From NCBI GenBank assembly GCA_963843375.1, contig CAWJKT010000004.1, positions 384,001-448,000 of the forward strand: a DNA stretch of 64,000 bases, given 5' to 3'. Shown here piece by piece: positions 1 through 64,000 of this stretch. Every line of letters begins with the position of its first letter. The first letter of the stretch is position 1. This stretch comes from an uncultured Pseudomonadota bacterium (GTDB lineage Bacteria; Oederibacteriota; Muellerivitia; Muellerivitales; Muellerivitaceae). A program made the position numbers and the translations under genes. The notes below the pieces were generated by a model, which was not told the origin of the DNA, made no database searches, and worked only from the letters and a program-made list of their open reading frames with translations.

Positions 1-1186
1 CTCCCTCCCCGCAAAAGTTTTTCACATAAGGAGCCAGGATCCTCACGTCCTTTTCTCGGTCCTGGTTGAGCGGGATGGGCAGGGTGTTTAAAAGGACCAC
101 CGTCAGGAGGCCGATTCCGGCCAGAACCTTTCCCAAGTTAACCTTGGTTCGTTCCCCCAAAAAACGATCCAGGGCCCAGGCCGCCACCAGGGCCAAGGCC
201 GGGAAGGAAGGCATAATGTACCAAAGCACCCCGGTCTGCATGCAGCTCATCACGCCGATCACCGCCGTGATCCAAATGAGGATGAGAAGGATGTTTTCGT
301 TCCTCCACCGGCCAGCCCGTAGCATGACGATCAAACCCAGGGCTTCCAGGGGAAGCCAGGGCCAGTCAAAAATCAGCAGGTCTTTTAGATAACTGAGATG
401 GTGAAACCAGGGTTCACCCTTGTATTGAAACCCTCTTTGAAAGATCAGCCAGCCGAAATGGGTCTTCAAAAACGCCTGGCCGAAGGAAAGGTATTCGATC
501 CCATACCAACTGCCTCCTACGATCGCCGCCTTCAGGCAACCCGCCAGGAAATAGCCCTTATGGATTTTTCTCCACTGGGAGGTTGCCAGGAGGAAAAGCA
601 CCGAGATCAACAGCGGAAAAAGGCCCAGGACGCTTTTGGTCAGCACCGCCAAACCAATACAAAGGCCCCAGGGGATGAAATAGATGGGGTTTTTTCTCAG
701 GGCCAGCAGAAGGCAATAAAGGGCCGTGACGAAAAAGAAGGTGAGAGTCACGTCTACCATGGCGTGACGGCCGTATTTAAAGAAGGGGTAAGTGGCCGTC
801 AGGATGAAGGCGGCGTAGCGGCCTACCCAGGGGTTGAATAGAAAACGGGCCAGAGAATAAAGCAGGCACACGTTCAGCGTGGCCATGAGGGCGGAAGGAA
901 ATTTGGCGGCGTAAACCCCCACCCCGAAAATTTTATAGGAGATGGCGGCCAGCCACATATAAAGAGGGGGATTTTCAAAAGCCGGGTTGTGGTCGAAGGT
1001 CAAGATCCACCATTGTTGGTTCTGGAGGATTTCCTTTGCTTTTTCCGCGTAAAAACAATCGTCATAATTGGCCATTCCGCCCGAACCGAGGCGGGTAAAG
1101 AAAACCGTGAGGGAAAAAAGGAACAGGATGCCGAAATATAGGCGATCTTCAAAAGAAGGAGGATGGGAGTCGGGGATTTTGTCCAA
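1..1186 (-). CDS. ArnT/PMT-like (GT-C fold) membrane glycosyltransferase, 3' end beyond window edge
   Basis: Hand translation of minus strand from TTG 1186 (in-frame TGA just upstream): LDKIPDSH...GMANYDDCFYAEKAKEILQNQQWWILTFDHNPAFENPPLYMWLAAISYKIFG; DD/YA and NPPLY motifs typical of the ArnT family; absent from ORF track, presumably because it runs off the edge. Confidence 0.8.
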   Translation of the reverse strand, partial: MDKIPDSHPPSFEDRLYFGILFLFSLTVFFTRLGSGGMANYDDCFYAEKAKEILQNQQWWILTFDHNPAFENPPLYMWLAAISYKIFGVGVYAAKFPSALMATLNVCLLYSLARFLFNPWVGRYAAFILTATYPFFKYGRHAMVDVTLTFFFVTALYCLLLALRKNPIYFIPWGLCIGLAVLTKSVLGLFPLLISVLFLLATSQWRKIHKGYFLAGCLKAAIVGGSWYGIEYLSFGQAFLKTHFGWLIFQRGFQYKGEPWFHHLSYLKDLLIFDWPWLPLEALGLIVMLRAGRWRNENILLILIWITAVIGVMSCMQTGVLWYIMPSFPALALVAAWALDRFLGERTKVNLGKVLAGIGLLTVVLLNTLPIPLNQDREKDVRILAPYVKNFCGEG

Positions 1187-1481
1187 AGGGATTGCCTTTT
1201 ATCACCTGGAACTTTGTAAGCTTGTTTGATCCAGGGTCGTATCATAAACACGACACTTTCATCTTTCAATTCCGTCATCAATAATATGATCCGGAAAGCA
1301 CAATAGAGAATGAAACGGGTTCTCTCTCAACATTAGCAAAACCGCTTCGTCTATTTGAGATTATTGAACAAACCCTCTCCCTTTCTTCCCTGTATCTATT
1401 TCCCTCAATTAGGCAGACTATAGTCCTCACGCTTATCCCTATCAGCTAAGCCGAACCGCCCAAAGGGGGGCAAGTTTAAAA

Positions 1482-1781
1482 ATGAACCGTAAAGTAAAAG
1501 TCCGCCTTAAATGGCTGGAACGCAAGAATCCCGGCAGTTATATCAACGGCATCCCAGTGCGTTTCTTGGATGAGGGAGAGAATTGGAAATACCGTGATAT
1601 GTGGGCCCTGGTGGTCATGATTGAGGGACAGCCCAATAAGAATAGGGAGCAGTACGGTAAGGCCTGGTATTTTTCGGACAAAGCTCCCCGTGAAGAATTA
1701 ACTGTCGGTAGGCGTTTTGTTGTCTTGGAAGGGGCCCATGAAACGGCTATTGGCGTTATTGAGGAAATCCTTTCCTCGTGA
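1482..1781 (+). CDS. small hypothetical protein, C-terminus resembles EF-Tu domain III
   Basis: 99 aa ORF; GRRFVVLEGAHETAIGVI resembles EF-Tu GxRFxxREGxxTVxxGxV. Confidence 0.55.
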   Translation: MNRKVKVRLKWLERKNPGSYINGIPVRFLDEGENWKYRDMWALVVMIEGQPNKNREQYGKAWYFSDKAPREELTVGRRFVVLEGAHETAIGVIEEILSS

Positions 1782-1876
1782 ATAACAACGATAAAGTGAA
1801 AGTTTTCCCAAGGTCGGGGCAGGAAGGCCGGAGATGAAAGACCCGGGGCGATTTACAAATTGAGAGAGGGAATACT

Positions 1877-2125
1877 TTGAACCTTAATAACAGGGCGGTT
1901 GAATCCAAAGCCGATTTTATTTTCTTTTTGACGGAACTTTCGAAGAATCATAAAAATTTCCCTGACGAATGGGAGGCTAAAAAATTGGGCGCTTTTTTCG
2001 AGGCGATGGCCGGGTGGCTGAGGGAAATGGAAGGACGCACTCAAAACAATTCCCTGCAAGAACCTTCGGAGATCAATTGGAGTTTTATAGCCAACATGTT
2101 CTTGGCGGCTAAGATTTACGAGTAA
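1877..2125 (+). CDS. small conserved hypothetical protein (DUF7660-like, possible immunity-type protein)
   Basis: 82 aa, GAGGGA RBS before TTG; pattern VxSKxDF..FL..L...W....L..FFEAM..W...W..IA....AA.IYE. Confidence 0.6.
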   Translation: MNLNNRAVESKADFIFFLTELSKNHKNFPDEWEAKKLGAFFEAMAGWLREMEGRTQNNSLQEPSEINWSFIANMFLAAKIYE

Positions 2126-2335
2126 AGAATTTTTCCGTTTCCTGCCGTCTTTTGGTTTCCCCTCCCGGTTCTCCGAAGTTAGCCGGCAAAAGATTTCTAG
2201 AGAAAATAAGGCTTTTCGTATTCTCAAAATTCGGAGGCCATCTTTACACCTCCCCTTTTTAGGGGTAGATTTTTTTATCACCTAAAAAGCGGGCCGTCCT
2301 TCGGGCCTGCAAGGCTTATGCCTCGGAGGCATTAC

Positions 2336-3199
2336 ATGAAAATGATCTTTTTTCTGGTTTTAGCGGTTTGTTCCATCCTCGAAGCAGGGCCGCCCGCGAT
2401 GGCCCAAACGGCAGGTCAGGTTAAAGCGCCGTCAGCCAGATCTTCCCCTTCCGCCACCTTCCTTTTTGTTAAAGGTGTTGTTACGGTCCGCGATGTTCAG
2501 GGTAAAACCCGGACGGCCTCCAAGGGTACCACCGCTTTTGAGGAGGAAAGAGTTTCCGTCGCTAAAGAAAGCCAGGCCACTCTCCGGCTTTTTGACGGGT
2601 CCACACTGGACCTGTCTTCCAAGAGCCAATTGGTTCTCCAAAAGCTCCGACAGCCTTCCGAAAAAGTAAAGAATATCGAATTTCAATTGGCCTTCGGGGC
2701 GATACTGGCTAAGGTTAAAAAACTCTTATCCTCCCAATCCAGCTTTGAAGTGAAAGCCGGAGGGGTGGTTTGCGGTGTTCGAGGGACCGAATTCGCTTTT
2801 TCCTATGATCCGGACAAGGACTGGATCACGTTGAAAGTCCACGAAGGAACCGTTTACGTTAATTCAGCCGGGAAAACCAGCTTTTACCACGCCGGGGAAA
2901 ATCTGGAACTCCTCCATGGGCTTCCGGCTCCGGAAAGCACTGGCGCCAGCGTGAAAAACACCTTGGGTGCGGCCCTCCCTCAGTTGAATAACAGCCTAAA
3001 CACAAGTGGAAGCTTGGGTGGCGGACTTTCGAGCGGATTGGGAATCGGGGCGGCTTTGACCGACCTGAATACCCAATTCACTGCAGGAATACTAGTGAAC
3101 CAACAAAATACACTCAGCAAAACCTCGGCCAACCCGGCGGCCCCGGCAGCAAAATCTTCAAACCCCTTGAGCGGTTTGCCCGTGGTGACGATACCTTGA
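2336..3199 (+). CDS. secreted FecR-domain protein
   Basis: Signal peptide; LxLxDGSxLxL and GVRGTEF FecR motifs; GGAGG RBS before ATG 2336. Confidence 0.85.
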   Translation: MKMIFFLVLAVCSILEAGPPAMAQTAGQVKAPSARSSPSATFLFVKGVVTVRDVQGKTRTASKGTTAFEEERVSVAKESQATLRLFDGSTLDLSSKSQLVLQKLRQPSEKVKNIEFQLAFGAILAKVKKLLSSQSSFEVKAGGVVCGVRGTEFAFSYDPDKDWITLKVHEGTVYVNSAGKTSFYHAGENLELLHGLPAPESTGASVKNTLGAALPQLNNSLNTSGSLGGGLSSGLGIGAALTDLNTQFTAGILVNQQNTLSKTSANPAAPAAKSSNPLSGLPVVTIP

Positions 3200-3390
3200 G
3201 CGAGGAAGGCTGAATTTCCAAAGGCCCTTTTTCTTTAGGCTAGATCAGAAAAGCAGAAAGTTAAACCGTTGCCTTCCGGAGCTAATATTCCATTTTTGGG
3301 GGGCCGATGCCGCCCACCAAGGATGGTTGCTAAATCCCCCGGAATTTAGGTATCGTTGAGAAGTCTGAAATTCGAATACAGGAGGTTTTT

Positions 3391-3573
3391 ATGTTCCGGA
3401 AAAAGAGAACAGCGATCCTCACCGTTTGGCTACTTTTGTTCGTCATGAGTTACTTGAATCTATCCTGTGTTGCCCCATATTATTACGACCATGGTCATAG
3501 GTATTGGCGGGACGGCCATGACGATAATTGGCACCGGCAACACGGCGACCATTGGGATGAATACCATCCCTGA
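3391..3573 (+). CDS. small His/Asp/Trp-rich lipoprotein
   Basis: AGGAGG RBS; basic N-terminus, hydrophobic core, NLSC lipobox-like Cys; H/D/W-rich tail. Confidence 0.7.
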   Translation: MFRKKRTAILTVWLLLFVMSYLNLSCVAPYYYDHGHRYWRDGHDDNWHRQHGDHWDEYHP

Positions 3574-3685
3574 CATGGCTGCGGGAAAGAACATCAAGAT
3601 CGGGGCTGATATTTAGGGCACCTGCTGTTGACACTGCATTCAAAAGGCAAGACTAAATTATTCAATTGACTTCAAACGCCTCGCC

Positions 3686-3720
3686 AAAGGGAGTTATTCA
3701 CTTAACTCCCTTTTTCTTTT
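3686..3720 (+). terminator. intrinsic terminator
   Basis: AAAGGGAGTTA-ttcact-TAACTCCCTTT hairpin followed by T-tract. Confidence 0.7.
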
Positions 3721-3858
3721 GAGGGACAGATTTCGATGGATAAGGCCATACTGGCCGATTCGCCCAAAGGGTCTATAGGCTTGCCAGGAACTCGCCTTTG
3801 ATTTATCTTGCCTCGATCCAAGTCGTTAGTTTTTAAATATTTTTCAAGGAGAAGCTTC

Positions 3859-4431
3859 ATGAAACGAGTGTTTGTCATTGCGGCATCGCTGGTGTTTTGT
3901 CTAGCCGGTCGGCTGGGAGCCCAAAGCGCCGGAACCCGGGCCATCATCAAACTGGCCAAGGGCGGCGAGATCGTCATTAAGTTTTATCCCCAAGACGCGC
4001 CCTTGAGTGTGGCGAATTTCATCAAGTTGGCTAAGAAAGGCTTCTATGACGGGCTGACCTTTCACCGCGTGGTCCCGGGTTTCGTGGCGCAGGGTGGGGA
4101 TCCGAACGGCGACGGCAGTGGCGGCCCCGGATACACCATCAAGGGCGAGTTCACCGAAAACGGCGTCAACAACACCCAGACCCACGTGAAGGGCGCTGTG
4201 GCCATGGCGCGCACAAACGATCCGGATTCAGCGGGAAGCCAGTTCTACATCTGCCTGGACGCCCAACCATCCCTTGACGGAAAGTACGCTGTGTTCGGCC
4301 AGGTGGTGAAGGGGATGGATCTCGTGGATCAGATTCAGGTCGGTGATAAGATGGAAAAGGTCAGCATCGTCGGAGGGGCCTCGAAAAAACCGGCGTCCAC
4401 TCCCACTACGGTATCCACGCCGACCAATTGA
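3859..4431 (+). CDS. periplasmic cyclophilin-type peptidyl-prolyl isomerase
   Basis: FYDGLTFHRVVPGFVAQGGDP, AMAR..DSAGSQFYI, YAVFGQV; signal peptide; AGGAG RBS. Confidence 0.95.
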   Translation: MKRVFVIAASLVFCLAGRLGAQSAGTRAIIKLAKGGEIVIKFYPQDAPLSVANFIKLAKKGFYDGLTFHRVVPGFVAQGGDPNGDGSGGPGYTIKGEFTENGVNNTQTHVKGAVAMARTNDPDSAGSQFYICLDAQPSLDGKYAVFGQVVKGMDLVDQIQVGDKMEKVSIVGGASKKPASTPTTVSTPTN

Positions 4432-4460
4432 AAACTTAGAGATAACTTTTGAGCAAAAAT

Positions 4461-4490
4461 AAAAGCCACCGGAATTCCCGGTGGCTTTTT
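4461..4490. terminator. bidirectional intrinsic terminator
   Basis: AAAAGCCACCGG-aattc-CCGGTGGCTTTT between convergent genes. Confidence 0.85.
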
Positions 4491-4516
4491 AACAGGATGA
4501 TTAAGACTTTTTAAAA

Positions 4517-4828
4517 TTATTCCTGTTCGCAAATCCGGAGTTGGTCCAACGCAGCGTTGATAGCCTGGATCGCGCCCGCCTTATGGCCGTGGAAATCATT
4601 ACGAGCTTGCCAAAGAGTATGTTTGGCGTTCCGAAGCTCTTGGGCGGCCCTCCAAATCTTTGGGTGATGGTGCCCCATCCCTCCGTTGAAATCATAATGG
4701 GCTTGGTCATCGCCCCCGAGATCGACGTTCATGTTTAAACCATCGGCCTTTACCACCATAGGCAAGGCCATCAAACCGAAAATTCCGGCCGCCAAAGCCG
4801 CCTTACGCAAATAACTTTTCATCTCCAT
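4517..4828 (-). CDS. small secreted helical hypothetical protein
   Basis: GGAGG RBS, signal peptide (VKA), HP.I..A...L..A...L..A..DFHGH..A pattern. Confidence 0.7.
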   Translation of the reverse strand: MEMKSYLRKAALAAGIFGLMALPMVVKADGLNMNVDLGGDDQAHYDFNGGMGHHHPKIWRAAQELRNAKHTLWQARNDFHGHKAGAIQAINAALDQLRICEQE

Positions 4829-5049
4829 AAAAAATCCTCCTGTATTTATTTCACTTTTTCGGTTGGAAAAAATCCTCCCAACCGGTTCATTATTAAACCC
4901 TAATTGACCATTCAATCCTAGAGACTGAACAAACTTAAATGGGAGGAAAAAACTCCAAGAGAATGGTTTTAGGGGCTCTCAAATTGATAAAATACCTGAA
5001 ATTTTTCGTGGTATAAAAGATTCAAATAAGGCCGATCGGGAAGGAAGCC

Positions 5050-5511
5050 GTGAATCAAAGTGTCTTAAAATGGTATGGGGTTGTCCTGATATCTCTTCCT
5101 TTTTCATTTTGCCCTTTAAACGCTCAAATCAACCCTACCCCAACCGCCTTTATGGCAACCCAATTGGGCACCGACCCCATCGAATTTTTGAAAGAAAGTA
5201 AATGCATGTTTAGGGAGAAGGGTTATTCCATTTATAGTGTTGGGTATATCGTTCGGAATTACGTTTCCGTGGGGAGGATTAAAAATCTTAGTTGGGCCAA
5301 AACACCCATCGGAACGCCCCCCAAAAGCTGGGTCGTTACCCTTTCCTATTTTGATACTCAAGAAGGTAAGAACCGGAAGGTCCGTTGGAATTTCGAGGCG
5401 GGCCAAAAGGCGGTTATCTGGGGGGATTCTGAAAATGATTTTTTAAGCTGCGTCCCGGGCGAAAAATACACCCATTGGCCGGGAGCCAATCAAATGGATA
5501 TTATCGAATAA
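5050..5511 (+). CDS. secreted hypothetical protein
   Basis: 153 aa ORF with signal-like N-terminus. Confidence 0.55.
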   Translation: MNQSVLKWYGVVLISLPFSFCPLNAQINPTPTAFMATQLGTDPIEFLKESKCMFREKGYSIYSVGYIVRNYVSVGRIKNLSWAKTPIGTPPKSWVVTLSYFDTQEGKNRKVRWNFEAGQKAVIWGDSENDFLSCVPGEKYTHWPGANQMDIIE

Positions 5512-5665
5512 TTAAAATCCACCTGCGCCTTTCGGCTTTAGTCAGAGTTTCAGGGGCCTTTTGATGGACACCGGGTGGACCCGTTATTACAATGACGACG
5601 CTGTGAAGTTTTGAACAATTTCAAAGGTTGTTGACGTGAAAAACCATTTCTTGAGCGAGGAAAAG

Positions 5666-6343
5666 ATGAAAAATATTTTGAAAGCTTCCCTAATGGCGGT
5701 ACTGGTTTGGGGGTTGGACGCGGGATTTTCCTGGGGTGAACAATTTGAAGGGGAAGTGGATTATAACGTCACCTTGAGCGACGGGACGCAATCAACGATG
5801 AATTATTTTTTAAAAGACAAAAAAGCCCGCTTGGAAATGACCATGAAAGGCCATCACGTTGTCGATGTCATGGATTTGAAGGGCAAGAAAATTTATATGT
5901 TGATGCCGGAGCAAAAGATGTACATGACGTCGGATATTCCTGACACCAGCTCGAACCAGGCAAAGGCCGGGGGCAAGCTGACCAAGACGGACAACACCAA
6001 GACTATCCTGGGTAAAACAGCGACTGAGTATGATTATGTTTCCGAAAAGGGTTCCATGTCCTCTATCTGGGGGGCTTCGGGCATGGGTTTTTTCCTGATG
6101 GGGAAGGGGCCTGGCAGCTCCGGGGGAGAAGCGGCCTGGGCCCAGGCGGCGAAGCAGAGTGGCCTTTTTCCTCTGGAAGTGGATTCGAAAACCAGCAAGG
6201 GTAGCATGTCGATGGTGGCCACCAAGATCGACGAGAAAACCTTGGACGATTCCCTCTTCACTGTTCCAGCGGACTACAAGGACATGAAGGCCATGATGCA
6301 GGGAATGGGCGGTATGCCGGGAATGCACGTCCCCGGGATGTAA
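5666..6343 (+). CDS. DUF4412-like secreted protein
   Basis: Signal peptide; FEG.V.Y, MPEQKMYM, TKTILG, FPL, LDDSLFTVPADY. Confidence 0.8.
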   Translation: MKNILKASLMAVLVWGLDAGFSWGEQFEGEVDYNVTLSDGTQSTMNYFLKDKKARLEMTMKGHHVVDVMDLKGKKIYMLMPEQKMYMTSDIPDTSSNQAKAGGKLTKTDNTKTILGKTATEYDYVSEKGSMSSIWGASGMGFFLMGKGPGSSGGEAAWAQAAKQSGLFPLEVDSKTSKGSMSMVATKIDEKTLDDSLFTVPADYKDMKAMMQGMGGMPGMHVPGM

Positions 6344-6384
6344 TTCAATCTAAACTTTGAGGGCGACCCACGCCTGAAATTTAC

Positions 6385-6421
6385 AAGGTACTGAAAAGAT
6401 ATTTTTCAGTACCTTTTTTTT
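6385..6421 (+). terminator. intrinsic terminator
   Basis: AAGGTACTGAAAA-gatat-TTTTCAGTACCTT plus T run. Confidence 0.8.
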
Positions 6422-6600
6422 AATCCCGCCGAAAAAGATTCTTAGAGCCGGATTGCTTTTGTTGGATCATTTTATTTTGATTCCAACACGCCCCAAAAAA
6501 GCGTCTCGACATGTGATTTCCGCGAAAAGCGCTTCCAGCCTCCTACATCCCTGAAGGGAGGCGGTTTTATCGACCCTATTTTGTTCACCATCTAGTTGAA

Positions 6601-9066
6601 TTACTGGAGGGTCAAAAGTTTAGTGACCCATCGGTTGCCTTGGGCCTCGATGACGACGTAATACAAACCGTTGGCCAGTTGGTTTCCCCATTTATCCGTC
6701 AGTGTGAGGTTGATCGCTTCCCCCGGTAAAACCTGCGGGAAAGGTTCTTCCTGCACCAGGCGGAAAGCTGTCGTGTATATCTTCACTGTCACCTTGGAAA
6801 GGGTAGTGAGGGGTACCCCCAGGTGGATCGGTCCCGACCCCAGGTAGGGGTTGGGGTAAATCAAGGGCGTGGAGCCGGGGGTTAAGGCATGGGTGGGAGT
6901 GGCCGTTCCGGGTTCGGTCGGGGTCGGGGTGTTGGTGACGGTCGGGGTAGTAGTACTGGTGGGCGTGTTGACGGGAGTGTAGGTTGGAGTCAGGGTGTTC
7001 GTAACGGTAAAGGTCGGGGTGTTCGTACCTGTATTTGTTGGAGTGAGGGTCAGGGTACTGGTCGGGGTATTGGTGGCCGTTCCGGTTTCAGTGGGTGTGC
7101 CGGTTACGGAGGGAGTGGGGGTCTTGGATGGGGTCTGGGTCAGTGTTGCGGTGGGGGTATTAGTGGCGCTGTTGGTGGAGGTGCCTGTGGGCGTGCCACT
7201 GGGTGTGATGGTGGGGGTGTTGGTGATAGTAGGAGTGGGGGTCTTAGTGCCTGTGCTTGTTGGGGTGAAGGTTTGGGTGCGGGTGGGGGTGTTGGTTGGC
7301 GTGTAGTCCGGGGTGGTGCCGGTCAGGTCGTTGATCAAGGACTGGCCGTTGGGAGATCCCCAGCCCGTGGCCAAATCATAACCCGCCACGGCGGGAAATT
7401 GGGTAGCGCTGCCGTTATTGCCGCTCGTGATGTCATGGAAATCAAGCGCATAATTCGAGCCCTTGCCAATGGTGTAGAGGGCCTGGTTGGCGAAACCGAT
7501 GGTTGGTTTTCCATTGGCTATGGCCTGCTCGTTGGCGAGGGCGATGAAACCCGCCCAAAGGGGCGCGGCGCAACTGCTGCCGCCTTCGTAAACCTCATCG
7601 CCGTCGCAATCGACGATGAAAGCGTCATTACCCATGCAGGACACATCTGGGACGTTCCGGTAAGTGGTGGATCCATAGTTGGTGCTCATATTAATCCCTG
7701 TCTGGTAGCTGGGAATGGCGTCGCCGGGAAAAGTGCCGGCCAGGATTCCACCCGTCGAGCTCCAGCCGTCTGTCGCGTCGTTGACGGCTACTTCAGAGGA
7801 CCAAGTCGCCCCATTGCCGATCATGGTCAGGTCGGTTGCGCCGACAAGGGTTTGGTCGATTTCATCGTCATTGGCCTCGCCGGATTGTCCGTAGGGCGGG
7901 TCGGAAGTGAATTCACCGTTATAAGGCGGATTGGCATTCCCGTCTCCCGCGGCCAAGAAATAAGTCTGCCCTTGCCCGGCAAATTCCGCCAAGTAATTAT
8001 TTTCCGCCGTCCTTTCGGCGGTAGTAGGTTCCCAGCCCCAGGAATTGCTGAGTTCCATGCAAAGGGGGGTGGATGTGGCCATGCTGTTTAATATGTCGGC
8101 GTTCAGTTTCCCCATGAAAACCACGACCTGGGTGAGGCCGGGAGCCATGGACATAGTCAATTCGATGTCCAAGGCCACTTCGGGTTCGTCAGTGCAGTCG
8201 GGGGTACTGCTGGCGGAAAAGCTGCTGTCGCAGTAAACATTTTCGACAGGGACATTGAGAGACGGGGTGCATTGGGACTCATAGTCGGTAATATCCGCAG
8301 CCCAATAAACGTCCCCCTCGAACAAACCCACGGATTGTCCGGTCCCCGTGAGAGCCACTCCCGGGGCGTAAGCGTTGCGGTAGTCGCTCCCGTCAAAGGT
8401 GCCATCCAGGCCCGAACCGCCACCCAAGTGGGGAACCAAGGAAATTTTGCCCCTCGCCAACCCTTTTGGGGTGGAGCGATGGAAACGGGGACGGGGGGGA
8501 ATTTCGTTATTGAGGCCCGAGACGCAAACCACCCGGGTGTCCAAATCAAGGGAGGGGTCCCTGTCGGGCGCGAAAAACAGGGTTCCGTCGGGCCGTTGGT
8601 AATCATTGATGTTCACGTAAAAGGCTTTTTCCACATCGGAAGTCTTGCCGCTTATGTCCAAAACCATTCGGTTGGAATAGCTTTTCTCCACTGTCAAGCC
8701 ATGGGACCGGGCGAAGAAGGCCAGGGCTTGGTAATCCACCTCAGAGGGACCAAACCTTTCTGTGAACTGTTCGACAGTCAAATAATGGCGATATAGGGGA
8801 CTTCGTGGATCGTAAATGTCCTTTAAAAGATCCTGTAAGTCCTGGAAGTTCCGAAGAGGCAAATTAATGGCCAACCGCATACGGGAAGAGGCGGAATGCC
8901 GGCCCACCAGCGGTGCCCTTTGCATAGAAGGGGACCGGTGGCCTTGCAATAGTTGGCGTCCCTGGTTTTGGGCCAGGGAGAGAGAAACGAAAGAACCATA
9001 AAATAAAAATAACGCGGTGAAGGCCCCAAGACGAGAAAGCATTTTTACCCGCTCTTTTGATTTCAT
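6601..9066 (-). CDS. S53 (sedolisin/kumamolisin) serine protease with prodomain, Thr/Pro linker and C-terminal sorting-like Ig domain
   Basis: Prodomain ([24 protein letters not shown]), ExxLD (EVALD), [23 protein letters not shown]; long TP repeats; C-terminal YPNP...LANGLYYV. Confidence 0.92.
6880..7320 (-). repeat. low-complexity Thr-Pro linker coding repeat (approximate bounds)
   Basis: Imperfect TxTPT repeats over about 140 codons. Confidence 0.85.
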
Positions 9067-9247
9067 ATTAAGGTTAGAGTTCCCGGGGATTTTTCCTAAG
9101 TCCGGGTATTCATATATCCCCTATTCTACCGCAGTTTTGAATTTTCATGCCGGGTGCCCGCCGTCATCCAGTCTTGTTTCCAGTAGCGATTTTGGGGAAA
9201 TCCAAGGTATAAAGGTTTCAGGGCTATAAAGGGCCCAGAAGGAAGTC

Positions 9248-10093
9248 ATGATTCGAGATCTCTTGAAATTGGGCGGGGTCATCACCATGCTCTTGCAGTC
9301 CTTACCCGCCTATGCTTGGGGGCCGGAGGGCCACCAAATCGTTGCCACTATCGCTCAAGACTACCTCAACCCGGCTGCGAAAAAAAAAATCAAAGCTCTC
9401 CTGGGTCCGCACAACACCTTGGCTTCCATCTCCAATTGGGCGGATGAGATCAAACCCGGCCGGCCTGAAACGGCCCCTTGGCATTACATTGACCTGCCTT
9501 ACCGTAAGAACATCTCGGTCGCCGACGAGGAATACTATTGCCCCGACGGGAATTGCATCGTCCACCAAATCACACTGGAGGAGGCCATTTTAAAGAACCC
9601 TTCAATGACGAACGATCAAAGGCTGGAAGCCCTGAAATTCCTCGTCCATTTCATAGGCGATCTCCACCAACCCCTCCATTGTGCGGACGACGGCGACCGC
9701 GGTGGGAACGAGAAAATAATGCTTTTTCAACCTTCCTGGCTCGACTCGCAGGGGAGAAGATTCGTGATGAAAATCAGCCTACACGCTCTTTGGGATGATC
9801 TCATTGCCCCGGGTAAAAGTGAGGACCCCCACCAAATGGCGAAAATTCTAGAAAGGGGAATTAGTCTCAAGGATAAAGAAGTTTGGGCCAAAGGCGACGA
9901 AAGGGACTGGGCTTTTGAGAGTTATATGGTGGCTAAAACCAAAATTTACCCCGGGCTGGATTGGGGATCGCAGGATTGCACCAACCGGCCTTTGCCCCCC
10001 GATTATTTCTTTACCATGCGCCCGGTCGCCTGTGTCCAACTTGAAAAAGCGGGTGTCCGGCTTGCTTTCATTTTAAATGGAATTTTCAACTGA
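9248..10093 (+). CDS. S1/P1 nuclease
   Basis: AWGPEGH, WADEIK, WHYID, HFIGDLHQPLH, DRGGN, LHALWD. Confidence 0.95.
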   Translation: MIRDLLKLGGVITMLLQSLPAYAWGPEGHQIVATIAQDYLNPAAKKKIKALLGPHNTLASISNWADEIKPGRPETAPWHYIDLPYRKNISVADEEYYCPDGNCIVHQITLEEAILKNPSMTNDQRLEALKFLVHFIGDLHQPLHCADDGDRGGNEKIMLFQPSWLDSQGRRFVMKISLHALWDDLIAPGKSEDPHQMAKILERGISLKDKEVWAKGDERDWAFESYMVAKTKIYPGLDWGSQDCTNRPLPPDYFFTMRPVACVQLEKAGVRLAFILNGIFN

Positions 10094-10140
10094 TTGTGGA
10101 GGGAGCTATTGGACTGACCGGCGATGGGCTGGTTTATCTC

Positions 10141-10887
10141 TCAATGCCCTCCGCCCGGCGAGGGACTGTAGAAACCTGGATGGTGGTTTCGGGGATGGAA
10201 GAGAAAAAGCCATCTTAATCTTTCAAAGTGAGGTGGCCAATCCTCGATTCCGATCCAGGAAAGGCCGACCCTGATCCAGCTTCCCCAAAATTTGAGGTAT
10301 TCCTGTTGAAACCAGAAATTGAAAATCCAATTTTCGGGCAGGGGAGAAGTGGCGTAAGGTTCCACCGTGACGCCCGATCCACGGAGGTAATAACGGGTTA
10401 AAAGCAAAGCCCGGGGCAGATGATACCAGGGCAGGGCCAATACCACCTTTTTGACCCCGGCGGCGATGATGAGCGGGGCGCAATAACGGGCGTTTTGGTC
10501 GGTGGTTTTGGATTGGTTCTCCATTTGAACACGTTTGCCCATGAGGATGGATGGATTGGGAATGAAAAAATTCCAACCGGAAATAAGGAAAATCGGAGGC
10601 GGTCCCGGTCCGTCCCAACCCGCGATGAAATTCGCTCGTTTCCAATCGCCACCGTAGACCAGCACCAACTCGGCGGAAGGGGTGGTTTTGGGCAGGCTAT
10701 AGTAAATACAGGCAAAATAAACCCCTTCACCCGCCAGGAGAATAAAAATGAGGAAGATTAAAATTGGGCGCGCCTTTTGGACGGCCTTCGAGATATTAAA
10801 AAGCCCTCCCTCGGACGGATTCGCTCGGGAAGTGATGGCCCCGGGGTCTTTGGATTTAAAGGGAGTCCTGGCCGGCACCATTTTCAT
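10141..10887 (-). CDS. YdcF/DUF218 family membrane-anchored protein
   Basis: TM anchor, ENQSKTTDQNA, YHLPRA, EYLK motifs; start and C-terminus uncertain. Confidence 0.75.
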   Translation of the reverse strand: MKMVPARTPFKSKDPGAITSRANPSEGGLFNISKAVQKARPILIFLIFILLAGEGVYFACIYYSLPKTTPSAELVLVYGGDWKRANFIAGWDGPGPPPIFLISGWNFFIPNPSILMGKRVQMENQSKTTDQNARYCAPLIIAAGVKKVVLALPWYHLPRALLLTRYYLRGSGVTVEPYATSPLPENWIFNFWFQQEYLKFWGSWIRVGLSWIGIEDWPPHFERLRWLFLFHPRNHHPGFYSPSPGGGH

Positions 10888-11182
10888 TTACTGACTCTTT
10901 CTAATTCCCTGGTTTTGATGGTCAAATTGTCCATAAAAACAACTTTAATCAGAAATCCTATTTGGAGCAATACCACTCCTTACACAGTCTTTTCATATTT
11001 TTTGTTGTAAAGATTTTCCATTTGACCCGTTTTCCCAGGTTTTAGGCAGAGGGAGAACCTCATTTATAGCATTAAAAGCATTTCCAATTATCAAGCGGCA
11101 GAGGCTTCTGTTTCCGGTGGCGAATCGAGGGAAATCCGGGGTATAAAGGCATCTCCGACAATGACGGACCAAGAAGGACGCC

Positions 11183-11969
11183 ATGACTCAAAGTGTCTTG
11201 GAAGTGGGCGCGGCCCTCGTTTTTAAAAACGGCAAATTCCTCATTACCCAGCGCAAGGAAAAAGATTCCTTTGGAGGCTATTGGGAACTGCCCGGCGGAA
11301 AGAAGGAGCCCACCGAATCCCTGGAAGAATGCGTCAAACGGGAACTCAAGGAAGAGCTGGATATCGAGGTGGAGATCAAGCATTTCTTCCGTATCCTTAC
11401 CTACCACTATCCCCAGCGTTCGGTGCGGTTGAATGTCTTCTTTTGCTCGCATAGGTCCGGCGAACCCAAGACGATCGAGTGTCAGGCCCTGGCCTGGGTG
11501 GAACCCAAAGATCTCATCTTCCTACAAATTTCCTGACGCGGACCAGACTCTCCTCCAAGAGCTTGGCCAGCGTGACGATTGGGATAGCTACCTGGACAAC
11601 CTGAAATACCCTCATGAATATTTGGAAGGCATCCGGCTTTTCAATTCGGGTGAATATTTCGAGTGCCACGAGATGCTGGAGGATTTATGGCACCCTTCGG
11701 AAGGGTCGGAACGCCTGCATTATCAGGGCCTGATTCAGGCCGCCATCGCAGTGGAACATTTCCGCAAGGACAACTGGACGGGGGCCCTGGGACTCTACCA
11801 AAAGGCCTGTGAAAAATGGGACCAGATGCCGCCCCAGTTCATGGGCGTGGATTTGAAATGGTTGAGAGGGAAACTGGATATTTTCTTCGGCCAAATCCAA
11901 AAGGCCGGGCCCACCGGTATGCGGGGCGTGGATATCGGGTTGGTACCCAAGATTCCGTTGCCAGAATAA
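11183..11969 (+). CDS. MutT-type NUDIX hydrolase fused to DUF309 domain (one frameshift near 11515)
   Basis: Nudix box WELPGGKKEPTESLEECVKRELKEEL; removing 1 nt gives DLSSYKFPDAD (MutT C-terminus) continuing into FNSGEYFECHEMLEDLW...YQGLIQ (DUF309). Confidence 0.8.
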
Positions 11970-12008
11970 AACCAAGAATCGAAAAAAATCAGAAGAAAAG
12001 AATTTTTC

Positions 12009-12121
12009 ACCACCAAGGGCACCAAGCACACCAAGGACGACGAATGAAAAAGACATATAAGATGTAAGCAATCCAAATCTCTGCTTTGGCTTTTCTTGGT
12101 GAACTTGGTGCCCTTGGTGGT
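12009..12121. repeat. inverted repeat built from CACCAAG units (REP/MITE-like)
   Basis: 12009-12036 ACCACCAAGGGCACCAAGCACACCAAGG pairs with 12094-12121 at 25 of 28 positions. Confidence 0.8.
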
Positions 12122-12135
12122 TAATCGCCTTTGAC

Positions 12136-13190
12136 CTAGTAGTGGTAACTGATCGAAAACCCACATCCGCGCCGGTGTAATCCACATTCACGGGCTTATA
12201 CCGTTGTTCCCGGGAGGTTGGCCCGAGGAGCCATTGGAATCGGTTGATAAAACCGAAGTTTGGCTGGATCCCGCAGCATTTGTCGTGGTGCCTTGGATGT
12301 TGCCGGTTGTCGCATAACCGAGCCCTCACGAATAGGCTGGCGGAGAATTGGTCCCCCAAGGCTATTTCCCAGCCTAAACCCAGGAAACCACCTATACCAA
12401 TGCCCGCCATCTCGCCCGATTCGAAAACATTTCCGTTATTCAGGTAATTCAAATTCACAATGGTGTTATATAAACCCCCGCCAGCGTTGGCGTAAAATCG
12501 GGTTCGGCCCAATTTGAAAAAACGGAAATACTCGGCCTGAACGGAGATCATTTCGGGCTGAACGCTTTCTTTCAAATAGCCCTCGTTTTCTTTGCTTTGG
12601 GCGGTGTATCCGTTCAAGGTGGCTCCGTCCACCACCACGCCCCAAGCGTTGAAGGTGTCCAGCATGAAGCCCACTTCCATTCCCCCTAAAAGGCCGAAAC
12701 CGTCCGCCGTGGCAGTATTTTGAATATTGATTGCCGTGTAATAATTGCTAAAGGCTGTGGCAGCCTTGGACAGATCCCCCAGCCTTGCGGTCATGACGCC
12801 GGTTTGGAACTTGAACCAAATATCGTAGTTCCGGAATGCCCGGGGATAAGGATCATTTTTTTCGTTCTCCCAAATGATCCGGGCCCGAATGCTTTCCGCT
12901 AGGTTCCAGAGTTCCGAGTTTCGGGGATTCCAATGAAGACTATGGTCAAAAGCGGCCAAGGCGAGGGCTGGCTGGTTGGAAAGGTAATAGTCGTAACCCA
13001 GGATTTGCCAGGCTTTCCAGTTTTGGGGCTCCAACTGGACTGCGGCCTTCATGTAGGGGATGGAATCCGCGTAATCCTTGCGCGCGTATAAATCAAAGCC
13101 CGCCACATAATAATCGTTGGTCGTGGCGGCCCGTAGGGGAAGGGATAAAATCGAGAGAAATAAAATTTGAAGAACCAACCGAAAAGGCAT
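12136..13190 (-). CDS. TPR domain plus outer-membrane beta-barrel protein (indels near the C-terminus)
   Basis: Signal peptide, TPR (AVQLEPQNWKAWQILGYDYY), amphipathic beta strands; frame-corrected end GADVGFSISYHY*. Confidence 0.7.
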
Positions 13191-13302
13191 TGGAGTCCTA
13201 AATGGAATTGGGTTAAAAACCGCCCCAGTATAATCCGAAGGGATAAGGCAAATCAGGCGGTTTGGGTGGAAGAATCGGCTGCCCGGGGTTTTCATCAAGG
13301 TT

Positions 13303-14217
13303 CTAAGAATGGAGTGCGTTTCGAATCCACATTGGGTATTTGATCCTCTCCAAAGCGCTGTTCCGGGTGAAAGTTTTGAATTCCAATTCGGACATTTGGA
13401 CGGCCTTTTCCTTGGTGAGTTCGAGGACTTCGGGACGGGGTTGGAAAGCTTCCTCGTGTCCTGCCGGGGCGTTGACATTATAAGGGCAGACAGTCTGACA
13501 GAGATCACAACCCGCCAAGTAACCGTGAAGATCGATTTTCTTCGGAAGATCTGAACGGTGTTCCAGGGTGAGGTAACTGATGCATTTCGTTGCGTTCAAG
13601 AGCCCTGGCTCCTCCAAGGCACCCGTGGGGCAGGCGTCCAGGCAGGCGGTACAAGTTTTACAAAGATTCTCCACCGGTTCGTCGGGCGCCAGATCCACGT
13701 CGGTTAGGATTTCACCTAAAAAAATAAAGGACCCGAATTTTTTATTTAAAAGAAGTGTGTTTTTTCCGGTCCAGCCCAGGCCCGCGACAGCGGAATAACC
13801 GCGTTCCAAGACGGGGCCCGTGTCCACATAGGACTTGGCCTTGGCGCCGGGTTCGATTTCCCGGCAAAGATAAGTGATGAGGACCTCCAGCTTTTCCCTC
13901 ATGACTTCATGGTAATCCCGGCCCCAGGCGTAACAGGAAACGGGATTTTTCTCAAGGAGGGGAGCGTGTTCGGGTTTCGGGTTATAGCTTAAGGCGACGC
14001 AGAAAAACGATTTGGCCCCGGGTAAAAGGGACTGGGGATCGCCCCGTTCCTCTTTACGACGGTCCAAATAACCCATTTCGCCGGCATAACCGCGCTTCAG
14101 CCAATCCAAGAAGAAAGCGTAACTCTCGGGGGCAATGGCCGCAGCGGCCCCAGCAAGTTCAAAACCTTGCTCATAGGCCTTTTGTTTGAGAAGAGAGGTA
14201 CGCTCAAGGGCGTTCAT
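13303..14217 (-). CDS. queG: epoxyqueuosine reductase
   Basis: GYAGEMGYL, YAWGRDYH, VDTGPVLER, GLGWTGKN, CxxCxxCxxxCP, GCDLCQTVCP; ATGA overlap with upstream gene. Confidence 0.93.
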   Translation of the reverse strand: MNALERTSLLKQKAYEQGFELAGAAAAIAPESYAFFLDWLKRGYAGEMGYLDRRKEERGDPQSLLPGAKSFFCVALSYNPKPEHAPLLEKNPVSCYAWGRDYHEVMREKLEVLITYLCREIEPGAKAKSYVDTGPVLERGYSAVAGLGWTGKNTLLLNKKFGSFIFLGEILTDVDLAPDEPVENLCKTCTACLDACPTGALEEPGLLNATKCISYLTLEHRSDLPKKIDLHGYLAGCDLCQTVCPYNVNAPAGHEEAFQPRPEVLELTKEKAVQMSELEFKTFTRNSALERIKYPMWIRNALHS

Positions 14218-14750
14218 TCGTTTTTGAAATGGGAATAGGTGAGGCCCACCGCGCTGATGGAAGCGAAGACCAGCACGAGGCCGACCATCACGCGGAATTG
14301 ATTGGACCCGGCGATCAAGGCGATTAGACCCGCCACTACCACGGTCCAAGAAAAGCCGATCCAAAGCCAATCTTTGGCCTTTCTCATGGGGCCATGGGCT
14401 TTCAATTTTGCCGTGAATTGGGATGAGGTAAAGCGTTCCAGAGTTGTTGTGTTGTCCACTTGGCCGCCTAATTCACGCAGGAGAGTATCCACGAGAAAAA
14501 GCTGGAGTTCATGGGCCCGGGTGGGAGCGTCCCGGTAAACTGAAATTTTGTAGCGCCCGGTTTCTGGATCATGGGTGAGCAGACATTCCAACTCGGGGGG
14601 GCCTGCTTCAAAAAAACGGACGGATTCCCATTCTTGGTCCGGACCCTTCAAGTTGATTTCCACGGGAAAGCCCCGGTGATGTAGGTCCTCCATTAACCGG
14701 GTTCCTTGAGGCTTTTCATTTTTTTCGGGAGTCAGGACATATTCAGCCAT
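14214..14750 (-). CDS. hypothetical protein with two C-terminal TM helices
   Basis: 178 aa ORF, stop overlaps queG start. Confidence 0.7.
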   Translation of the reverse strand: MAEYVLTPEKNEKPQGTRLMEDLHHRGFPVEINLKGPDQEWESVRFFEAGPPELECLLTHDPETGRYKISVYRDAPTRAHELQLFLVDTLLRELGGQVDNTTTLERFTSSQFTAKLKAHGPMRKAKDWLWIGFSWTVVVAGLIALIAGSNQFRVMVGLVLVFASISAVGLTYSHFKNE

Positions 14751-14791
14751 TTTGGTTTAGAGGCTCCGATAAAACGTTTTTAAGAATGTAC

Positions 14792-14825
14792 AAAAAAACA
14801 GGGGCGGAGAAAAACTCCGCCCCTG
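14792..14825 (-). terminator. intrinsic terminator after mtnD
   Basis: CAGGGGCGGAG-aaaaa-CTCCGCCCCTG with A7 on the plus strand. Confidence 0.8.
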
Positions 14826-14845
14826 GACGAATCAAATAAATTTTT

Positions 14846-15310
14846 TTATTTTGCAGCGGCGGCTTGCGCGCCCTGGCGATAGACCGGGGTCCAACCCGAC
14901 TGGTCCTTGAAGAGACGGACGCATTGGATTTTCTTCTCGTCGGTCAGGTAGAAGCGGTGAAAACGGTTGGCCGGAACCGAGATGAAATCCTGGGGCTCGA
15001 CCATGACCTTCATCCAACGGTCGTCCTGGCTTCGGATTTCGAATACGCCCGAACCCGCCAGCACGAAACGCACCTCGTCGTCGGTATGCAGGTGTTCCCC
15101 GACGAACTTATCGCAAAGGGCCTGGAAATTAGGCATCTCGGACCACATCTTGACCTGGTCCATGGTGACGTAGCCGTTTTCCTTCATGATTTTTTCCAAG
15201 GGAGGTTTGTATGCCGTTTCCTCGATGGGAAGTTGTTGGTAAGTGACTCCTTGGGCGTTGAGTTCCTCCGAGGTGATGTTATTGCCCGTCTCCAACCAAA
15301 TTGCTTTCAT
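14846..15310 (-). CDS. mtnD: acireductone dioxygenase (cupin)
   Basis: EHLHTDDEVRFVLAGSGVF, HRF, RLF...W motifs. Confidence 0.92.
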   Translation of the reverse strand: MKAIWLETGNNITSEELNAQGVTYQQLPIEETAYKPPLEKIMKENGYVTMDQVKMWSEMPNFQALCDKFVGEHLHTDDEVRFVLAGSGVFEIRSQDDRWMKVMVEPQDFISVPANRFHRFYLTDEKKIQCVRLFKDQSGWTPVYRQGAQAAAAK

Positions 15311-15391
15311 GCGTCCTCCTCAAAAACTGTTTTGAATTTTAAGTTTTGAGTGAAACTCAAAACAAATAACCAATTAGAACTTAAACTTTTG

Positions 15392-16063
15392 TTAAGTTTC
15401 CAGCGCGATTCCCAGCTGTTTCATTCGTCCCGCCGCCTCGAAAAGGTAGTCGTAACATTCGGCGTGAGTTTTAGCCTGCTTCCAATCCTTGCCCCAAACA
15501 TAGACTCCGTGGCGCCGCACCAAAATCGCGCGGGTCTTGGGGTTGTTTTTGATCGCCGCACCCAGGGAATCGGCCAGTTCGCACTCATAGGCGGTGTTGT
15601 CAATAATGGGAACTTCCAGAGTGTCGAATGCGCCGTAACCCTCCACGCCCTTTTGCATTTCCATATTCTTAATTCGGAATTGCTTGTCGAAAAGCATGGT
15701 GGCGGTGGCTGCGTTGACCGAATGGCTGTGAAGGACAGCGCCGGCGTTCCTCATTTTATAGGCGTGCATGAAGAGGGGGGCGCATTGGGAAAGCTTCAAA
15801 CCCCGCCCCGGTTCTTCCACGATATTGCCGTCACCGTCCAGGACGAAGATATCTTCCGGATTTAACCTTTCCTTTTGGACGCCGCTGGGGGCCATATAGA
15901 TGTGATCCCCCTCCTTGATGGAAATCCCCCCGCCGGTGCCGGAGGCCCAACCCAGATCGTAAAAATTACGGCATAATTCGCAGACCAATTCACGGGTTTT
16001 TTGGGAAGAGGAGGAAGGTTTATGGGACTTCTTAACTTTTGCTTCAGTTAGAATAGATTTCAT
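15392..16063 (-). CDS. mtnB: methylthioribulose-1-phosphate dehydratase
   Basis: [47 protein letters not shown]. Confidence 0.93.
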
Positions 16064-16073
16064 TTTGAAATAA

Positions 16074-16102
16074 ATTATCAGTATTCTGTCCTGAAACGTC
16101 AA
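16074..16102 (-). promoter_or_regulatory. sigma70-type promoter of mtnB-mtnD
   Basis: TTGACG-N17-GATAAT on the minus strand. Confidence 0.6.
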
Positions 16103-16143
16103 GAGAAAGACAAATCTAAGAATCCCGGTGTAAAGGAAAGTCT

Positions 16144-16599
16144 GTGGCCTCTTATTACCAATTCACCCAATCGCTATTCATCCAAGCTTCCCCTGAAAAA
16201 GTTTACGACGCCTTAACGAATTGGCCGGTTCGCGCCCAATGGCGCCGTGGAATCGAAATTGACTGGGAAGAAGAAGGAATCGCTTTCCTGAACCAAAAAG
16301 TGACCTTCCGGGTCAAAAGACCCTTGTTTACCTATTCTTTTTCCTTTCGCGTAACGGGGCTGGAACCGCCTCGGCGATTATATATGGAATACACCGGAAG
16401 GCCCTTATTGGGACGGGCCGCGCTGGAAATAAATCCCCAGGGTAGTGGTTGCCAAGTGTTTTTCCATTGGATGAAAGTGCAACCAGTCGGGTGGGCGGCC
16501 AGGCTGTTCTTCGCCTTCGGATTCGGGTTGCGGACGCACCGTATAAGGACAATGGAAACTTTGGAGATGCTGAAGGAATACCTCGAAGGTAAGGCTTAA
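16144..16599 (+). CDS. SRPBCC/START-fold protein
   Basis: [13 protein letters not shown]...W, EPPRRL, C-terminal LxxLKxYLE helix. Confidence 0.8.
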
Positions 16600-16774
16600 C
16601 GGCTTTTTTAAGCTGTTTTAAGCGGATAAATTAAAAATTATTTTAATTAAATGTGCTTATGCATGCCTTTCCGGGGCCCAAGTCGTTGTTGATTTAGCTT
16701 CTCTTGCCCTCTTATTATATCGTTCCTATTTTAATTTCCGATGCGATGCATTTTTGAAGAAAACGGAGAACGAC

Positions 16775-17935
16775 ATGAGCAACCTCAGCCAAGACCAGAT
16801 CAAGCGCTATACCCGCCATATCCTGCTTCCTGAAGTGGGTGTCACTGGACAAAAAAAGCTCCTCGACGCAAAAGTGCTGGTAGTGGGGGCGGGCGGGTTG
16901 GGCTGTCCCATTTCGCTTTATCTCGCCGCGGCGGGAGTGGGTACCATCGGCCTGGTGGATTTCGACACGGTGGATGCCAGTAACCTTCAACGCCAAATTC
17001 TTTTCACCACTGAGGACGTGGGCAAGCCCAAGGTGGAAGTGGCGGCCAAGCGCCTGAAGGCCCTGAACCCGGATGTCAAGGTCAATACCTACCAAGTGGC
17101 CCTGAAGAGCGACAACATCATGGATATCCTCAAAGACTATGACATTATTATCGACGGGACGGATAATTTTCCGACCCGTTACCTCACCAACGACGCCGCG
17201 GTACTTCAGAAGAAGCCCAACATTTATGGTTCCATTTTCCGTTTTGACGGGCAGGTGACGGTATTCAAGACCCCTGAGGGCCCCTGCTACCGCTGTCTTT
17301 ATCCCGAACCGCCCCCTCCGGGCGAAGTGCCTTCCTGCGCCGAAGGAGGCGTCATGGGAGCGATGGTGGGAACCATCGGGGCTATCCAGGCCACCGAGGC
17401 TATCAAGCTCATCACGGGGGCGGGCAAACCCGCCATCGGAAAGTTCGTCATTTACAACTCGCTGGATATGCAGTTTAGGAACCTTAAGTTGCATAAGGAC
17501 CCGTCCTGCCCCATTTGTGGGACCAACCCCACGATCAAGCAATTGATTGACTACGAGCAATTCTGCGGCATGAAGGTGGAGGAAACCCAGACGAAGCAGG
17601 TGACCGTGGGCAAAGACGAGATCGACGCGTTGGAACTGAAGGTGATGATGGACGAGAAGCAGGATTTCTTCCTTCTCGACGTCCGGGAGCCGAACGAGTT
17701 TGAAATCGCCCGTATTCCAGGGTCTACTCTCCTCCCACTATCCCAATTGCCCAACCGCTTCCATGAACTGGACAAGTACAAGGGAAAAGAAATCGTGGTG
17801 CATTGCAAGGGCGGCACCCGCAGCGCCAAGGCTATTAACTTCCTCAAACAGCAGGGTTTCGACCACCTAGTGAACGTCGCGGGAGGTATCCTGGGCTGGA
17901 GCGATCAGGTGGATTCGTCAGTTCCCAAGTATTGA
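16775..17935 (+). CDS. moeB: ThiF/MoeB adenylyltransferase with C-terminal rhodanese (MoeZ/MoeB type)
   Basis: GAGGLG, SNLQRQ, CYRCLYP, SCAEGGV, CPIC, LDVRE...HCKGGTRS. Confidence 0.92.
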   Translation: MSNLSQDQIKRYTRHILLPEVGVTGQKKLLDAKVLVVGAGGLGCPISLYLAAAGVGTIGLVDFDTVDASNLQRQILFTTEDVGKPKVEVAAKRLKALNPDVKVNTYQVALKSDNIMDILKDYDIIIDGTDNFPTRYLTNDAAVLQKKPNIYGSIFRFDGQVTVFKTPEGPCYRCLYPEPPPPGEVPSCAEGGVMGAMVGTIGAIQATEAIKLITGAGKPAIGKFVIYNSLDMQFRNLKLHKDPSCPICGTNPTIKQLIDYEQFCGMKVEETQTKQVTVGKDEIDALELKVMMDEKQDFFLLDVREPNEFEIARIPGSTLLPLSQLPNRFHELDKYKGKEIVVHCKGGTRSAKAINFLKQQGFDHLVNVAGGILGWSDQVDSSVPKY

Positions 17936-18011
17936 AACTTAACCGTGAATAAAAGTCTTTTGGATTCATGAGGTTTTTTTAAATTCGCTTCTTCACCGTG
18001 AGAGGCCTTTA

Positions 18012-18638
18012 ATGTCTGATCCCATCAAAAAAGAAATCGGCGTGGCTCGGGTTGCCTTCGGCAACCGGTTCCAGGCATTTGTGGAATTCGAAAGCTCTGA
18101 AACCGACGTCCTTTCCCGAGAGCGGGACTCCATCCAGCTTTTTTCTCTGGCCCTGGTGCGCATCCTTTTCCTGTTGGGGGAAAACAAGCAGGCGCCGATG
18201 CTTCTGGAATATGTTCAAACCGCCATGGGTGACACAGTGACACCCAAGGGACTCCAGCGACCCACCATCCTGGGCCAGGGCCAGGGTTTGATGGAAAAAC
18301 TGCCTGAAAAGCTGGAGAAGCTTATGATTCTTAAACTTGTCCAGGAGGAAGAAAACCGGCTTGCGGAAATCACCCTGCCCCTGGGGGATGAGGGCCATTT
18401 TTATCCCGCCACCCTCATTTTCTACTTTCAATATCTTATCCGCAGTTTGACCGAAGCCTCCTTATTCTTCCTTATTCTGGTTTTGGGAGGAATGATGGAA
18501 TATTACGAGAAAATCGGGAAAACCAATGATCTCAAGGCCCTCGTCGACGGGCCAGCCTACGCTTTTTCCACCGCTATCCGGTACATCGAGGATGAGCGTC
18601 GCCGGAATCTACCGCCTTCCGCTCCTTCCGTTAACTAA
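18012..18638 (+). CDS. hypothetical protein
   Basis: 208 aa ORF, stop overlaps galK start (TAATG). Confidence 0.7.
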   Translation: MSDPIKKEIGVARVAFGNRFQAFVEFESSETDVLSRERDSIQLFSLALVRILFLLGENKQAPMLLEYVQTAMGDTVTPKGLQRPTILGQGQGLMEKLPEKLEKLMILKLVQEEENRLAEITLPLGDEGHFYPATLIFYFQYLIRSLTEASLFFLILVLGGMMEYYEKIGKTNDLKALVDGPAYAFSTAIRYIEDERRRNLPPSAPSVN

Positions 18639-19822
18639 TGACCCTGCCCTTCGAGCAAGCCAAAGAAATTTTCTCCCAAACCTACACGGGCTCGCCGGAA
18701 TTAACGGTGACCGCCCCGGGGCGGGTCAACCTTATCGGCGAACACACCGATTATAATAATGGGTTCGTGCTTCCAATGGCGGTTAGCCGCGGCATTGCCA
18801 TCGCTGGACGCGAAAGGAAGGATTCCAAGATTTTGCTTTATTCCGCCGATTACCAGGAATCGGAAAACTTCTCCCTCGACTCCATCCGACCCGACTTCAG
18901 CCGGCCTTGGGCCAATTATTTCAAGGGGGTTGCTCTGATGATGAGGAAAAACGGACTTTCCTTGAGCGGGTGGGAAGCGGTGATCAAGGGCGACCTGCCC
19001 CAGGGGGCGGGGTTGAGTTCCTCAGCCGCTTTGGAAGTGGCGGGGGCGGTCTTCCTCCAAAAACTCTTCAACCTTGGCTTGGAGGATTTGGACTTGGTGC
19101 GCCTCGCCCAGCAGGCGGAAAACGAGTTCGTGGGAGTTCATTGCGGCATCATGGACCAGTTCGCTTCTTATATGGGGGGGAAAGATCACGCCCTTTTCCT
19201 GGATTGCCTGAGCCTGGAATATGACTGGGTGCCTTTGGGTCCTGAAATTAAAGTAGTGGTTTTCAACACGGGGGTTAAGCGAGAGCTTGCTTCCTCCGAA
19301 TACAACGAGCGCCGCCGGCAATGCCAGGAAGGGGTGAGACAATTCTCGGGTTTATTGCCCCACATCAAATCCCTGCGGGATGTTTCCCTTTGTGATTTTG
19401 AGAAATACCAGGACCGGTTGGACTCCGTCACGATGAAAAGATGCCGCCATGTCATTTCGGAAAACCAGAGGGTCTTGGAAACGGTGGAGGCCTTGAAGGC
19501 CAAAAATTTTGAGAGGGTTAAAACCCTGTTCCGGGAATCCCATGAGAGCCTGCGAGATGATTACGAAGTGAGTTGTCACGAACTGGATGTGCTGGTGGAA
19601 CTGGCCCAGGAACATCCACTTCAGAAAGGTTCCCGAATGACGGGTGGGGGGTTCGGAGGCTGCACGGTGCACCTGGTCCCTTCGGAAGAACAGGTTGTGG
19701 AAAACTTTATTTCCTTTGTGGCGGATGGCTACGAAAAGCGCATTGGCCAAAAGCCGGAAAGTTATATATTCACCCCCTCGGCGGGAGCCAAGTTTTTGAA
19801 TAATGCCGAGGTTAAAAAATGA
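18638..19822 (+). CDS. galK: galactokinase
   Basis: APGRVNLIGEHTDYN, GAGLSSSAALE, CGIMDQ, RMTGGGFGGC. Confidence 0.95.
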   Translation: MTLPFEQAKEIFSQTYTGSPELTVTAPGRVNLIGEHTDYNNGFVLPMAVSRGIAIAGRERKDSKILLYSADYQESENFSLDSIRPDFSRPWANYFKGVALMMRKNGLSLSGWEAVIKGDLPQGAGLSSSAALEVAGAVFLQKLFNLGLEDLDLVRLAQQAENEFVGVHCGIMDQFASYMGGKDHALFLDCLSLEYDWVPLGPEIKVVVFNTGVKRELASSEYNERRRQCQEGVRQFSGLLPHIKSLRDVSLCDFEKYQDRLDSVTMKRCRHVISENQRVLETVEALKAKNFERVKTLFRESHESLRDDYEVSCHELDVLVELAQEHPLQKGSRMTGGGFGGCTVHLVPSEEQVVENFISFVADGYEKRIGQKPESYIFTPSAGAKFLNNAEVKK

Positions 19823-20729
19823 GACCCACTTTACTGATCATGGCGGCGGGAATGGGCAGCCGCTACGGGGGTTTGAAGCAAATGGAGCCCATGGGCCCCA
19901 ATGGGTCCACCCTTTTGGATTATTCCGTGTACGACGCCATCCGGGCGGGATTTGGCAAGGTGGTTTTCGTTATCCGCCACGATATCGAGGCGGATTTCAA
20001 GAAAATCGTCGGGAAGAAATGGGAATCGAAAGTTCCCGTTCGGTATGTTTTCCAGGAATTGGCGATGGTGCCGGAGGATTTTAAAATTCCACAAGGACGC
20101 CAAAAACCGTGGGGTACCGGCCATGCGATTTGGGTTGCTCAGGGCGCTATTCAAGAGCCTTTTGCCGCCATCAACGCCGACGATTATTACGGGCGGAATT
20201 CTTTTAAGGTCATGGCCGGGTTTCTTAAAAAAATAAAGAAAAACAATATCTCCACCTATGGCATGGTGGGATTTCCATTAGGCAAAACCCTGTCCGAACA
20301 TGGGACGGTCGCCCGGGGGGTTTGCCGGATAGGGACTGGAAAGCAGTTGGAGGAAGTGGTGGAAAGAACCCATATCGCCCAAGAAGGCCGGAAGATTTTT
20401 TACCTGGATGAATCGGGGAAAAAGCGATCCTTGAAAAGAACCCAAATGGTTTCCATGAACATGTGGGGGTTTACACGCCGTTTCTCTTCCGGCAACTCGA
20501 CAAAAGGTTCGGAAGATTTTTAGAAGAAAAAGGACAAGACATCAAATCGGAATTCTTGATCCCCCGGGTGGTGGACGAGGCCATCGCCTCGCGGGAGGCT
20601 ACAGTGAAAGTGCTTTCCACGAAAGACCAGTGGTTCGGGGTGACCTATCCCCAGGACCGGGAAAGGGTCTATAAAAACATGGTGATGCTCGTCAACCGAA
20701 AGGTTTATCCGGCCATTCTATGGGAATAG
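19819..20729 (+). CDS. sugar-phosphate nucleotidyltransferase (frameshift near 20473)
   Basis: AAGMGSRYGGLKQ, KPWGTGHA, INADDYYG, SMNMWGF, continues in another frame to EFLIP...WFGVTY. Confidence 0.85.
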
Positions 20730-21569
20730 GTTGGAATTTAATTCCGACTCCGCAAGTTTTTCTTTTGCTTTTTTCACCTATTTCTGCATCGTTATTTAAA
20801 CGGATGGCCTTTCGATAATAAATTCCGCTTCTTTTCTTTTGCCCAATTCGACTAGGGTGTCCCCGATTCCGCACAGGGCTTGACTATCCTTGGGGTTCTT
20901 GAGGCTGGCGATCAGAAGGTATTTCAGGCTCCCGAGCTAAGTCCTTTTGACGGAAAAAATAAGTGGCGATCGAATTATAGGTATGAAGAGATGGTTCGGG
21001 TAAAAGGTGATGGAAAGTTTGGCCAAGCGATGAGCTTCTTCATCCCCTTCTTCCGTATGGAAGATCGAAGTAATGGGAAATATAACCTTGTAAAGTGCTC
21101 TGGAATAAGCTTGGAAGAACGCTTGGGAATTTTTGTCCGTTGATCCACCGAAGGTTCTCCAACCCTTATCCGCCGATTAAGTGTTTGAGCCAAGAAGACC
21201 ATATTGATCCTCGAAATCGCCTAAGTCCTGATAAAGCTGGGCTAAGTCGAAATCAACATCCAAACGCCAGGGATCTTAACTGAAGAGCGCTTTTCCAATA
21301 GGGAAAGGGCTTGCATGCAATCGTTGTTCGTCGGCTCCGGTTAAGCCCTTTAGCATAAAAATAATGCCCGTAGGCCACCAGCAATTCCATGTTGTTGGGA
21401 TCGGAAGCGATTCCAATCGTCCAAGGTCTTTTTCCATTCCTGAAAAGTCTTTTTGATCCATTTGATCATAAAATCTTTCCCGGTAATCCGAGTGGGCGAT
21501 AGAGGGAAAGACAAATAAAATCAGCAGCGTATTCGAAATCAGGAGGCTTTTTGAGCGCAGGGAGGCCAT
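20720..21569 (-). pseudogene. secreted TPR-like protein broken by several indels (error or pseudogene)
   Basis: Signal peptide in 21276-21569 ORF; fragments such as NNMELLVAYG and YYRKAIRLN lie in different frames. Confidence 0.45.
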
Positions 21570-21573
21570 TGGA

Positions 21574-22223
21574 TCAAAATTTCCGGGGGGTCTTTAACCG
21601 CAAATGGAAGCCTACCCCATCACGGATGGGAAGCATCGATGAAGCGAAGTTCTTATCCTTCCAAAATAAATTCGTGTATTCCAAGATGGCCTTTGTCGTG
21701 GCATCGGGGTTGGGTTGGGCCACTTTGCCCGACCACAAAAGGTTATCGGTGATCACGATATTCCCCGGTTGGGCCCGCTTGGCAATGGCCCGGTATGCGT
21801 CCGGATAGCCATCTTTATCGATATCGCAATAATAGATGTCGAACTTTCCCGGGGTTTTGTTGAGACTTTCGATAGCCTCGCCGGTGTGAAAGCGGACTTT
21901 TTTTAGTAGAGACCAGCTTTTTTAAAGATAGTGATAAGCCAGCTTGGTGTTCTCGGGGTCGCCGTCGGTATGGTGAACGATTCCAGCCGGCGGGCAGGGC
22001 CAGAGCGAACCAAATGGTCGAATAGCCGAAGCCAGAACCCAATTCAAAAATTTTTTTGGCTTTGGAAAGAACCGTGAGCTGGTATAAAACCCGCCCCACC
22101 TCGCAATTGACGATGGGAAATTGCCTGGATTCCCCATAGGCCTGCATTTCCTTGAGGATAGGATGGTCGATTTGGCCTAGTTCGATAGAGATACTTCTTA
22201 ATGGGTTCGTGAAAGATGGCCAT
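21574..22223 (-). CDS. class I SAM-dependent O-methyltransferase (several indels)
   Basis: FPIV...VGR, IFELGSGFGYSTIW, ITDNLLWSGKV, LPIRDGV spread over frames. Confidence 0.8.
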
Positions 22224-22229
22224 GGTGGA

Positions 22230-22712
22230 TTAACCCCCGAAATCGCGAAATAGATAAAAAAAGTAAACCGTCCCGGAAACAATCACGACTAGATTAAAGA
22301 GGCTGGAAATGCCGTGGGCTTTGCCGAATTCCAGCGAAAGAGAGTCTGCTTTCGGTTGGTCCTTGGCTTCCTCCGCGGCTTGTCGCTGGATCCTAAGTTG
22401 CGATACCTTGGGTCCGATCCAGAGGCCCTGACCCAAGGAGAATAAGAGCATCAGGCATAATAAGGTTATTTTGGCACAGTCCTGAGGAACATAACTTTTC
22501 AGGGGATGGGTCAGGTGAAAGGTGACGACCAAAAGGGTTCCGCAGATGTAGCTGATCATGTAATAGACGGGGAAAAGGTGGCCTTGAACCTCTCCGAAGA
22601 GCGGGCGGGAGATGGTTTTGAATAGCACGGGAGCTTGGATAAAAGTGAAATAAAGCAGGGTCCCGTACCAGAAGGTGAAAGTGAAAAAATGAACGAAGCG
22701 CAAGACGGCCAT
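22230..22712 (-). CDS. DUF4149/TMEM205-like membrane protein
   Basis: APVLFK...FGEVQGHLFPVY, FGKAHGISSLFN. Confidence 0.85.
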   Translation of the reverse strand: MAVLRFVHFFTFTFWYGTLLYFTFIQAPVLFKTISRPLFGEVQGHLFPVYYMISYICGTLLVVTFHLTHPLKSYVPQDCAKITLLCLMLLFSLGQGLWIGPKVSQLRIQRQAAEEAKDQPKADSLSLEFGKAHGISSLFNLVVIVSGTVYFFYLFRDFGG

Positions 22713-22792
22713 AAATCCTCCCCGAAATAAGGCCCATTTTAGAGGCCTTTAACACCCGTTGCAACGAAGGCATCCCGTTATAATACGCCCCC

Positions 22793-23135
22793 ATGGAAAC
22801 CGTGAAGAAAGTAAAAATCCTATTTCCCAAAACAGGGGAGGCTTGCCAAGTAGACTATGACGACACCCTGGTCGATGCCACTTTCCGTTATGACCTCCCC
22901 ATCCGGTTACCGCTGTGAAAGGGCGGTTTGTACCACTTGTTTGGTGGAGGTTCTGGAGGGAAAGAAAATCTTTCGGAAGCGGAAGAACGGGAAAAGCAGA
23001 CCCTTACCGCTATTCGAGCGGAACCCCTCTGGCGTCTGGCCTGCCAGGTTTCAGTATATAGGGGATGTCAAAGCTGGACTATATCCCCATAACGGATCCC
23101 CGCCGCAAACCGAATTCAACCCAAGAATCGGATAA
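22793..23135 (+). CDS. 2Fe-2S ferredoxin (indels; end uncertain)
   Basis: Reconstructed METVKKVKILF...GYRCERAVCTTCLVEVLEG.ENLS..EERE....RLACQ. Confidence 0.75.
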
Positions 23136-23646
23136 GGTTTAAATTCTCGGTAATTGTTCTCATTAAATGTAGATATTCCTGAACGCCAGCCAGGATAGAT
23201 TTAACTTCTTCATCCGCAACTTGTCGAACAATTTTTCCGGGAACTCCCAATACTAAGGATCGAGAGGGAATTATGGCCCTTTCCAAAACCACAGCGCCGG
23301 CTCCGATAATGCATTCGTCCCCAATCACCGCACCAGTGAGGATAGTTGAGTTAATTCCAATCAGACAACGGTTGCCTATTGTGCAGGCATGCACGCAGGC
23401 CTTGTGGCCAACTACGCAGTCTTCCCCGATGATAGCGGGACAATGGGTGTCGGTGTGAAACACACAACCGTCCTGAATGTTGGTCCGGTTCCCAACTCGA
23501 ATACCCGCCATATCGCCCCGCAACACGGCCGAAGGCCAGAGGCTGACGTCATCGCCCAAAGTGACTTGGCCGATGACCGTTGCTGATTCGTGCAGGCGTA
23601 CGTTCTTCCCAAGGCTGGGTTTATGGTTTTGGTAAGGTTGGATCAT
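23116..23646 (-). CDS. gamma-carbonic-anhydrase family hexapeptide protein
   Basis: VLRGD, TNIQDG..FH, VGH...HAC, LVLGVPGK. Confidence 0.9.
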   Translation of the reverse strand: MIQPYQNHKPSLGKNVRLHESATVIGQVTLGDDVSLWPSAVLRGDMAGIRVGNRTNIQDGCVFHTDTHCPAIIGEDCVVGHKACVHACTIGNRCLIGINSTILTGAVIGDECIIGAGAVVLERAIIPSRSLVLGVPGKIVRQVADEEVKSILAGVQEYLHLMRTITENLNLIRFLG

Positions 23647-24078
23647 TCGCGAGATCTTTTCCCAGGAACATAAGTTACTTCGAGCTTAATTCTATCAGGG
23701 CCCTCAAAATAAACCGCGTAATAATTTTTGTGATACTCAGGGAAATGACGGGGACTATCGTAAAGAATTTTGATATTTCTTTTTTTAAGGAAATCGCGGC
23801 TGAATTTTCGGACGGATTCCCGGGAGGACGATACCAAAGGAAATGTGATTAAGACCAGGCGACTTGCGATGGAATTTTCTTTTGGCGTGTATTTTTTCCG
23901 ATTGAATAATCCAAAAATCGGTCGTTCCGTTACTTGCTCCGATATGTTCCGGACTTTCATCAATCATGCGGTAGCCCAGGTATGAAAAAAACGCCCTGTA
24001 AAAAGGTAGGGCTTTGCCGGAGTCGGATACGTTAATTTGAATGTGGTAAACCGACGTCGGGGGTGTTCCAGGGCTCAA
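23643..24078 (-). CDS. VOC/glyoxalase family protein (frameshift near 23835)
   Basis: HIQINVSD...FY, GLNHISF then YYAVYFEGPDRIKLE in another frame. Confidence 0.8.
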
Positions 24079-24527
24079 ATATTTTCCAGGACTTCTTGGA
24101 TATGGCCTTTCACGCTAACGGGAGACCAAAGCTTTTTCACCCTGCCGGTTTTGTCAATAATGAGTGTGGTTCGCACGATCCCCATGAATTCACGGCCCAT
24201 GAACTTTTTTTTCTGCCAGACGCCATAGTCCTTCAGCATTTTTTTGCTTTCATCGGATAAAAGCGTAAAGGGAAGTTTATATTTCTCCTTAAAGGATCCG
24301 TGTTTTTTGACCGGGTCGGCGCTGACACCCAGTACGACCGCTCCTTTTTTTTTCACCGTGTTCCAGTTGTCCCGGAAATCACAGGCTTCCTGAGTGCAGC
24401 CGGGTGTCATGTCTTTCGGGTAAAAATACAGAACAACCGTTTTTCCCTTGAAATCCGCAAGTGACACCTTTTGACCTTGGTCGTCGTCCAATGAAAAGAG
24501 AGGAGCTTTTTGGCCTTCCTTGATCAT
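24075..24527 (-). CDS. bcp: peroxiredoxin Bcp/PrxQ
   Basis: VLYFYPKDMTPGCTQEACDFRD. Confidence 0.93.
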   Translation of the reverse strand: MIKEGQKAPLFSLDDDQGQKVSLADFKGKTVVLYFYPKDMTPGCTQEACDFRDNWNTVKKKGAVVLGVSADPVKKHGSFKEKYKLPFTLLSDESKKMLKDYGVWQKKKFMGREFMGIVRTTLIIDKTGRVKKLWSPVSVKGHIQEVLENI

Positions 24528-24641
24528 GTTTCGTCTCCAATCGAAATTTAGTGTCGCCATCATTAGGGACGGTTCTTTTGAAAGCAAGCCTGGGAAAGGT
24601 TGGGTTATCCTTCAAAAAAGGTCATTTTCAAGGTAAAATTT

Positions 24642-24677
24642 GTGTAAAAATTGACACGAGTGAGACAAAAATGGCCT
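24642..24677. promoter_or_regulatory. tandem imperfect palindromes, candidate Fis-HTH regulator sites
   Basis: GTGTAAAAATTGACAC and GAGACAAAAATGGCCT, starts 20 bp apart, in divergent intergenic region. Confidence 0.35.
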
Positions 24678-24875
24678 ATTTTAAAAGTTCCTTGATTTTT
24701 CGTTTAACCCGAATTGCTCAAAATCACTTAAATTTTGGTGTTTTTTAAAAGTTTTGAATTTTTGCTGTAACCTTTAAGGTACAAGAGGTATATACTCAGC
24801 TGAACTGCTTTTAGCCAACAAGTCCTCATTTTTTCAACACAGCAAACGTAAGGCTAAAGCTCTTAAAAGGAGGGT

Positions 24876-25583
24876 GTGATGAACTTCTACTTCTCGTTAT
24901 TTCAACTCATTGAAACGGTAGAACGCTTGGAAAGGGATGTCCAACACTTGGCCAGCCGCGCTCTTCGGATCAGCCCCCGAGATGCTCGCGCCAACCGGGA
25001 GCTTTTGGATCAATGTGACAGCAAGATGGGAGAGGTCCGAGTTTTGCTCAACAACAAAACCCACATCAGCAAAATCACACTCCGCAAAGCCGCTATTCTT
25101 TTCCAACTTCTCGAGGTTTTTTATCACCGGGTCCTCCATTTGTCGGCCGCTACCTCGAACATCGGGCAGGATGACGAGAACTCGGTCAAGGCCGTTTGGC
25201 AGATGCTATCCCTGGCCCAAGGGCATTACCAGAATTTGGTGAAAACTCTTTTTGAACTCACTGGAATTCCCGTTACTCTCACCTTGAACGGCTCGCAAGA
25301 ACCATCCGTTCATGAACTTTCTGCCATTCTTCAAAAGGAGGGTTCTTATCAACTGGAGTCCTTGAAGCTTTTGGAAAAAGCGATTGAAGTTTTCGGTGAG
25401 GAACAGGAGTTGGCGGATCAGCTTACCCAAGTTCGTAAAGACTTGTTGGAAATCAAAAAACGAATGAAACATTTTTCAAACGGCCAACCAGTCGAAAAAC
25501 ACGATTTCTCAAAAGTGGAGAAGTCGATCGAAAAACCGGTTTCCCCGTTGCCGGTTTCAACCCCGACGCTTTCTAAAAATTAA
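24876..25583 (+). CDS. hypothetical helical protein
   Basis: 235 aa ORF with AGGAGG RBS. Confidence 0.7.
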   Translation: MMNFYFSLFQLIETVERLERDVQHLASRALRISPRDARANRELLDQCDSKMGEVRVLLNNKTHISKITLRKAAILFQLLEVFYHRVLHLSAATSNIGQDDENSVKAVWQMLSLAQGHYQNLVKTLFELTGIPVTLTLNGSQEPSVHELSAILQKEGSYQLESLKLLEKAIEVFGEEQELADQLTQVRKDLLEIKKRMKHFSNGQPVEKHDFSKVEKSIEKPVSPLPVSTPTLSKN

Positions 25584-25646
25584 GGGGCAACGACTCACCG
25601 TGTCATTAAAGTTTTCGTTGAATCCCTACGGGCCCTGCTCCGCCCC

Positions 25647-26933
25647 GTGAGCCCCCGGCGGTACCGGCCCCCGGCCCTTTACATGAAGGCGCCATTCCTC
25701 CAGGAAGTCTTGGATGGAATGGTGGAATCCGTAAAAATCATCGACAATCACTATCGCCTGGTCTACGCCAACGAAACCTCGCGAAAAAATCTCGGTCAAG
25801 AACTGAATGAATTAAGGGGCCGCTCCTGCCACCAAGCTTTCTACGGGTTCAACGAAAAATGTTTTTTCTGCAACATGGGAAAGGTTTTCGAGAGGGGTCA
25901 ATCGGTGACCAGCTATTGCACCATTGCCACTCGCGGAACCAACCGCGACTTCGAGGTTTCGGTCTTTCCGCTTTATGGGACTAATGGAAAAATAGATTAT
26001 GCGGTTGAAATCGTGCGGGATATCACAGCCCTCTCCAAGGGCGCGGCCCTTCCTCAAAAAGCGGGGAAAATATCAAGCCGGGATAAAGCTTTCGGCATGG
26101 TTTTCGAGAATATGGCCCAGTGGGCGGAGGATGAAAGACCCGTTCTCTTGCAGGGTGAAAAGGGGACAGGCAAAAAATCTTTCGCTCAAGCGCTGCACCA
26201 TCGAAGCCCACGCTCGGGAGGCCCTTTCAGGGTTTTTCACTGTGTAGACAACTCCATCGGTGACGGTTGGGAGGGACTTTTCGGCGAGGACGGTGCCTGG
26301 GAAAAAGCCAGGGGTGGAACCCTCTACCTGGACGGTATCTGCCACCTGGGGGAAACCACCCAGAAAAAATTATCTGAGAATCTTTCCAGACCAGCCGACG
26401 AAAACAATCCCCGGGTGGTGGCCGCCACCTCCAAAGATATTCTTACCCTTGTCCATCAGGAAACTATTCGTGTGGACCTTTACAACCGATTCGCTTCCCG
26501 GGTCCTTAGGCTTCCCGCTTTGCGGGAACGAAAGCAGGATTTGCCCTTCCTAGCCCAGCATTTCATCGAGACCTACAAAGTTTTCACGGGTTCACCCGCG
26601 GAGAAACTGGGGCCGGACGCATTATGCCAATTGATGACCTATGCCTGGCCCGGAAATATCCGGGAATTGGAAACCCAGATCGAACGAGCTTGTTTAATGG
26701 CCTCAGGCTCCCAAATCGACCGCCTGGACCTTCCGGTTTGCGCTCCAACGGTGGAAAAATTGGACGACCTATTAGGCAGTACGGAGAAGGCATATTTAGT
26801 GGATGCATTGACGAAAACCCGCGGAGTCCTGGGCCAAACGGCAAAACACTCGGGGTTAAGCCTGAAAACCCTTCAACGAAAGATGAAAAAGTACGGATTG
26901 AAGGCCGAGGACTTTCGGAGCTTTCCAGAATAA
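25647..26933 (+). CDS. PAS + degenerate AAA+ + Fis-HTH regulator (atypical enhancer-binding protein)
   Basis: PAS with C-x10-C-x2-C; GEKGTGK; WPGNIREL; TLQRKMKKYG; no GAFTGA loop. Confidence 0.85.
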   Translation: MSPRRYRPPALYMKAPFLQEVLDGMVESVKIIDNHYRLVYANETSRKNLGQELNELRGRSCHQAFYGFNEKCFFCNMGKVFERGQSVTSYCTIATRGTNRDFEVSVFPLYGTNGKIDYAVEIVRDITALSKGAALPQKAGKISSRDKAFGMVFENMAQWAEDERPVLLQGEKGTGKKSFAQALHHRSPRSGGPFRVFHCVDNSIGDGWEGLFGEDGAWEKARGGTLYLDGICHLGETTQKKLSENLSRPADENNPRVVAATSKDILTLVHQETIRVDLYNRFASRVLRLPALRERKQDLPFLAQHFIETYKVFTGSPAEKLGPDALCQLMTYAWPGNIRELETQIERACLMASGSQIDRLDLPVCAPTVEKLDDLLGSTEKAYLVDALTKTRGVLGQTAKHSGLSLKTLQRKMKKYGLKAEDFRSFPE

Positions 26934-27136
26934 ACTTCGCTTTTGATGGCGACCCTGGTTGTTGTAAAAAACCAAAACCGTTCTGCTCTTGCCAGGTTTT
27001 TAACTAATCCCCCTCGCAGATCTTGGTTCAAATTTCATAATATATCCTACATATTCTTGACGGCCTTTCGACAGCGTTTTAAACTGCCCACCGCATTAGC
27101 TATTTCACTTACAGGCCATTCACAAGGAGTTTTTCC

Positions 27137-28396
27137 GTGTCCTACACCTATCAAAATGTTCGGCCGCCCAAGGGCGAAAAAGTTTCAATTAAAAACGGGA
27201 TTTTACAAGTTCCTTACAATCCCATCCTTCCCTTCATTGAGGGGGACGGTACGGGGCCGGATATTTGGCGGGCTTCAGTGCGCGTTTTTGATGCGGCGGT
27301 AGAAAAGGCCTATGGGGGTAAGAAAAAAATTTCATGGTTTGAAGTTTATGCAGGGCAGACCGCTTTCGACAAATTCCAGACTTGGCTACCGGATGATACG
27401 GTGGAAGCTTTTAAGGAATATTTAGTTGGAATTAAAGGCCCCTTAACCACGCCGGTGGGAAAGGGCATTCGTTCGCTGAACGTGGCCTTGCGCCAAATGC
27501 TGGATCTTTATGTTTGCCTGCGTCCGGTCAGTTATTTTACGGGTGTTCCCTCACCCGTGAAGCATCCGGAGAAGGTGAATATGGTAATTTTCCGCGAAAA
27601 CACCGAGGACATTTACGCGGGTATTGAATGGCAAGAAGGAACCCCCGAAGCCAAAAAGGTTATCGAATGGCTTCAGAAAGAAATGGGAGTAAAGAAAATC
27701 CGCTTTCCCCAAACTTCCGGCATCGGTATCAAGCCCGTTTCCCAAGAAGGCACGTCGCGACTAGTTCGGGCGGCCATCTCCTATGCCATCAAGCAAAAGC
27801 GCAAAAGCGTCACCTTTGTCCATAAAGGCAACATTATGAAATTCACCGAGGGCGCTTTTCGTGACTGGGGTTATGAATTGGCCAAGAAAGAATTCGCGGC
27901 GGTGGAATTGGACGGCGGACCCTGGTGCAAAATCCCTGACGGCAAGCCGGGAGCCGGAATTGTCATCAAGGACGCGATCGCCGACATCACCCTCCAGCAG
28001 GTCTTGACCCGACCAGAGGATTTTGACGTCATTGCTACCCTAAACCTGAACGGTGACTATCTGTCTGATGCCCTGGCGGCCCAGGTGGGCGGCATCGGAA
28101 TCGCGCCGGGTGGAAACATCAATTATGTAACTGGCCATGCTATTTTCGAGGCTACCCACGGGACCGCGCCTAAATACGCCAACCTGGACAAAGTCAATCC
28201 AGGTTCGGTCGTCCTATCCGGCGTCATGATGTTGGAATATATGGGTTGGCTGGAGGCTTCCCGAATGATCATCAAATCCCTTGAGAAAACCATCAGCCAA
28301 AAGGTCGTTACTTACGATTTTGCCCGTTTAACTGAAGGGGCGAAGGAAGTGAAATGCTCCGAATTCGCCACCGCAGTAATAGGAAATATGGTTTAA
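27137..28396 (+). CDS. icd: NADP-dependent isocitrate dehydrogenase
   Basis: [51 protein letters not shown]. Confidence 0.97.
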
Positions 28397-28480
28397 ATCA
28401 GTAACTGGATTTGCAACTATTGTATTTAATTTAAGGGGAGGCCTTTAATTTCGAGGTCTTCCCTTATTTTTTAGGATCCC

Positions 28481-29110
28481 ATGAAACCCCGTCGCATTAT
28501 CCTCTTCGACCTGGATGGAACCCTCACTTATGGCATTTCCACGACCCGGTTTCTTTTTCGCCGGGCAGGGGATGAGGCTTTTTTCCGATTCCTTGAAAAA
28601 GAATGGCTGGAAGACCGGATGGATCATCTAAGTCTGGCCCAAAAAGTAACCCAACGGATGGTGGGCTGGAAAGTGTCTGATGTGGAACGAACCCTCCATT
28701 TGATCCCAAAGATGAAGGGTATCGGAGAGACGGTGAAGGCCCTGAAAAGCAGAGGCTATTACACGGCTTTGGCTACTCTTGGTTATGAATTGAGCGCCCG
28801 GTATTTCCAAAAACGTTACGGTTTTGATGAAGTGAGTGGAAGCACGATAGAAATCAAACGGGGTTCCATCACCGGCCGGAAACTAAAAATTTTCGAGGAG
28901 CATGAAAAGGCCCTTTACCTCATACGTTTAGCCAGAGCCCATCGCCTGCCCTTATCTAAAACGGTTGCGGTGGGCGACAGCCGGTCCGACCGGGAAGTAT
29001 TCAAGATAGCGGGTTTTCGAATCGCCTTGAATCAAGATGGTTTCCTAAAGAAAATCACGGATGTGGATTTGAAAGCACGGGATATCCGGGTTATCCTCAA
29101 GCACCTATGA
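28481..29110 (+). CDS. HAD-IB family phosphatase (SerB-like)
   Basis: FDLDGTL, K, AVGDSRSD motifs. Confidence 0.85.
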   Translation: MKPRRIILFDLDGTLTYGISTTRFLFRRAGDEAFFRFLEKEWLEDRMDHLSLAQKVTQRMVGWKVSDVERTLHLIPKMKGIGETVKALKSRGYYTALATLGYELSARYFQKRYGFDEVSGSTIEIKRGSITGRKLKIFEEHEKALYLIRLARAHRLPLSKTVAVGDSRSDREVFKIAGFRIALNQDGFLKKITDVDLKARDIRVILKHL

Positions 29111-29989
29111 GTTTCCGAAAAAACGGGATTCTCTTCATTCTCTTGAGTGATCTCTTCTTTGGTTTCCTACCAATCTGCGTCAAATGGGCCAACCATCAGG
29201 GTTATCCAGCCCTACAAGCCACTTTTTTTCGGTTCGGTTTCGCCCTGGCAGGAATCCTTTTTCTTGTCGCTTTGGGGTGGCAGAAGATCCTGGTTGTCAA
29301 CCGCAAAGCACTTTTTTGGCGGGGATTTTTTGGAGGCTGGAGCGTTTTCTTTTTTTTCATCACGCTGCAAACCACCACCGCTGCCAAAGCCACGCTTTTT
29401 AATTACACCTATTCCATTTGGGCAAACGTTTTTGACACGGTGGTTTTCCGGCGCCGGCCCCCGAAACATTTTTGGCCTACCCTTCTAATGGCCGCTGTTG
29501 GAGTTTGGCTAGTGCTGGGGATTCATTGGACAGGTTTTAAGTGGGGAGATGCTACCGGCATACTTTCCGGAGTGATGAGTGGGGCCGCAGTTTTGTCTAT
29601 CAAGGAAGCCCGGCGCACGGACAACGCCTTGAGCGTATTTACCAGTTTCTCCTTTTTCGGGTTCATTACCGCAGGTTTGTTCTTATGGTGGGGGCCCGCT
29701 TTGGGAATGGATGTATTGGCCGCTTGGCATGCGCTTGACTGTAGGGGATGGATTACACTTCTTTGCATGGGAATGATCGGGATGTCGGCTCAAGTCCTTT
29801 TTACCCATGGTTACGGCTATACCAGTTTGGCGGTCGGGAGCTCTTCTTTCACTTTTAGTTCCTGTCTTTACCACTTTGTTTGGACTGGCTTTTTTGGGTG
29901 AAGCTTTGACCCCACACTTTGTTCTGGGAACGTTGTTGATTCTAGGGGCTTGTGGGTTTTTAGTGCGGCCGGAAGAACCCCAAGTTTGA
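29107..29989 (+). CDS. EamA/DMT family transporter (frameshift near 29839)
   Basis: Multiple TMs; FFRF, LFWRG; C-terminus PVF...FLGE in another frame. Confidence 0.85.
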
Positions 29990-30161
29990 TCATAAAGGAT
30001 CGTTTTTCAAAAAAAGATGGCGAGCGTTTTACCTGAAATTTTAAGGTTAAGACAAACGATATCCGTTCAACGATTCGAATCCCGGGTCTGTATTTTTCAA
30101 AAGCCGGTGCTATGCTTTCTTATACCCAGAAAACTCTTCGGCTGCAACCAGGAGGATAAAG

Positions 30162-30593
30162 ATGAAAACCGGATGGATTGAAAAATTCCAAGCAGGCCGT
30201 GTGGAAGCGACTCTCAAGGCGGAATTTCGGCTGTTGACTCCGGCGGAGGCCAAGAAATTATTGACCGAGGAATCTTATGGGCAAACTACGGTAAACCAAC
30301 TATCCCAGCTTTCGGAGAGATCCTCCCTCTACCGGGCCATAAATAAAGATATTTTTCGAAGCCATCTGGTATTGCTTAGTCAAAGTCCCTTATCCCAAAG
30401 GGAAAGGGTGGAAATTGTTCTTCATCTTCCCCAGTATGAAACTCCCTTGAGACTTCTGGCTGAAGCGGTCCACGTGGAAATGACTTTGGAAATGGGAAGG
30501 AATCTTTTCCATGGTGATTTACTCTTTCTTGCAATCCACAAAAAAGATGTTGAGGCCTTGGCCCACAGTCTCATTGAAAGCCAAACCGTTTAA
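30162..30593 (+). CDS. degenerate PilZ-domain protein
   Basis: Clear paralogue of next gene but RxxxR and DxSxxG motifs are lost. Confidence 0.75.
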   Translation: MKTGWIEKFQAGRVEATLKAEFRLLTPAEAKKLLTEESYGQTTVNQLSQLSERSSLYRAINKDIFRSHLVLLSQSPLSQRERVEIVLHLPQYETPLRLLAEAVHVEMTLEMGRNLFHGDLLFLAIHKKDVEALAHSLIESQTV

Positions 30594-30694
30594 AAGTCCA
30601 TAAAATCATTCTGTTTCAATCCGCCCACTGATGAGCCTCCTTTTGGTATCCTAAAGACCGGAAGGAAGTTCCATTTTAAATCTCAGGGTGGCCC

Positions 30695-31147
30695 ATGGGT
30701 TCTAAATCGGGTTGGGTGGAGAAACGACGGCATGAGAGGGTTTTGGCGACATTGAAGATGGAATACCAGGTCGTGAGTGGTCCCGAGGCCAAGGCGCTTC
30801 TAGGCCACGAAAACTATAAACTCACCCAAAAAGAACACCTGCCTGAACTTTCTGAAAAGTCCTCCCTCTACCGCGCGGTCACCAAAGATATTTCTCTGGG
30901 AGGACTGTCTTTGGTAAGTCAGCAGCCTCTCCAAAAAGGAATGCTGCTGGAAATATCGCTGCATCTTCCCAATTATAAGACAAAATTGAAGTTCGTGGCC
31001 GAGATAGTGCATGTGGAAACCACAGTGGAAATGGGGCGCACCCTTTTTCACGCGGGAATCCATACCTTGGCCATCCATAAGGGTGACGTTGACCGCATTG
31101 GTGATTACCTTATTCAACAAAAGGAAACCGGCGGCTTGGCTCCTTGA
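30695..31147 (+). CDS. PilZ-domain c-di-GMP receptor
   Basis: EKRRHERV and DISLGG. Confidence 0.88.
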   Translation: MGSKSGWVEKRRHERVLATLKMEYQVVSGPEAKALLGHENYKLTQKEHLPELSEKSSLYRAVTKDISLGGLSLVSQQPLQKGMLLEISLHLPNYKTKLKFVAEIVHVETTVEMGRTLFHAGIHTLAIHKGDVDRIGDYLIQQKETGGLAP

Positions 31148-32139
31148 GTTTGGAACCCACCGCTTTCCAGTTGCCCCGCTGGCGAGGATTCAACATCTTG
31201 GGCAAGTATTCGCTTCACCAACAGCATTTCGGCCCGTTCTTGGAATGGGATTTCCAAAGAATCTCCGAATGGGGATTCAACTTCGTGCGTTTCCCCATGG
31301 ACTACCGTCTTTGGATTAAAGACGGGGACTGGCGCAAAATTAATCCAAATGCTTTCCAAGATCTGGACCAAGCCGTTGAATGGGCCCGTTATTACGGGCT
31401 TCACGTCAGCCTCAATATCCATCGGGCCCCCGGTTATTGCATCAACCTGCCTCAAGAACCTAAGGATTTATGGACCGATCCCGAGCCCCAGGAGATTTGC
31501 GCTTCCCATTGGGGTTTTATCGCCCATCGCTATAGAGGCATTCCGAACAACGAAATGAGTTTTGATCTGTTGAATGAACCCAATGGGGTGGACAACCCCA
31601 CCTATGCCAAAGTGGTGGGCATCCTAGCGGGTGCAATCCGGGCCAAGGATTCCCAAAGGCTTATCATCGCGGATGGTACGGATGTGGGTAACCGCCCGGT
31701 GCCAGAACTAATCCCTCTGAGAATCGCCCAGGCAACCAGGGGTTATCAGCCGATGGAAATTAGCCATTACTTGGCGCCTTGGTCGCCAGGAGGGGGTCAG
31801 TATCCCAAGCCTGTCTGGCCCATGGAAAAGGAAGGGAAAAGGCTGGATAAAGAATGGATGCGGCGGGAATTTATCAGGCCGTGGAAGCAATTGGAGTCGC
31901 AAGGCGTTGGTGTTTTTGTGGGCGAATGGGGGGCATACAACAAGACGCCTCATGAAGTGGTTCTAAACTGGATGAGAGACCATTTAGAACTTTGGAAGGA
32001 AGCGGGATGGGGATGGGCTCTCTGGAATTTCCGGGGAGATTTTGGCCCCCTAGATAGCGGCCGAAAAGATGTGGATTACGAGAACCTCCAGGGGCATCAA
32101 TTGGATAAGAAAATGTTGGAATTGTTGCGAGGATATTAA
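31144..32139 (+). CDS. glycoside hydrolase family 5
   Basis: WGFNFVRFP, LNIH, FDLLNEP (acid/base), VGEWG (nucleophile), WALWNF; no signal peptide. Confidence 0.92.
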   Translation: MSLEPTAFQLPRWRGFNILGKYSLHQQHFGPFLEWDFQRISEWGFNFVRFPMDYRLWIKDGDWRKINPNAFQDLDQAVEWARYYGLHVSLNIHRAPGYCINLPQEPKDLWTDPEPQEICASHWGFIAHRYRGIPNNEMSFDLLNEPNGVDNPTYAKVVGILAGAIRAKDSQRLIIADGTDVGNRPVPELIPLRIAQATRGYQPMEISHYLAPWSPGGGQYPKPVWPMEKEGKRLDKEWMRREFIRPWKQLESQGVGVFVGEWGAYNKTPHEVVLNWMRDHLELWKEAGWGWALWNFRGDFGPLDSGRKDVDYENLQGHQLDKKMLELLRGY

Positions 32140-32183
32140 AAAGGGGACCCCAATTATTGTCCTGTTCCCTGTAAAACGAAGTA

Positions 32184-32615
32184 TTACTGCCAAGTCCCCA
32201 GGATGATGCCCATCACCAGGAAAGACACCAAGTAATAACCCACGTTGATGAAATAAAACTTCCAGGGTTTACTGTCAAAAAAGATACTGTTCAACTGGCT
32301 GGTAGCGATGAACCCTAACCAGGTCCAAAATCCTGCGTTCAGGCCTGCGAAAACACCCGAAACATGGAAAAAATTTTGCCCTGATAAGACGTTAAAGACT
32401 AGACAATAAGCGGTCAGGAGATTGGCCAAAAAAGCGAAAATGTAGTTCTTTCCAGCTTTTTTCTTCATTTCTTTGCGTTGATTCTTGCTCAATTTGTCGA
32501 AGCCCATCAGTTTAGACCAGGTCTTCCTGAAGAGACCCATGTACCAAAGGGCGCCGACAGCAAAATAAGCGATCCCGGCCATCAACACGGCTAGGTAATT
32601 AATATGAATATCCAT
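32184..32615 (-). CDS. DUF1761 family membrane protein
   Basis: INYLAVL..., GALWY..LF.KTW, INVGY. Confidence 0.85.
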   Translation of the reverse strand: MDIHINYLAVLMAGIAYFAVGALWYMGLFRKTWSKLMGFDKLSKNQRKEMKKKAGKNYIFAFLANLLTAYCLVFNVLSGQNFFHVSGVFAGLNAGFWTWLGFIATSQLNSIFFDSKPWKFYFINVGYYLVSFLVMGIILGTWQ

Positions 32616-32744
32616 TCGTGCCTCCTCTTGGTTTTAAAACAGGGTTATTTTACTGGCAACAGTTTAATCCCAAAGTTAAATCTGGTGCTGAAATGTGCAT
32701 ATGGGGCAACCACCTCTAAAAATGTGAAGGTTGCAAAACGGATC

Positions 32745-34097
32745 CTAATAAAGACTGCCTTCGCGCCGTTGGGCAAAAAGACGGTAATCCTTGGACTGGA
32801 TGGCCTTCGCCATGAGCTCGCGAGTTTGCGTATAAGTGGAATTATGAGCCTTCATGTTGTTCAGGGTATAACCCACCTGGAAATAACATCCGCAAAGGAT
32901 GAAAGCCAGCCCCAAGAGGCGCCCCCAAGGTTTTTGCCAAATCCAATCCCAGCAGTAAAAGGTGTAAAGCATAAGGGGGGGGAAAAAGAGCAGTATTCTA
33001 AAGGATGCCGCCATATCGGGAGTAAAAAGAAAACAAGCATAGAGCAATAAAAAGGTTCCGAAAATAAGATTTCTGATCCTATTCCAGTCTGCACGAGGAT
33101 GTTTTTTGAAAAATAAAAATACTACCATCGCCAGGAACTGAATAAACCACATCGCCCATAAGAAAAAACCAGGGAGTAATAGCCAATAAGAATGAAGGAG
33201 ATAGCCAACCCGAAGCCTGGTATTTTCCCCTACGAAACGGGCCATTTCGAAACTGGCAAGGGAAAAAAAACGGGCCAGGGTACCGAATAGGTCTTTGAAG
33301 TTATTCCAATTCAAGCCCGACATAAACCCATGTACGTCTTTTCCGGTATTAAAACCGAATTGAGCGTAAGTGGGGACGAGGAGAACCAGCATTGGAAGGG
33401 ACCCCAGTAAAATGAACAAAAAGGATGAGAGGGCTTTGCCATGGCGTGCCTGGAAATAAAAGGAGATCAACAGAAGGGGGCACATGGCCATCCAGGACAT
33501 ATGCAATTGCATGACCCAAAAAAGGCCGAAACCCATGAAGGCGTTGGCCCAAGAAGGATGAAGAAGACCAATGGAAAGACCCGAAACGGTTTCAAAAAAA
33601 CCAAGGAAAAACAAAACACACCCAAGGAACGCGAAGGAAGGGTTGATGACCTGGGTGGAATAATGGGTCAGCCATGGGGCGATATAAAGCCAAGTGTAAA
33701 TGAACCAAGGCGGGAAACCCGGCAAGCGCTTACAACAGTACCAACCCAACAGACTTAAAGCGATAAAAGACAAGATGTTCAAGAAGACATAAGGCGATTC
33801 GGGGACGGGCCATAAGGTGAGAGGGAGGGAAATGAGCAGACCCTCCAAGGCGCCGGGAATCTGGGTTTTAAAGGAAGTCTCTGGTCCCCGCACATCCGGA
33901 CCATAGTAGGGCCATGTTTGGGTGGTATAGGCTTTTAGTCCGATAGCATAGGTCTGTATATAATCCTCGTCGGCGGTGACCGAGGGGCAGTAAAGGCCAA
34001 ACATGACCCTGAAAATAAACGCGGATAAAAGGAAGATAATGATTTTGAAACGGTTAGAGCCGGTTGGGGTCTTGTTTTTCAGCGATGAGTTCAACAT
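32745..34097 (-). CDS. polytopic membrane protein, probable GT-C glycosyltransferase
   Basis: Acidic residues after first TM (DED), PYYGP, QLH motif, many TMs. Confidence 0.65.
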   Translation of the reverse strand: MLNSSLKNKTPTGSNRFKIIIFLLSAFIFRVMFGLYCPSVTADEDYIQTYAIGLKAYTTQTWPYYGPDVRGPETSFKTQIPGALEGLLISLPLTLWPVPESPYVFLNILSFIALSLLGWYCCKRLPGFPPWFIYTWLYIAPWLTHYSTQVINPSFAFLGCVLFFLGFFETVSGLSIGLLHPSWANAFMGFGLFWVMQLHMSWMAMCPLLLISFYFQARHGKALSSFLFILLGSLPMLVLLVPTYAQFGFNTGKDVHGFMSGLNWNNFKDLFGTLARFFSLASFEMARFVGENTRLRVGYLLHSYWLLLPGFFLWAMWFIQFLAMVVFLFFKKHPRADWNRIRNLIFGTFLLLYACFLFTPDMAASFRILLFFPPLMLYTFYCWDWIWQKPWGRLLGLAFILCGCYFQVGYTLNNMKAHNSTYTQTRELMAKAIQSKDYRLFAQRREGSLY

Positions 34098-34134
34098 AAG
34101 TCCCGAATTGAATTTAAATTGTAGTTTGGATGGG

Positions 34135-34440
34135 TCAGCGTTTTTTTCTCTTAGGAATTAACAATTTCATCAGGAGTGTTTGAAACGCGTAAAGAAAGTA
34201 ATAAAGGGCTATGAGGAAAAAGACCCCGAAAGGTGATCCCAAAGGATCGATGTAATGAACGAAAAAAATCGGGAAAAATTCAGAAATCCAAATGATTATT
34301 CCAATAGTGACGATGAAAGTCGAAGCAAATTGGATGATTTTCCCAAATGTTACTTCGGGATTATCCGATTTCGGGAAAAGGATCGAAACCAATTGTCTTT
34401 CCATCGGAAAGTAATTAATTTTTTTTTGTTTTTTCACCAA
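34135..34440 (-). CDS. small membrane hypothetical protein
   Basis: 101 aa, two TMs; start uncertain. Confidence 0.5.
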   Translation of the reverse strand: MVKKQKKINYFPMERQLVSILFPKSDNPEVTFGKIIQFASTFIVTIGIIIWISEFFPIFFVHYIDPLGSPFGVFFLIALYYFLYAFQTLLMKLLIPKRKKR

Positions 34441-34465
34441 AAGCCCATCCGGAAATAAAAATCAG

Positions 34466-35398
34466 TTATTTGAGAGCCTTCATTGTCTCCCGGATAAGAT
34501 CAGCGGATTTTTCCACCATTTTCCGTTCGTGGGGTTCCAAGGGAATCTCAAGGATCGTTTCCAATCCTTTGCGACTGAGTTTGCAAAAGACACCGAAATA
34601 CATGTCTTTCAATCCATATTCGCCTTCCAAGTAAGCGGAACAGGGAACTATCAGTTTTTTATCCTTCAAGATGGCTTCCACCATGGAACCGGCGGCTGCT
34701 CCCGGGGCGTACCATGCCGAAACCCCCAGCAAATTCACCAATTCGCCGCCGCCTTTGCGGGTGCGATCCACGATGGCTTCCACTTGTTCAGGTTTTAGGA
34801 CGCTGGAGATGGGAACCCCGGCGATGGTGGAATAACGAATAAGAGGAACCATCTCATCCCCGTGTCCCCCGATGACGGAGGCATGGACATTTTCAACGGC
34901 GACATCGGCGGCCATGGCTAAAAAAGTCCGCATCCTGCCCGAATCCAATACACCCGCCTGGCCAATGACCTGGTGTTTGGGCAATCCGGAAGCCTTATAA
35001 GCCACATAACACATGGTGTCCAAAGGGTTCGTCACTACAATCAGAATCGTATTGGGGGAGCCGGCTACCAATTTCTTGGTGACGTCCGCAACAATGCCTT
35101 GGTTGATGGCGACCAAATCCTCCCGGCTCATGCCCGGCTTGCGAGGAACTCCTGCGGTGATGACACAAATGTCCGAGTTGGCGGTTTCAGCGTAATCGGT
35201 TGTGCCGGTCAAGTGGGTGTTGTAGCCCGAAATGGGACCCACCTGTTGCATATCAAGGGCTTTGCCCTTGGGCATTTCCTTGGTCGCCGGGATATCCAGG
35301 AGAACGATGTTTCCCAGATCCCTTTCGGCCATCCAGGCCGCACAGGAAGCACCAACGTTACCGGCTCCCACAACAGTAATTTTGGGACGATTGGACAT
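34466..35398 (-). CDS. mdh: malate dehydrogenase (LDH-like)
   Basis: GAGNVG, TAGVPRKPGMSREDL, VTNPLD, GGHGD. Confidence 0.95.
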   Translation of the reverse strand: MSNRPKITVVGAGNVGASCAAWMAERDLGNIVLLDIPATKEMPKGKALDMQQVGPISGYNTHLTGTTDYAETANSDICVITAGVPRKPGMSREDLVAINQGIVADVTKKLVAGSPNTILIVVTNPLDTMCYVAYKASGLPKHQVIGQAGVLDSGRMRTFLAMAADVAVENVHASVIGGHGDEMVPLIRYSTIAGVPISSVLKPEQVEAIVDRTRKGGGELVNLLGVSAWYAPGAAAGSMVEAILKDKKLIVPCSAYLEGEYGLKDMYFGVFCKLSRKGLETILEIPLEPHERKMVEKSADLIRETMKALK

Positions 35399-35589
35399 AA
35401 AGTCTCCTTCAATAAAGGAAATGGGATCCGCCAAAAACGAAGCTGTAGTCTAGCGAAAGGGTTTCTGCCTGTCTATGATGCGTGGCGGCTTGCCAAAGTC
35501 ATTTGGATTACCTGGGTTTACTTGACATATGTGGATGGCCCCATTAGGTTGGGTTCCCTGCGGATTTGGCTATTTAATGAGGTGATTCA

Positions 35590-36132
35590 ATGGGCGAAAC
35601 GGAAAAGCGAAAAGGTTTTACGGTGTGGTTCACCGGCCTTTCGGGATCGGGTAAATCCACTATTGCCGAAAGGGTGGCTTTAAAACTGGAGCGCCGGGGC
35701 TTGCCCGTTGAAATCTTGGATGGAGACGTGGTGCGAACACACCTGTCCAAAGGATTGGGCTTTTCTCACGAGGACAGGGATGAAAACATCAAGCGCGTCG
35801 GTTTCGTGTGCCAGCTTTTGACTCGAAATGGTGTGGCTGCGATCGCTTCCGTGATTTCGCCTTACCGGGAAGCCCGGGATCATAACCGTCAAAAAATCAA
35901 AAATTTCGTGGAAGTCTATACCCGCTGCCCCATTGAAATTTGCGCCGAAAGAGATTTGAAAGGGCTTTACCAAAAAGCGAAGGCCGGGGAGATCAAGGGT
36001 TTTACAGGCGTGGACGATCCTTATGAGCCGCCCTTGAACCCTGAAGTGGTTTGCAAGACCGACACCGAATCCGTCGAGGAAAGCGTCGACAAGGTCATCC
36101 GGAAACTCGAAGAGATGGGATACCTCGTTTAA
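35590..36132 (+). CDS. cysC: adenylyl-sulfate kinase
   Basis: [44 protein letters not shown]. Confidence 0.96.
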
Positions 36133-38394
36133 ATGCCGGTGGATTCGAAAATTTCATCTTTTTTTTCCCGTCGTCCATTCTTGGCCGGGCCGGGAATATT
36201 GGCGCTGACCACGGCGGTCCTTTTCAACCGCTTTCTCTCCCCCTTCACCCAACGCATCCTTTCCCTTTCCGGGGAAGATATGACGAGCCAATTTGTCTGG
36301 TGGCGCCAATTTGGCTTTGAGGAGTTGAAAAAAGGCCATTTGGCCCTTTGGGATCCCTATCTTTTTTGCGGGGCCCCCTATTTCGCAGGATTCCAATCCG
36401 CCCTCCTTTATCCTCCTAACTGGCTTTTCATGTTTTTGCCACTACCCTTTGCCCTCAATTTCACTATCGCTCTTCATACCTTTTTAGGAGGCTGGTTCAC
36501 TTACTTATGGATCAGGGGAAGAGGGTCCCGGGCGACTTCCGCGCTTTTAGCCGGCTTTATGTTTATGTTCGGGGCTGCTTTCTTCCTTCATGTTGTGCCG
36601 GGCCACCTGCCCAACCTTTGCACCATGGTTTGGATTCCCCTGATACTTTTGGCCGTGGATCAATTCCGCAAAAAGGATGAAATCCGGTGGATGGTCCTGG
36701 GAATGTTGGCTTGGAGTTTTCAGATATTGGCCGGGCATATCCAGTATGTTTATTACACCTTCCTGTTTGTTGGCCTTTACACCTTGGCGGATCTGCCCCT
36801 AGTCCTGAAAAAAATGAGGTTCCTTTCGGGTTTGGCCGGGATGGGCTTGGGCGCGGGGCTTCTTTGCGCAGTTCAGCTGTTGGCCGGTTGGGACGCGGCC
36901 GCAGAAAGCATCCGGTCTCAACATCTCAACATTGACATTTTGGATGTAGGAGACATGACGCCTGAGCGCCTTTGGGGCTTATTGATGCCCGGCTTTTTCG
37001 GAAACTATCGTGATTACTGGGGCGGCGGCATGTATTGGGAAGGAGCGATGGCGGTCAGCATGACCGGATTTGTCCTGGCGCTGTTTGGACTAGCGACTTC
37101 TCGGAACCGACAAAAATACTTATTCGCGGGTATAGGGCTTTTTTTCACTTTGGTCGCCATTGGAAAGCGCGGCCCTTTTTTTATTCCACTTTGCAAATAT
37201 TTACCTCTCTTTGATGACTTTCGAGGGATAGGGAAACTGAATATCCTCATTACCTTAAGCTTGATCGCATTGGCGTCGATGGGAATGGACGAGGTATTGG
37301 AAGGGTACCCATCGCTGGTAAAACTTGCCAAGAGTTCCGTCGTAAGCGCGGGTCTGACCGGACTTTTAGCCATTATTGGATGGGTTTCACTCGAGTGGGG
37401 CGGGGGAAGGATTTTCAGAAAATTCCCGACCGAAGGCCCCCATATCATCCAAAGCCTCCTTTTTTGCTCCCTCATTTTTCTGGTTCTTTCCCTTCTTTCC
37501 TGGCTCGGTTTAAGACGAACATGGTTTCGTTATGGATTCCTGGTGATCGCCTTCCTGGAACTTTTTGGGTTTGCCTGGATCAACATGCCTTCTTTTGATT
37601 ACAGGACTCTTATGAACAGGGTGAAGGTGATCCCCCAGACCTACCAAAAAGACCCGGGGGATTACCGGATCTCAGCTAATTTCTGTTACGCCATGGGCTT
37701 CAAAGGTTTCGAGGTTTGGGGAGATGACCCGGTCATTCCATATCGTTATGCTGTTTTCGCTTCCGCGTCCCAGAACTATGGTTCTTATATAGAAGTTCTT
37801 TGGAAGGCCTTTTTAAAAGAACCTCCGCCTTCTCTGGGACTGTTGAGGTTGCGTTATATTTTCAACGAAAGTCCCGGAGGGTTGGATGTTCGCCGTACCG
37901 GATTAAAGGAAACACCCCGTTTTTTCGTGACAGGTCAATGGAGAGTTCTGAAGCCGGAAGATATACTGGCGGATACCCTCCAGCCTGGTTTCGACGCCAC
38001 CCGAGAAGCATTGTTGGAATCCGATCCCGGCATCGTCTCTAAGCCGGGGAATCTGGAAAGCCGCATAAAATGGGAAGATCTTTCGACGGACGAGATTCGA
38101 ATCGACGCCCAGGTGTCCCAGCCCTCCGTGTTAGTTGTGGCTGATAACTACAGCCATGGATGGAAAGCTGTCCCCCTGGATACCTCCGCGCAACGGGGTT
38201 ATTCCGTGATGCCAGCCTACGGTTTTTTAAGGGCGATCCCCTTGGAAGCGGGGGAGCACCACATCCTTTTGGAATATCGGCCGACGGCTTTTGTCATCGG
38301 CAAGTGGATTTCGATCTTTGCCTGGCTGTCCTTGGCGGTTTTCTTGTTTTGGAAAAGAAATATTTTTTTCGGGAAAAACTTTGAAATCGGGTGA
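36133..38394 (+). CDS. YfhO-family membrane glycosyltransferase-like protein
   Basis: LWDPYLFCGAP...LYPPN, LAGHIQY, C-terminal DNYSHGWKA...GEHHI..EYRP. Confidence 0.85.
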   Translation: MPVDSKISSFFSRRPFLAGPGILALTTAVLFNRFLSPFTQRILSLSGEDMTSQFVWWRQFGFEELKKGHLALWDPYLFCGAPYFAGFQSALLYPPNWLFMFLPLPFALNFTIALHTFLGGWFTYLWIRGRGSRATSALLAGFMFMFGAAFFLHVVPGHLPNLCTMVWIPLILLAVDQFRKKDEIRWMVLGMLAWSFQILAGHIQYVYYTFLFVGLYTLADLPLVLKKMRFLSGLAGMGLGAGLLCAVQLLAGWDAAAESIRSQHLNIDILDVGDMTPERLWGLLMPGFFGNYRDYWGGGMYWEGAMAVSMTGFVLALFGLATSRNRQKYLFAGIGLFFTLVAIGKRGPFFIPLCKYLPLFDDFRGIGKLNILITLSLIALASMGMDEVLEGYPSLVKLAKSSVVSAGLTGLLAIIGWVSLEWGGGRIFRKFPTEGPHIIQSLLFCSLIFLVLSLLSWLGLRRTWFRYGFLVIAFLELFGFAWINMPSFDYRTLMNRVKVIPQTYQKDPGDYRISANFCYAMGFKGFEVWGDDPVIPYRYAVFASASQNYGSYIEVLWKAFLKEPPPSLGLLRLRYIFNESPGGLDVRRTGLKETPRFFVTGQWRVLKPEDILADTLQPGFDATREALLESDPGIVSKPGNLESRIKWEDLSTDEIRIDAQVSQPSVLVVADNYSHGWKAVPLDTSAQRGYSVMPAYGFLRAIPLEAGEHHILLEYRPTAFVIGKWISIFAWLSLAVFLFWKRNIFFGKNFEIG

Positions 38395-40636
38395 AAATTC
38401 AGAGCGGGATACAAAAAACAAGAACCGATATTTCCAATCGATTTGGAAAATACCCGGCCTTTTACTGGCCGCCACCCTGGCGGTCTTCTGGGATTTCCTC
38501 TCTCCCTATACCTCAAAGGTTTTATCCATCCCCGGGGGGGATTTGAGCGACATCCTGGTCAGTTGGTATCAGTTCGGCTTCGGAGAGCTTCGAAAAGGCC
38601 ACTTGACGCTCTGGAATCCCTATCTTTGCGGCGGCCTTCCCTTTTTGGGCGGATTCCAATCCGCCCTTCTTTATCCCCCCAATTGGTTGTTCATGGTTTT
38701 ACCTCTTCCCTTCGCCTTGAACTTAAATTTCGCGCTTCATGTTTTCCTGTCCGGGTGGTTTACCTTCCTTTGGATTAGCCGAAGGGGGTCGCATCCCGCC
38801 TCCGCCTTAATGGCCGCCTTGGGTTTCATGTTCGGGGGATCCACCTTTCTCCACCTGGTTCCGGGGCACCTGCCCAACGTTGACTCGATGACCTGGACTC
38901 CGCTCGTCTTCTTAGCGGTGGATGGCTGCCTGGAACGGGTGGAAAAGAAGTGGATTCTCCTGGGAATGTTCGCCCTCTCCATGCAAATCCTCTCCGGGCA
39001 CATTCAGTACGGCTATTACACCGTCTTTGCCGCGAGTCTCTACGTCCTTTTGAACATTCCCCGGACGGGCCAGAAAAAAATTTTTTTGGCGGCCTGGGTT
39101 GTTATGGGCGCGGGGGCGGGATTGCTCACGGCGGTACAGCTTTTGACCGGGTGGGAAGCGGCTGGGGAGAGCGTAAGGACTCAGCATTTATCCTTGGATT
39201 TTCTCAATATCGCCTCCATCACCCCCGAGAGGCTTTGGTGCCTTTTGATGCCCCGTTTTTTCGGAGGATGGAGGAATTATTGGGGTGGAAGTTTTTATTG
39301 GGAGGGTGTTCTATTCATCAGCGTGACAGCCTTCCTGCTTGCTCTTTTCGCTTTGGGGTCATCCCCGCATCCTCAAAAGAAAATCTTTGCGGCAATCGCC
39401 TTGTTCCTGGGTTCCCTGGCGATTGGCACCCATCTGCCGCTTTTCGCTTTTTTTTGCAAGTGGGTTCCCTTTTTCGGAAATTTCCGGGGAGTCGGAAAGT
39501 TGAACGTCCAGATAACCTTGTGCCTGTTGGCCCTTGCGGCCATGGGAATGGACGGAATTTTTGACCATCCCCGAAACTTGAAGGGGTTCGGACAGCTTGC
39601 GGGATGGGGAAGCGGAATATTCTTTTTCACCGCTGGCCTCTTTTTAGCCGTGCCCCGCCTTGGGGGAGCGAGGATTTTTCGCCAATACCTGGTTTATGCC
39701 GGGTCCATGACCCTTAGCCTTTTGTTTTGCGGCATCCTTTTGGCTGGTCTGGCGTTTTTGGCGTGGGCCAGCCTGAGGCGGCCGGCTTGGAGGTGGATGT
39801 TCGTCGTGGTGGCTTTCCTCGAACTCTTTCTCTTTGCCAAAGACAACTTGCCGTTCTTTGATTTCAAGGAACTAAGCGCGAAAGTCTCTGGAATTCAGGA
39901 AATTTATTCCCGGGATCCGGGGGATTACCGGGTTTCAGCGGCCATCCCCGATACCACCTTGGGAGCCCGTGGATGGGACATATGGGGGGAAGATCCCGTA
40001 AACCCTTTTCGCTACGCCCGATTTGTATGCGCGACTCAAGGTTTGGATGTCGATAAGGATACCCAATTGATTCCCTTCTTCCGCCAATGGCCGCCCTCGA
40101 TGGGATTGCTGCGGTTAAGATACGTTATCAAACAAGAAGCGGGCCAATGGCGGGTGGAAAAAACAGGATTTCGGGAGCCGCCACGGGCTTTTTTAACCGA
40201 ACGTTTCGAGGTATTGAATCCCGACGAAATCCTCAAACGGACCCTCGATCCACGGTTTGACCCAACTAAGGAGGCGTTGTTGGAATCCGGACCCGGAATC
40301 CCGTCGGGGAATGATTCGGCCGCTGGCCATGTTTTGTTGAAGGATCTTTCCAGCGATAAAATCGAGGTTGAAGCGGAAATTTCCAAACCCGCCCTTTTGG
40401 TGGTTACCGATAACTACAGCCGGGGATGGAAGATCGAGCCCCAATCGGCCGATACGCAGGGCCGATACCAGGTAATGCCAGTCAATGGTTTTCAAAGGGC
40501 GATCCCACTTTTGACAGGAAGCCACCACTTTTATATGGAATACATTCCAAGCCTTTTTAATTTTGGCAAATGGATTTCCATCGGTTCCTGGATTTGTTTT
40601 TTTGCCCTTTTAGTCCTGAAAAGACGAGGCCTATAA
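38381..40636 (+). CDS. YfhO-family paralogue (tandem duplicate; start uncertain)
   Basis: Same motifs; long near-identical stretches such as GFQSALLYPPNWLFM. Confidence 0.85.
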   Translation: MKSGENSERDTKNKNRYFQSIWKIPGLLLAATLAVFWDFLSPYTSKVLSIPGGDLSDILVSWYQFGFGELRKGHLTLWNPYLCGGLPFLGGFQSALLYPPNWLFMVLPLPFALNLNFALHVFLSGWFTFLWISRRGSHPASALMAALGFMFGGSTFLHLVPGHLPNVDSMTWTPLVFLAVDGCLERVEKKWILLGMFALSMQILSGHIQYGYYTVFAASLYVLLNIPRTGQKKIFLAAWVVMGAGAGLLTAVQLLTGWEAAGESVRTQHLSLDFLNIASITPERLWCLLMPRFFGGWRNYWGGSFYWEGVLFISVTAFLLALFALGSSPHPQKKIFAAIALFLGSLAIGTHLPLFAFFCKWVPFFGNFRGVGKLNVQITLCLLALAAMGMDGIFDHPRNLKGFGQLAGWGSGIFFFTAGLFLAVPRLGGARIFRQYLVYAGSMTLSLLFCGILLAGLAFLAWASLRRPAWRWMFVVVAFLELFLFAKDNLPFFDFKELSAKVSGIQEIYSRDPGDYRVSAAIPDTTLGARGWDIWGEDPVNPFRYARFVCATQGLDVDKDTQLIPFFRQWPPSMGLLRLRYVIKQEAGQWRVEKTGFREPPRAFLTERFEVLNPDEILKRTLDPRFDPTKEALLESGPGIPSGNDSAAGHVLLKDLSSDKIEVEAEISKPALLVVTDNYSRGWKIEPQSADTQGRYQVMPVNGFQRAIPLLTGSHHFYMEYIPSLFNFGKWISIGSWICFFALLVLKRRGL

Positions 40637-40644
40637 TAAAAGCC

Positions 40645-41325
40645 ATGGAAGAGATCACCGCCGAACAATTTTTGGAAAACGCCAAGACCTGGAAACCCGA
40701 GGAAGATTTTAAGGCCCGGGTCGACAAGCAATTGCGTATTGCCCATGCCCCGGAAGACCTGATAGGGGATCTGAGCCTAGCCTTCCGCCGTTGTTCCGAC
40801 AGTACTTACGATTACATCCAGCACATCCACGAGTTGGCCACTACAAAGGAAATCGACCGAAAGAATTTCCTTCCCCAAGTCGCCCATTTGGTCGGACTCG
40901 TCCAAGATGTCCAGGAGGCGGGGCGGCATTACCGAGAAGTCTTTAAGAAATACGACGCCATCACCCGTGGCGCCCTGATCCAAGACCAATTCGACACGGT
41001 TTATTATGACGCCATTCAAAATATCGAATTGAGAGTGTTGCTAAAGAAGATCATTGAAGAAGTGGAAATGGTCCTGCAATCATTCTCCCTGGTGAGCGGC
41101 GACCTCTCGGGCGTCCAGTGCATCGACCTTTACGAGAGCAGTGTCCGTTTTCAGCTTTTCCTTCAGTATTTCCTGAGCAAGAAAAACTTCTCCCCGGAAG
41201 AACTTTGGTCCATTCTTTTCGACGTTTACAATCAGTTGGGGGAGATGGAAAGCCTCTCAATTGAACCGACGGCGGAAGAACTTCGGGATCTGCACGCGAA
41301 AATCCAAAAATTTAAGACAAATTAG
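40645..41325 (+). CDS. hypothetical acidic helical protein
   Basis: Long ORF; ATG 40645 follows TATAAT. Confidence 0.7.
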   Translation: MEEITAEQFLENAKTWKPEEDFKARVDKQLRIAHAPEDLIGDLSLAFRRCSDSTYDYIQHIHELATTKEIDRKNFLPQVAHLVGLVQDVQEAGRHYREVFKKYDAITRGALIQDQFDTVYYDAIQNIELRVLLKKIIEEVEMVLQSFSLVSGDLSGVQCIDLYESSVRFQLFLQYFLSKKNFSPEELWSILFDVYNQLGEMESLSIEPTAEELRDLHAKIQKFKTN

Positions 41326-41392
41326 AATCGGATAAGTAGGCCGTTAAATAAAGATGGAATTCATGACTTTGAGGGCTGGGTGACAGGTTTCT

Positions 41393-42325
41393 TTAAACCG
41401 GTATGGTAAGACCCTCGTAAGCGCAGATGGTATTGGCGAAAAGGTTCTTGGCGTCCTCTTCCTTGCGCAGGATAAAGGCGTCGTCATGGTTGGGATCGTG
41501 ATGGTAGAGCACCAACTGCTTCACGCCCGCTTCCTTGGCCACGAAACAGGCCATTTCGGGAGTGGAATGTCCGTAGCCCTGAGTGGAGACGGCCCCGGTG
41601 TATTGTTCCATCGTATATTGGGCGTCATGGATCAGAAGGTCCGCGCCCTTGGAAAACTGAATCAACCTGCGGTCGCCCGCGGCGTAACTCTCGATATCCG
41701 TGGCGTAAACCACCGATTTTCCAGCATATTGTAATTTGTAAACCAAGGTTCCATTCTTGGGATGATTGTAAGCGCGATATTGGCTCACAATAACCTTGTC
41801 CTTAAAACTCGCCTTGAAATCCGTCTGCAAATTCACCAATTCGGCTTCGGCTCCTTCCGCCAGGAGAATCTGGTCGAAAGGCTTGAGGGTGGCAATTTTC
41901 TTGATGGAATGAGTTTCCTTCAGGTCGACAGGAAAGAACATCTGGTCCATCATCATATCCAACACGTATTCCAAGCCGGTTTTGGAGTCCACCGGCCCAT
42001 AACCCGAGGGTCCGAAAAGAGAGATGGAGGAATCCCCGATATAAAGGGGGGGGAAAAAAGGAAGTCCCATGATGTGGTCATGATGGGTATGGGTAATCAA
42101 GATGGTCGTGACGAGGCGCTTCATCTTGTCGCGGTTGGCGAAGAAGTTTCGGACCAACTGCTGTCCTGCCTGAACGATTCCGGTGCCAGCGTCCAGGAAC
42201 AGGGTATGGTCCAAGACATTCACTTGAACGCAGGAGGAGTTGCCGCCGATCTTGAGTGTTGTCGGACCGGGGACAGGGATGCTTCCGCGAACTCCCCGGA
42301 ACGTTATAGTGAAATCGTGGGCCAT
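41393..42325 (-). CDS. MBL-fold metallo-hydrolase (RNase Z/phosphodiesterase-like)
   Basis: GVRGSIP, DAGTG, THTHHDHIMG, HDAQY, GHST, YHHDP. Confidence 0.92.
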   Translation of the reverse strand: MAHDFTITFRGVRGSIPVPGPTTLKIGGNSSCVQVNVLDHTLFLDAGTGIVQAGQQLVRNFFANRDKMKRLVTTILITHTHHDHIMGLPFFPPLYIGDSSISLFGPSGYGPVDSKTGLEYVLDMMMDQMFFPVDLKETHSIKKIATLKPFDQILLAEGAEAELVNLQTDFKASFKDKVIVSQYRAYNHPKNGTLVYKLQYAGKSVVYATDIESYAAGDRRLIQFSKGADLLIHDAQYTMEQYTGAVSTQGYGHSTPEMACFVAKEAGVKQLVLYHHDPNHDDAFILRKEEDAKNLFANTICAYEGLTIPV

Positions 42326-42462
42326 TCAACTCCTTTGAGGTTGAAACCTGCTTTTGAAATTTGCCATATTATTTCCAAAAAAAACCAGTTTGGCAATCAT
42401 TTCAGGACGCAAACGAGGCTATTCGTTAACCAAACCCTGCTGGAAACCCCGAAGAAGGTCGA

Positions 42463-42633
42463 TCAGGGCTCCCAAAGGGCCCGCGGTCCGCAGTTTTCGC
42501 AGGGTGGAGCGTTGTCACCTGCCTTGAAGTAACGGTTTATGATGCGGTTCTCGTTGGCACAAGTCACGCAAAGATGCGGCCCCGTGTAGAGGAACTTCTC
42601 ACCCGGTTTGCGGGCCGAGATATCGATGTTCAT
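42463..42633 (-). CDS. small zinc-ribbon protein (YjzC/DUF1451-like)
   Basis: 56 aa KPGEK..TG...CVTC...GD..PPCENC...W; GGAG RBS. Confidence 0.65.
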   Translation of the reverse strand: MNIDISARKPGEKFLYTGPHLCVTCANENRIINRYFKAGDNAPPCENCGPRALWEP

Positions 42634-42708
42634 TTTATTTTTATTCTCCGGGTTATAAGGCGTACCGGAAGGTAATGTTTCCAAAAGATTCTCGCTTTGT
42701 ATGGAATG

Positions 42709-42738
42709 AAAAAGCCCCGTCTCAAAGAGACAGGGCTT
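42709..42738 (-). terminator. intrinsic terminator after aconitase
   Basis: AAGCCCTGTCTC-ttt-GAGACGGGGCTTTTT on the minus strand. Confidence 0.75.
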
Positions 42739-42761
42739 GGGGTAAAGCGGATTTTTTCTTC

Positions 42762-44768
42762 TTACTTTACTTTTTCTTTTTTGGAAGATTTGGCTTTTTC
42801 CGTTGGAGCGGGGATGGCCGCGGCTTCCGCACTTTTCTGCTTGGTCCAATTCAAAAGACCGCCGGCCAGGATGATCTCCTGTTGGCGGCCGGTCAAGCCG
42901 TGGACCACTTGAATGGACTTGCCGCTGGTCAGGTTCTTCACCGGGAAGGGATGGTCGACCTTGATGACTTGTTTCAAATCCGGAATCTCAAGCTGATCCC
43001 CCTGTGAAATCCCGTCATAGTCGGCGGCCTGCACGAAGGTGAGGGGCAGGATGCCGAAGTTGACCAGGTTGGCTCGGTGGATGCGGGCGAAACTTTTCAC
43101 GATGACCGCCTTCAAACCCAGGTACATGGGCGCCAGGGCCGCGTGCTCTCGGGAAGAGCCCTGCCCGTAATTATCGCCTCCCACCACGAAGCTTTTTCCA
43201 GCCTCCTTGGCCCTCTTGGGATAGGTGGGATCGATGATGTTGAACACAAATTCTGAGATCGCCGGGATATTCGAGCGCAAGGGCAATACCTTGGAGCCCG
43301 CCGGCATGATGTGGTCAGTCGTGATGTTGTCGGCGACTTTCAAAACGACGGGGCCCTGCAGGGTGTCGGCCAAGGGTTCGTTTACGGGCAGCGGTTTGAT
43401 ATTCGGGCCGCGCACGACCTCGACCTTCTTTGGATCCTTGGCGGGGGGGATAATGCCGTCGTCATCCCAAACGAACTTGTCGGGGATCTCAACCTTGGGT
43501 GCCTTGCCCAGGGTGGAGGGGTCGGTGATTTTTCCGGCCAGGGCGCAGGCTACGCACGTTTCAGGGGAGGCCAGGTAAACCTTAGCGTCACGCGTACCTG
43601 ATCGGCCCTCGAAATTGCGGTTGAAACTGCGGATAGAAACGCCTCCGGATGGAGGGGCTTGGCCCATGCCAATACAAGGCCCGCAGGCGGATTCGATTAT
43701 GCGGGCACCGGAGGAAATAATATCTGCCAGGGCCCCGTTTTTTGCGATCATCTCGAAAACCTGCTTGGAACCGGGTGTGACGGTCATGGATACATTGGGG
43801 TGGATATGCTTGCCCTTAAGCATCTTGGCGACCATCATTAGGTCACTATAAGAACTGTTGGTGCAGGAACCCACGCAAACCTGCTGAACGTCAATGTTCT
43901 TGAGCTTTGAAACCTCAATCACGTTGTCCGGGCTGTGGGGCTGGGCAAGGAGAGGTTCCAGCTTATTCAAGTCGATAATGAGTTCCTCATCGTAAGTCGC
44001 TCCGGGGTCGGCGGCTAAAGGCGTCCAGTCCTTGGCCCGCCCCTGGGCCTTCATATATTCACGGGTATTCTCATCGGAGGGGAAGATGGAGGTCGTGGCT
44101 CCCAGTTCGGCTCCCATATTGGTAATGGTGGCCCGAGCTGTTGCCGAGAGGCTCTTGACCCCCTGGCCGGTATATTCCAGGATTTTGCCCACTCCACCTT
44201 TGACCGTCAGTTTTCTTAGTACTTCCAGAATGATGTCCTTGGCGGTGACCCAGGGCTGGAGCTTGCCCTTGAGTTCCACCCTTAAGACCTTGGGCATCGT
44301 CATATAGAAGGGTCCGCCGCCCATGGCCACAGCCACATCCAAGCCGCCGGCACCGATAGCCAATTCCCCCACCCCCCCGCAAGTCGGAGTATGGGAATCG
44401 GAACCCAAGAGTGTCTGGCCGGGGATGGCAAAGCGTTCCAGGTGCACTTGGTGGCAAATGCCGTTGCCGGGGCGGGAAAAGTAAATGCCGTGTTTGGCGG
44501 CCACGGATTGCAGGTAACGATGGTCATCGGCGTTCTCAAAGCCGGTTTGTAGCATATTGTGGTCGACGTAGGAAACAGAAAGCTTGGTGTGGACTTGGGG
44601 AACCCCAATGGCCTCAAATTGAAGGTAAGCCATAGTGCCGGTGGCATCCTGGGTGAGAGTTTGGTCGATCTTGATGCCCACTTCCTCCCCTCCCACGGGA
44701 TTACCCGAAACCAGGTGGGCGTTAATGATCTTTTGAACTAGGTTAAACCGCTTTTCATTTGCCGCCAT
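42762..44768 (-). CDS. acn: aconitate hydratase
   Basis: QDATGTMA, GICHQVH, DSHT, GSCTNS, CGPCIG, SFNRNFEGR, GSSREHA. Confidence 0.95.
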   Translation of the reverse strand: MAANEKRFNLVQKIINAHLVSGNPVGGEEVGIKIDQTLTQDATGTMAYLQFEAIGVPQVHTKLSVSYVDHNMLQTGFENADDHRYLQSVAAKHGIYFSRPGNGICHQVHLERFAIPGQTLLGSDSHTPTCGGVGELAIGAGGLDVAVAMGGGPFYMTMPKVLRVELKGKLQPWVTAKDIILEVLRKLTVKGGVGKILEYTGQGVKSLSATARATITNMGAELGATTSIFPSDENTREYMKAQGRAKDWTPLAADPGATYDEELIIDLNKLEPLLAQPHSPDNVIEVSKLKNIDVQQVCVGSCTNSSYSDLMMVAKMLKGKHIHPNVSMTVTPGSKQVFEMIAKNGALADIISSGARIIESACGPCIGMGQAPPSGGVSIRSFNRNFEGRSGTRDAKVYLASPETCVACALAGKITDPSTLGKAPKVEIPDKFVWDDDGIIPPAKDPKKVEVVRGPNIKPLPVNEPLADTLQGPVVLKVADNITTDHIMPAGSKVLPLRSNIPAISEFVFNIIDPTYPKRAKEAGKSFVVGGDNYGQGSSREHAALAPMYLGLKAVIVKSFARIHRANLVNFGILPLTFVQAADYDGISQGDQLEIPDLKQVIKVDHPFPVKNLTSGKSIQVVHGLTGRQQEIILAGGLLNWTKQKSAEAAAIPAPTEKAKSSKKEKVK

Positions 44769-45019
44769 GAATGCCTCCAATAGGTATATATATGAAATAA
44801 GGATGAACAGCCTGTTTTTAGAAGGGCCCATTATGGGTCGGGGCCACCGCCCAATTCAACCCTATTAAGATTTACTGAAGTTAACAGTGAAACCAAACAG
44901 ATTTCCCTATTCGTTTTGCCTTGAAACCTATCCTAAACGCTTAAAACCAACCGTGAAAACAGGACGGTCCTTTAAATTTAAGGAAGGGACGTTTATTTTA
45001 TGTTAAAGAGAGGGAAGAT

Positions 45020-45229
45020 ATGACGACAACCACTTTAAAAATCCAAGGAATGACCTGTGACCATTGCGTCCATGTGGTCCAACAGGTCTTATCTTTACTT
45101 CCTGGGGTGAAAGGGGCACAAGTGAGTTTGAGCCAAAAACAAGCCTTGGTTGAGTCCGAAGTCCCTCTGGACTTATCAGCGGCGATCCAAGCCCTTGAGG
45201 AAGAGGGTTATCAAGCGCATGTCTCTTGA
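45020..45229 (+). CDS. copZ: copper chaperone (HMA domain)
   Basis: GMTCDHC. Confidence 0.88.
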   Translation: MTTTTLKIQGMTCDHCVHVVQQVLSLLPGVKGAQVSLSQKQALVESEVPLDLSAAIQALEEEGYQAHVS

Positions 45230-47431
45230 GACTCTCGTCGAACCAAAAGTTTCCTCTAAAAGTCCATCTGGTTCTGTCATCCTTTCAGTGGAAGGAATGA
45301 CCTGCGCTTCTTGTGCCGCCCGCATCGAGCGAAAGTTGAGGGCCGTTCCCGGGGTCCAAGAGGCGGTTGTCAACTTTGCCTCCCAAAAAGCCTATGTCCA
45401 AACGGAATCAGAAATTCCCGTTGAAATCCTTGAATCTGTCGTCGAAAAAGCCGGATATTTGGCCAAACCCTATCTTCCCGAACAAAGGACTTACCGGATG
45501 TACCAGGCCGAGCAAAATCGGCTGGGGTGGCGCCTTATTCTAGGCGGCTTGCTCATCCTTCCTTTCCTTGCAGAACATTTATTCATGTTTTGGAAGCCAT
45601 TTCAAATCCCATTGTGGCTCCAAAGCCTCCTCGCGGCGCCGGTTTTTCTCTTCGTCGGCTGGCCCTTCCACCAAGCCGCATTAAGAGGGTTGCGGTATGG
45701 AGAAGTGACCATGGACACGCTCATTTCCCTGAGTTCCTCAGTCGCCTTTTTCGCCTCCCTTCCAGCTTTGGTGGGAATTTCAGTGGATGTTTATTTTGAC
45801 GCCGGCAGCCTTATCCTCTTTTTTGTGACCCTAGGAAGGTATCTGGAGATTTTCTCCAAGCGGCGGGCCAACCGGGCGCTGGAACTGTTGACGGACCTAC
45901 AACCCCGTGTGGCCCATGTGATTAAGGAAACCCACCAGATCGACGTGCCGGTCGAAATGGTGATCTTAGGGAACACCCTTTGCGTCAGGCCGGGTGAAGC
46001 GATTCCGGTGGACGGGAACGTTCTTGAAGGGAAGGGACGGGTGGATGAGTCCCTCTTGACAGGGGAATCGATCCCCGTTGAAAAGCGGCCGGGCAGTCCG
46101 CTTTTCGCCGGGACCATCAATGGAACCACCACTCTGAACATGAAAGCCTGGGCGACGGGGGCGGATACGGCTTTGGCCCATATCATTCGCCTGGTGGAAG
46201 AAGCCCAGGGTTCCAAGGCTCCCATTCAGAAAACGGCGGATAGGGCCGCGGCGGTTTTCGTGCCCGTGGTTTTAATCCTGGCCCTTTTCACTGCGATGGG
46301 TTGGATTCTAGTGGCCGGCCATCCGGTTACTCAAGGGCTTGCAGAGGGCGGTTTCAGTGATGGTCATCGCCTGTCCCTGCGCCCTCGGGTTGGCGACCCC
46401 CATCGCCCTGATGGTGGGCATCGGGGTGGCCGCCAAACGAAGCATCCTCATCCGTCGGGCGGAAGTGCTGGAAAAATCCACCCAATTGGACGTGATGGTT
46501 TTCGACAAGACGGGTACCCTCACCGAGGGAAAACCTCGACTGGTGGACTTGTTGGCCCTGGACGGTGAGCAGGAAGAAAAACTCCTTCGTTACGCGGCGG
46601 CCCTGGAAAAAGGGACGAACCACCCCTTGGCATCGGCCGTGTTGAGGGAAGCGATGGTTTTGGACCTGATCCTGCCCAACGTCGAGCGCGCGGTGGAGAC
46701 GGCAGGAGCGGGCGTGCAAGGTTTTGTCGAGGGGCGTGAGGTGGCCATCGGAACCAAGGCCTTCATCGAATCCCTGGAGGGAGTGGTACCCTCCACCCAA
46801 GTTCGGGCCAATGTCGAAGCCTACCGCCAGGGGGGCCAAACCGTTTCCCTTATGGCATTGGATAGGAAGATCGTCCGGCATATTCGTGATGGAAGACCCG
46901 CCCCGAGCCGATTCCAAGGAGGTGATCGGCCGCCTCAAAGGACTGGGGTTCCAGGTCCATCTCCTGACCGGCGACGGGGAAGTGGTGGCTGAAAGGGTGG
47001 GTCGAGAGCGTCGGGGTGGATGTGGTCCGGGCTAACATGAACCCCCAAGGTAAACTGGATTACATCCGTGAACTCCAAAAGAAGGGCCTTCGAAGGTGGC
47101 AATGGTGGGGGACGGTTACAACGACGCAGCGGCTTTAACCGCGGCAGACCTGGGGATCGCAATGGGGTCGGGTACGGATGTAGCCAAGGAATCGGGAGAT
47201 ATGGTGCTCATCCAGGGCGGGCTTTACAAGGTTATCGAAGCGCTCCAGGTTTCCCGCGCGACTTTTGCCATCATCCGGCAGAATCTCTTCTGGGCCTTTG
47301 CCTATAATTTGGTGGCCCTGCCCTTGGCCATCTTCGCTTCTGTGCCTCCTACCCTTGCTGCTTTGGCTATGTCTTTGTCTTCGATTTCGGTCGTGCTGAA
47401 CGCGCTGAGACTTTATGGGAAAAGATTTTAA
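45219..47431 (+). CDS. copA: Cu(I)-translocating P1B ATPase (about 4 frameshifts)
   Basis: GMTCASC, TGES, CPC, DKTGT, HPLA, TGD, GDG.NDA, YN and MSLSS; frame changes near 46335, 46876, 47010, 47090. Confidence 0.9.
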
Positions 47432-47682
47432 ACAATAACCGAGTTGTCAAAGACGGGGATTTGCCAAACAAAAGAAAAAGACACGCCAAAGCTTGCCCAC
47501 CGGGGAATGTCCATTGTTCATGTAAGCTTATTTCCCTTCTATCGTGAAAAAATGGCTTGATCGTAAATAAACAGGATGAAGCTTTTCAAATGAATTAAGG
47601 CATCCGGAGGACTGGATTGGACAAAGCTTTTACACTGTTTTTTATTTTGAAGGTCGAGCGGGACGGTTAAAGGCCCTAAAAT

Positions 47683-47712
47683 AAACAAGGGGCCAGCTTG
47701 GCCCCTTGTGTT
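47683..47712. terminator. hairpin terminator between convergent genes
   Basis: CAAGGGGCCA-gct-TGGCCCCTTG. Confidence 0.7.
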
Positions 47713-47721
47713 CGAATGAGG

Positions 47722-48885
47722 TTAGTCCGACTCGGCTGTTTCGGAATTGTAAGCATTGCCTTCGGCATCGAACAAGTCGTAAGAACCATCGTTTAATTTC
47801 AACATGATTTCCAGAGGCCTGCCGTTGTCCAGGTTCGAATATTGAACACTTTGGACACCCGAAGCCAGATAAACAGGCTCAAAGGCCTGCGGATTGGCCG
47901 TATCATACAAGAAAGCGTCCCCGTCACCTGGTACGACTTTCACCATCCTCTTGCTGTCGGGGCTGTTATAAACCAAGTCGGTTGATTGCTCGGCGCCCGT
48001 CACAACCACCTGGTCATCCGCAGAATTGGCGGGGATATAGTTGTCATCGTCATAAACATAAAGCTCCCCCACGTGATAGGGATCCTGCCACCACCAATAA
48101 TTGTCGTTATAGAAACACCAGCGGTTAAAGCCAGGGTCATACCACCACCAACGGCCATCGTAATTTCGGGTCCAAAAAAACTGGTCACCCGCGTACCAGC
48201 CATACCATTGATAACCCGAATTATCGATAAAGTGGGAGTAGCTAAAACCACCGTCGGTATGCCAATAAACATGGTTTCTTTGGGTTTCATTGGCGTTTTC
48301 CCGGTCGATGCGCTGCATATAGGCCGGACGATTCACGACCGACATCTGGTTGCGCACCACGCTTCCATTAAATTGCCGGGGAGAAACCATCGATCCCTTG
48401 AAAGGCTCGCCTTTTGGGCCTGTGGAAGGATTACCAATCATCGAATGGGCGCGATCCGTGGAAACTATCTCGGAACGGTCGGCAATGTATTTGGGTTCGG
48501 TCTTCACGCCGATTTTCGACAACTTCTTACGGACATAACCCTGTTTATAGGCATGGTGATGAACGGCGGTAGCCGACCGTACTCCCGGCACGTGAGCGGT
48601 ACTCGATGGCCGAACGGCATGTGTTTTTGGAGCCGTCTGGATCCTCTGAGTTTGGCTATAGGAGGGATGGTATGCCGGGTGATAAGTATTGTCACCACTG
48701 TAGTGATTCATTTGAATCCGCACCGGCTGACGGGCTTGTGTCGAGGAATGCGTAAATGATCTGCCGCGACTATCGCCATCTCCACCGCGACTTTCTCCAC
48801 CCCTTCCAGCATGTTCTTCCGCAAAACAAACGGCAACGCCTAGAAAAAGAACGAACAACCAAGATAAACAGGTGATTTGTTTCAT
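47722..48885 (-). CDS. secreted protein with low-complexity N-terminus and Trp/Tyr-rich domain
   Basis: Signal peptide; WYGWY...FFWTRNY.GRWWWYD...WWWQDP. Confidence 0.75.
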   Translation of the reverse strand: MKQITCLSWLFVLFLGVAVCFAEEHAGRGGESRGGDGDSRGRSFTHSSTQARQPVRIQMNHYSGDNTYHPAYHPSYSQTQRIQTAPKTHAVRPSSTAHVPGVRSATAVHHHAYKQGYVRKKLSKIGVKTEPKYIADRSEIVSTDRAHSMIGNPSTGPKGEPFKGSMVSPRQFNGSVVRNQMSVVNRPAYMQRIDRENANETQRNHVYWHTDGGFSYSHFIDNSGYQWYGWYAGDQFFWTRNYDGRWWWYDPGFNRWCFYNDNYWWWQDPYHVGELYVYDDDNYIPANSADDQVVVTGAEQSTDLVYNSPDSKRMVKVVPGDGDAFLYDTANPQAFEPVYLASGVQSVQYSNLDNGRPLEIMLKLNDGSYDLFDAEGNAYNSETAESD

Positions 48886-48945
48886 GTTACCCCTTTTTTA
48901 TTATCCACTTTTGATGCGTTCGTCGATCATCAAGCAGATAGGTAA

Positions 48946-48961
48946 AGCAAGAATTGAGCCC
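48946..48961 (-). promoter_or_regulatory. sigma54 -24/-12 promoter
   Basis: GGGCTCAATTCTTGCT (GG-N10-GC). Confidence 0.7.
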
Positions 48962-49000
48962 GTAAAATATTCGGTAATTCCGAAAGCCGCCGCTTTAGGC

Positions 49001-49033
49001 GATCAGAACGATAGCCTTATTCTCATTTTGGGT
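49001..49033. promoter_or_regulatory. paired upstream activator motif, copy 1
   Basis: GATCAGAACGATA-N7-TCTCATTTTGGGT. Confidence 0.6.
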
Positions 49034-49092
49034 TTCAACCGCTTTAAAAACCAAACAACGAACCTATTCCACTTTTAAAACCACTAGGCCCA

Positions 49093-49108
49093 TGGCTTGC
49101 TTCTTGCT
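49093..49108 (+). promoter_or_regulatory. sigma54 -24/-12 promoter
   Basis: TGGCTTGCTTCTTGCT; an overlapping alternative AGGCCCATGGCTTGCT starts at 49086. Confidence 0.65.
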
Positions 49109-49173
49109 TTTAATCCTAGATTCCCCACTTGAGCTTGGCCTCAAGTCGCTAAATTTCACAAAGGAGAACGTAT

Positions 49174-49956
49174 ATGAGATATATGACGCTGACATTGATC
49201 TCGATCATGGGGTTGGTAACGGTTTCGACTGTTGTGGTTTTGGCCGGGGATTCCTCCCCGGTGTCAAATGAAAATCATTCCACCGAAAAAAAGTCCGCGC
49301 AAGGGAATGTCCAATGGTATGAAAAAGCCGCTGAAACGATCGGTCCAGTGGACGGCATGGCCTCCAAGGGTGAAGACAATCTCACTCTACAAGCGGGAAG
49401 TATCGCTTACATGGAGGGAAACTCCACTTTGCATAAGTACCAGATGAACGCTACTGCTTTGAAAGGTTCGGCACTTTTGAAAGCCTCCTCAAAAGATCTG
49501 GTCAAGGCTCTCAAGAATGGGAAAGTGGGTGCCATGACTTTCATGGTTCCGCTCATCAGCTTCAAGTCGAAGGACTCGGGTCTGGATAAAAACGCTTATA
49601 AAGCCCTTAAAGCCAAGGACGATCCAGAGATCAAGTTTCTATTAACAAGTGAAACCTTGAAACCCGGCAAGGACGCCGACACTTATGTGATGACTGCCAA
49701 AGGCAGCCTAGCGGTAGCAGGCGAGACAATTCCTATTATTCTTACCGCTGATACGACGTTCAAGGGAGACCAGGTCCGCCTTAAAGGAACACAACAGTTG
49801 AAATTTACGGATTTCAAAATCAAGCCTCCGTCTGCCTCGATTTTGTTTGTTACGATCACCTGCACCGATGAGTTCGAGGTTCATTATGACGTGACCTTCG
49901 GGCCAAGTAAGAGTGGAAACAAGGTGGTGGAGATTACAGGTAGTCGAGGCGGCTGA
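49174..49956 (+). CDS. YceI-family secreted protein
   Basis: GNSTLH, FKSKDSGLD..AYKALKA..PEIKF, GSLAVAG, DFKIKPP. Confidence 0.85.
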   Translation: MRYMTLTLISIMGLVTVSTVVVLAGDSSPVSNENHSTEKKSAQGNVQWYEKAAETIGPVDGMASKGEDNLTLQAGSIAYMEGNSTLHKYQMNATALKGSALLKASSKDLVKALKNGKVGAMTFMVPLISFKSKDSGLDKNAYKALKAKDDPEIKFLLTSETLKPGKDADTYVMTAKGSLAVAGETIPIILTADTTFKGDQVRLKGTQQLKFTDFKIKPPSASILFVTITCTDEFEVHYDVTFGPSKSGNKVVEITGSRGG

Positions 49957-50081
49957 AAAAATTATCAAGGGATCTTATTTCTTTGAACCTCTTTTCTGAA
50001 ATGACCATGACCGGAGGTTGTCCCCTTGGCGAGCGGCCATTTCTTCGTAAATTAATTTAACAAGCAAGTAAAGGCATCAAA

Positions 50082-50783
50082 GTGTTCCACTGGCTGCAGT
50101 CCCTGCTCACCCATAACGGTTATTGGGTCGTTTTTCTGGTAGTGTTTTTGAACAACCTTTGCTTTCCTGTTCCAGGAGATTCGATGTTGTTGGGGGGCGG
50201 CTTTCTTGGGGAAAAGGGAATTCTTTCCTTGTGGGCCGTGATTGCCGCCGGTACGCTGGGGTGCTTTTTGGGTGGTAACGGCGGTTATTGGCTTGGGTGG
50301 CGTTTTGGACGTCGTTTTTTGGAAAAAAATCGCTGGCTCCAGGTTACTCCCGAAAGGGAGGAACAAATGGATCGTTTTTTCGCCAAATTCGGGGCAAAAG
50401 TTGTTTTTTTTGCACGGTTCGTGGCCTTGCTTCACCCTGTAACCGGCATCCTGGCAGGCATTGGGAAAACGCCTTTCCGCCCTTTTCTTTTTTACAACTT
50501 AATAGGAGCCTTTAGCTATTCCGCCCTCTACGCTATCGTGGGATATTTTTTTGGGCAAAGATGGGAACTTTTCAAAAGCTGGATCGGTCCTGTCGCGCTT
50601 TACACGCTTCTGATTGCCGCGGCTCTCTTTTCCCTTAGTTTGTTTTTGCAGCACTCGATTCGTGCTTTTTTTGCCGGGCTTTCCTCAAAAAAAAATCCCA
50701 CCAAAACCATAGTGAAAAAAGCCCCAAAAACTTCCCGTGAGGGTTCTTTAAACCACCCTTCATGGGTGGAAAAGAAACCATAA
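50082..50783 (+). CDS. DedA family membrane protein
   Basis: PVPGDSMLL..GF, LG...GYWLG..FG, VFFARF. Confidence 0.92.
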   Translation: MFHWLQSLLTHNGYWVVFLVVFLNNLCFPVPGDSMLLGGGFLGEKGILSLWAVIAAGTLGCFLGGNGGYWLGWRFGRRFLEKNRWLQVTPEREEQMDRFFAKFGAKVVFFARFVALLHPVTGILAGIGKTPFRPFLFYNLIGAFSYSALYAIVGYFFGQRWELFKSWIGPVALYTLLIAAALFSLSLFLQHSIRAFFAGLSSKKNPTKTIVKKAPKTSREGSLNHPSWVEKKP

Positions 50784-51122
50784 ATGGAAAAGCCTATCAA
50801 ATCGAGAGTTCCTCAGCTAAGAAAATTAACAAAGAATTGTAAAGGACTTGCCGTTTTATTGTTGGGGAGGAGTACAATCATATTGATCAAACGGCCATCA
50901 ATCCGATGGTCCACGGCCCCGGCGAATGTCCCAAGGGAATCCGAACCAATCTTTAAACCTCAATTTGGTTCAACCAACTCGGCCTTTTCAAATCACTATC
51001 ATTTAAATAAATATTTGGTGGATGTAGAAACGTCCCGCAAAAATCCCGGTCAATCTGACGGAAGTCATAATCCAAAATTTCTCGAATGAAAAAATGAGCA
51101 AGATCCTTGAAGGGAGCTGTTT

Positions 51123-52751
51123 ATGCGCGTTGAAGACCTGGACTTAAAAGAATTATTGGAGTTGGACCCGGGCGGGGGAATGGTTCATTTCGCGGGGCAG
51201 AGAGCCTTGATCTTTGATGCCGTGGCCCAGGGACTCCTCCGTAAGGAACTCATCGATGCTTATGGTGAAAGAACGGCCAGGGGTATTCTCAGTCGTTTCG
51301 GATATATCCACGGTAGGCGTCTGGCGGTAGCCTTGAAATCCAAATTCAAATGGGACACCGCAGAAGAATGGCAGAAAGCGGGAGCCAGGATTTTGGCACT
51401 TCAGGGTCTTTTTATGTTAGATCCTAACAGTCCCAATGCTTTCGGCCCCGAAGGTGGGACTTGGCGCGTTTCCTATGAAGCCGAACAACATATTCTTTTG
51501 AAGGGCCGTTCGGATAAGTCAGTCTGTTGGAACCTTTGCGGGATGATCAGCGGTTACTTGAGCTTCTGCTTGGACAAGGAAATGTACGCTCTGGAGGATA
51601 AGTGCATCGGAAAGGGCGATACGGCCTGCCATGTGGTGATCAAGTCCGAGGAAGAATGGGGAGACGAGGTTGACGGTGAATTGGCAGTTTTCAAGCGGGT
51701 GGGGATTGACGAAGCCTTGCGAGACGTTACTACCATCCTTAAACGAACGGAAAGCGAATTGCAGGAGAGAACCCGCAAGCTAACGGTCATCGCCAAAATC
51801 GAGGAGGATCCGGCCGAACTTTTGGCTCGAAGTCCTGAAATGCGTAACTTAATGGAACTGGCTAAGACCATTGCTGCCATTGACTCCACGGTATTGATTA
51901 CTGGGGAGAGCGGAACGGGGAAAGAAAGAGTGGCGCGCTTTGTCCACGATCATTCGCCACACGCGGCGGGCCCATTTATTGCCGTGAACTGCGGAGCTAT
52001 CACCGAGACCCTATTGGAAAGCGAACTTTTTGGCCATGCTCGGGGTTCTTTTACGGGCGCCACGTCGGATCGTCCGGGACTTTTTGAAGCTGCCAATGGC
52101 GGGACTCTTTTCCTTGATGAGGTTGGCGAGATCACACTTCCCATGCAGGTGAAGCTCCTTCGGGCGCTTCAGGAAAGAGAAGTGCGGCGGGTTGGCGAGA
52201 ACAAAAGCCGCCCCATCAATGTTCGCATCGTTAGCGCGACCAATAAGAACCTTAAGGTCGAGGTGGCGGAGAAAAGATTCCGGGAAGACCTTTATTATCG
52301 CCTGAACGTGGTGGAACTGGCCGTTCCTCCCCTGCGCAAGCGCCGGGAAGATATCCTACCCCTCGCACGCCTGCTTCTTGCGGAATCCGCGATCCAAATG
52401 AAAAGAGACGTCGACGGCTTGACTGCCGCGACGGCGGACCAACTGATCAGTTACGCCTGGCCTGGGAACGTGCGCGAACTGGCGAATGCCATGGAGCGAG
52501 CGGTCGCAGTGGCCAAGACGAACCGCGTTGATCTGGAGGATCTTCCTCCCGAAGTGTTAATGAAAATGCCACTGGTTTCCGACAAAGGCATTCCACGGTT
52601 TTTAAAGGATGTGGAGAAGGATTGTATCCTTGGGGCGTTGGAAAAGACGGAGGGGAACCGAAGAAAAGCCGCCGATATGATGGGTGTGGGTGTGGCGACA
52701 CTCTATCGTAAACTCAAGGCCTATAAATTGTTGGATCGGGTGAAAGATTAG
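51123..52751 (+). CDS. XylR/DmpR-type sigma54-dependent activator (XylR_N + V4R + AAA+ + HTH)
   Basis: LRKELI..G, SYEAE, C...G..SG...E.KC..KGD..C; GESGTGKE, ESELFGH, GSFTGA, FLDE, WPGNVREL, TLYRKLK. Confidence 0.95.
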   Translation: MRVEDLDLKELLELDPGGGMVHFAGQRALIFDAVAQGLLRKELIDAYGERTARGILSRFGYIHGRRLAVALKSKFKWDTAEEWQKAGARILALQGLFMLDPNSPNAFGPEGGTWRVSYEAEQHILLKGRSDKSVCWNLCGMISGYLSFCLDKEMYALEDKCIGKGDTACHVVIKSEEEWGDEVDGELAVFKRVGIDEALRDVTTILKRTESELQERTRKLTVIAKIEEDPAELLARSPEMRNLMELAKTIAAIDSTVLITGESGTGKERVARFVHDHSPHAAGPFIAVNCGAITETLLESELFGHARGSFTGATSDRPGLFEAANGGTLFLDEVGEITLPMQVKLLRALQEREVRRVGENKSRPINVRIVSATNKNLKVEVAEKRFREDLYYRLNVVELAVPPLRKRREDILPLARLLLAESAIQMKRDVDGLTAATADQLISYAWPGNVRELANAMERAVAVAKTNRVDLEDLPPEVLMKMPLVSDKGIPRFLKDVEKDCILGALEKTEGNRRKAADMMGVGVATLYRKLKAYKLLDRVKD

Positions 52752-52783
52752 GAACTTCGCTCAGCTAAAAAGAAAATCAATAA

Positions 52784-53482
52784 TTACGCCAAGTCAAAGA
52801 GAAGAATTTCGGTTGGCTCTATTGAGGTAAAAGAAACGCAAATTTCGCCAGAAAAACCGGCTCCATCTCCGGCTTTAAGATTTAGTTCATTTAGTGTAAT
52901 CCGGCCTTTGACCACATGAAGCCAGGCTCTCCTTCCAGGCTTCAATTCATGAATCATGTGGTTTCCCTTATGAATCAGCGTGGAATACATTTGGACGTCC
53001 TGTTGTATTTTGAGGGAATCCTCTTTTCCGTCAGATGAGGCGATAAGCCTTAGGATCCCTTTGCGCTCGGCTAGGGTGAAAAATTTTTTGCTTCCTTTTG
53101 CTTCCATCACCCCGGTACCGAGGGTAAAGCCGCTTTGGAAAACATGCGCGTCCTCGGAAGAGGAAAGATCATATGCGGAAAGTTTTGTGCCAGAGGTGGC
53201 TTTGACTCGGTGAAATTCTTGGGCCCTCAGCAATTCGGGATTTTCAAAAAGTCCTTTATATACTATAAGGCCTTCGTGGACATAACTGACGACGACCATA
53301 TCCTCGTGTGTGTGTAGGATGAATCCATGGCCTGGTGAAAGGATTTCCTCGTTGAATATCTTGAGTGATCCAAAACCTTCTTTGAGAGGATCGAACTTAT
53401 TTTCCCAGTCGAAAGTCAACCAAGTGCTTTGATTCTCGTTGGAGATATGGCGCCGTTCTTCCGATTTTCTGACCGTGATCAT
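52784..53482 (-). CDS. pirin-family (YhhW-like) protein with altered metal site
   Basis: GFGSL..FNEE...PG.GF..HTH, IASSDG..SL.IQQD, GDGA, EILLFDL. Confidence 0.85.
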   Translation of the reverse strand: MITVRKSEERRHISNENQSTWLTFDWENKFDPLKEGFGSLKIFNEEILSPGHGFILHTHEDMVVVSYVHEGLIVYKGLFENPELLRAQEFHRVKATSGTKLSAYDLSSSEDAHVFQSGFTLGTGVMEAKGSKKFFTLAERKGILRLIASSDGKEDSLKIQQDVQMYSTLIHKGNHMIHELKPGRRAWLHVVKGRITLNELNLKAGDGAGFSGEICVSFTSIEPTEILLFDLA

Positions 53483-53548
53483 TATTTCCCCCAGGGTGCC
53501 GTTCAACTGGTCCACTTCATGAAATGTGGCTTTCGAAGCAGACCGTTT

Positions 53549-53578
53549 CAACCCAACCCAACCCAACCCAACCCAACC
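53549..53578. repeat. simple sequence repeat (CAACC)6
   Basis: Six perfect pentamers. Confidence 0.9.
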
Positions 53579-53638
53579 ACTCAGGGGCTTAAATTCCATC
53601 GAAGAGAGATGTCCGCAAAATGATTAAGAAGTAAATGA

Positions 53639-53654
53639 TGCAAATAACACGCCA
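53639..53654 (-). promoter_or_regulatory. sigma54 -24/-12 promoter of pirin gene
   Basis: TGGCGTGTTATTTGCA. Confidence 0.75.
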
Positions 53655-53706
53655 ACAGCTTCTGGTTTCTTTTATCTGCTTTTTTGATGATTGAGATTGC
53701 CGAAGG

Positions 53707-53740
53707 TGTCAAAACGAGAAAAAAGAATATCGTTTTGATC
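53707..53740. promoter_or_regulatory. paired upstream activator motif, copy 2
   Basis: TGTCAAAACGAGA-N8-TATCGTTTTGATC. Confidence 0.7.
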
Positions 53741-53889
53741 TATCCGAGGTTCACCCATTGTGAGGCGGTCAGGATTTCAATGAGCCATGAGGGTGTCAAT
53801 TAACCTCTTTACTGTTAGGAGGATGATTTCCTCATGTTGGGGATAGCTGGAAACTCTTACAGAAATGTTTTCTGCGATTCTTTGAGCTT

Positions 53890-54585
53890 TCAAAGCTTAT
53901 CCATCCAATCTTTCAGGAACTCAGCATTTTTAACCATAATTTTTCTGTTTCCAGACGTAATAAGTCCCGCATTTTTTAAGCGAGAGAAGGTGCGGATACA
54001 AGTTTCCACGGAAGTTCCCGCCATGGAGGCGATGAGCTTTCGGGTTAACGGGATGGTGTCACCGAATTCTACCCCCATTTCCACTAGGACTTGGAGGAGG
54101 CGTTTCTCCGCGCTTTCCTGTGAAAGAATTTGCCTGTTCCTGGATTGGCGCAGTAATTTTGCGATTTCTGAAACGACGATCCTGCCCATCTCGGGGTACT
54201 TTCCCATGAGCGACTGGAAACTCCTGATGGGGAAGGACAATACGGTTGCGTCGCTTTCGGCCATGCAATCAAAGCCATAACTTCCGCCATTAAAGGCGGA
54301 TATCCCGAATAGACCCTTGGCTCCCACCATACAGAGGGTGGTATGCCGTCCCTCCTCCGAATGGTGGATTTCTTTAACATGGCCTTGTTTGACCAACCAG
54401 ACGAAATCCGCCTGGTCGTCCTCCCGGAAGATTGATTCCCGTCTCGCGTATTTTCTTACGAGCATATGTCTTTCGATTTCTTGGAGGTCCTCGAAAGAAG
54501 TGCTTTGGAAAATGTCCATGGTAATAAGGCGGTGCTTTTTTTCCGCCCATAAATTGACTGGCTTTATTTTCGTCATTGTTACCAT
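53890..54585 (-). CDS. Crp/Fnr family transcriptional regulator
   Basis: IFREDD, cNMP-type barrel, LTRKLIASMAGTSVETCIRTFS HTH. Confidence 0.92.
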   Translation of the reverse strand: MVTMTKIKPVNLWAEKKHRLITMDIFQSTSFEDLQEIERHMLVRKYARRESIFREDDQADFVWLVKQGHVKEIHHSEEGRHTTLCMVGAKGLFGISAFNGGSYGFDCMAESDATVLSFPIRSFQSLMGKYPEMGRIVVSEIAKLLRQSRNRQILSQESAEKRLLQVLVEMGVEFGDTIPLTRKLIASMAGTSVETCIRTFSRLKNAGLITSGNRKIMVKNAEFLKDWMDKL

Positions 54586-54615
54586 GAATCCTCCTGATGT
54601 TTTACAGCATCCTAA

Positions 54616-55683
54616 TTAGGCCTTCAGAATTACCTTCAGGGCATTTTCTTTGGCGGCGTTGCCGAAGGTGTCATAAGCCTTCATAACATCGAAGAGGGAG
54701 AAACGGTGGGTCCCCATCTTTTTGGCGTCCAGTTTTCCGGACAGCAATACCTTGAGCAGCATGGGTGTTGTTACTGTGTCAACTAGGCGGGTTGTGATAG
54801 TGATATTGCGGTCCCAAAGTTTTTCCAGGTGCAATTCTACTGATTTGCCGTGTACACCTATATTTGCAACTCTTCCGCCGGGGGCAATGATGTTTTGGCA
54901 GGTCTCAAAGGATCCAGGGGTACCGACCGCCTCAATTGCGACATCCACCCCGTTGCCGTTCGTTAATGAATGGATACGATCTTCGACCTTTTCGTTCTTA
55001 AAGTTGATGGTGTGGGTTGCCCCGAAAGAGAGGGACATTTTCAGGCGGTTTTCATCCTGGTCGATCATGATGAGGCGGCCGGGCGAATAAAATTGGGCGG
55101 TCAACAGCGCCGCCAATCCGATGGGACCGGAACCGACGATAGCCACGGTGTCCCCCGGTTTTACCTGTCCGTTTAGAACGCCGCACTCGAATCCGGTGGG
55201 GAAAATATCCGAAAGCATCACCAGAGCCTCTTCGTCGACACCGTCTGGTGCGAGATAAAGACTGTTATCGGCGTGCGGGATGCGGACATATTGGGCCTGG
55301 GTTCCGTCGATGGTATAGCCAAGGATCCAGCCGCCGTCGCGGCAGTGGGAATACATCCCCCTTTTACAGTAGTCGCATTTACCACAGGAAGTGACACATG
55401 AAATGATCACCTTGTCGCCCTTTTTGAATTGGGTGACCCCGGTTCCGACTTCCTCAATGATACCAACCCCTTCATGGCCGAGGATTCGCCCGTCGATGAC
55501 GGCCGGAAGATCCCCTTTCATGATATGAAGATCGGTTCCACAGATAGTGGAAGTGGTGACACGGATGACCGCATCCGTTGTTTTCAGGAGGAGCGGTTTT
55601 GGTTTATCCTCCCAGCTTTTTTGGCCGGGACTGTGATAAACCAAAGCCTTCATGTTGGCGGTTACTTTCTCTTCTTTGAACAT
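54616..55683 (-). CDS. zinc-dependent alcohol dehydrogenase (formaldehyde-dehydrogenase-like MDR)
   Basis: TICGTDLH, GHEG.G, CGKCDYC...C, LSDIFPTG, GSGPIG. Confidence 0.93.
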   Translation of the reverse strand: MFKEEKVTANMKALVYHSPGQKSWEDKPKPLLLKTTDAVIRVTTSTICGTDLHIMKGDLPAVIDGRILGHEGVGIIEEVGTGVTQFKKGDKVIISCVTSCGKCDYCKRGMYSHCRDGGWILGYTIDGTQAQYVRIPHADNSLYLAPDGVDEEALVMLSDIFPTGFECGVLNGQVKPGDTVAIVGSGPIGLAALLTAQFYSPGRLIMIDQDENRLKMSLSFGATHTINFKNEKVEDRIHSLTNGNGVDVAIEAVGTPGSFETCQNIIAPGGRVANIGVHGKSVELHLEKLWDRNITITTRLVDTVTTPMLLKVLLSGKLDAKKMGTHRFSLFDVMKAYDTFGNAAKENALKVILKA

Positions 55684-55776
55684 CGTTTTCTTTTTTTCCT
55701 TGGTCCTTTGTTTTATTCGTAATCGGAAAAGTGATTTCCCGCAGTGGATATACCCGAAATGATAATCGAATAAAAA

Positions 55777-55792
55777 AGCAAGAAATGAGCCA
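55777..55792 (-). promoter_or_regulatory. sigma54 -24/-12 promoter of adh-crp
   Basis: TGGCTCATTTCTTGCT. Confidence 0.75.
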
Positions 55793-55854
55793 CACAAGAG
55801 CGGGTATTTAATTTGGCTTTTTGATATTCATGATGATTAGCGCGATTTGAGTGT

Positions 55855-55889
55855 GATCAAAACGAGAGCGAAGAACGATCATTTTGATC
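55855..55889. promoter_or_regulatory. paired upstream activator motif, copy 3
   Basis: GATCAAAACGAGA-N9-GATCATTTTGATC. Confidence 0.75.
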
Positions 55890-55991
55890 GCTGTTTCTGG
55901 CCAAGCTCAGCTGAAAATCTTGTTCGTGAAAGAAATCCTTTTTTTTACAGGACGCTTGAATATTTGACGCGTTCTTTCATCCACTGCGACG

Positions 55992-56007
55992 GGGTACGAA
56001 ACTTGCT
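55992..56007 (+). promoter_or_regulatory. sigma54 -24/-12 promoter of rhodanese operon
   Basis: GGGTACGAAACTTGCT. Confidence 0.7.
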
Positions 56008-56049
56008 TTGACTTTAAAGGCGAGTAAAAATTCCAAATGAGGTGAAAGC

Positions 56050-56424
56050 ATGTCCATGAGCAAGGAAGCCGTCAAAGAAAAGATAAATGATAAGAATGTT
56101 GTGATATTGGATGTCCTGCCGGAAAGCGATTACGCGAAACTCCACATTGAGGGTTCGGAAAATCTTCCGCTAGGGCTCAACGCCAGCGATTTTGCAGAGG
56201 CGGTCGAGAAAAAATATGGAAAAGAAAAGTTCTTTATTACCTATTGCGACGGTCTGACCTGCAACGCGGGTCCCGACGCGGCCAAAGCCCTACAGAAAAA
56301 AGGGTTCAAAGCGAACGACTATGCCGGTGGCATCCAGGAATGGTCGCAAGCGGGTTTTCCCATCGGGGGAACGGAAGCGAAGAATACTGCGGCATCCTCG
56401 CCACTTCCGGTCGCGCCAAAGTAA
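56050..56424 (+). CDS. rhodanese-domain protein
   Basis: ILDV...Y..HI.GS.NLP, YCDGLTC, YAGG..EW. Confidence 0.9.
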   Translation: MSMSKEAVKEKINDKNVVILDVLPESDYAKLHIEGSENLPLGLNASDFAEAVEKKYGKEKFFITYCDGLTCNAGPDAAKALQKKGFKANDYAGGIQEWSQAGFPIGGTEAKNTAASSPLPVAPK

Positions 56425-56510
56425 GTTTTTTAACCGCCGCGTTCCATTGAGGAACGGGGCTTTAATTATTACGAACATAAAAAGTCGGTTAATTCACAAA
56501 AAGAGGGATT

Positions 56511-57014
56511 ATGTTTTCGAATTTTAGAAAATCGGTATCGGTTGGGTTGATGACGGTGGGAACCCTTTTGTTGCCCTTGTGTTCTCGGGCGGACTCGGAT
56601 TATCACCCTACGAATGACAGGGGAAATTTTGGTCTGGGAGTGGAGGCTGGTGATCCGGGCGGTTGGGGCATTACAGGAAAGATTTGGGTCGATAGCGTGA
56701 ACGCTTTCGCTCCGGCTGTAAAGTTCAATGATGGCGGACCGGCCATTCTGCAATTGGATTACCTATGGCACAACTTCGACATCATCCGAATGGACAACGG
56801 CGAGATGCCCTTTTACATCGGATTGGGCGGAGATCTGCTGCTTTCCGACACCGTTCAAATCGGGGGCCGTATTCCACTGGGAATTTCCTATATTTTCGAC
56901 AAAAGGAATTTTCCGATTGATCTATATTTTCAGATCGTTCCGACCTTTTGGTTTTACGACAGCGGTGTGACTTTGGATTGGTATCCGGAAGCGGGGGCTC
57001 ATTTATACCTCTGA
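56511..57014 (+). CDS. small outer-membrane beta-barrel protein
   Basis: Signal peptide; FGLG...G...GITGK.W, DYLWH, FYIGLGG, RIPLGISY.F. Confidence 0.75.
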   Translation: MFSNFRKSVSVGLMTVGTLLLPLCSRADSDYHPTNDRGNFGLGVEAGDPGGWGITGKIWVDSVNAFAPAVKFNDGGPAILQLDYLWHNFDIIRMDNGEMPFYIGLGGDLLLSDTVQIGGRIPLGISYIFDKRNFPIDLYFQIVPTFWFYDSGVTLDWYPEAGAHLYL

Positions 57015-57034
57015 GGTAACGAAAGGGAGTGTTC

Positions 57035-57166
57035 GTGATTGCCACTCTCGCAGTTATTTTGCCGGTTTGTTGGGTGCTGGGGTTGATGACTTCAAAAACG
57101 GCGGGTGGATTTGTCCACGTTTTGTTAGTAATCGCGGTCAGTCATTTTTCGGTTCGCTATATCTGA
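57035..57166 (+). CDS. lmo0937-family small membrane protein (43 aa)
   Basis: Hand translation MIATLAVILPVCWVLGLMTSKTAGGFVHVLLVIAVSHFSVRYI*; GGGAG RBS. Confidence 0.75.
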   Translation: MIATLAVILPVCWVLGLMTSKTAGGFVHVLLVIAVSHFSVRYI

Positions 57167-57247
57167 TCAAAAGGCCGCAAGGTTTCAGGAGAATTTATAA
57201 GTAGTAGTGTCGCAAAAGTCTCAAATAATAAAGATTGAAAGAAAGAT

Positions 57248-57808
57248 ATGGATATGAAAAAGCTTACTTTAGTGATTGGTTACTTGTTTCTTTTTGCTTT
57301 TGGAAATTCGTTCGCGATAGCCGATGGAGTTGCGCCTGGATTTCCATCTCCACAAATCGGGATTGAGGGTGGGTTTAACATTGCGAGCCTGAATGGCCCG
57401 GTGGGCGACGTGTTCGCTTCCCGTCTGGGGTTCGTGGGTGGGGCTTTCCTTAATTTGCCCTTTGGACCGACCCTGGCGTTTCAGCCTGAGCTTCTTTACG
57501 AACAGAAGGGCGGGGATGTAAATGGTAATCCCTACAGGCTGAATTATATGGAAGTTCCGGTTCTCTTGGATGTTACCTTTTTGGGGCCGCTGGGTATTCT
57601 TTTGGGGCCTGCATTTGCCGCCAATGTGGACAATGAGGGCGTGAGTAATCCCAATAGCACGGACGTGGGTCTGATTCTGGGCGCTCAATTGGATTTCTCC
57701 CGCTTTCTCCTCAGTGGTCGCTATGAAGTGGGACTGACTGATGTGAGTTCCAGCCAAAATATCCAAAACGGAACCTTCACCTTTCTGGCGGGATTTTCGT
57801 TTATTTAA
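57248..57808 (+). CDS. outer-membrane beta-barrel (porin family) protein
   Basis: G..GGFN.A, FQPELLYEQKG, LNYMEVPVLL, RYE.GL, aromatic C-terminus. Confidence 0.85.
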   Translation: MDMKKLTLVIGYLFLFAFGNSFAIADGVAPGFPSPQIGIEGGFNIASLNGPVGDVFASRLGFVGGAFLNLPFGPTLAFQPELLYEQKGGDVNGNPYRLNYMEVPVLLDVTFLGPLGILLGPAFAANVDNEGVSNPNSTDVGLILGAQLDFSRFLLSGRYEVGLTDVSSSQNIQNGTFTFLAGFSFI

Positions 57809-57882
57809 AGAGAAACCTTGATTGGATAAATATTTTTGGATCGTGGAAGCGCACGATCCAATCATTAAAAAGGGGAAGGAAA

Positions 57883-58483
57883 ATGTACACCGCTAAAAAC
57901 TACGACCGGTTGTTGGGGCTCCGAGGGTTCAGCGACAAATTGCTCAAAGCCCATTTCAAGCTCTATGAGGGATACGTCGTCCACATCAATAAAATGATGG
58001 ATTTTTTAAAGGGAGCGGATAAGGAGACACAGGCCTATGACGAAGTCAAAAGAAGGTTCGCCTGGGAGTTCAACGGCATGCGGCTCCACGAGGCCTATTT
58101 CGGGAATATGACAACGAAATTTGATGAACTGGATCCGGACTCGGATTTAGGGCGCCCAGATCACTTCGTCATTCGGTTCGATGGAGGCCTGGAAGAAGGA
58201 TTTCAAGGCGGTCTCCAGCATGCGGGGCATCGGCTGGGCGGTTTTGGCTTGGGACCCGGAAGGGCAAAAACTCTTCAACGTTTGGATCAATGAGCACGAC
58301 GTAGGACACCTTTTTTATTGCATCTCCCTCTTGGTCAACGACGTCTTCGAGCATGCCTACATTGCGGATTACGGCTCAGAGCGGAAAGATTATATAGAGG
58401 CCTTTATGAAAGTGATTGACTGGACAGAAGTGCAAAAAAGATTTTCCGGAGTGGTCAAGTTGACTATTTCCCATGACTATTAA
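57883..58483 (+). CDS. Fe/Mn superoxide dismutase family protein (extra base near 58155)
   Basis: AHFKLYEGYV, LHEAYF, FGSMEAW, GIGW, DVFEHAY. Confidence 0.88.
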
Positions 58484-58763
58484 TCTTGAGGGGAATTGGA
58501 CCATCAAAAACTCAAGATCTTTTTCCAAAAGGAAAAACGTGGTTGATTCTTTGACGACGGGGGAAAGAGAGGTTGCGGCGGCTCTTTTGGCCCCCGGTTT
58601 AGTCGAGGGGAATTACCGCTATGACGCCACGACCGATCGGACTGAAATTCTATGGAAATGCTTGAAGTGCGGTGAACTTAAGCCTCGAATCAAATGGGTC
58701 CTAGGCCCTTGTCCCTCCTGTGGCGCCCCGAAATCCCAGTTTGTACTGGTGGATGAAGATTGA
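58473..58763 (+). CDS. rubredoxin-like CxxC protein (start uncertain)
   Basis: WKCLKCG...CPSCGAPKSQF. Confidence 0.65.
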   Translation: MTINLEGNWTIKNSRSFSKRKNVVDSLTTGEREVAAALLAPGLVEGNYRYDATTDRTEILWKCLKCGELKPRIKWVLGPCPSCGAPKSQFVLVDED

Positions 58764-58985
58764 TCCTAAAAACCATAAAAAACTATAACCAAATTTTTCT
58801 GGCCGCGCAGGCCAGTTCCGTTGCGAAGGTACCGCGGGTGGCGCCCGGTTCGGTGCCGCCCAAACTGAAAAAATATTTTTTGAATAAGAAGGGCCCCCGA
58901 AAAACAGCAAAAACCAATCACATCATTTGATTCGATTTCAAAAGTTTATTAAAAGCATCAAAAATTTAAATAAAAGGGGTGTTTT

Positions 58986-59570
58986 ATGTATCCGACCAAA
59001 GGTGTTTTAGCCGAAAAAGAAGCGATGGAGAAACCTATTTATCCTTTCAAACAGGATTCGAACGTAGAAGGCGGCAAAGGAAGGTCCATATACCCAACCA
59101 AAAATAGCCTTCCCGAAAGCGTCAGAATTCAAATTACAACGCTGTTGCAGGAACGCCTCGTCGACTCGATCGACCTGACACTTCAAGCCAAACAAGCCCA
59201 TTGGAACGTGAAGGGGCCCAACTTCATCGCTTTACATGAACTATTTGATAAAGTCGCAGAAGACGCAGAAACCTATGTGGATCTGATCGCGGAAAGAATT
59301 ATACAACTGGGCGGGGTCGCCGTGGGAACGCGGGGTCCGGTGGGAAAAAATTCAACACTGCCCGAATATCCGGTGACCATTTCCAGCGGCAAAGAGCATG
59401 TAGCGGCTATGTCCCATGCTTTGGCTTACTTTGGGGAATCGGTCCGTAAGGCCATCGGTCAAGCCACAGAGATAAACGATGCAGGTACTGCGGACATCCT
59501 CACGCAGATTTCACGAGCGGCGGATAAATTTTTGTGGTTCGTGGAAGCCCATGGCCAAGCTGCCCATTGA
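58986..59570 (+). CDS. dps: DNA protection during starvation protein
   Basis: KQAHWNVKGPNFIALHELFD, DLIAERI..LGG, LWFVEAH. Confidence 0.95.
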   Translation: MYPTKGVLAEKEAMEKPIYPFKQDSNVEGGKGRSIYPTKNSLPESVRIQITTLLQERLVDSIDLTLQAKQAHWNVKGPNFIALHELFDKVAEDAETYVDLIAERIIQLGGVAVGTRGPVGKNSTLPEYPVTISSGKEHVAAMSHALAYFGESVRKAIGQATEINDAGTADILTQISRAADKFLWFVEAHGQAAH

Positions 59571-59591
59571 TCAGGTGCGCACATTTCCGAA

Positions 59592-59607
59592 CGGCACGTT
59601 CCTTGCC
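59592..59607 (+). promoter_or_regulatory. sigma54 -24/-12 promoter
   Basis: CGGCACGTTCCTTGCC, near consensus. Confidence 0.7.
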
Positions 59608-59821
59608 TTAACCTTGTCTTGTTGATGCAGTCGAAAGGGCTGGCCTGAACCAAGAGCCAGCGCTTTACTTTGAGTTGGAGGTATTGAATGAAGTTAAGAA
59701 ATCTAGGTTTTTTATCGCTTTTGTTGGTGTTGTTTTCAACGTTTGGGTAGTGACTCATTTTGAATTCTTCATTGGCTTTTAAGAGCTTTTGCTTCAATCC
59801 TGCTCGCTGTATAATTCTCAC

Positions 59822-60067
59822 ATGCCAAGAGGACCACAAGGACAACAACGACCTGCTGACGTGATTGGAGCCGCCGTCATGGTGGCGAAAATAGCCACGG
59901 GTCAAATCATAGACTCAAAGCCGCTTGAAGGGTTGGAGTATGCCCAACGTGGTGGCCGTTTAGGTGGACGTAACCGAGCCAAACAGTTATCAGCCAAAAA
60001 ACGAACCGCAATTGCCAAGAAAGCCGCAAAAGCACGCTGGAATAAGAAGCCAAAACGTCACACGTAG
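59822..60067 (+). CDS. small basic protein inside the IS
   Basis: MPRGPQGQQRPADVIGAAVMVAKIATG...GG..GG..RA..LS...R..IAKKAA.ARW. Confidence 0.8.
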   Translation: MPRGPQGQQRPADVIGAAVMVAKIATGQIIDSKPLEGLEYAQRGGRLGGRNRAKQLSAKKRTAIAKKAAKARWNKKPKRHT

Positions 60068-60166
60068 CCATTAGGCCCATGATTGCACAGATAAGCGCTT
60101 TTCCTTAACTTTCATAACCGATAAATTAACTCCTAAACTCGTAAAAATAATCAGAAATAAGGCCTT

Positions 60167-60421
60167 TTACGTCCATTTTTGGCCCTTAATTTTATTGTCT
60201 TTATTTGGGTTTTGTTGATAATTGCGGATTAGGAGGTTTAAAGAGATGAAAAGAGCTAGATAGCCGTATCTAGCTGAGATGCGGCGACAAAAAGAAGGGG
60301 GAAGGTGAAACCGACTTCGCGAGAAGGACACCAACCCCCACTCAGCTACAAACTGAGTGAACATTATTCCTTCCTGTTTTATTCCGCAACAATAAAATTT
60401 TTTAATTTTCTTTTCATTCAT
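60167..60421 (-). CDS. AT-rich passenger ORF, possibly degraded
   Basis: 84 aa with AAGGG RBS; hydrophobic in-frame continuation past the TAA. Confidence 0.35.
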   Translation of the reverse strand: MNEKKIKKFYCCGIKQEGIMFTQFVAEWGLVSFSRSRFHLPPSFCRRISARYGYLALFISLNLLIRNYQQNPNKDNKIKGQKWT

Positions 60422-60471
60422 AAATCCCTTTTTTCATTAAGGTTTTAATCATAATTACAAAATGAACTATT

Positions 60472-60503
60472 TGCTTGACACTCAAGCATAAAATATTTAT
60501 ACT
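60472..60503 (+). promoter_or_regulatory. sigma70 promoter of transposase overlapped by a palindrome
   Basis: TTGACA-N17-TATACT; TGCTTGA-cac-TCAAGCA at 60472-60488. Confidence 0.8.
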
Positions 60504-60509
60504 ATGCCA

Positions 60510-61346
60510 ATGAACAAATTGCCTTTAGAAAAACGAATCCAAATTATCCAAATGCTCTGCGAGGGTTCTTCGTTGCGGTCCATTTCTAGGGTTGCGGATG
60601 TTTCATTCAACACCGTTTTAAAAATGGTAGTTACGGCAGGGCAAGCCTGTTCAGCCTATCACGATGCCCAGGTTAAGGGCATAACCAGCAAGCGGGTGCA
60701 ATGCGATGAAATTTGGTCGTTTTGCTATGCCAAACAGAAACAAGCCATACACCTTAAAAATCCAAATGCCGGTGATGTTTGGACCTGGACGGCCATAGAC
60801 GCCGACACGAAGTTAATTATTAGCTACATGGTAGGGAATAGGGACTCTGATTCGGCCATCTTACTCATGGACGATCTGCGGGGAAGGTTAGAAAACAGGG
60901 TTCAATTAACCACGGACGGCCATCATGCTTATTTAGACGCTGTAGAAGGGGCTTTTGGGGGAAATATAGATTATGCCCAATTGATTAAGATTTATGGCCC
61001 TTCTTCCGAAGCTGTCAAGGGTCGTTATAGCCCTGCCGAATGCACAGGAGCCCGTAAAACCCCAATTACTGGGAAGCCAGATAATGACCACATCAGCACG
61101 TCATACGTCGAGAGGCAAAACCTTAATATTCGCATGGGAATGAGGCGTTTTACCCGCTTAACTAACGCCTTCTCAAAGAAAATTGAAAATCATTGCTACG
61201 CTTTGGCCTTATATTTCATGTTTTATAACTTCGTGCGGATTCATACGACCCTAAAAGTAAGCCCTGCTATGGCTTCCGGTGTAACCAATAAACTTTGGGA
61301 AATGAAGGATTTAGCCACCATGATTGATGAATATTCGGTAAGTTAA
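60510..61346 (+). CDS. IS1-family DDE transposase (single ORF)
   Basis: N-terminal HTH (EGSSLRSISR), VQCDEIWSF, LTTDG, VERQNL, RRFTRLT..FSKK. Confidence 0.92.
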   Translation: MNKLPLEKRIQIIQMLCEGSSLRSISRVADVSFNTVLKMVVTAGQACSAYHDAQVKGITSKRVQCDEIWSFCYAKQKQAIHLKNPNAGDVWTWTAIDADTKLIISYMVGNRDSDSAILLMDDLRGRLENRVQLTTDGHHAYLDAVEGAFGGNIDYAQLIKIYGPSSEAVKGRYSPAECTGARKTPITGKPDNDHISTSYVERQNLNIRMGMRRFTRLTNAFSKKIENHCYALALYFMFYNFVRIHTTLKVSPAMASGVTNKLWEMKDLATMIDEYSVS

Positions 61347-61347
61347 A

Positions 61348-61527
61348 ATGCACTTCATCCATGATGTTTTGGTTTATTTGATAATAATTATGATTGTGGT
61401 TGGAGGTTATGGGACAAGTTCAGCGAGCCCAAAAAGAGCTAAAATATATACATTGCTGTTTGGATTGGGGTTTTTAGGTTTATTTGTGGAAACAATCTGG
61501 AATGCCTTTAAGGTGCTTTTTAAATAA
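61348..61527 (+). CDS. 59 aa two-TM passenger protein inside the IS
   Basis: Hand translation MHFIHDVLVYLIIIMIVVGGYGTSSASPKRAKIYTLLFGLGFLGLFVETIWNAFKVLFK*; starts 1 nt after transposase stop, ends just before right IR. Confidence 0.55.
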   Translation: MHFIHDVLVYLIIIMIVVGGYGTSSASPKRAKIYTLLFGLGFLGLFVETIWNAFKVLFK

Positions 61528-61759
61528 CCCCAAATTCAAAATGAGTCACTACCAACGTTTGGAATGGGTTGCTATCCCTATCATCGTGGACCTGGAGTCG
61601 ACGTGACGGTTCACGACAACCGGTGGCATTATGACCATGATTATGACGATGGTTGGCGCGCGAACCATCCGTGGCATGCGGACCGGAATGACTGGGATCA
61701 TTGATCCCTGACGAAAAGGGAACGCTTTTGTTCCTGAAAAACGCAATGGTTTTGATCCG

Positions 61760-61792
61760 AACGCTCAACCCAGAGGGTTGGGCGTTTTTTTT
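61760..61792 (+). terminator. intrinsic terminator after lipoprotein gene
   Basis: AACGCTCAACCC-aga-GGGTTGGGCGTT plus T run. Confidence 0.8.
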
Positions 61793-61837
61793 GTCTTGCA
61801 GGAAGATGTTTCTGGAGAACGGGTCCAATTTGAAAGA

Positions 61838-61871
61838 AATCAAAACGGGAATTAAGAAGCTCATTTTGATC
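61838..61871. promoter_or_regulatory. paired upstream activator motif, copy 4
   Basis: AATCAAAACGGGA-N8-GCTCATTTTGATC. Confidence 0.7.
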
Positions 61872-61912
61872 GCTCTAATGACTGTGGTCCTTGGGATTAG
61901 GAAGGGGTTTAC

Positions 61913-61928
61913 GGGCCCATTTCTTGCT
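61913..61928 (+). promoter_or_regulatory. sigma54 -24/-12 promoter of sodC operon
   Basis: GGGCCCATTTCTTGCT. Confidence 0.7.
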
Positions 61929-62002
61929 CTATCTATTCAAGTTGCCGACCAGCATTCCGTTGGTTTTAGCCGGTACCTGTTGTTCAAATGAACGGATCAT
62001 TG

Positions 62003-62533
62003 ATGAAAAAAATAATTTTGGTTTTGCTTTTTGTTTTTTCCGCAGGAATGATTCAGGCCGATGTGATCGCAAATACCGTGACGCCTTCTTTGCGCGCGAT
62101 GTGCACTTTGTCACCAGCCTCAGATAGCCGGGTAAAGGGATGGGTTCAGTTCACTCAAAAGAACGGTTATGTGGTGGTCGAAGGGGAAATCAGCGGATTG
62201 ACCCCGGGAAAACACGAATTTCACGTACATGAAAAAGGGGATTGCTCGGTTCTGGATGCATCTTCCGCAGGGGGAGATTTCAATCCCACGCACATGGAAC
62301 ACGGAGATCCTGCCAGCCCTATGCGGCACCTGGGAGATTTGGGTAATATCCGCGCGGATAAGAGCGGAAACGCGAAGTTCAAGTTCCACGAAAAAATTAT
62401 CCAGCTGACGGGCGATGAGTCGATTCTGAACAAATCCTTGATCTTACATGCCGACCCGGACGACATGAAAACCCAACCATCAGGGAATGCGGGAAAACGG
62501 GTCGCTTGTGGTGTCATTGAGCAGATGCATTAA
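62003..62533 (+). CDS. sodC: periplasmic Cu/Zn superoxide dismutase family protein
   Basis: FHVHEKGDC, FNP...HG, RHLGDLGNI, ILHA..DD...QPSGNAGKRVACGVI. Confidence 0.9.
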   Translation: MKKIILVLLFVFSAGMIQADVIANTVTPSLRAMCTLSPASDSRVKGWVQFTQKNGYVVVEGEISGLTPGKHEFHVHEKGDCSVLDASSAGGDFNPTHMEHGDPASPMRHLGDLGNIRADKSGNAKFKFHEKIIQLTGDESILNKSLILHADPDDMKTQPSGNAGKRVACGVIEQMH

Positions 62534-62609
62534 GTTTATGGGACTTGTTTTTTTCGAAAGCTTGGCGTTTTTTTCGGGACTGGAAGTTCACAAATAAAAG
62601 GAGTCGATA

Positions 62610-63215
62610 ATGAAAAATAAAATGTTAAGTGGGTTGATGGTTTCAATTTTGTTCGCCGGGATCGCCGGGTTGTCCCTGGCGGAGGATGACAACCGTATTA
62701 TCGGTAAGCTTGGCCAAAATTCGCCAAAAGATCACTTGAGGACAGCTTCTCTTTACTTGGTTTTTAAGGGAAACAAGGACAACAGTCTGCCCGCCCTTCC
62801 CTCGGGGGACAAAACCCGGTTTTATTCCAAGGTTTGGGATGGTTTATATCTGCAAGTCATCACCGAGCCTGGGGAAAAGGGCAACGAGGGTTATATGTTT
62901 TCTTTTTCCGGAGATGAGGGAAATTTGAATGCCGTGGATACGAATGAATCTCGAGATGTTCCCTCCTTGCGGGAAGTTTCCGCCGCTGATTTTCGAAGTG
63001 ATGATAATTTCTCGATTCGTCCACTGAAACCGGGACCCGGAACACCGGAAGATCGTGGCGCGCAGCGGCTGATTCATTATGACGGTTTTGATGTGGAAAT
63101 CCGGGTGCTCGAATTTAATATTGGCGACGCCGGATTGAAGGAAAAACCTTATTTTAAATCCATTTCCTGCCTAGTAACGGTGAAGGAAACTACGCCGATT
63201 GTGTCGATGAAGTAA
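62610..63215 (+). CDS. secreted hypothetical protein
   Basis: AGGAG RBS, signal peptide (SLA). Confidence 0.75.
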   Translation: MKNKMLSGLMVSILFAGIAGLSLAEDDNRIIGKLGQNSPKDHLRTASLYLVFKGNKDNSLPALPSGDKTRFYSKVWDGLYLQVITEPGEKGNEGYMFSFSGDEGNLNAVDTNESRDVPSLREVSAADFRSDDNFSIRPLKPGPGTPEDRGAQRLIHYDGFDVEIRVLEFNIGDAGLKEKPYFKSISCLVTVKETTPIVSMK

Positions 63216-63254
63216 CAAACCAGCTTGAACACCAACTGGAAAAGGAGAAATAGT

Positions 63255-63419
63255 ATGTCCGAAGAAAGAGATCGTGAGATTCCGGAAGAAAGCTTTGTCA
63301 CCCCCGACCATGTTGAAACTGCGGCTTACTATAAGTGGTTGTCCCGCAGGCGGCCTCTTAACGATTCACTGATGGACTGGGTGGACGCGCACAAAGAATT
63401 AATACAAGCAGCTCGATAA
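63255..63419 (+). CDS. DUF2934-like small protein
   Basis: AAYYKW..R..P....DW..A..EL; AGGAG RBS. Confidence 0.75.
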   Translation: MSEERDREIPEESFVTPDHVETAAYYKWLSRRRPLNDSLMDWVDAHKELIQAAR

Positions 63420-63505
63420 TCATTTTCGAAATAACAGAAAGACGGTTGTGATGGCTTTGACAAAGGGATCTTCATCCTTGAGTTCAATAAGAAAAAGGCG
63501 GCGGC

Positions 63506-63724
63506 ATGACGAAGCAACAACATGAACACCAGTACCTTTCGATTTCGGAACCGGGTACCAACGACGTCCACATCCCTTATTGGCGGTGCGCGCATTGCGA
63601 CTGGCATTTCTTGGCTCTTGGGGTTCTGATGCTGGCGGTCATGGCGATCTACATGCTAACCCTTGATTTGTGCATGAGGCCTCACAGTGAGACGCCTTTG
63701 TTGCAGGAAAACATTGGAGAATAA
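63506..63724 (+). CDS. small single-TM protein
   Basis: 72 aa; PYW..AH.DW.F..GV.LML..M.IY. Confidence 0.6.
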   Translation: MTKQQHEHQYLSISEPGTNDVHIPYWRCAHCDWHFLALGVLMLAVMAIYMLTLDLCMRPHSETPLLQENIGE

Positions 63725-63727
63725 AAA

Positions 63728-63907
63728 ATGAAACGCATAACCAAGTGGAGCTTCCAAAATCGAAGTAAAAATCAAAAGGGCCAAACGACAACTTATGCCG
63801 TCGTCCTCGGTTTTTTGATCGCAGTGGGATTGTTTGTCGCGATCAAATATTTTTATGACCGGGACAACGATATCAACATTCACCTGCCCAGGGTAGAAGT
63901 GCATTAA
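63728..63907 (+). CDS. 59 aa single-TM protein
   Basis: Hand translation MKRITKWSFQNRSKNQKGQTTTYAVVLGFLIAVGLFVAIKYFYDRDNDINIHLPRVEVH*; GGAG RBS. Confidence 0.6.
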   Translation: MKRITKWSFQNRSKNQKGQTTTYAVVLGFLIAVGLFVAIKYFYDRDNDINIHLPRVEVH

Positions 63908-63942
63908 CGGTATTTGGGATTTAATCTTTATCAAGAAGGAGT

Positions 63943-64000
63943 ATGGATATGTTCACGGGATTACTGGGTTTATTGGTATTTATCGGCGATGTTTGGGCTA
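63943..64000 (+). CDS. start of probable PLDc_N-type small membrane protein (truncated by window edge)
   Basis: AAGGAG RBS; MDMFTGLLGLLVFIGDVWA. Confidence 0.5.
   Translation, partial: MDMFTGLLGLLVFIGDVWA

Follow-up and report, generated by a model that had tools for sequence, protein, structure and literature searches.

The window analysed here, a stretch of 64,000 nucleotides, holds between 47.7 and 64 kb a gene cluster around a one-component sigma54 activator (51123..52751, plus strand) with the domain order XylR_N-V4R-AAA+(GSFTGA)-Fis HTH. On its left lie a minus-strand gene for a secreted protein of 387 aa with no Pfam family (47722..48885) and plus-strand genes for a YceI-like periplasmic protein (49174..49956) and a DedA/VTT membrane protein (50082..50783). 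On its right, three minus-strand genes encode a pirin/quercetinase-like cupin (52784..53482; translation probably starts at Met40 of the listed ORF), which in several relatives lies convergently next to the activator, a Crp/Fnr-family regulator (53890..54585) and a member of the zinc-dependent alcohol dehydrogenase family (54616..55680). The plus strand then carries a single-domain rhodanese (56050..56424), a secreted protein without Pfam match that is probably a small outer-membrane barrel and recurs in the units of 7 genomes (56511..57014), a DUF5670 small membrane protein (57029..57166), an outer-membrane beta-barrel of the porin family (57248..57808), a Fe/Mn superoxide dismutase (SOD) family gene (57883..58483), a small CxxC protein (58473..58763) and Dps (58986..59570). 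A small lipoprotein gene, which starts at 59688 and resumes after 61553, is broken by an IS1-family insertion element (59746..61553, plus strand) with 19-bp inverted ends and an 8-bp target duplication that lies outside the regulon. Cu/Zn SOD (61988..62533), a secreted protein of no family (62610..63215) and a DUF2934-like small protein (63255..63419; 21.3 bits, cut-off 22) follow on the plus strand, with more small ORFs up to the end of the window. An earlier note on this DNA had listed two SODs among the targets; the Cu/Zn enzyme stands, but the Fe/Mn gene is split over two frames as assembled (57883-58293 and 58181-58483). The note's "rubredoxin-like" label depends on DUF7130 and rubredoxin-like matches of the CxxC protein that stay below Pfam cut-offs.

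Four operators are present, at 49000..49034 (core 49003), 53706..53741 (core 53709), 55854..55890 (core 55857) and 61837..61872 (core 61840), and none was found in window positions 1-47000. All four copies had been reported earlier as a bipartite motif, which is real but whose form has to be corrected to the inverted repeat TCAAAAYGA-N10-13-TCRTTTTGA, i.e. two ATCA-N3-TGAT units with centres 20-22 bp apart. The first operator is the weakest (21.9 bits with a matrix trained on sites of relatives), and the first and third are bidirectional.

The seven sigma54 promoters proposed by the earlier note were all recovered as -24/-12 elements at the places it gave, its minus-strand coordinates being the low ends. 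The plain GG-N10-GC pattern is uninformative (114 seen in 47.7-64 kb, 164 expected), while the whole genome (4.05 Mb) has 4 copies of GGC.CA.TTCTTGCT, of which 3 lie in this region. With a sigma54 matrix trained only on promoters of relatives, six of the seven score 17.1-24.6 bits and the one at 53653 just 8.1 bits. The first operator is flanked by near-class promoters on the minus strand (48946..48960, GG at 48960; 57 bp from the operator centre; 18.9 bits), where the 387-aa secreted protein is the first gene, and on the plus strand (49094..49108; 78 bp; 24.6 bits), the latter overlapped by a candidate at 49087 of only 4.8 bits. The weak match accompanies the second operator on the minus strand (53639..53653, GG at 53653; 71 bp). 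The third has a near-plus-far layout, with a near-class minus-strand promoter (55777..55791, GG at 55791; 81 bp; 22.7 bits) and a far-class plus-strand promoter (55993..56007; 122 bp; 20.8 bits) from which Dps, which has no sigma54 promoter of its own, would be read through, and the fourth has a near-class plus-strand promoter (61914..61928; 60 bp; 17.1 bits). The proposed pairing with operators holds for these six; the seventh promoter (59593..59607, plus strand), which precedes the IS-interrupted lipoprotein gene, is an orphan without an upstream paired site, and no paired site of at least 8 bits lies between 55890 and 61533.

The matrix trained only on relatives' sites recovers 24 operators genome-wide, spread over four islands, and 23 of them face an outward sigma54 promoter, the sole exception being at C9:82680. 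A stricter promoter pattern gives outward matches at 19/24 operators and inward matches at 0/24, with a background of 1.9-2.4%. Since 20 of the 24 lie outside the window and the genome holds two further activator paralogues, the system is not self-contained, as had been claimed. A matrix built from the four window sites finds 20 genome sites of at least 24 bits, 16 of them independent because of this training, whereas two 2-Mb simulations with a 5th-order Markov model each gave none; the motif is far above genome background, and it co-occurs with the activator across genomes. At 20 bits or more the same matrix gives 26 sites, and the two excluded from the 24 (contigs C15 and C1) lie outside the islands without promoters, which counts against the explanation preferred below. 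As negative controls, 623 kb around other enhancer-binding proteins contained no site, and viral contigs gave 25 chance pattern matches with a promoter at 0/25, and no activator relative was found in them. Six island loci had no Rfam match. A paralogue on C19 of the 387-aa secreted protein shows the same operator/promoter layout, and no convincing promoter was seen for the caa3 oxidase/bc operons adjoining C11:339140 and C9:82680.

The relatives, 30 compared genomes from one family of uncultured bacteria of soil and peat, show the same geometry: unit centres are 20-22 bp apart in 79/84 sites, the -24 GG is 57-128 bp away, and a promoter is found outward at 80 and inward at 4 of the 84. Operator-promoter distances peak at a 10.5 bp period (R 0.48, n=129; de-duplicated R 0.43, n=107), a signal dominated by two peaks at ~80 and ~121 bp, which weakens it as support. 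Clustering of the sites in islands, breakage of several island genes, an identity of 61-77% between two modules on C9 and a half-site-like word within the ends of the window IS are what might be expected if the repeats had been copied passively, with a duplicated promoter cassette or as mobile-element ends, under no ongoing regulatory selection. However, operator, promoter and phased distance are conserved while the DNA between them is unrelated (median identity 0.34, 46 pairs), and the operator is conserved over 11 genera, so that passive copying is largely refuted by the spacer divergence and is in our view very improbable.

The strict site occurs in 15/18 activator-bearing genomes versus 1/12 without the activator (68 versus 1 sites), and its reversed pattern in none of 99 genomes. 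Within the family, activator copies and site number correlate (Spearman 0.84), and the p value of 9e-5 for co-occurrence overstates the case because genomes of one family are not independent. Site-less genomes still hold 4-8 other enhancer-binding proteins. In one exception, G052 (93% complete), a strong operator, both promoters and typical targets were found and the activator was not detected; in G056 two partial matches to the activator, but no site, were found, and in G067 (5 sites) the activator is split as assembled. Activator and targets could also simply be travelling together as islands.

The AAA+ domain (PF00158, E 4e-71) and HTH_8 identify the window protein as a sigma54 enhancer-binding protein, and rpoN, on which the earlier note's reading depended, is present in the genome (contig C8). 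That a XylR_N/V4R sigma54 activator reads the operator is most likely, as proposed, but the 51123-52751 product may be neither the sole nor the main binder: the genome encodes three such paralogues, of which the one on C9 has GAFTGA in place of GSFTGA, and the two outside the window have a near-identical recognition helix. The words TTGAT/ATCAA also make up the Fnr half-site and occur within the IHF consensus. With a Crp gene inside the island and the operator of G052 found without the V4R activator, the reader might be the island Crp/Fnr regulator, another enhancer-binding protein or IHF. This is improbable, since sigma54 requires an AAA+ activator, the half-sites of a Fnr/Crp box (TTGAT-N4-ATCAA) are arranged otherwise, and Crp of the island type (at least 51% identity) is found in only 7/31 genomes and is absent from the site-bearing G046, G049, G050 and G067, a ~48% identical Crp being present in most genomes, sites or no sites. 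The island regulator would be a target and not the binder. The ~540-aa activator of site-less genomes is GAF-type by inspection, and only 1/64 far-class spacers contain the strict IHF pattern (the genome has five HU/IHF-family genes). No sigma54-like promoter was found within 400 bp upstream in 13/13 related activator loci, nor upstream of the genome's own three paralogues, which gives no sign of autoregulation; in the window, transcription of the activator by read-through from the 49094 promoter is possible.

The sensor belongs with those of the XylR/DmpR subfamily. XylR_N scores 87 bits (cut-off 23) and V4R 28.7 bits, under its cut-off of 31; the sensor sequence matches those of MopR, PoxR and CapR, and the first-ranked fold is DmpR (6iy8). 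In the AAA+/HTH part ZraR scores above DmpR, which speaks against the XylR-type assignment, and none of the named NCBIfam equivalogs (MobR, ZraR, AtoC, PrdR and others) exceeds its curated cut-off, the best being PrdR (352 bits versus 795; MobR 315 versus 999). The AlphaFold model is of moderate quality (pLDDT 73, pTM 0.49). One homologue, at 68% identity, is labelled as coming from a Planctomycetes MAG, plasmids carry XylR_N proteins only ~34% identical, and the ESM Atlas gave generic activator clusters only. A metagenome scan, in which the alignment picked generic AAA+ words, returned other activators, and only L117 spans the sensor (43% identity, a different subfamily, without operator).

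The zinc ligands C135/E158/C161/C169 are kept and invariant in 62/62 homologues. At the position of the phenol-anchoring His, Leu91 in the window protein, none of the 62 aligned homologues has His (Tyr 40, Leu 18, Met 2, Phe 1, Ser 1); the Trp of the phenol pair is kept in 60/62, the change Tyr176->Ala is invariant, and the pocket residues Trp114, Tyr145 and Ala156 are nearly so. The most likely effector, at about even odds, is a small molecule, hydrophobic but not phenolic, which would occupy a remodelled pocket of the XylR type. The next candidate, possible but distinctly doubtful, is a redox switch within the same wiring, in which oxidised zinc-binding cysteines, together with Cys139, would lift repression as proposed for MsvR. 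This extra Cys139 stands at the position of MopR Leu159, one helical turn from Cys135, and is Cys in 59/62 aligned homologues; SODs, Dps, ferritin-like, catalase-peroxidase and AhpC are among the targets, and in MsvR the redox dependence of DNA binding is tuned by V4R cysteines (PMC3729527). On the other hand, plain phenol sensors also have three zinc cysteines (PMC7264223), Cys139 is replaced by Ser or Thr in 12/120 homologues, the fourth cysteine was dispensable in MaMsvR (PMC3729527), oxidative-stress enzymes are a minority of targets, and the near-invariance of Trp114, Tyr145 and Ala156 fits ligand binding.

By Pfam, the predicted targets include Dps, SODs, ferritin-like protein, catalase-peroxidase, AhpC, BON, DUF2934, DUF5670, GlsB/YeaQ/YmgE, YihY/BrkB, cardiolipin synthase-like protein and ice-binding lipoproteins, enzymes of glycogen breakdown and the pentose-phosphate/phosphoketolase route, secondary regulators and a ubiquitin-like anti-phage-like operon. 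They are probably general-stress genes, a label resting on family names; DUF2934 is no specific marker (28/31 genomes), and no universal stress protein is among the targets annotated here. The regulon might stand in for a missing RpoS or SigB; the genome has two group-2-like sigma factors, which score below all cut-offs. The stress programme suggested in place of aromatic catabolism is borne out in that no catabolic enzyme is among the annotated targets, though it is wider than oxidative, taking in envelope, ice-binding and carbon-reserve functions and the anti-phage-like operon. An ordinary XylR-type system is the alternative, with an aromatic solvent as effector and the genes as a solvent-tolerance response. 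It would agree with Tyr at the His position in 40/62 homologues, the state of toluene/xylene-responsive XylR (PMC7264223), and with the presumed solvent-stress genes in AphR regulons (PMC6449761). We consider it unlikely, given the invariant Tyr176->Ala change, 24 operators versus one or two catabolic operons, the lack of catabolic enzymes among annotated targets and the failure to find ring-hydroxylating (PF00848) and intradiol (PF00775) dioxygenases in the organism's own genome (80% complete), for which the controls matched; PF02332 had no match there, and none in the controls either. In effector class this alternative overlaps with the preferred explanation.

Overall, we regard the window as carrying one island of a sigma54 general-stress regulon that extends over the genome in four islands under a XylR_N/V4R activator (probability roughly 0.8), for which binding, activation, effector and role are inferred from sequence. 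Dimers of the activator (the window copy and/or its two paralogues) would bind the two ATCA-N3-TGAT units, two helical turns apart, and oligomerise once the zinc-containing sensor domain is occupied. The oligomer would open sigma54 promoters ~58-125 bp off on the same helix face, often to both sides of the operator together, the usual distances being ~80 bp to one side and ~121 bp to the other. The genes switched on would protect against iron and superoxide, supply envelope and small membrane proteins as well as ice-binding lipoproteins, mobilise glycogen together with pentose-phosphate/phosphoketolase enzymes, and include secondary regulators.

XylR/DmpR-type activators are known as switches that act locally on the breakdown of aromatics, and annotations widely describe them in this way. 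Here, an activator resembling the sensors of phenol and toluene seems, by rewiring, to have become the master switch of a stress-survival gene set, a stress-regulon version of the XylR/DmpR kind that seems new, as no description was found in the main texts of the open-access literature. If the same architecture runs a survival regulon of tens of operons, as it appears to, thousands of such genes in soil metagenomes would be re-read. This would be the first regulatory map for a family within an uncultured phylum. Biosensors make much use of this scaffold, which a new V4R ligand specificity would extend. Because operator consensus and geometry are sharp (>100 natural sites), the effector question is tractable by direct reporter test. 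More tentatively, and with somewhat less than even confidence, we propose a fourth wiring of the bacterial general stress response, in which the global master regulator would be a sigma54 activator of one component, sensing a stress alarm molecule or redox state through its zinc/V4R sensor, and would also put the ubiquitin-like anti-phage-type operon under stress control. Its compact two-way enhancer would follow rules of its own: the near promoters, at ~60-80 bp, would carry a non-canonical -24 box, GGCTYG, and the far promoters, at ~110-125 bp, the canonical GGYAYG.

The general stress regulons of sigmaB, RpoS and EcfG-PhyR have members from the shared target families: Dps, ferritin-like protein, SOD, catalase-peroxidase, BON, GlsB/YeaQ/YmgE, YihY/BrkB, DUF5670, cardiolipin synthase-like protein and glycogen enzymes. 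Unlike these, the present system relies on sigma54 and a one-component enhancer-binding protein and not on an alternative sigma70-family factor. The Burkholderia cenocepacia lxa locus is likewise a large clustered survival regulon with one repeated motif (17+ intergenic sites) and has acetate kinase, alcohol metabolism and storage-polymer genes in common with it, but, in the part of the report available, the motif is Fnr/Anr-like (TGA-N6-TCA), universal stress proteins are many and sigma54 dependence is not described (PMC3721108). Methanogen MsvR also ties a V4R domain regulator to an oxidative-stress operon, but it is an archaeal repressor with N-terminal HTH and no AAA+ domain or sigma54 (PMC3729527). 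OrpR of Desulfovibrio vulgaris is described as a one-component sigma54 activator with a redox role too, and differs in being, by the title of the paper, an Fe-S-cluster sensor (PMC8359166). Closest are XylR, DmpR (CapR), MopR, PoxR and AphR, with the same domain order, zinc site and pocket Trp, and the XylR/DmpR group has similar paired palindromic sites with TGAT/ATCA half-sites upstream of -24/-12 promoters. The unit is similar to GCTTGATCATTTGATCATGC, the site predicted for AphR, which is itself said to resemble DmpR/XylR/HbpR sites (PMC6449761); it reads ATCA-N3-TGAT here and ATCA-N2-TGAT in AphR. Compared with the XylR/DmpR group, for which paired-site centres are reported 29-42 nt apart and 100-200 nt upstream, the unit centres are closer here, which counts against the preferred explanation, and the promoters begin 57 bp away, often on both sides. 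The sensor differs from the phenol sensors DmpR, MopR and PoxR in the missing His, the Ala at Tyr176 and the extra Cys, and ~24 genome-wide operators with stress targets stand against one or a few catabolic operons for XylR/DmpR.

All seven -24/-12 elements claimed in the earlier note (GG at 48960(-), 49094(+), 53653(-), 55791(-), 55993(+), 59593(+) and 61914(+)) and all four operators (49000, 53706, 55854 and 61837) are present in the window sequence. The plain GG-N10-GC pattern is uninformative by itself (114 observed in the region vs 164 expected); the longer form common to three of the promoters occurs four times in the genome, three of these in the region, in line with what had been proposed. 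As an inverted repeat the operator reads TCAAAAYGA-N10-13-TCRTTTTGA and is made up of two imperfect ATCA-N3-TGAT palindromes 20-22 bp apart centre to centre. With a matrix built from the four window sites, 20 sites in the 4.05-Mb genome reach 24 bits or more vs 0 in two 2-Mb Markov simulations, which places the motif above background; at 20 bits or more there are 26 matches vs 2 and 3. There were no operators in 623 kb surrounding other activators, and none of 25 chance operator-pattern matches in viral contigs had a promoter beside it.

The regulon is not self-contained as first described, since 24 of the 26 sites of at least 20 bits are spread over four islands and only 4 lie in the window. 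The islands are at 433-457 kb on the window's contig C4 (6 sites, four of them in the window), C11 339-381 kb (10 sites), C9 36-83 kb (4 sites) and C19 17-33 kb (4 sites); the two matches on C15 and C1 lack a promoter and are excluded from the 24. A matrix trained on relatives only (64 sites) yields exactly the same 24 operators at 20 bits and no extra. An outward GGY-N7-TTGC lies at no more than 260 bp from 23 of the 24, and a stricter promoter pattern is found outward at 19/24 (15/20 minus training sites) and inward at 0/24, the background being 1.9% for positions drawn at random and 2.4% for AT-rich ones. The top 18 genome-wide hits of a relatives-trained promoter matrix all fall within islands, as do 32 of the 39 that it scores at 17 bits or more. 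The genome carries rpoN, on C8, as the sigma54 reading expected, and three XylR_N/V4R activators with near-identical recognition helices (the window copy, C19 and C9), each inside an island. It also encodes two RpoD-class sigma factors (C8:102580, C6:117754), both full-length and scoring above the NCBIfam cut-off. From about 462000 on C4, past a transposase-like region, the sequence turns abruptly GC-rich-looking, possibly a foreign segment or a mis-assembly.

The geometry was measured in 59 loci taken around 64 listed sites and several relatives' activators. Among 84 sites of at least 24 bits the promoter was outward at 80 and inward at 4. The -24 GG tends to lie about 59, 69, 79, 89, 100, 111 or 122 bp from the centre of the operator, with a best period of 10.5 bp in which the peaks at about 80 and 121 dominate the signal. 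Near promoters (<92 bp) have T following GGC in 39/65, far promoters the canonical A in 62/64; 36 of 101 operators are two-way, 23 of these near plus far. The spacer DNA between operator and promoter is unconserved. A third distance class of about 212-224 bp was seen at C11:347217, C11:360726 and the loci L069 and L081, every one of these promoters preceding an ice-binding-like lipoprotein gene.

Within the window, the 59593 promoter has no operator, and downstream lies a small lipoprotein gene into which an IS1-family element has inserted (59746-61553; 19-bp inverted ends, 8-bp target duplication); by end-pattern search the element is single-copy in the genome. It has a small upstream ORF (59822-60067), and a word found in its ends reaches 14.6 bits as an operator half-site, probably by coincidence. 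Neither Dps nor Fe/Mn-SOD has a promoter of its own, and both would depend on read-through from 55993, no strong same-strand terminator being flagged in between. Fe/Mn-SOD is frameshifted as assembled, as are other genes of the assembly, so the cause may be either sequence error or decay. A heavy-metal (copper) P-type ATPase at 45150-47431, for example, is in three frames as assembled. No sigma54 promoter lies directly upstream of the activator (51123-52751, +), nor was one present at the corresponding place in 13 related loci. Ahead of two activator paralogues (window 50790-51122; C19 13895-14130) some 200 bp are conserved by eye; they contain no sigma54 promoter and probably hold an own sigma70-type promoter or control element.

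The predicted window targets are YceI, DedA, pirin-like, Crp, Zn-ADH, rhodanese, beta-barrels, DUF5670, SOD, Dps and SodC. Beyond the window (79 scanned of ~153 called ORFs, operon extent taken from strand and spacing) they comprise intact Fe-SOD, ferritin-like, DoxX, BON, DUF2934, transglycosylase-associated, five ice-binding-like lipoproteins, LysM, AI-2E, PLD/cardiolipin-synthase-like, GH94, glycogen phosphorylase/GlgX/MalQ, acetate kinase, phosphoketolase, pentose-phosphate enzymes, Band 7 and a hybrid kinase. Across genomes the first position is most often taken by DUF2934 (11 genomes), ice-binding lipoproteins (10), a small His/Asp-rich lipoprotein (9), DUF5670, pirin-like and transglycosylase-associated (8 each) and rhodanese (7); relatives add catalase-peroxidase, AhpC, PPK2, STAS and aldehyde dehydrogenase (from a scan of 35 proteins: 34 of the 52 cluster representatives and one more). 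Aromatic-catabolic enzymes are absent among the annotated targets, which agrees with the stress programme proposed earlier, and ring-hydroxylating and intradiol dioxygenase families were not found in the genome (80% complete). We take the output to resemble that of general-stress regulons. A ubiquitin-like/E2-like/E1 operon (C19 20415-24790) has an operator and sigma54 promoter 110 bp apart, with identical spacing and a weaker operator in the relative G050. A second, membrane-anchored Ubl-domain copy has its own sigma54-like promoter (C19:21691), likewise in the relatives G050, G063 and G044. Two caa3-type oxidase operons (C11 339366-345473, also with Rieske/cytochrome b; C9 from 82890) each lie just past an operator; both share a conserved upstream block containing a non-canonical -24/-12-like element, and are frameshifted as assembled.

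Protein and Pfam searches of 99 genomes of the phylum agree in finding the activator only within its own family, where 18 of the 30 relatives carry it; beyond the family there were ten weak XylR_N matches, nine in short frames. The strict operator occurs in 15/18 relatives with the activator vs 1/12 lacking it. Other families, with 68 genomes, gave a single occurrence, and the reversed pattern, used as control, is in none of the 99. The matrix search found activator-adjacent sites also in G048 and G063, two of the three apparent negatives. Site counts contrast within genera (g15, 5 vs 0,0,0; g17, 13,7,6 vs 0; g16, 1 vs 0). The exception is G052 (93% complete), in which a single strong operator stands with both its promoters and typical targets and no activator was detected; this may be a relic or an assembly gap, and its cluster L202 (C45) holds pirin, two rhodaneses, cupin, DoxX and a lipoprotein. 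The co-occurrence p = 9e-5 is too strong, because related genomes are not independent. Other enhancer-binding proteins are present in 31/31 genomes, and Crp is an unlikely reader of the operator, its homologue distribution not tracking the site. The co-occurrence suggests that the operator is most likely read by the XylR_N/V4R activator.

The sensor residues were placed on MopR by alignment and the residue lists in the available parts of PMC10715001 and PMC7264223. Among 62 homologues the zinc ligands are invariant, Trp134 is retained in 60, Leu159 is replaced by Cys in 59 and Tyr176 by Ala in all 62; the His106 position has Tyr in 40, Leu in 18, other residues in the remainder and His in none. 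The main rival for the effector is a zinc-thiol redox switch, for which MsvR is a precedent (PMC3729527, in the part available). Because the toluene sensor XylR likewise carries Tyr at the His106 position (PMC7264223), the effector most likely belongs to the class of neutral hydrophobic ligands.

DmpR is the top fold match of the activator's structure model, and the activator reaches no named NCBIfam family. The regulon is judged real on these sequence data, its binding and effector being predicted. A description of such a regulon was not found in the open-access literature searched, and the available parts of PMC12316311, PMC6615313, PMC4630880 and PMC3063778 treat V4R/XylR-type regulators only generally or as catabolic. 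The layout resembles that of the lxa locus, as far as the accessible text of PMC3721108 describes it. The operator unit also resembles the predicted AphR site GCTTGATCATTTGATCATGC, which the available part of PMC6449761 describes as similar to the DmpR, XylR and HbpR sites, all paired and 29-42 nt apart; this supports the V4R activator as binder independently of co-occurrence. The AphR site has two central bases vs three here, where the units lie two helical turns apart. With the XylR/DmpR activators the architecture is common and a like mode of action is predicted, whereas their phenol pocket, site spacing and catabolic targets are not those seen here, and by its sequence the system is new relative to them in its changed phenol pocket, site spacing and target set.
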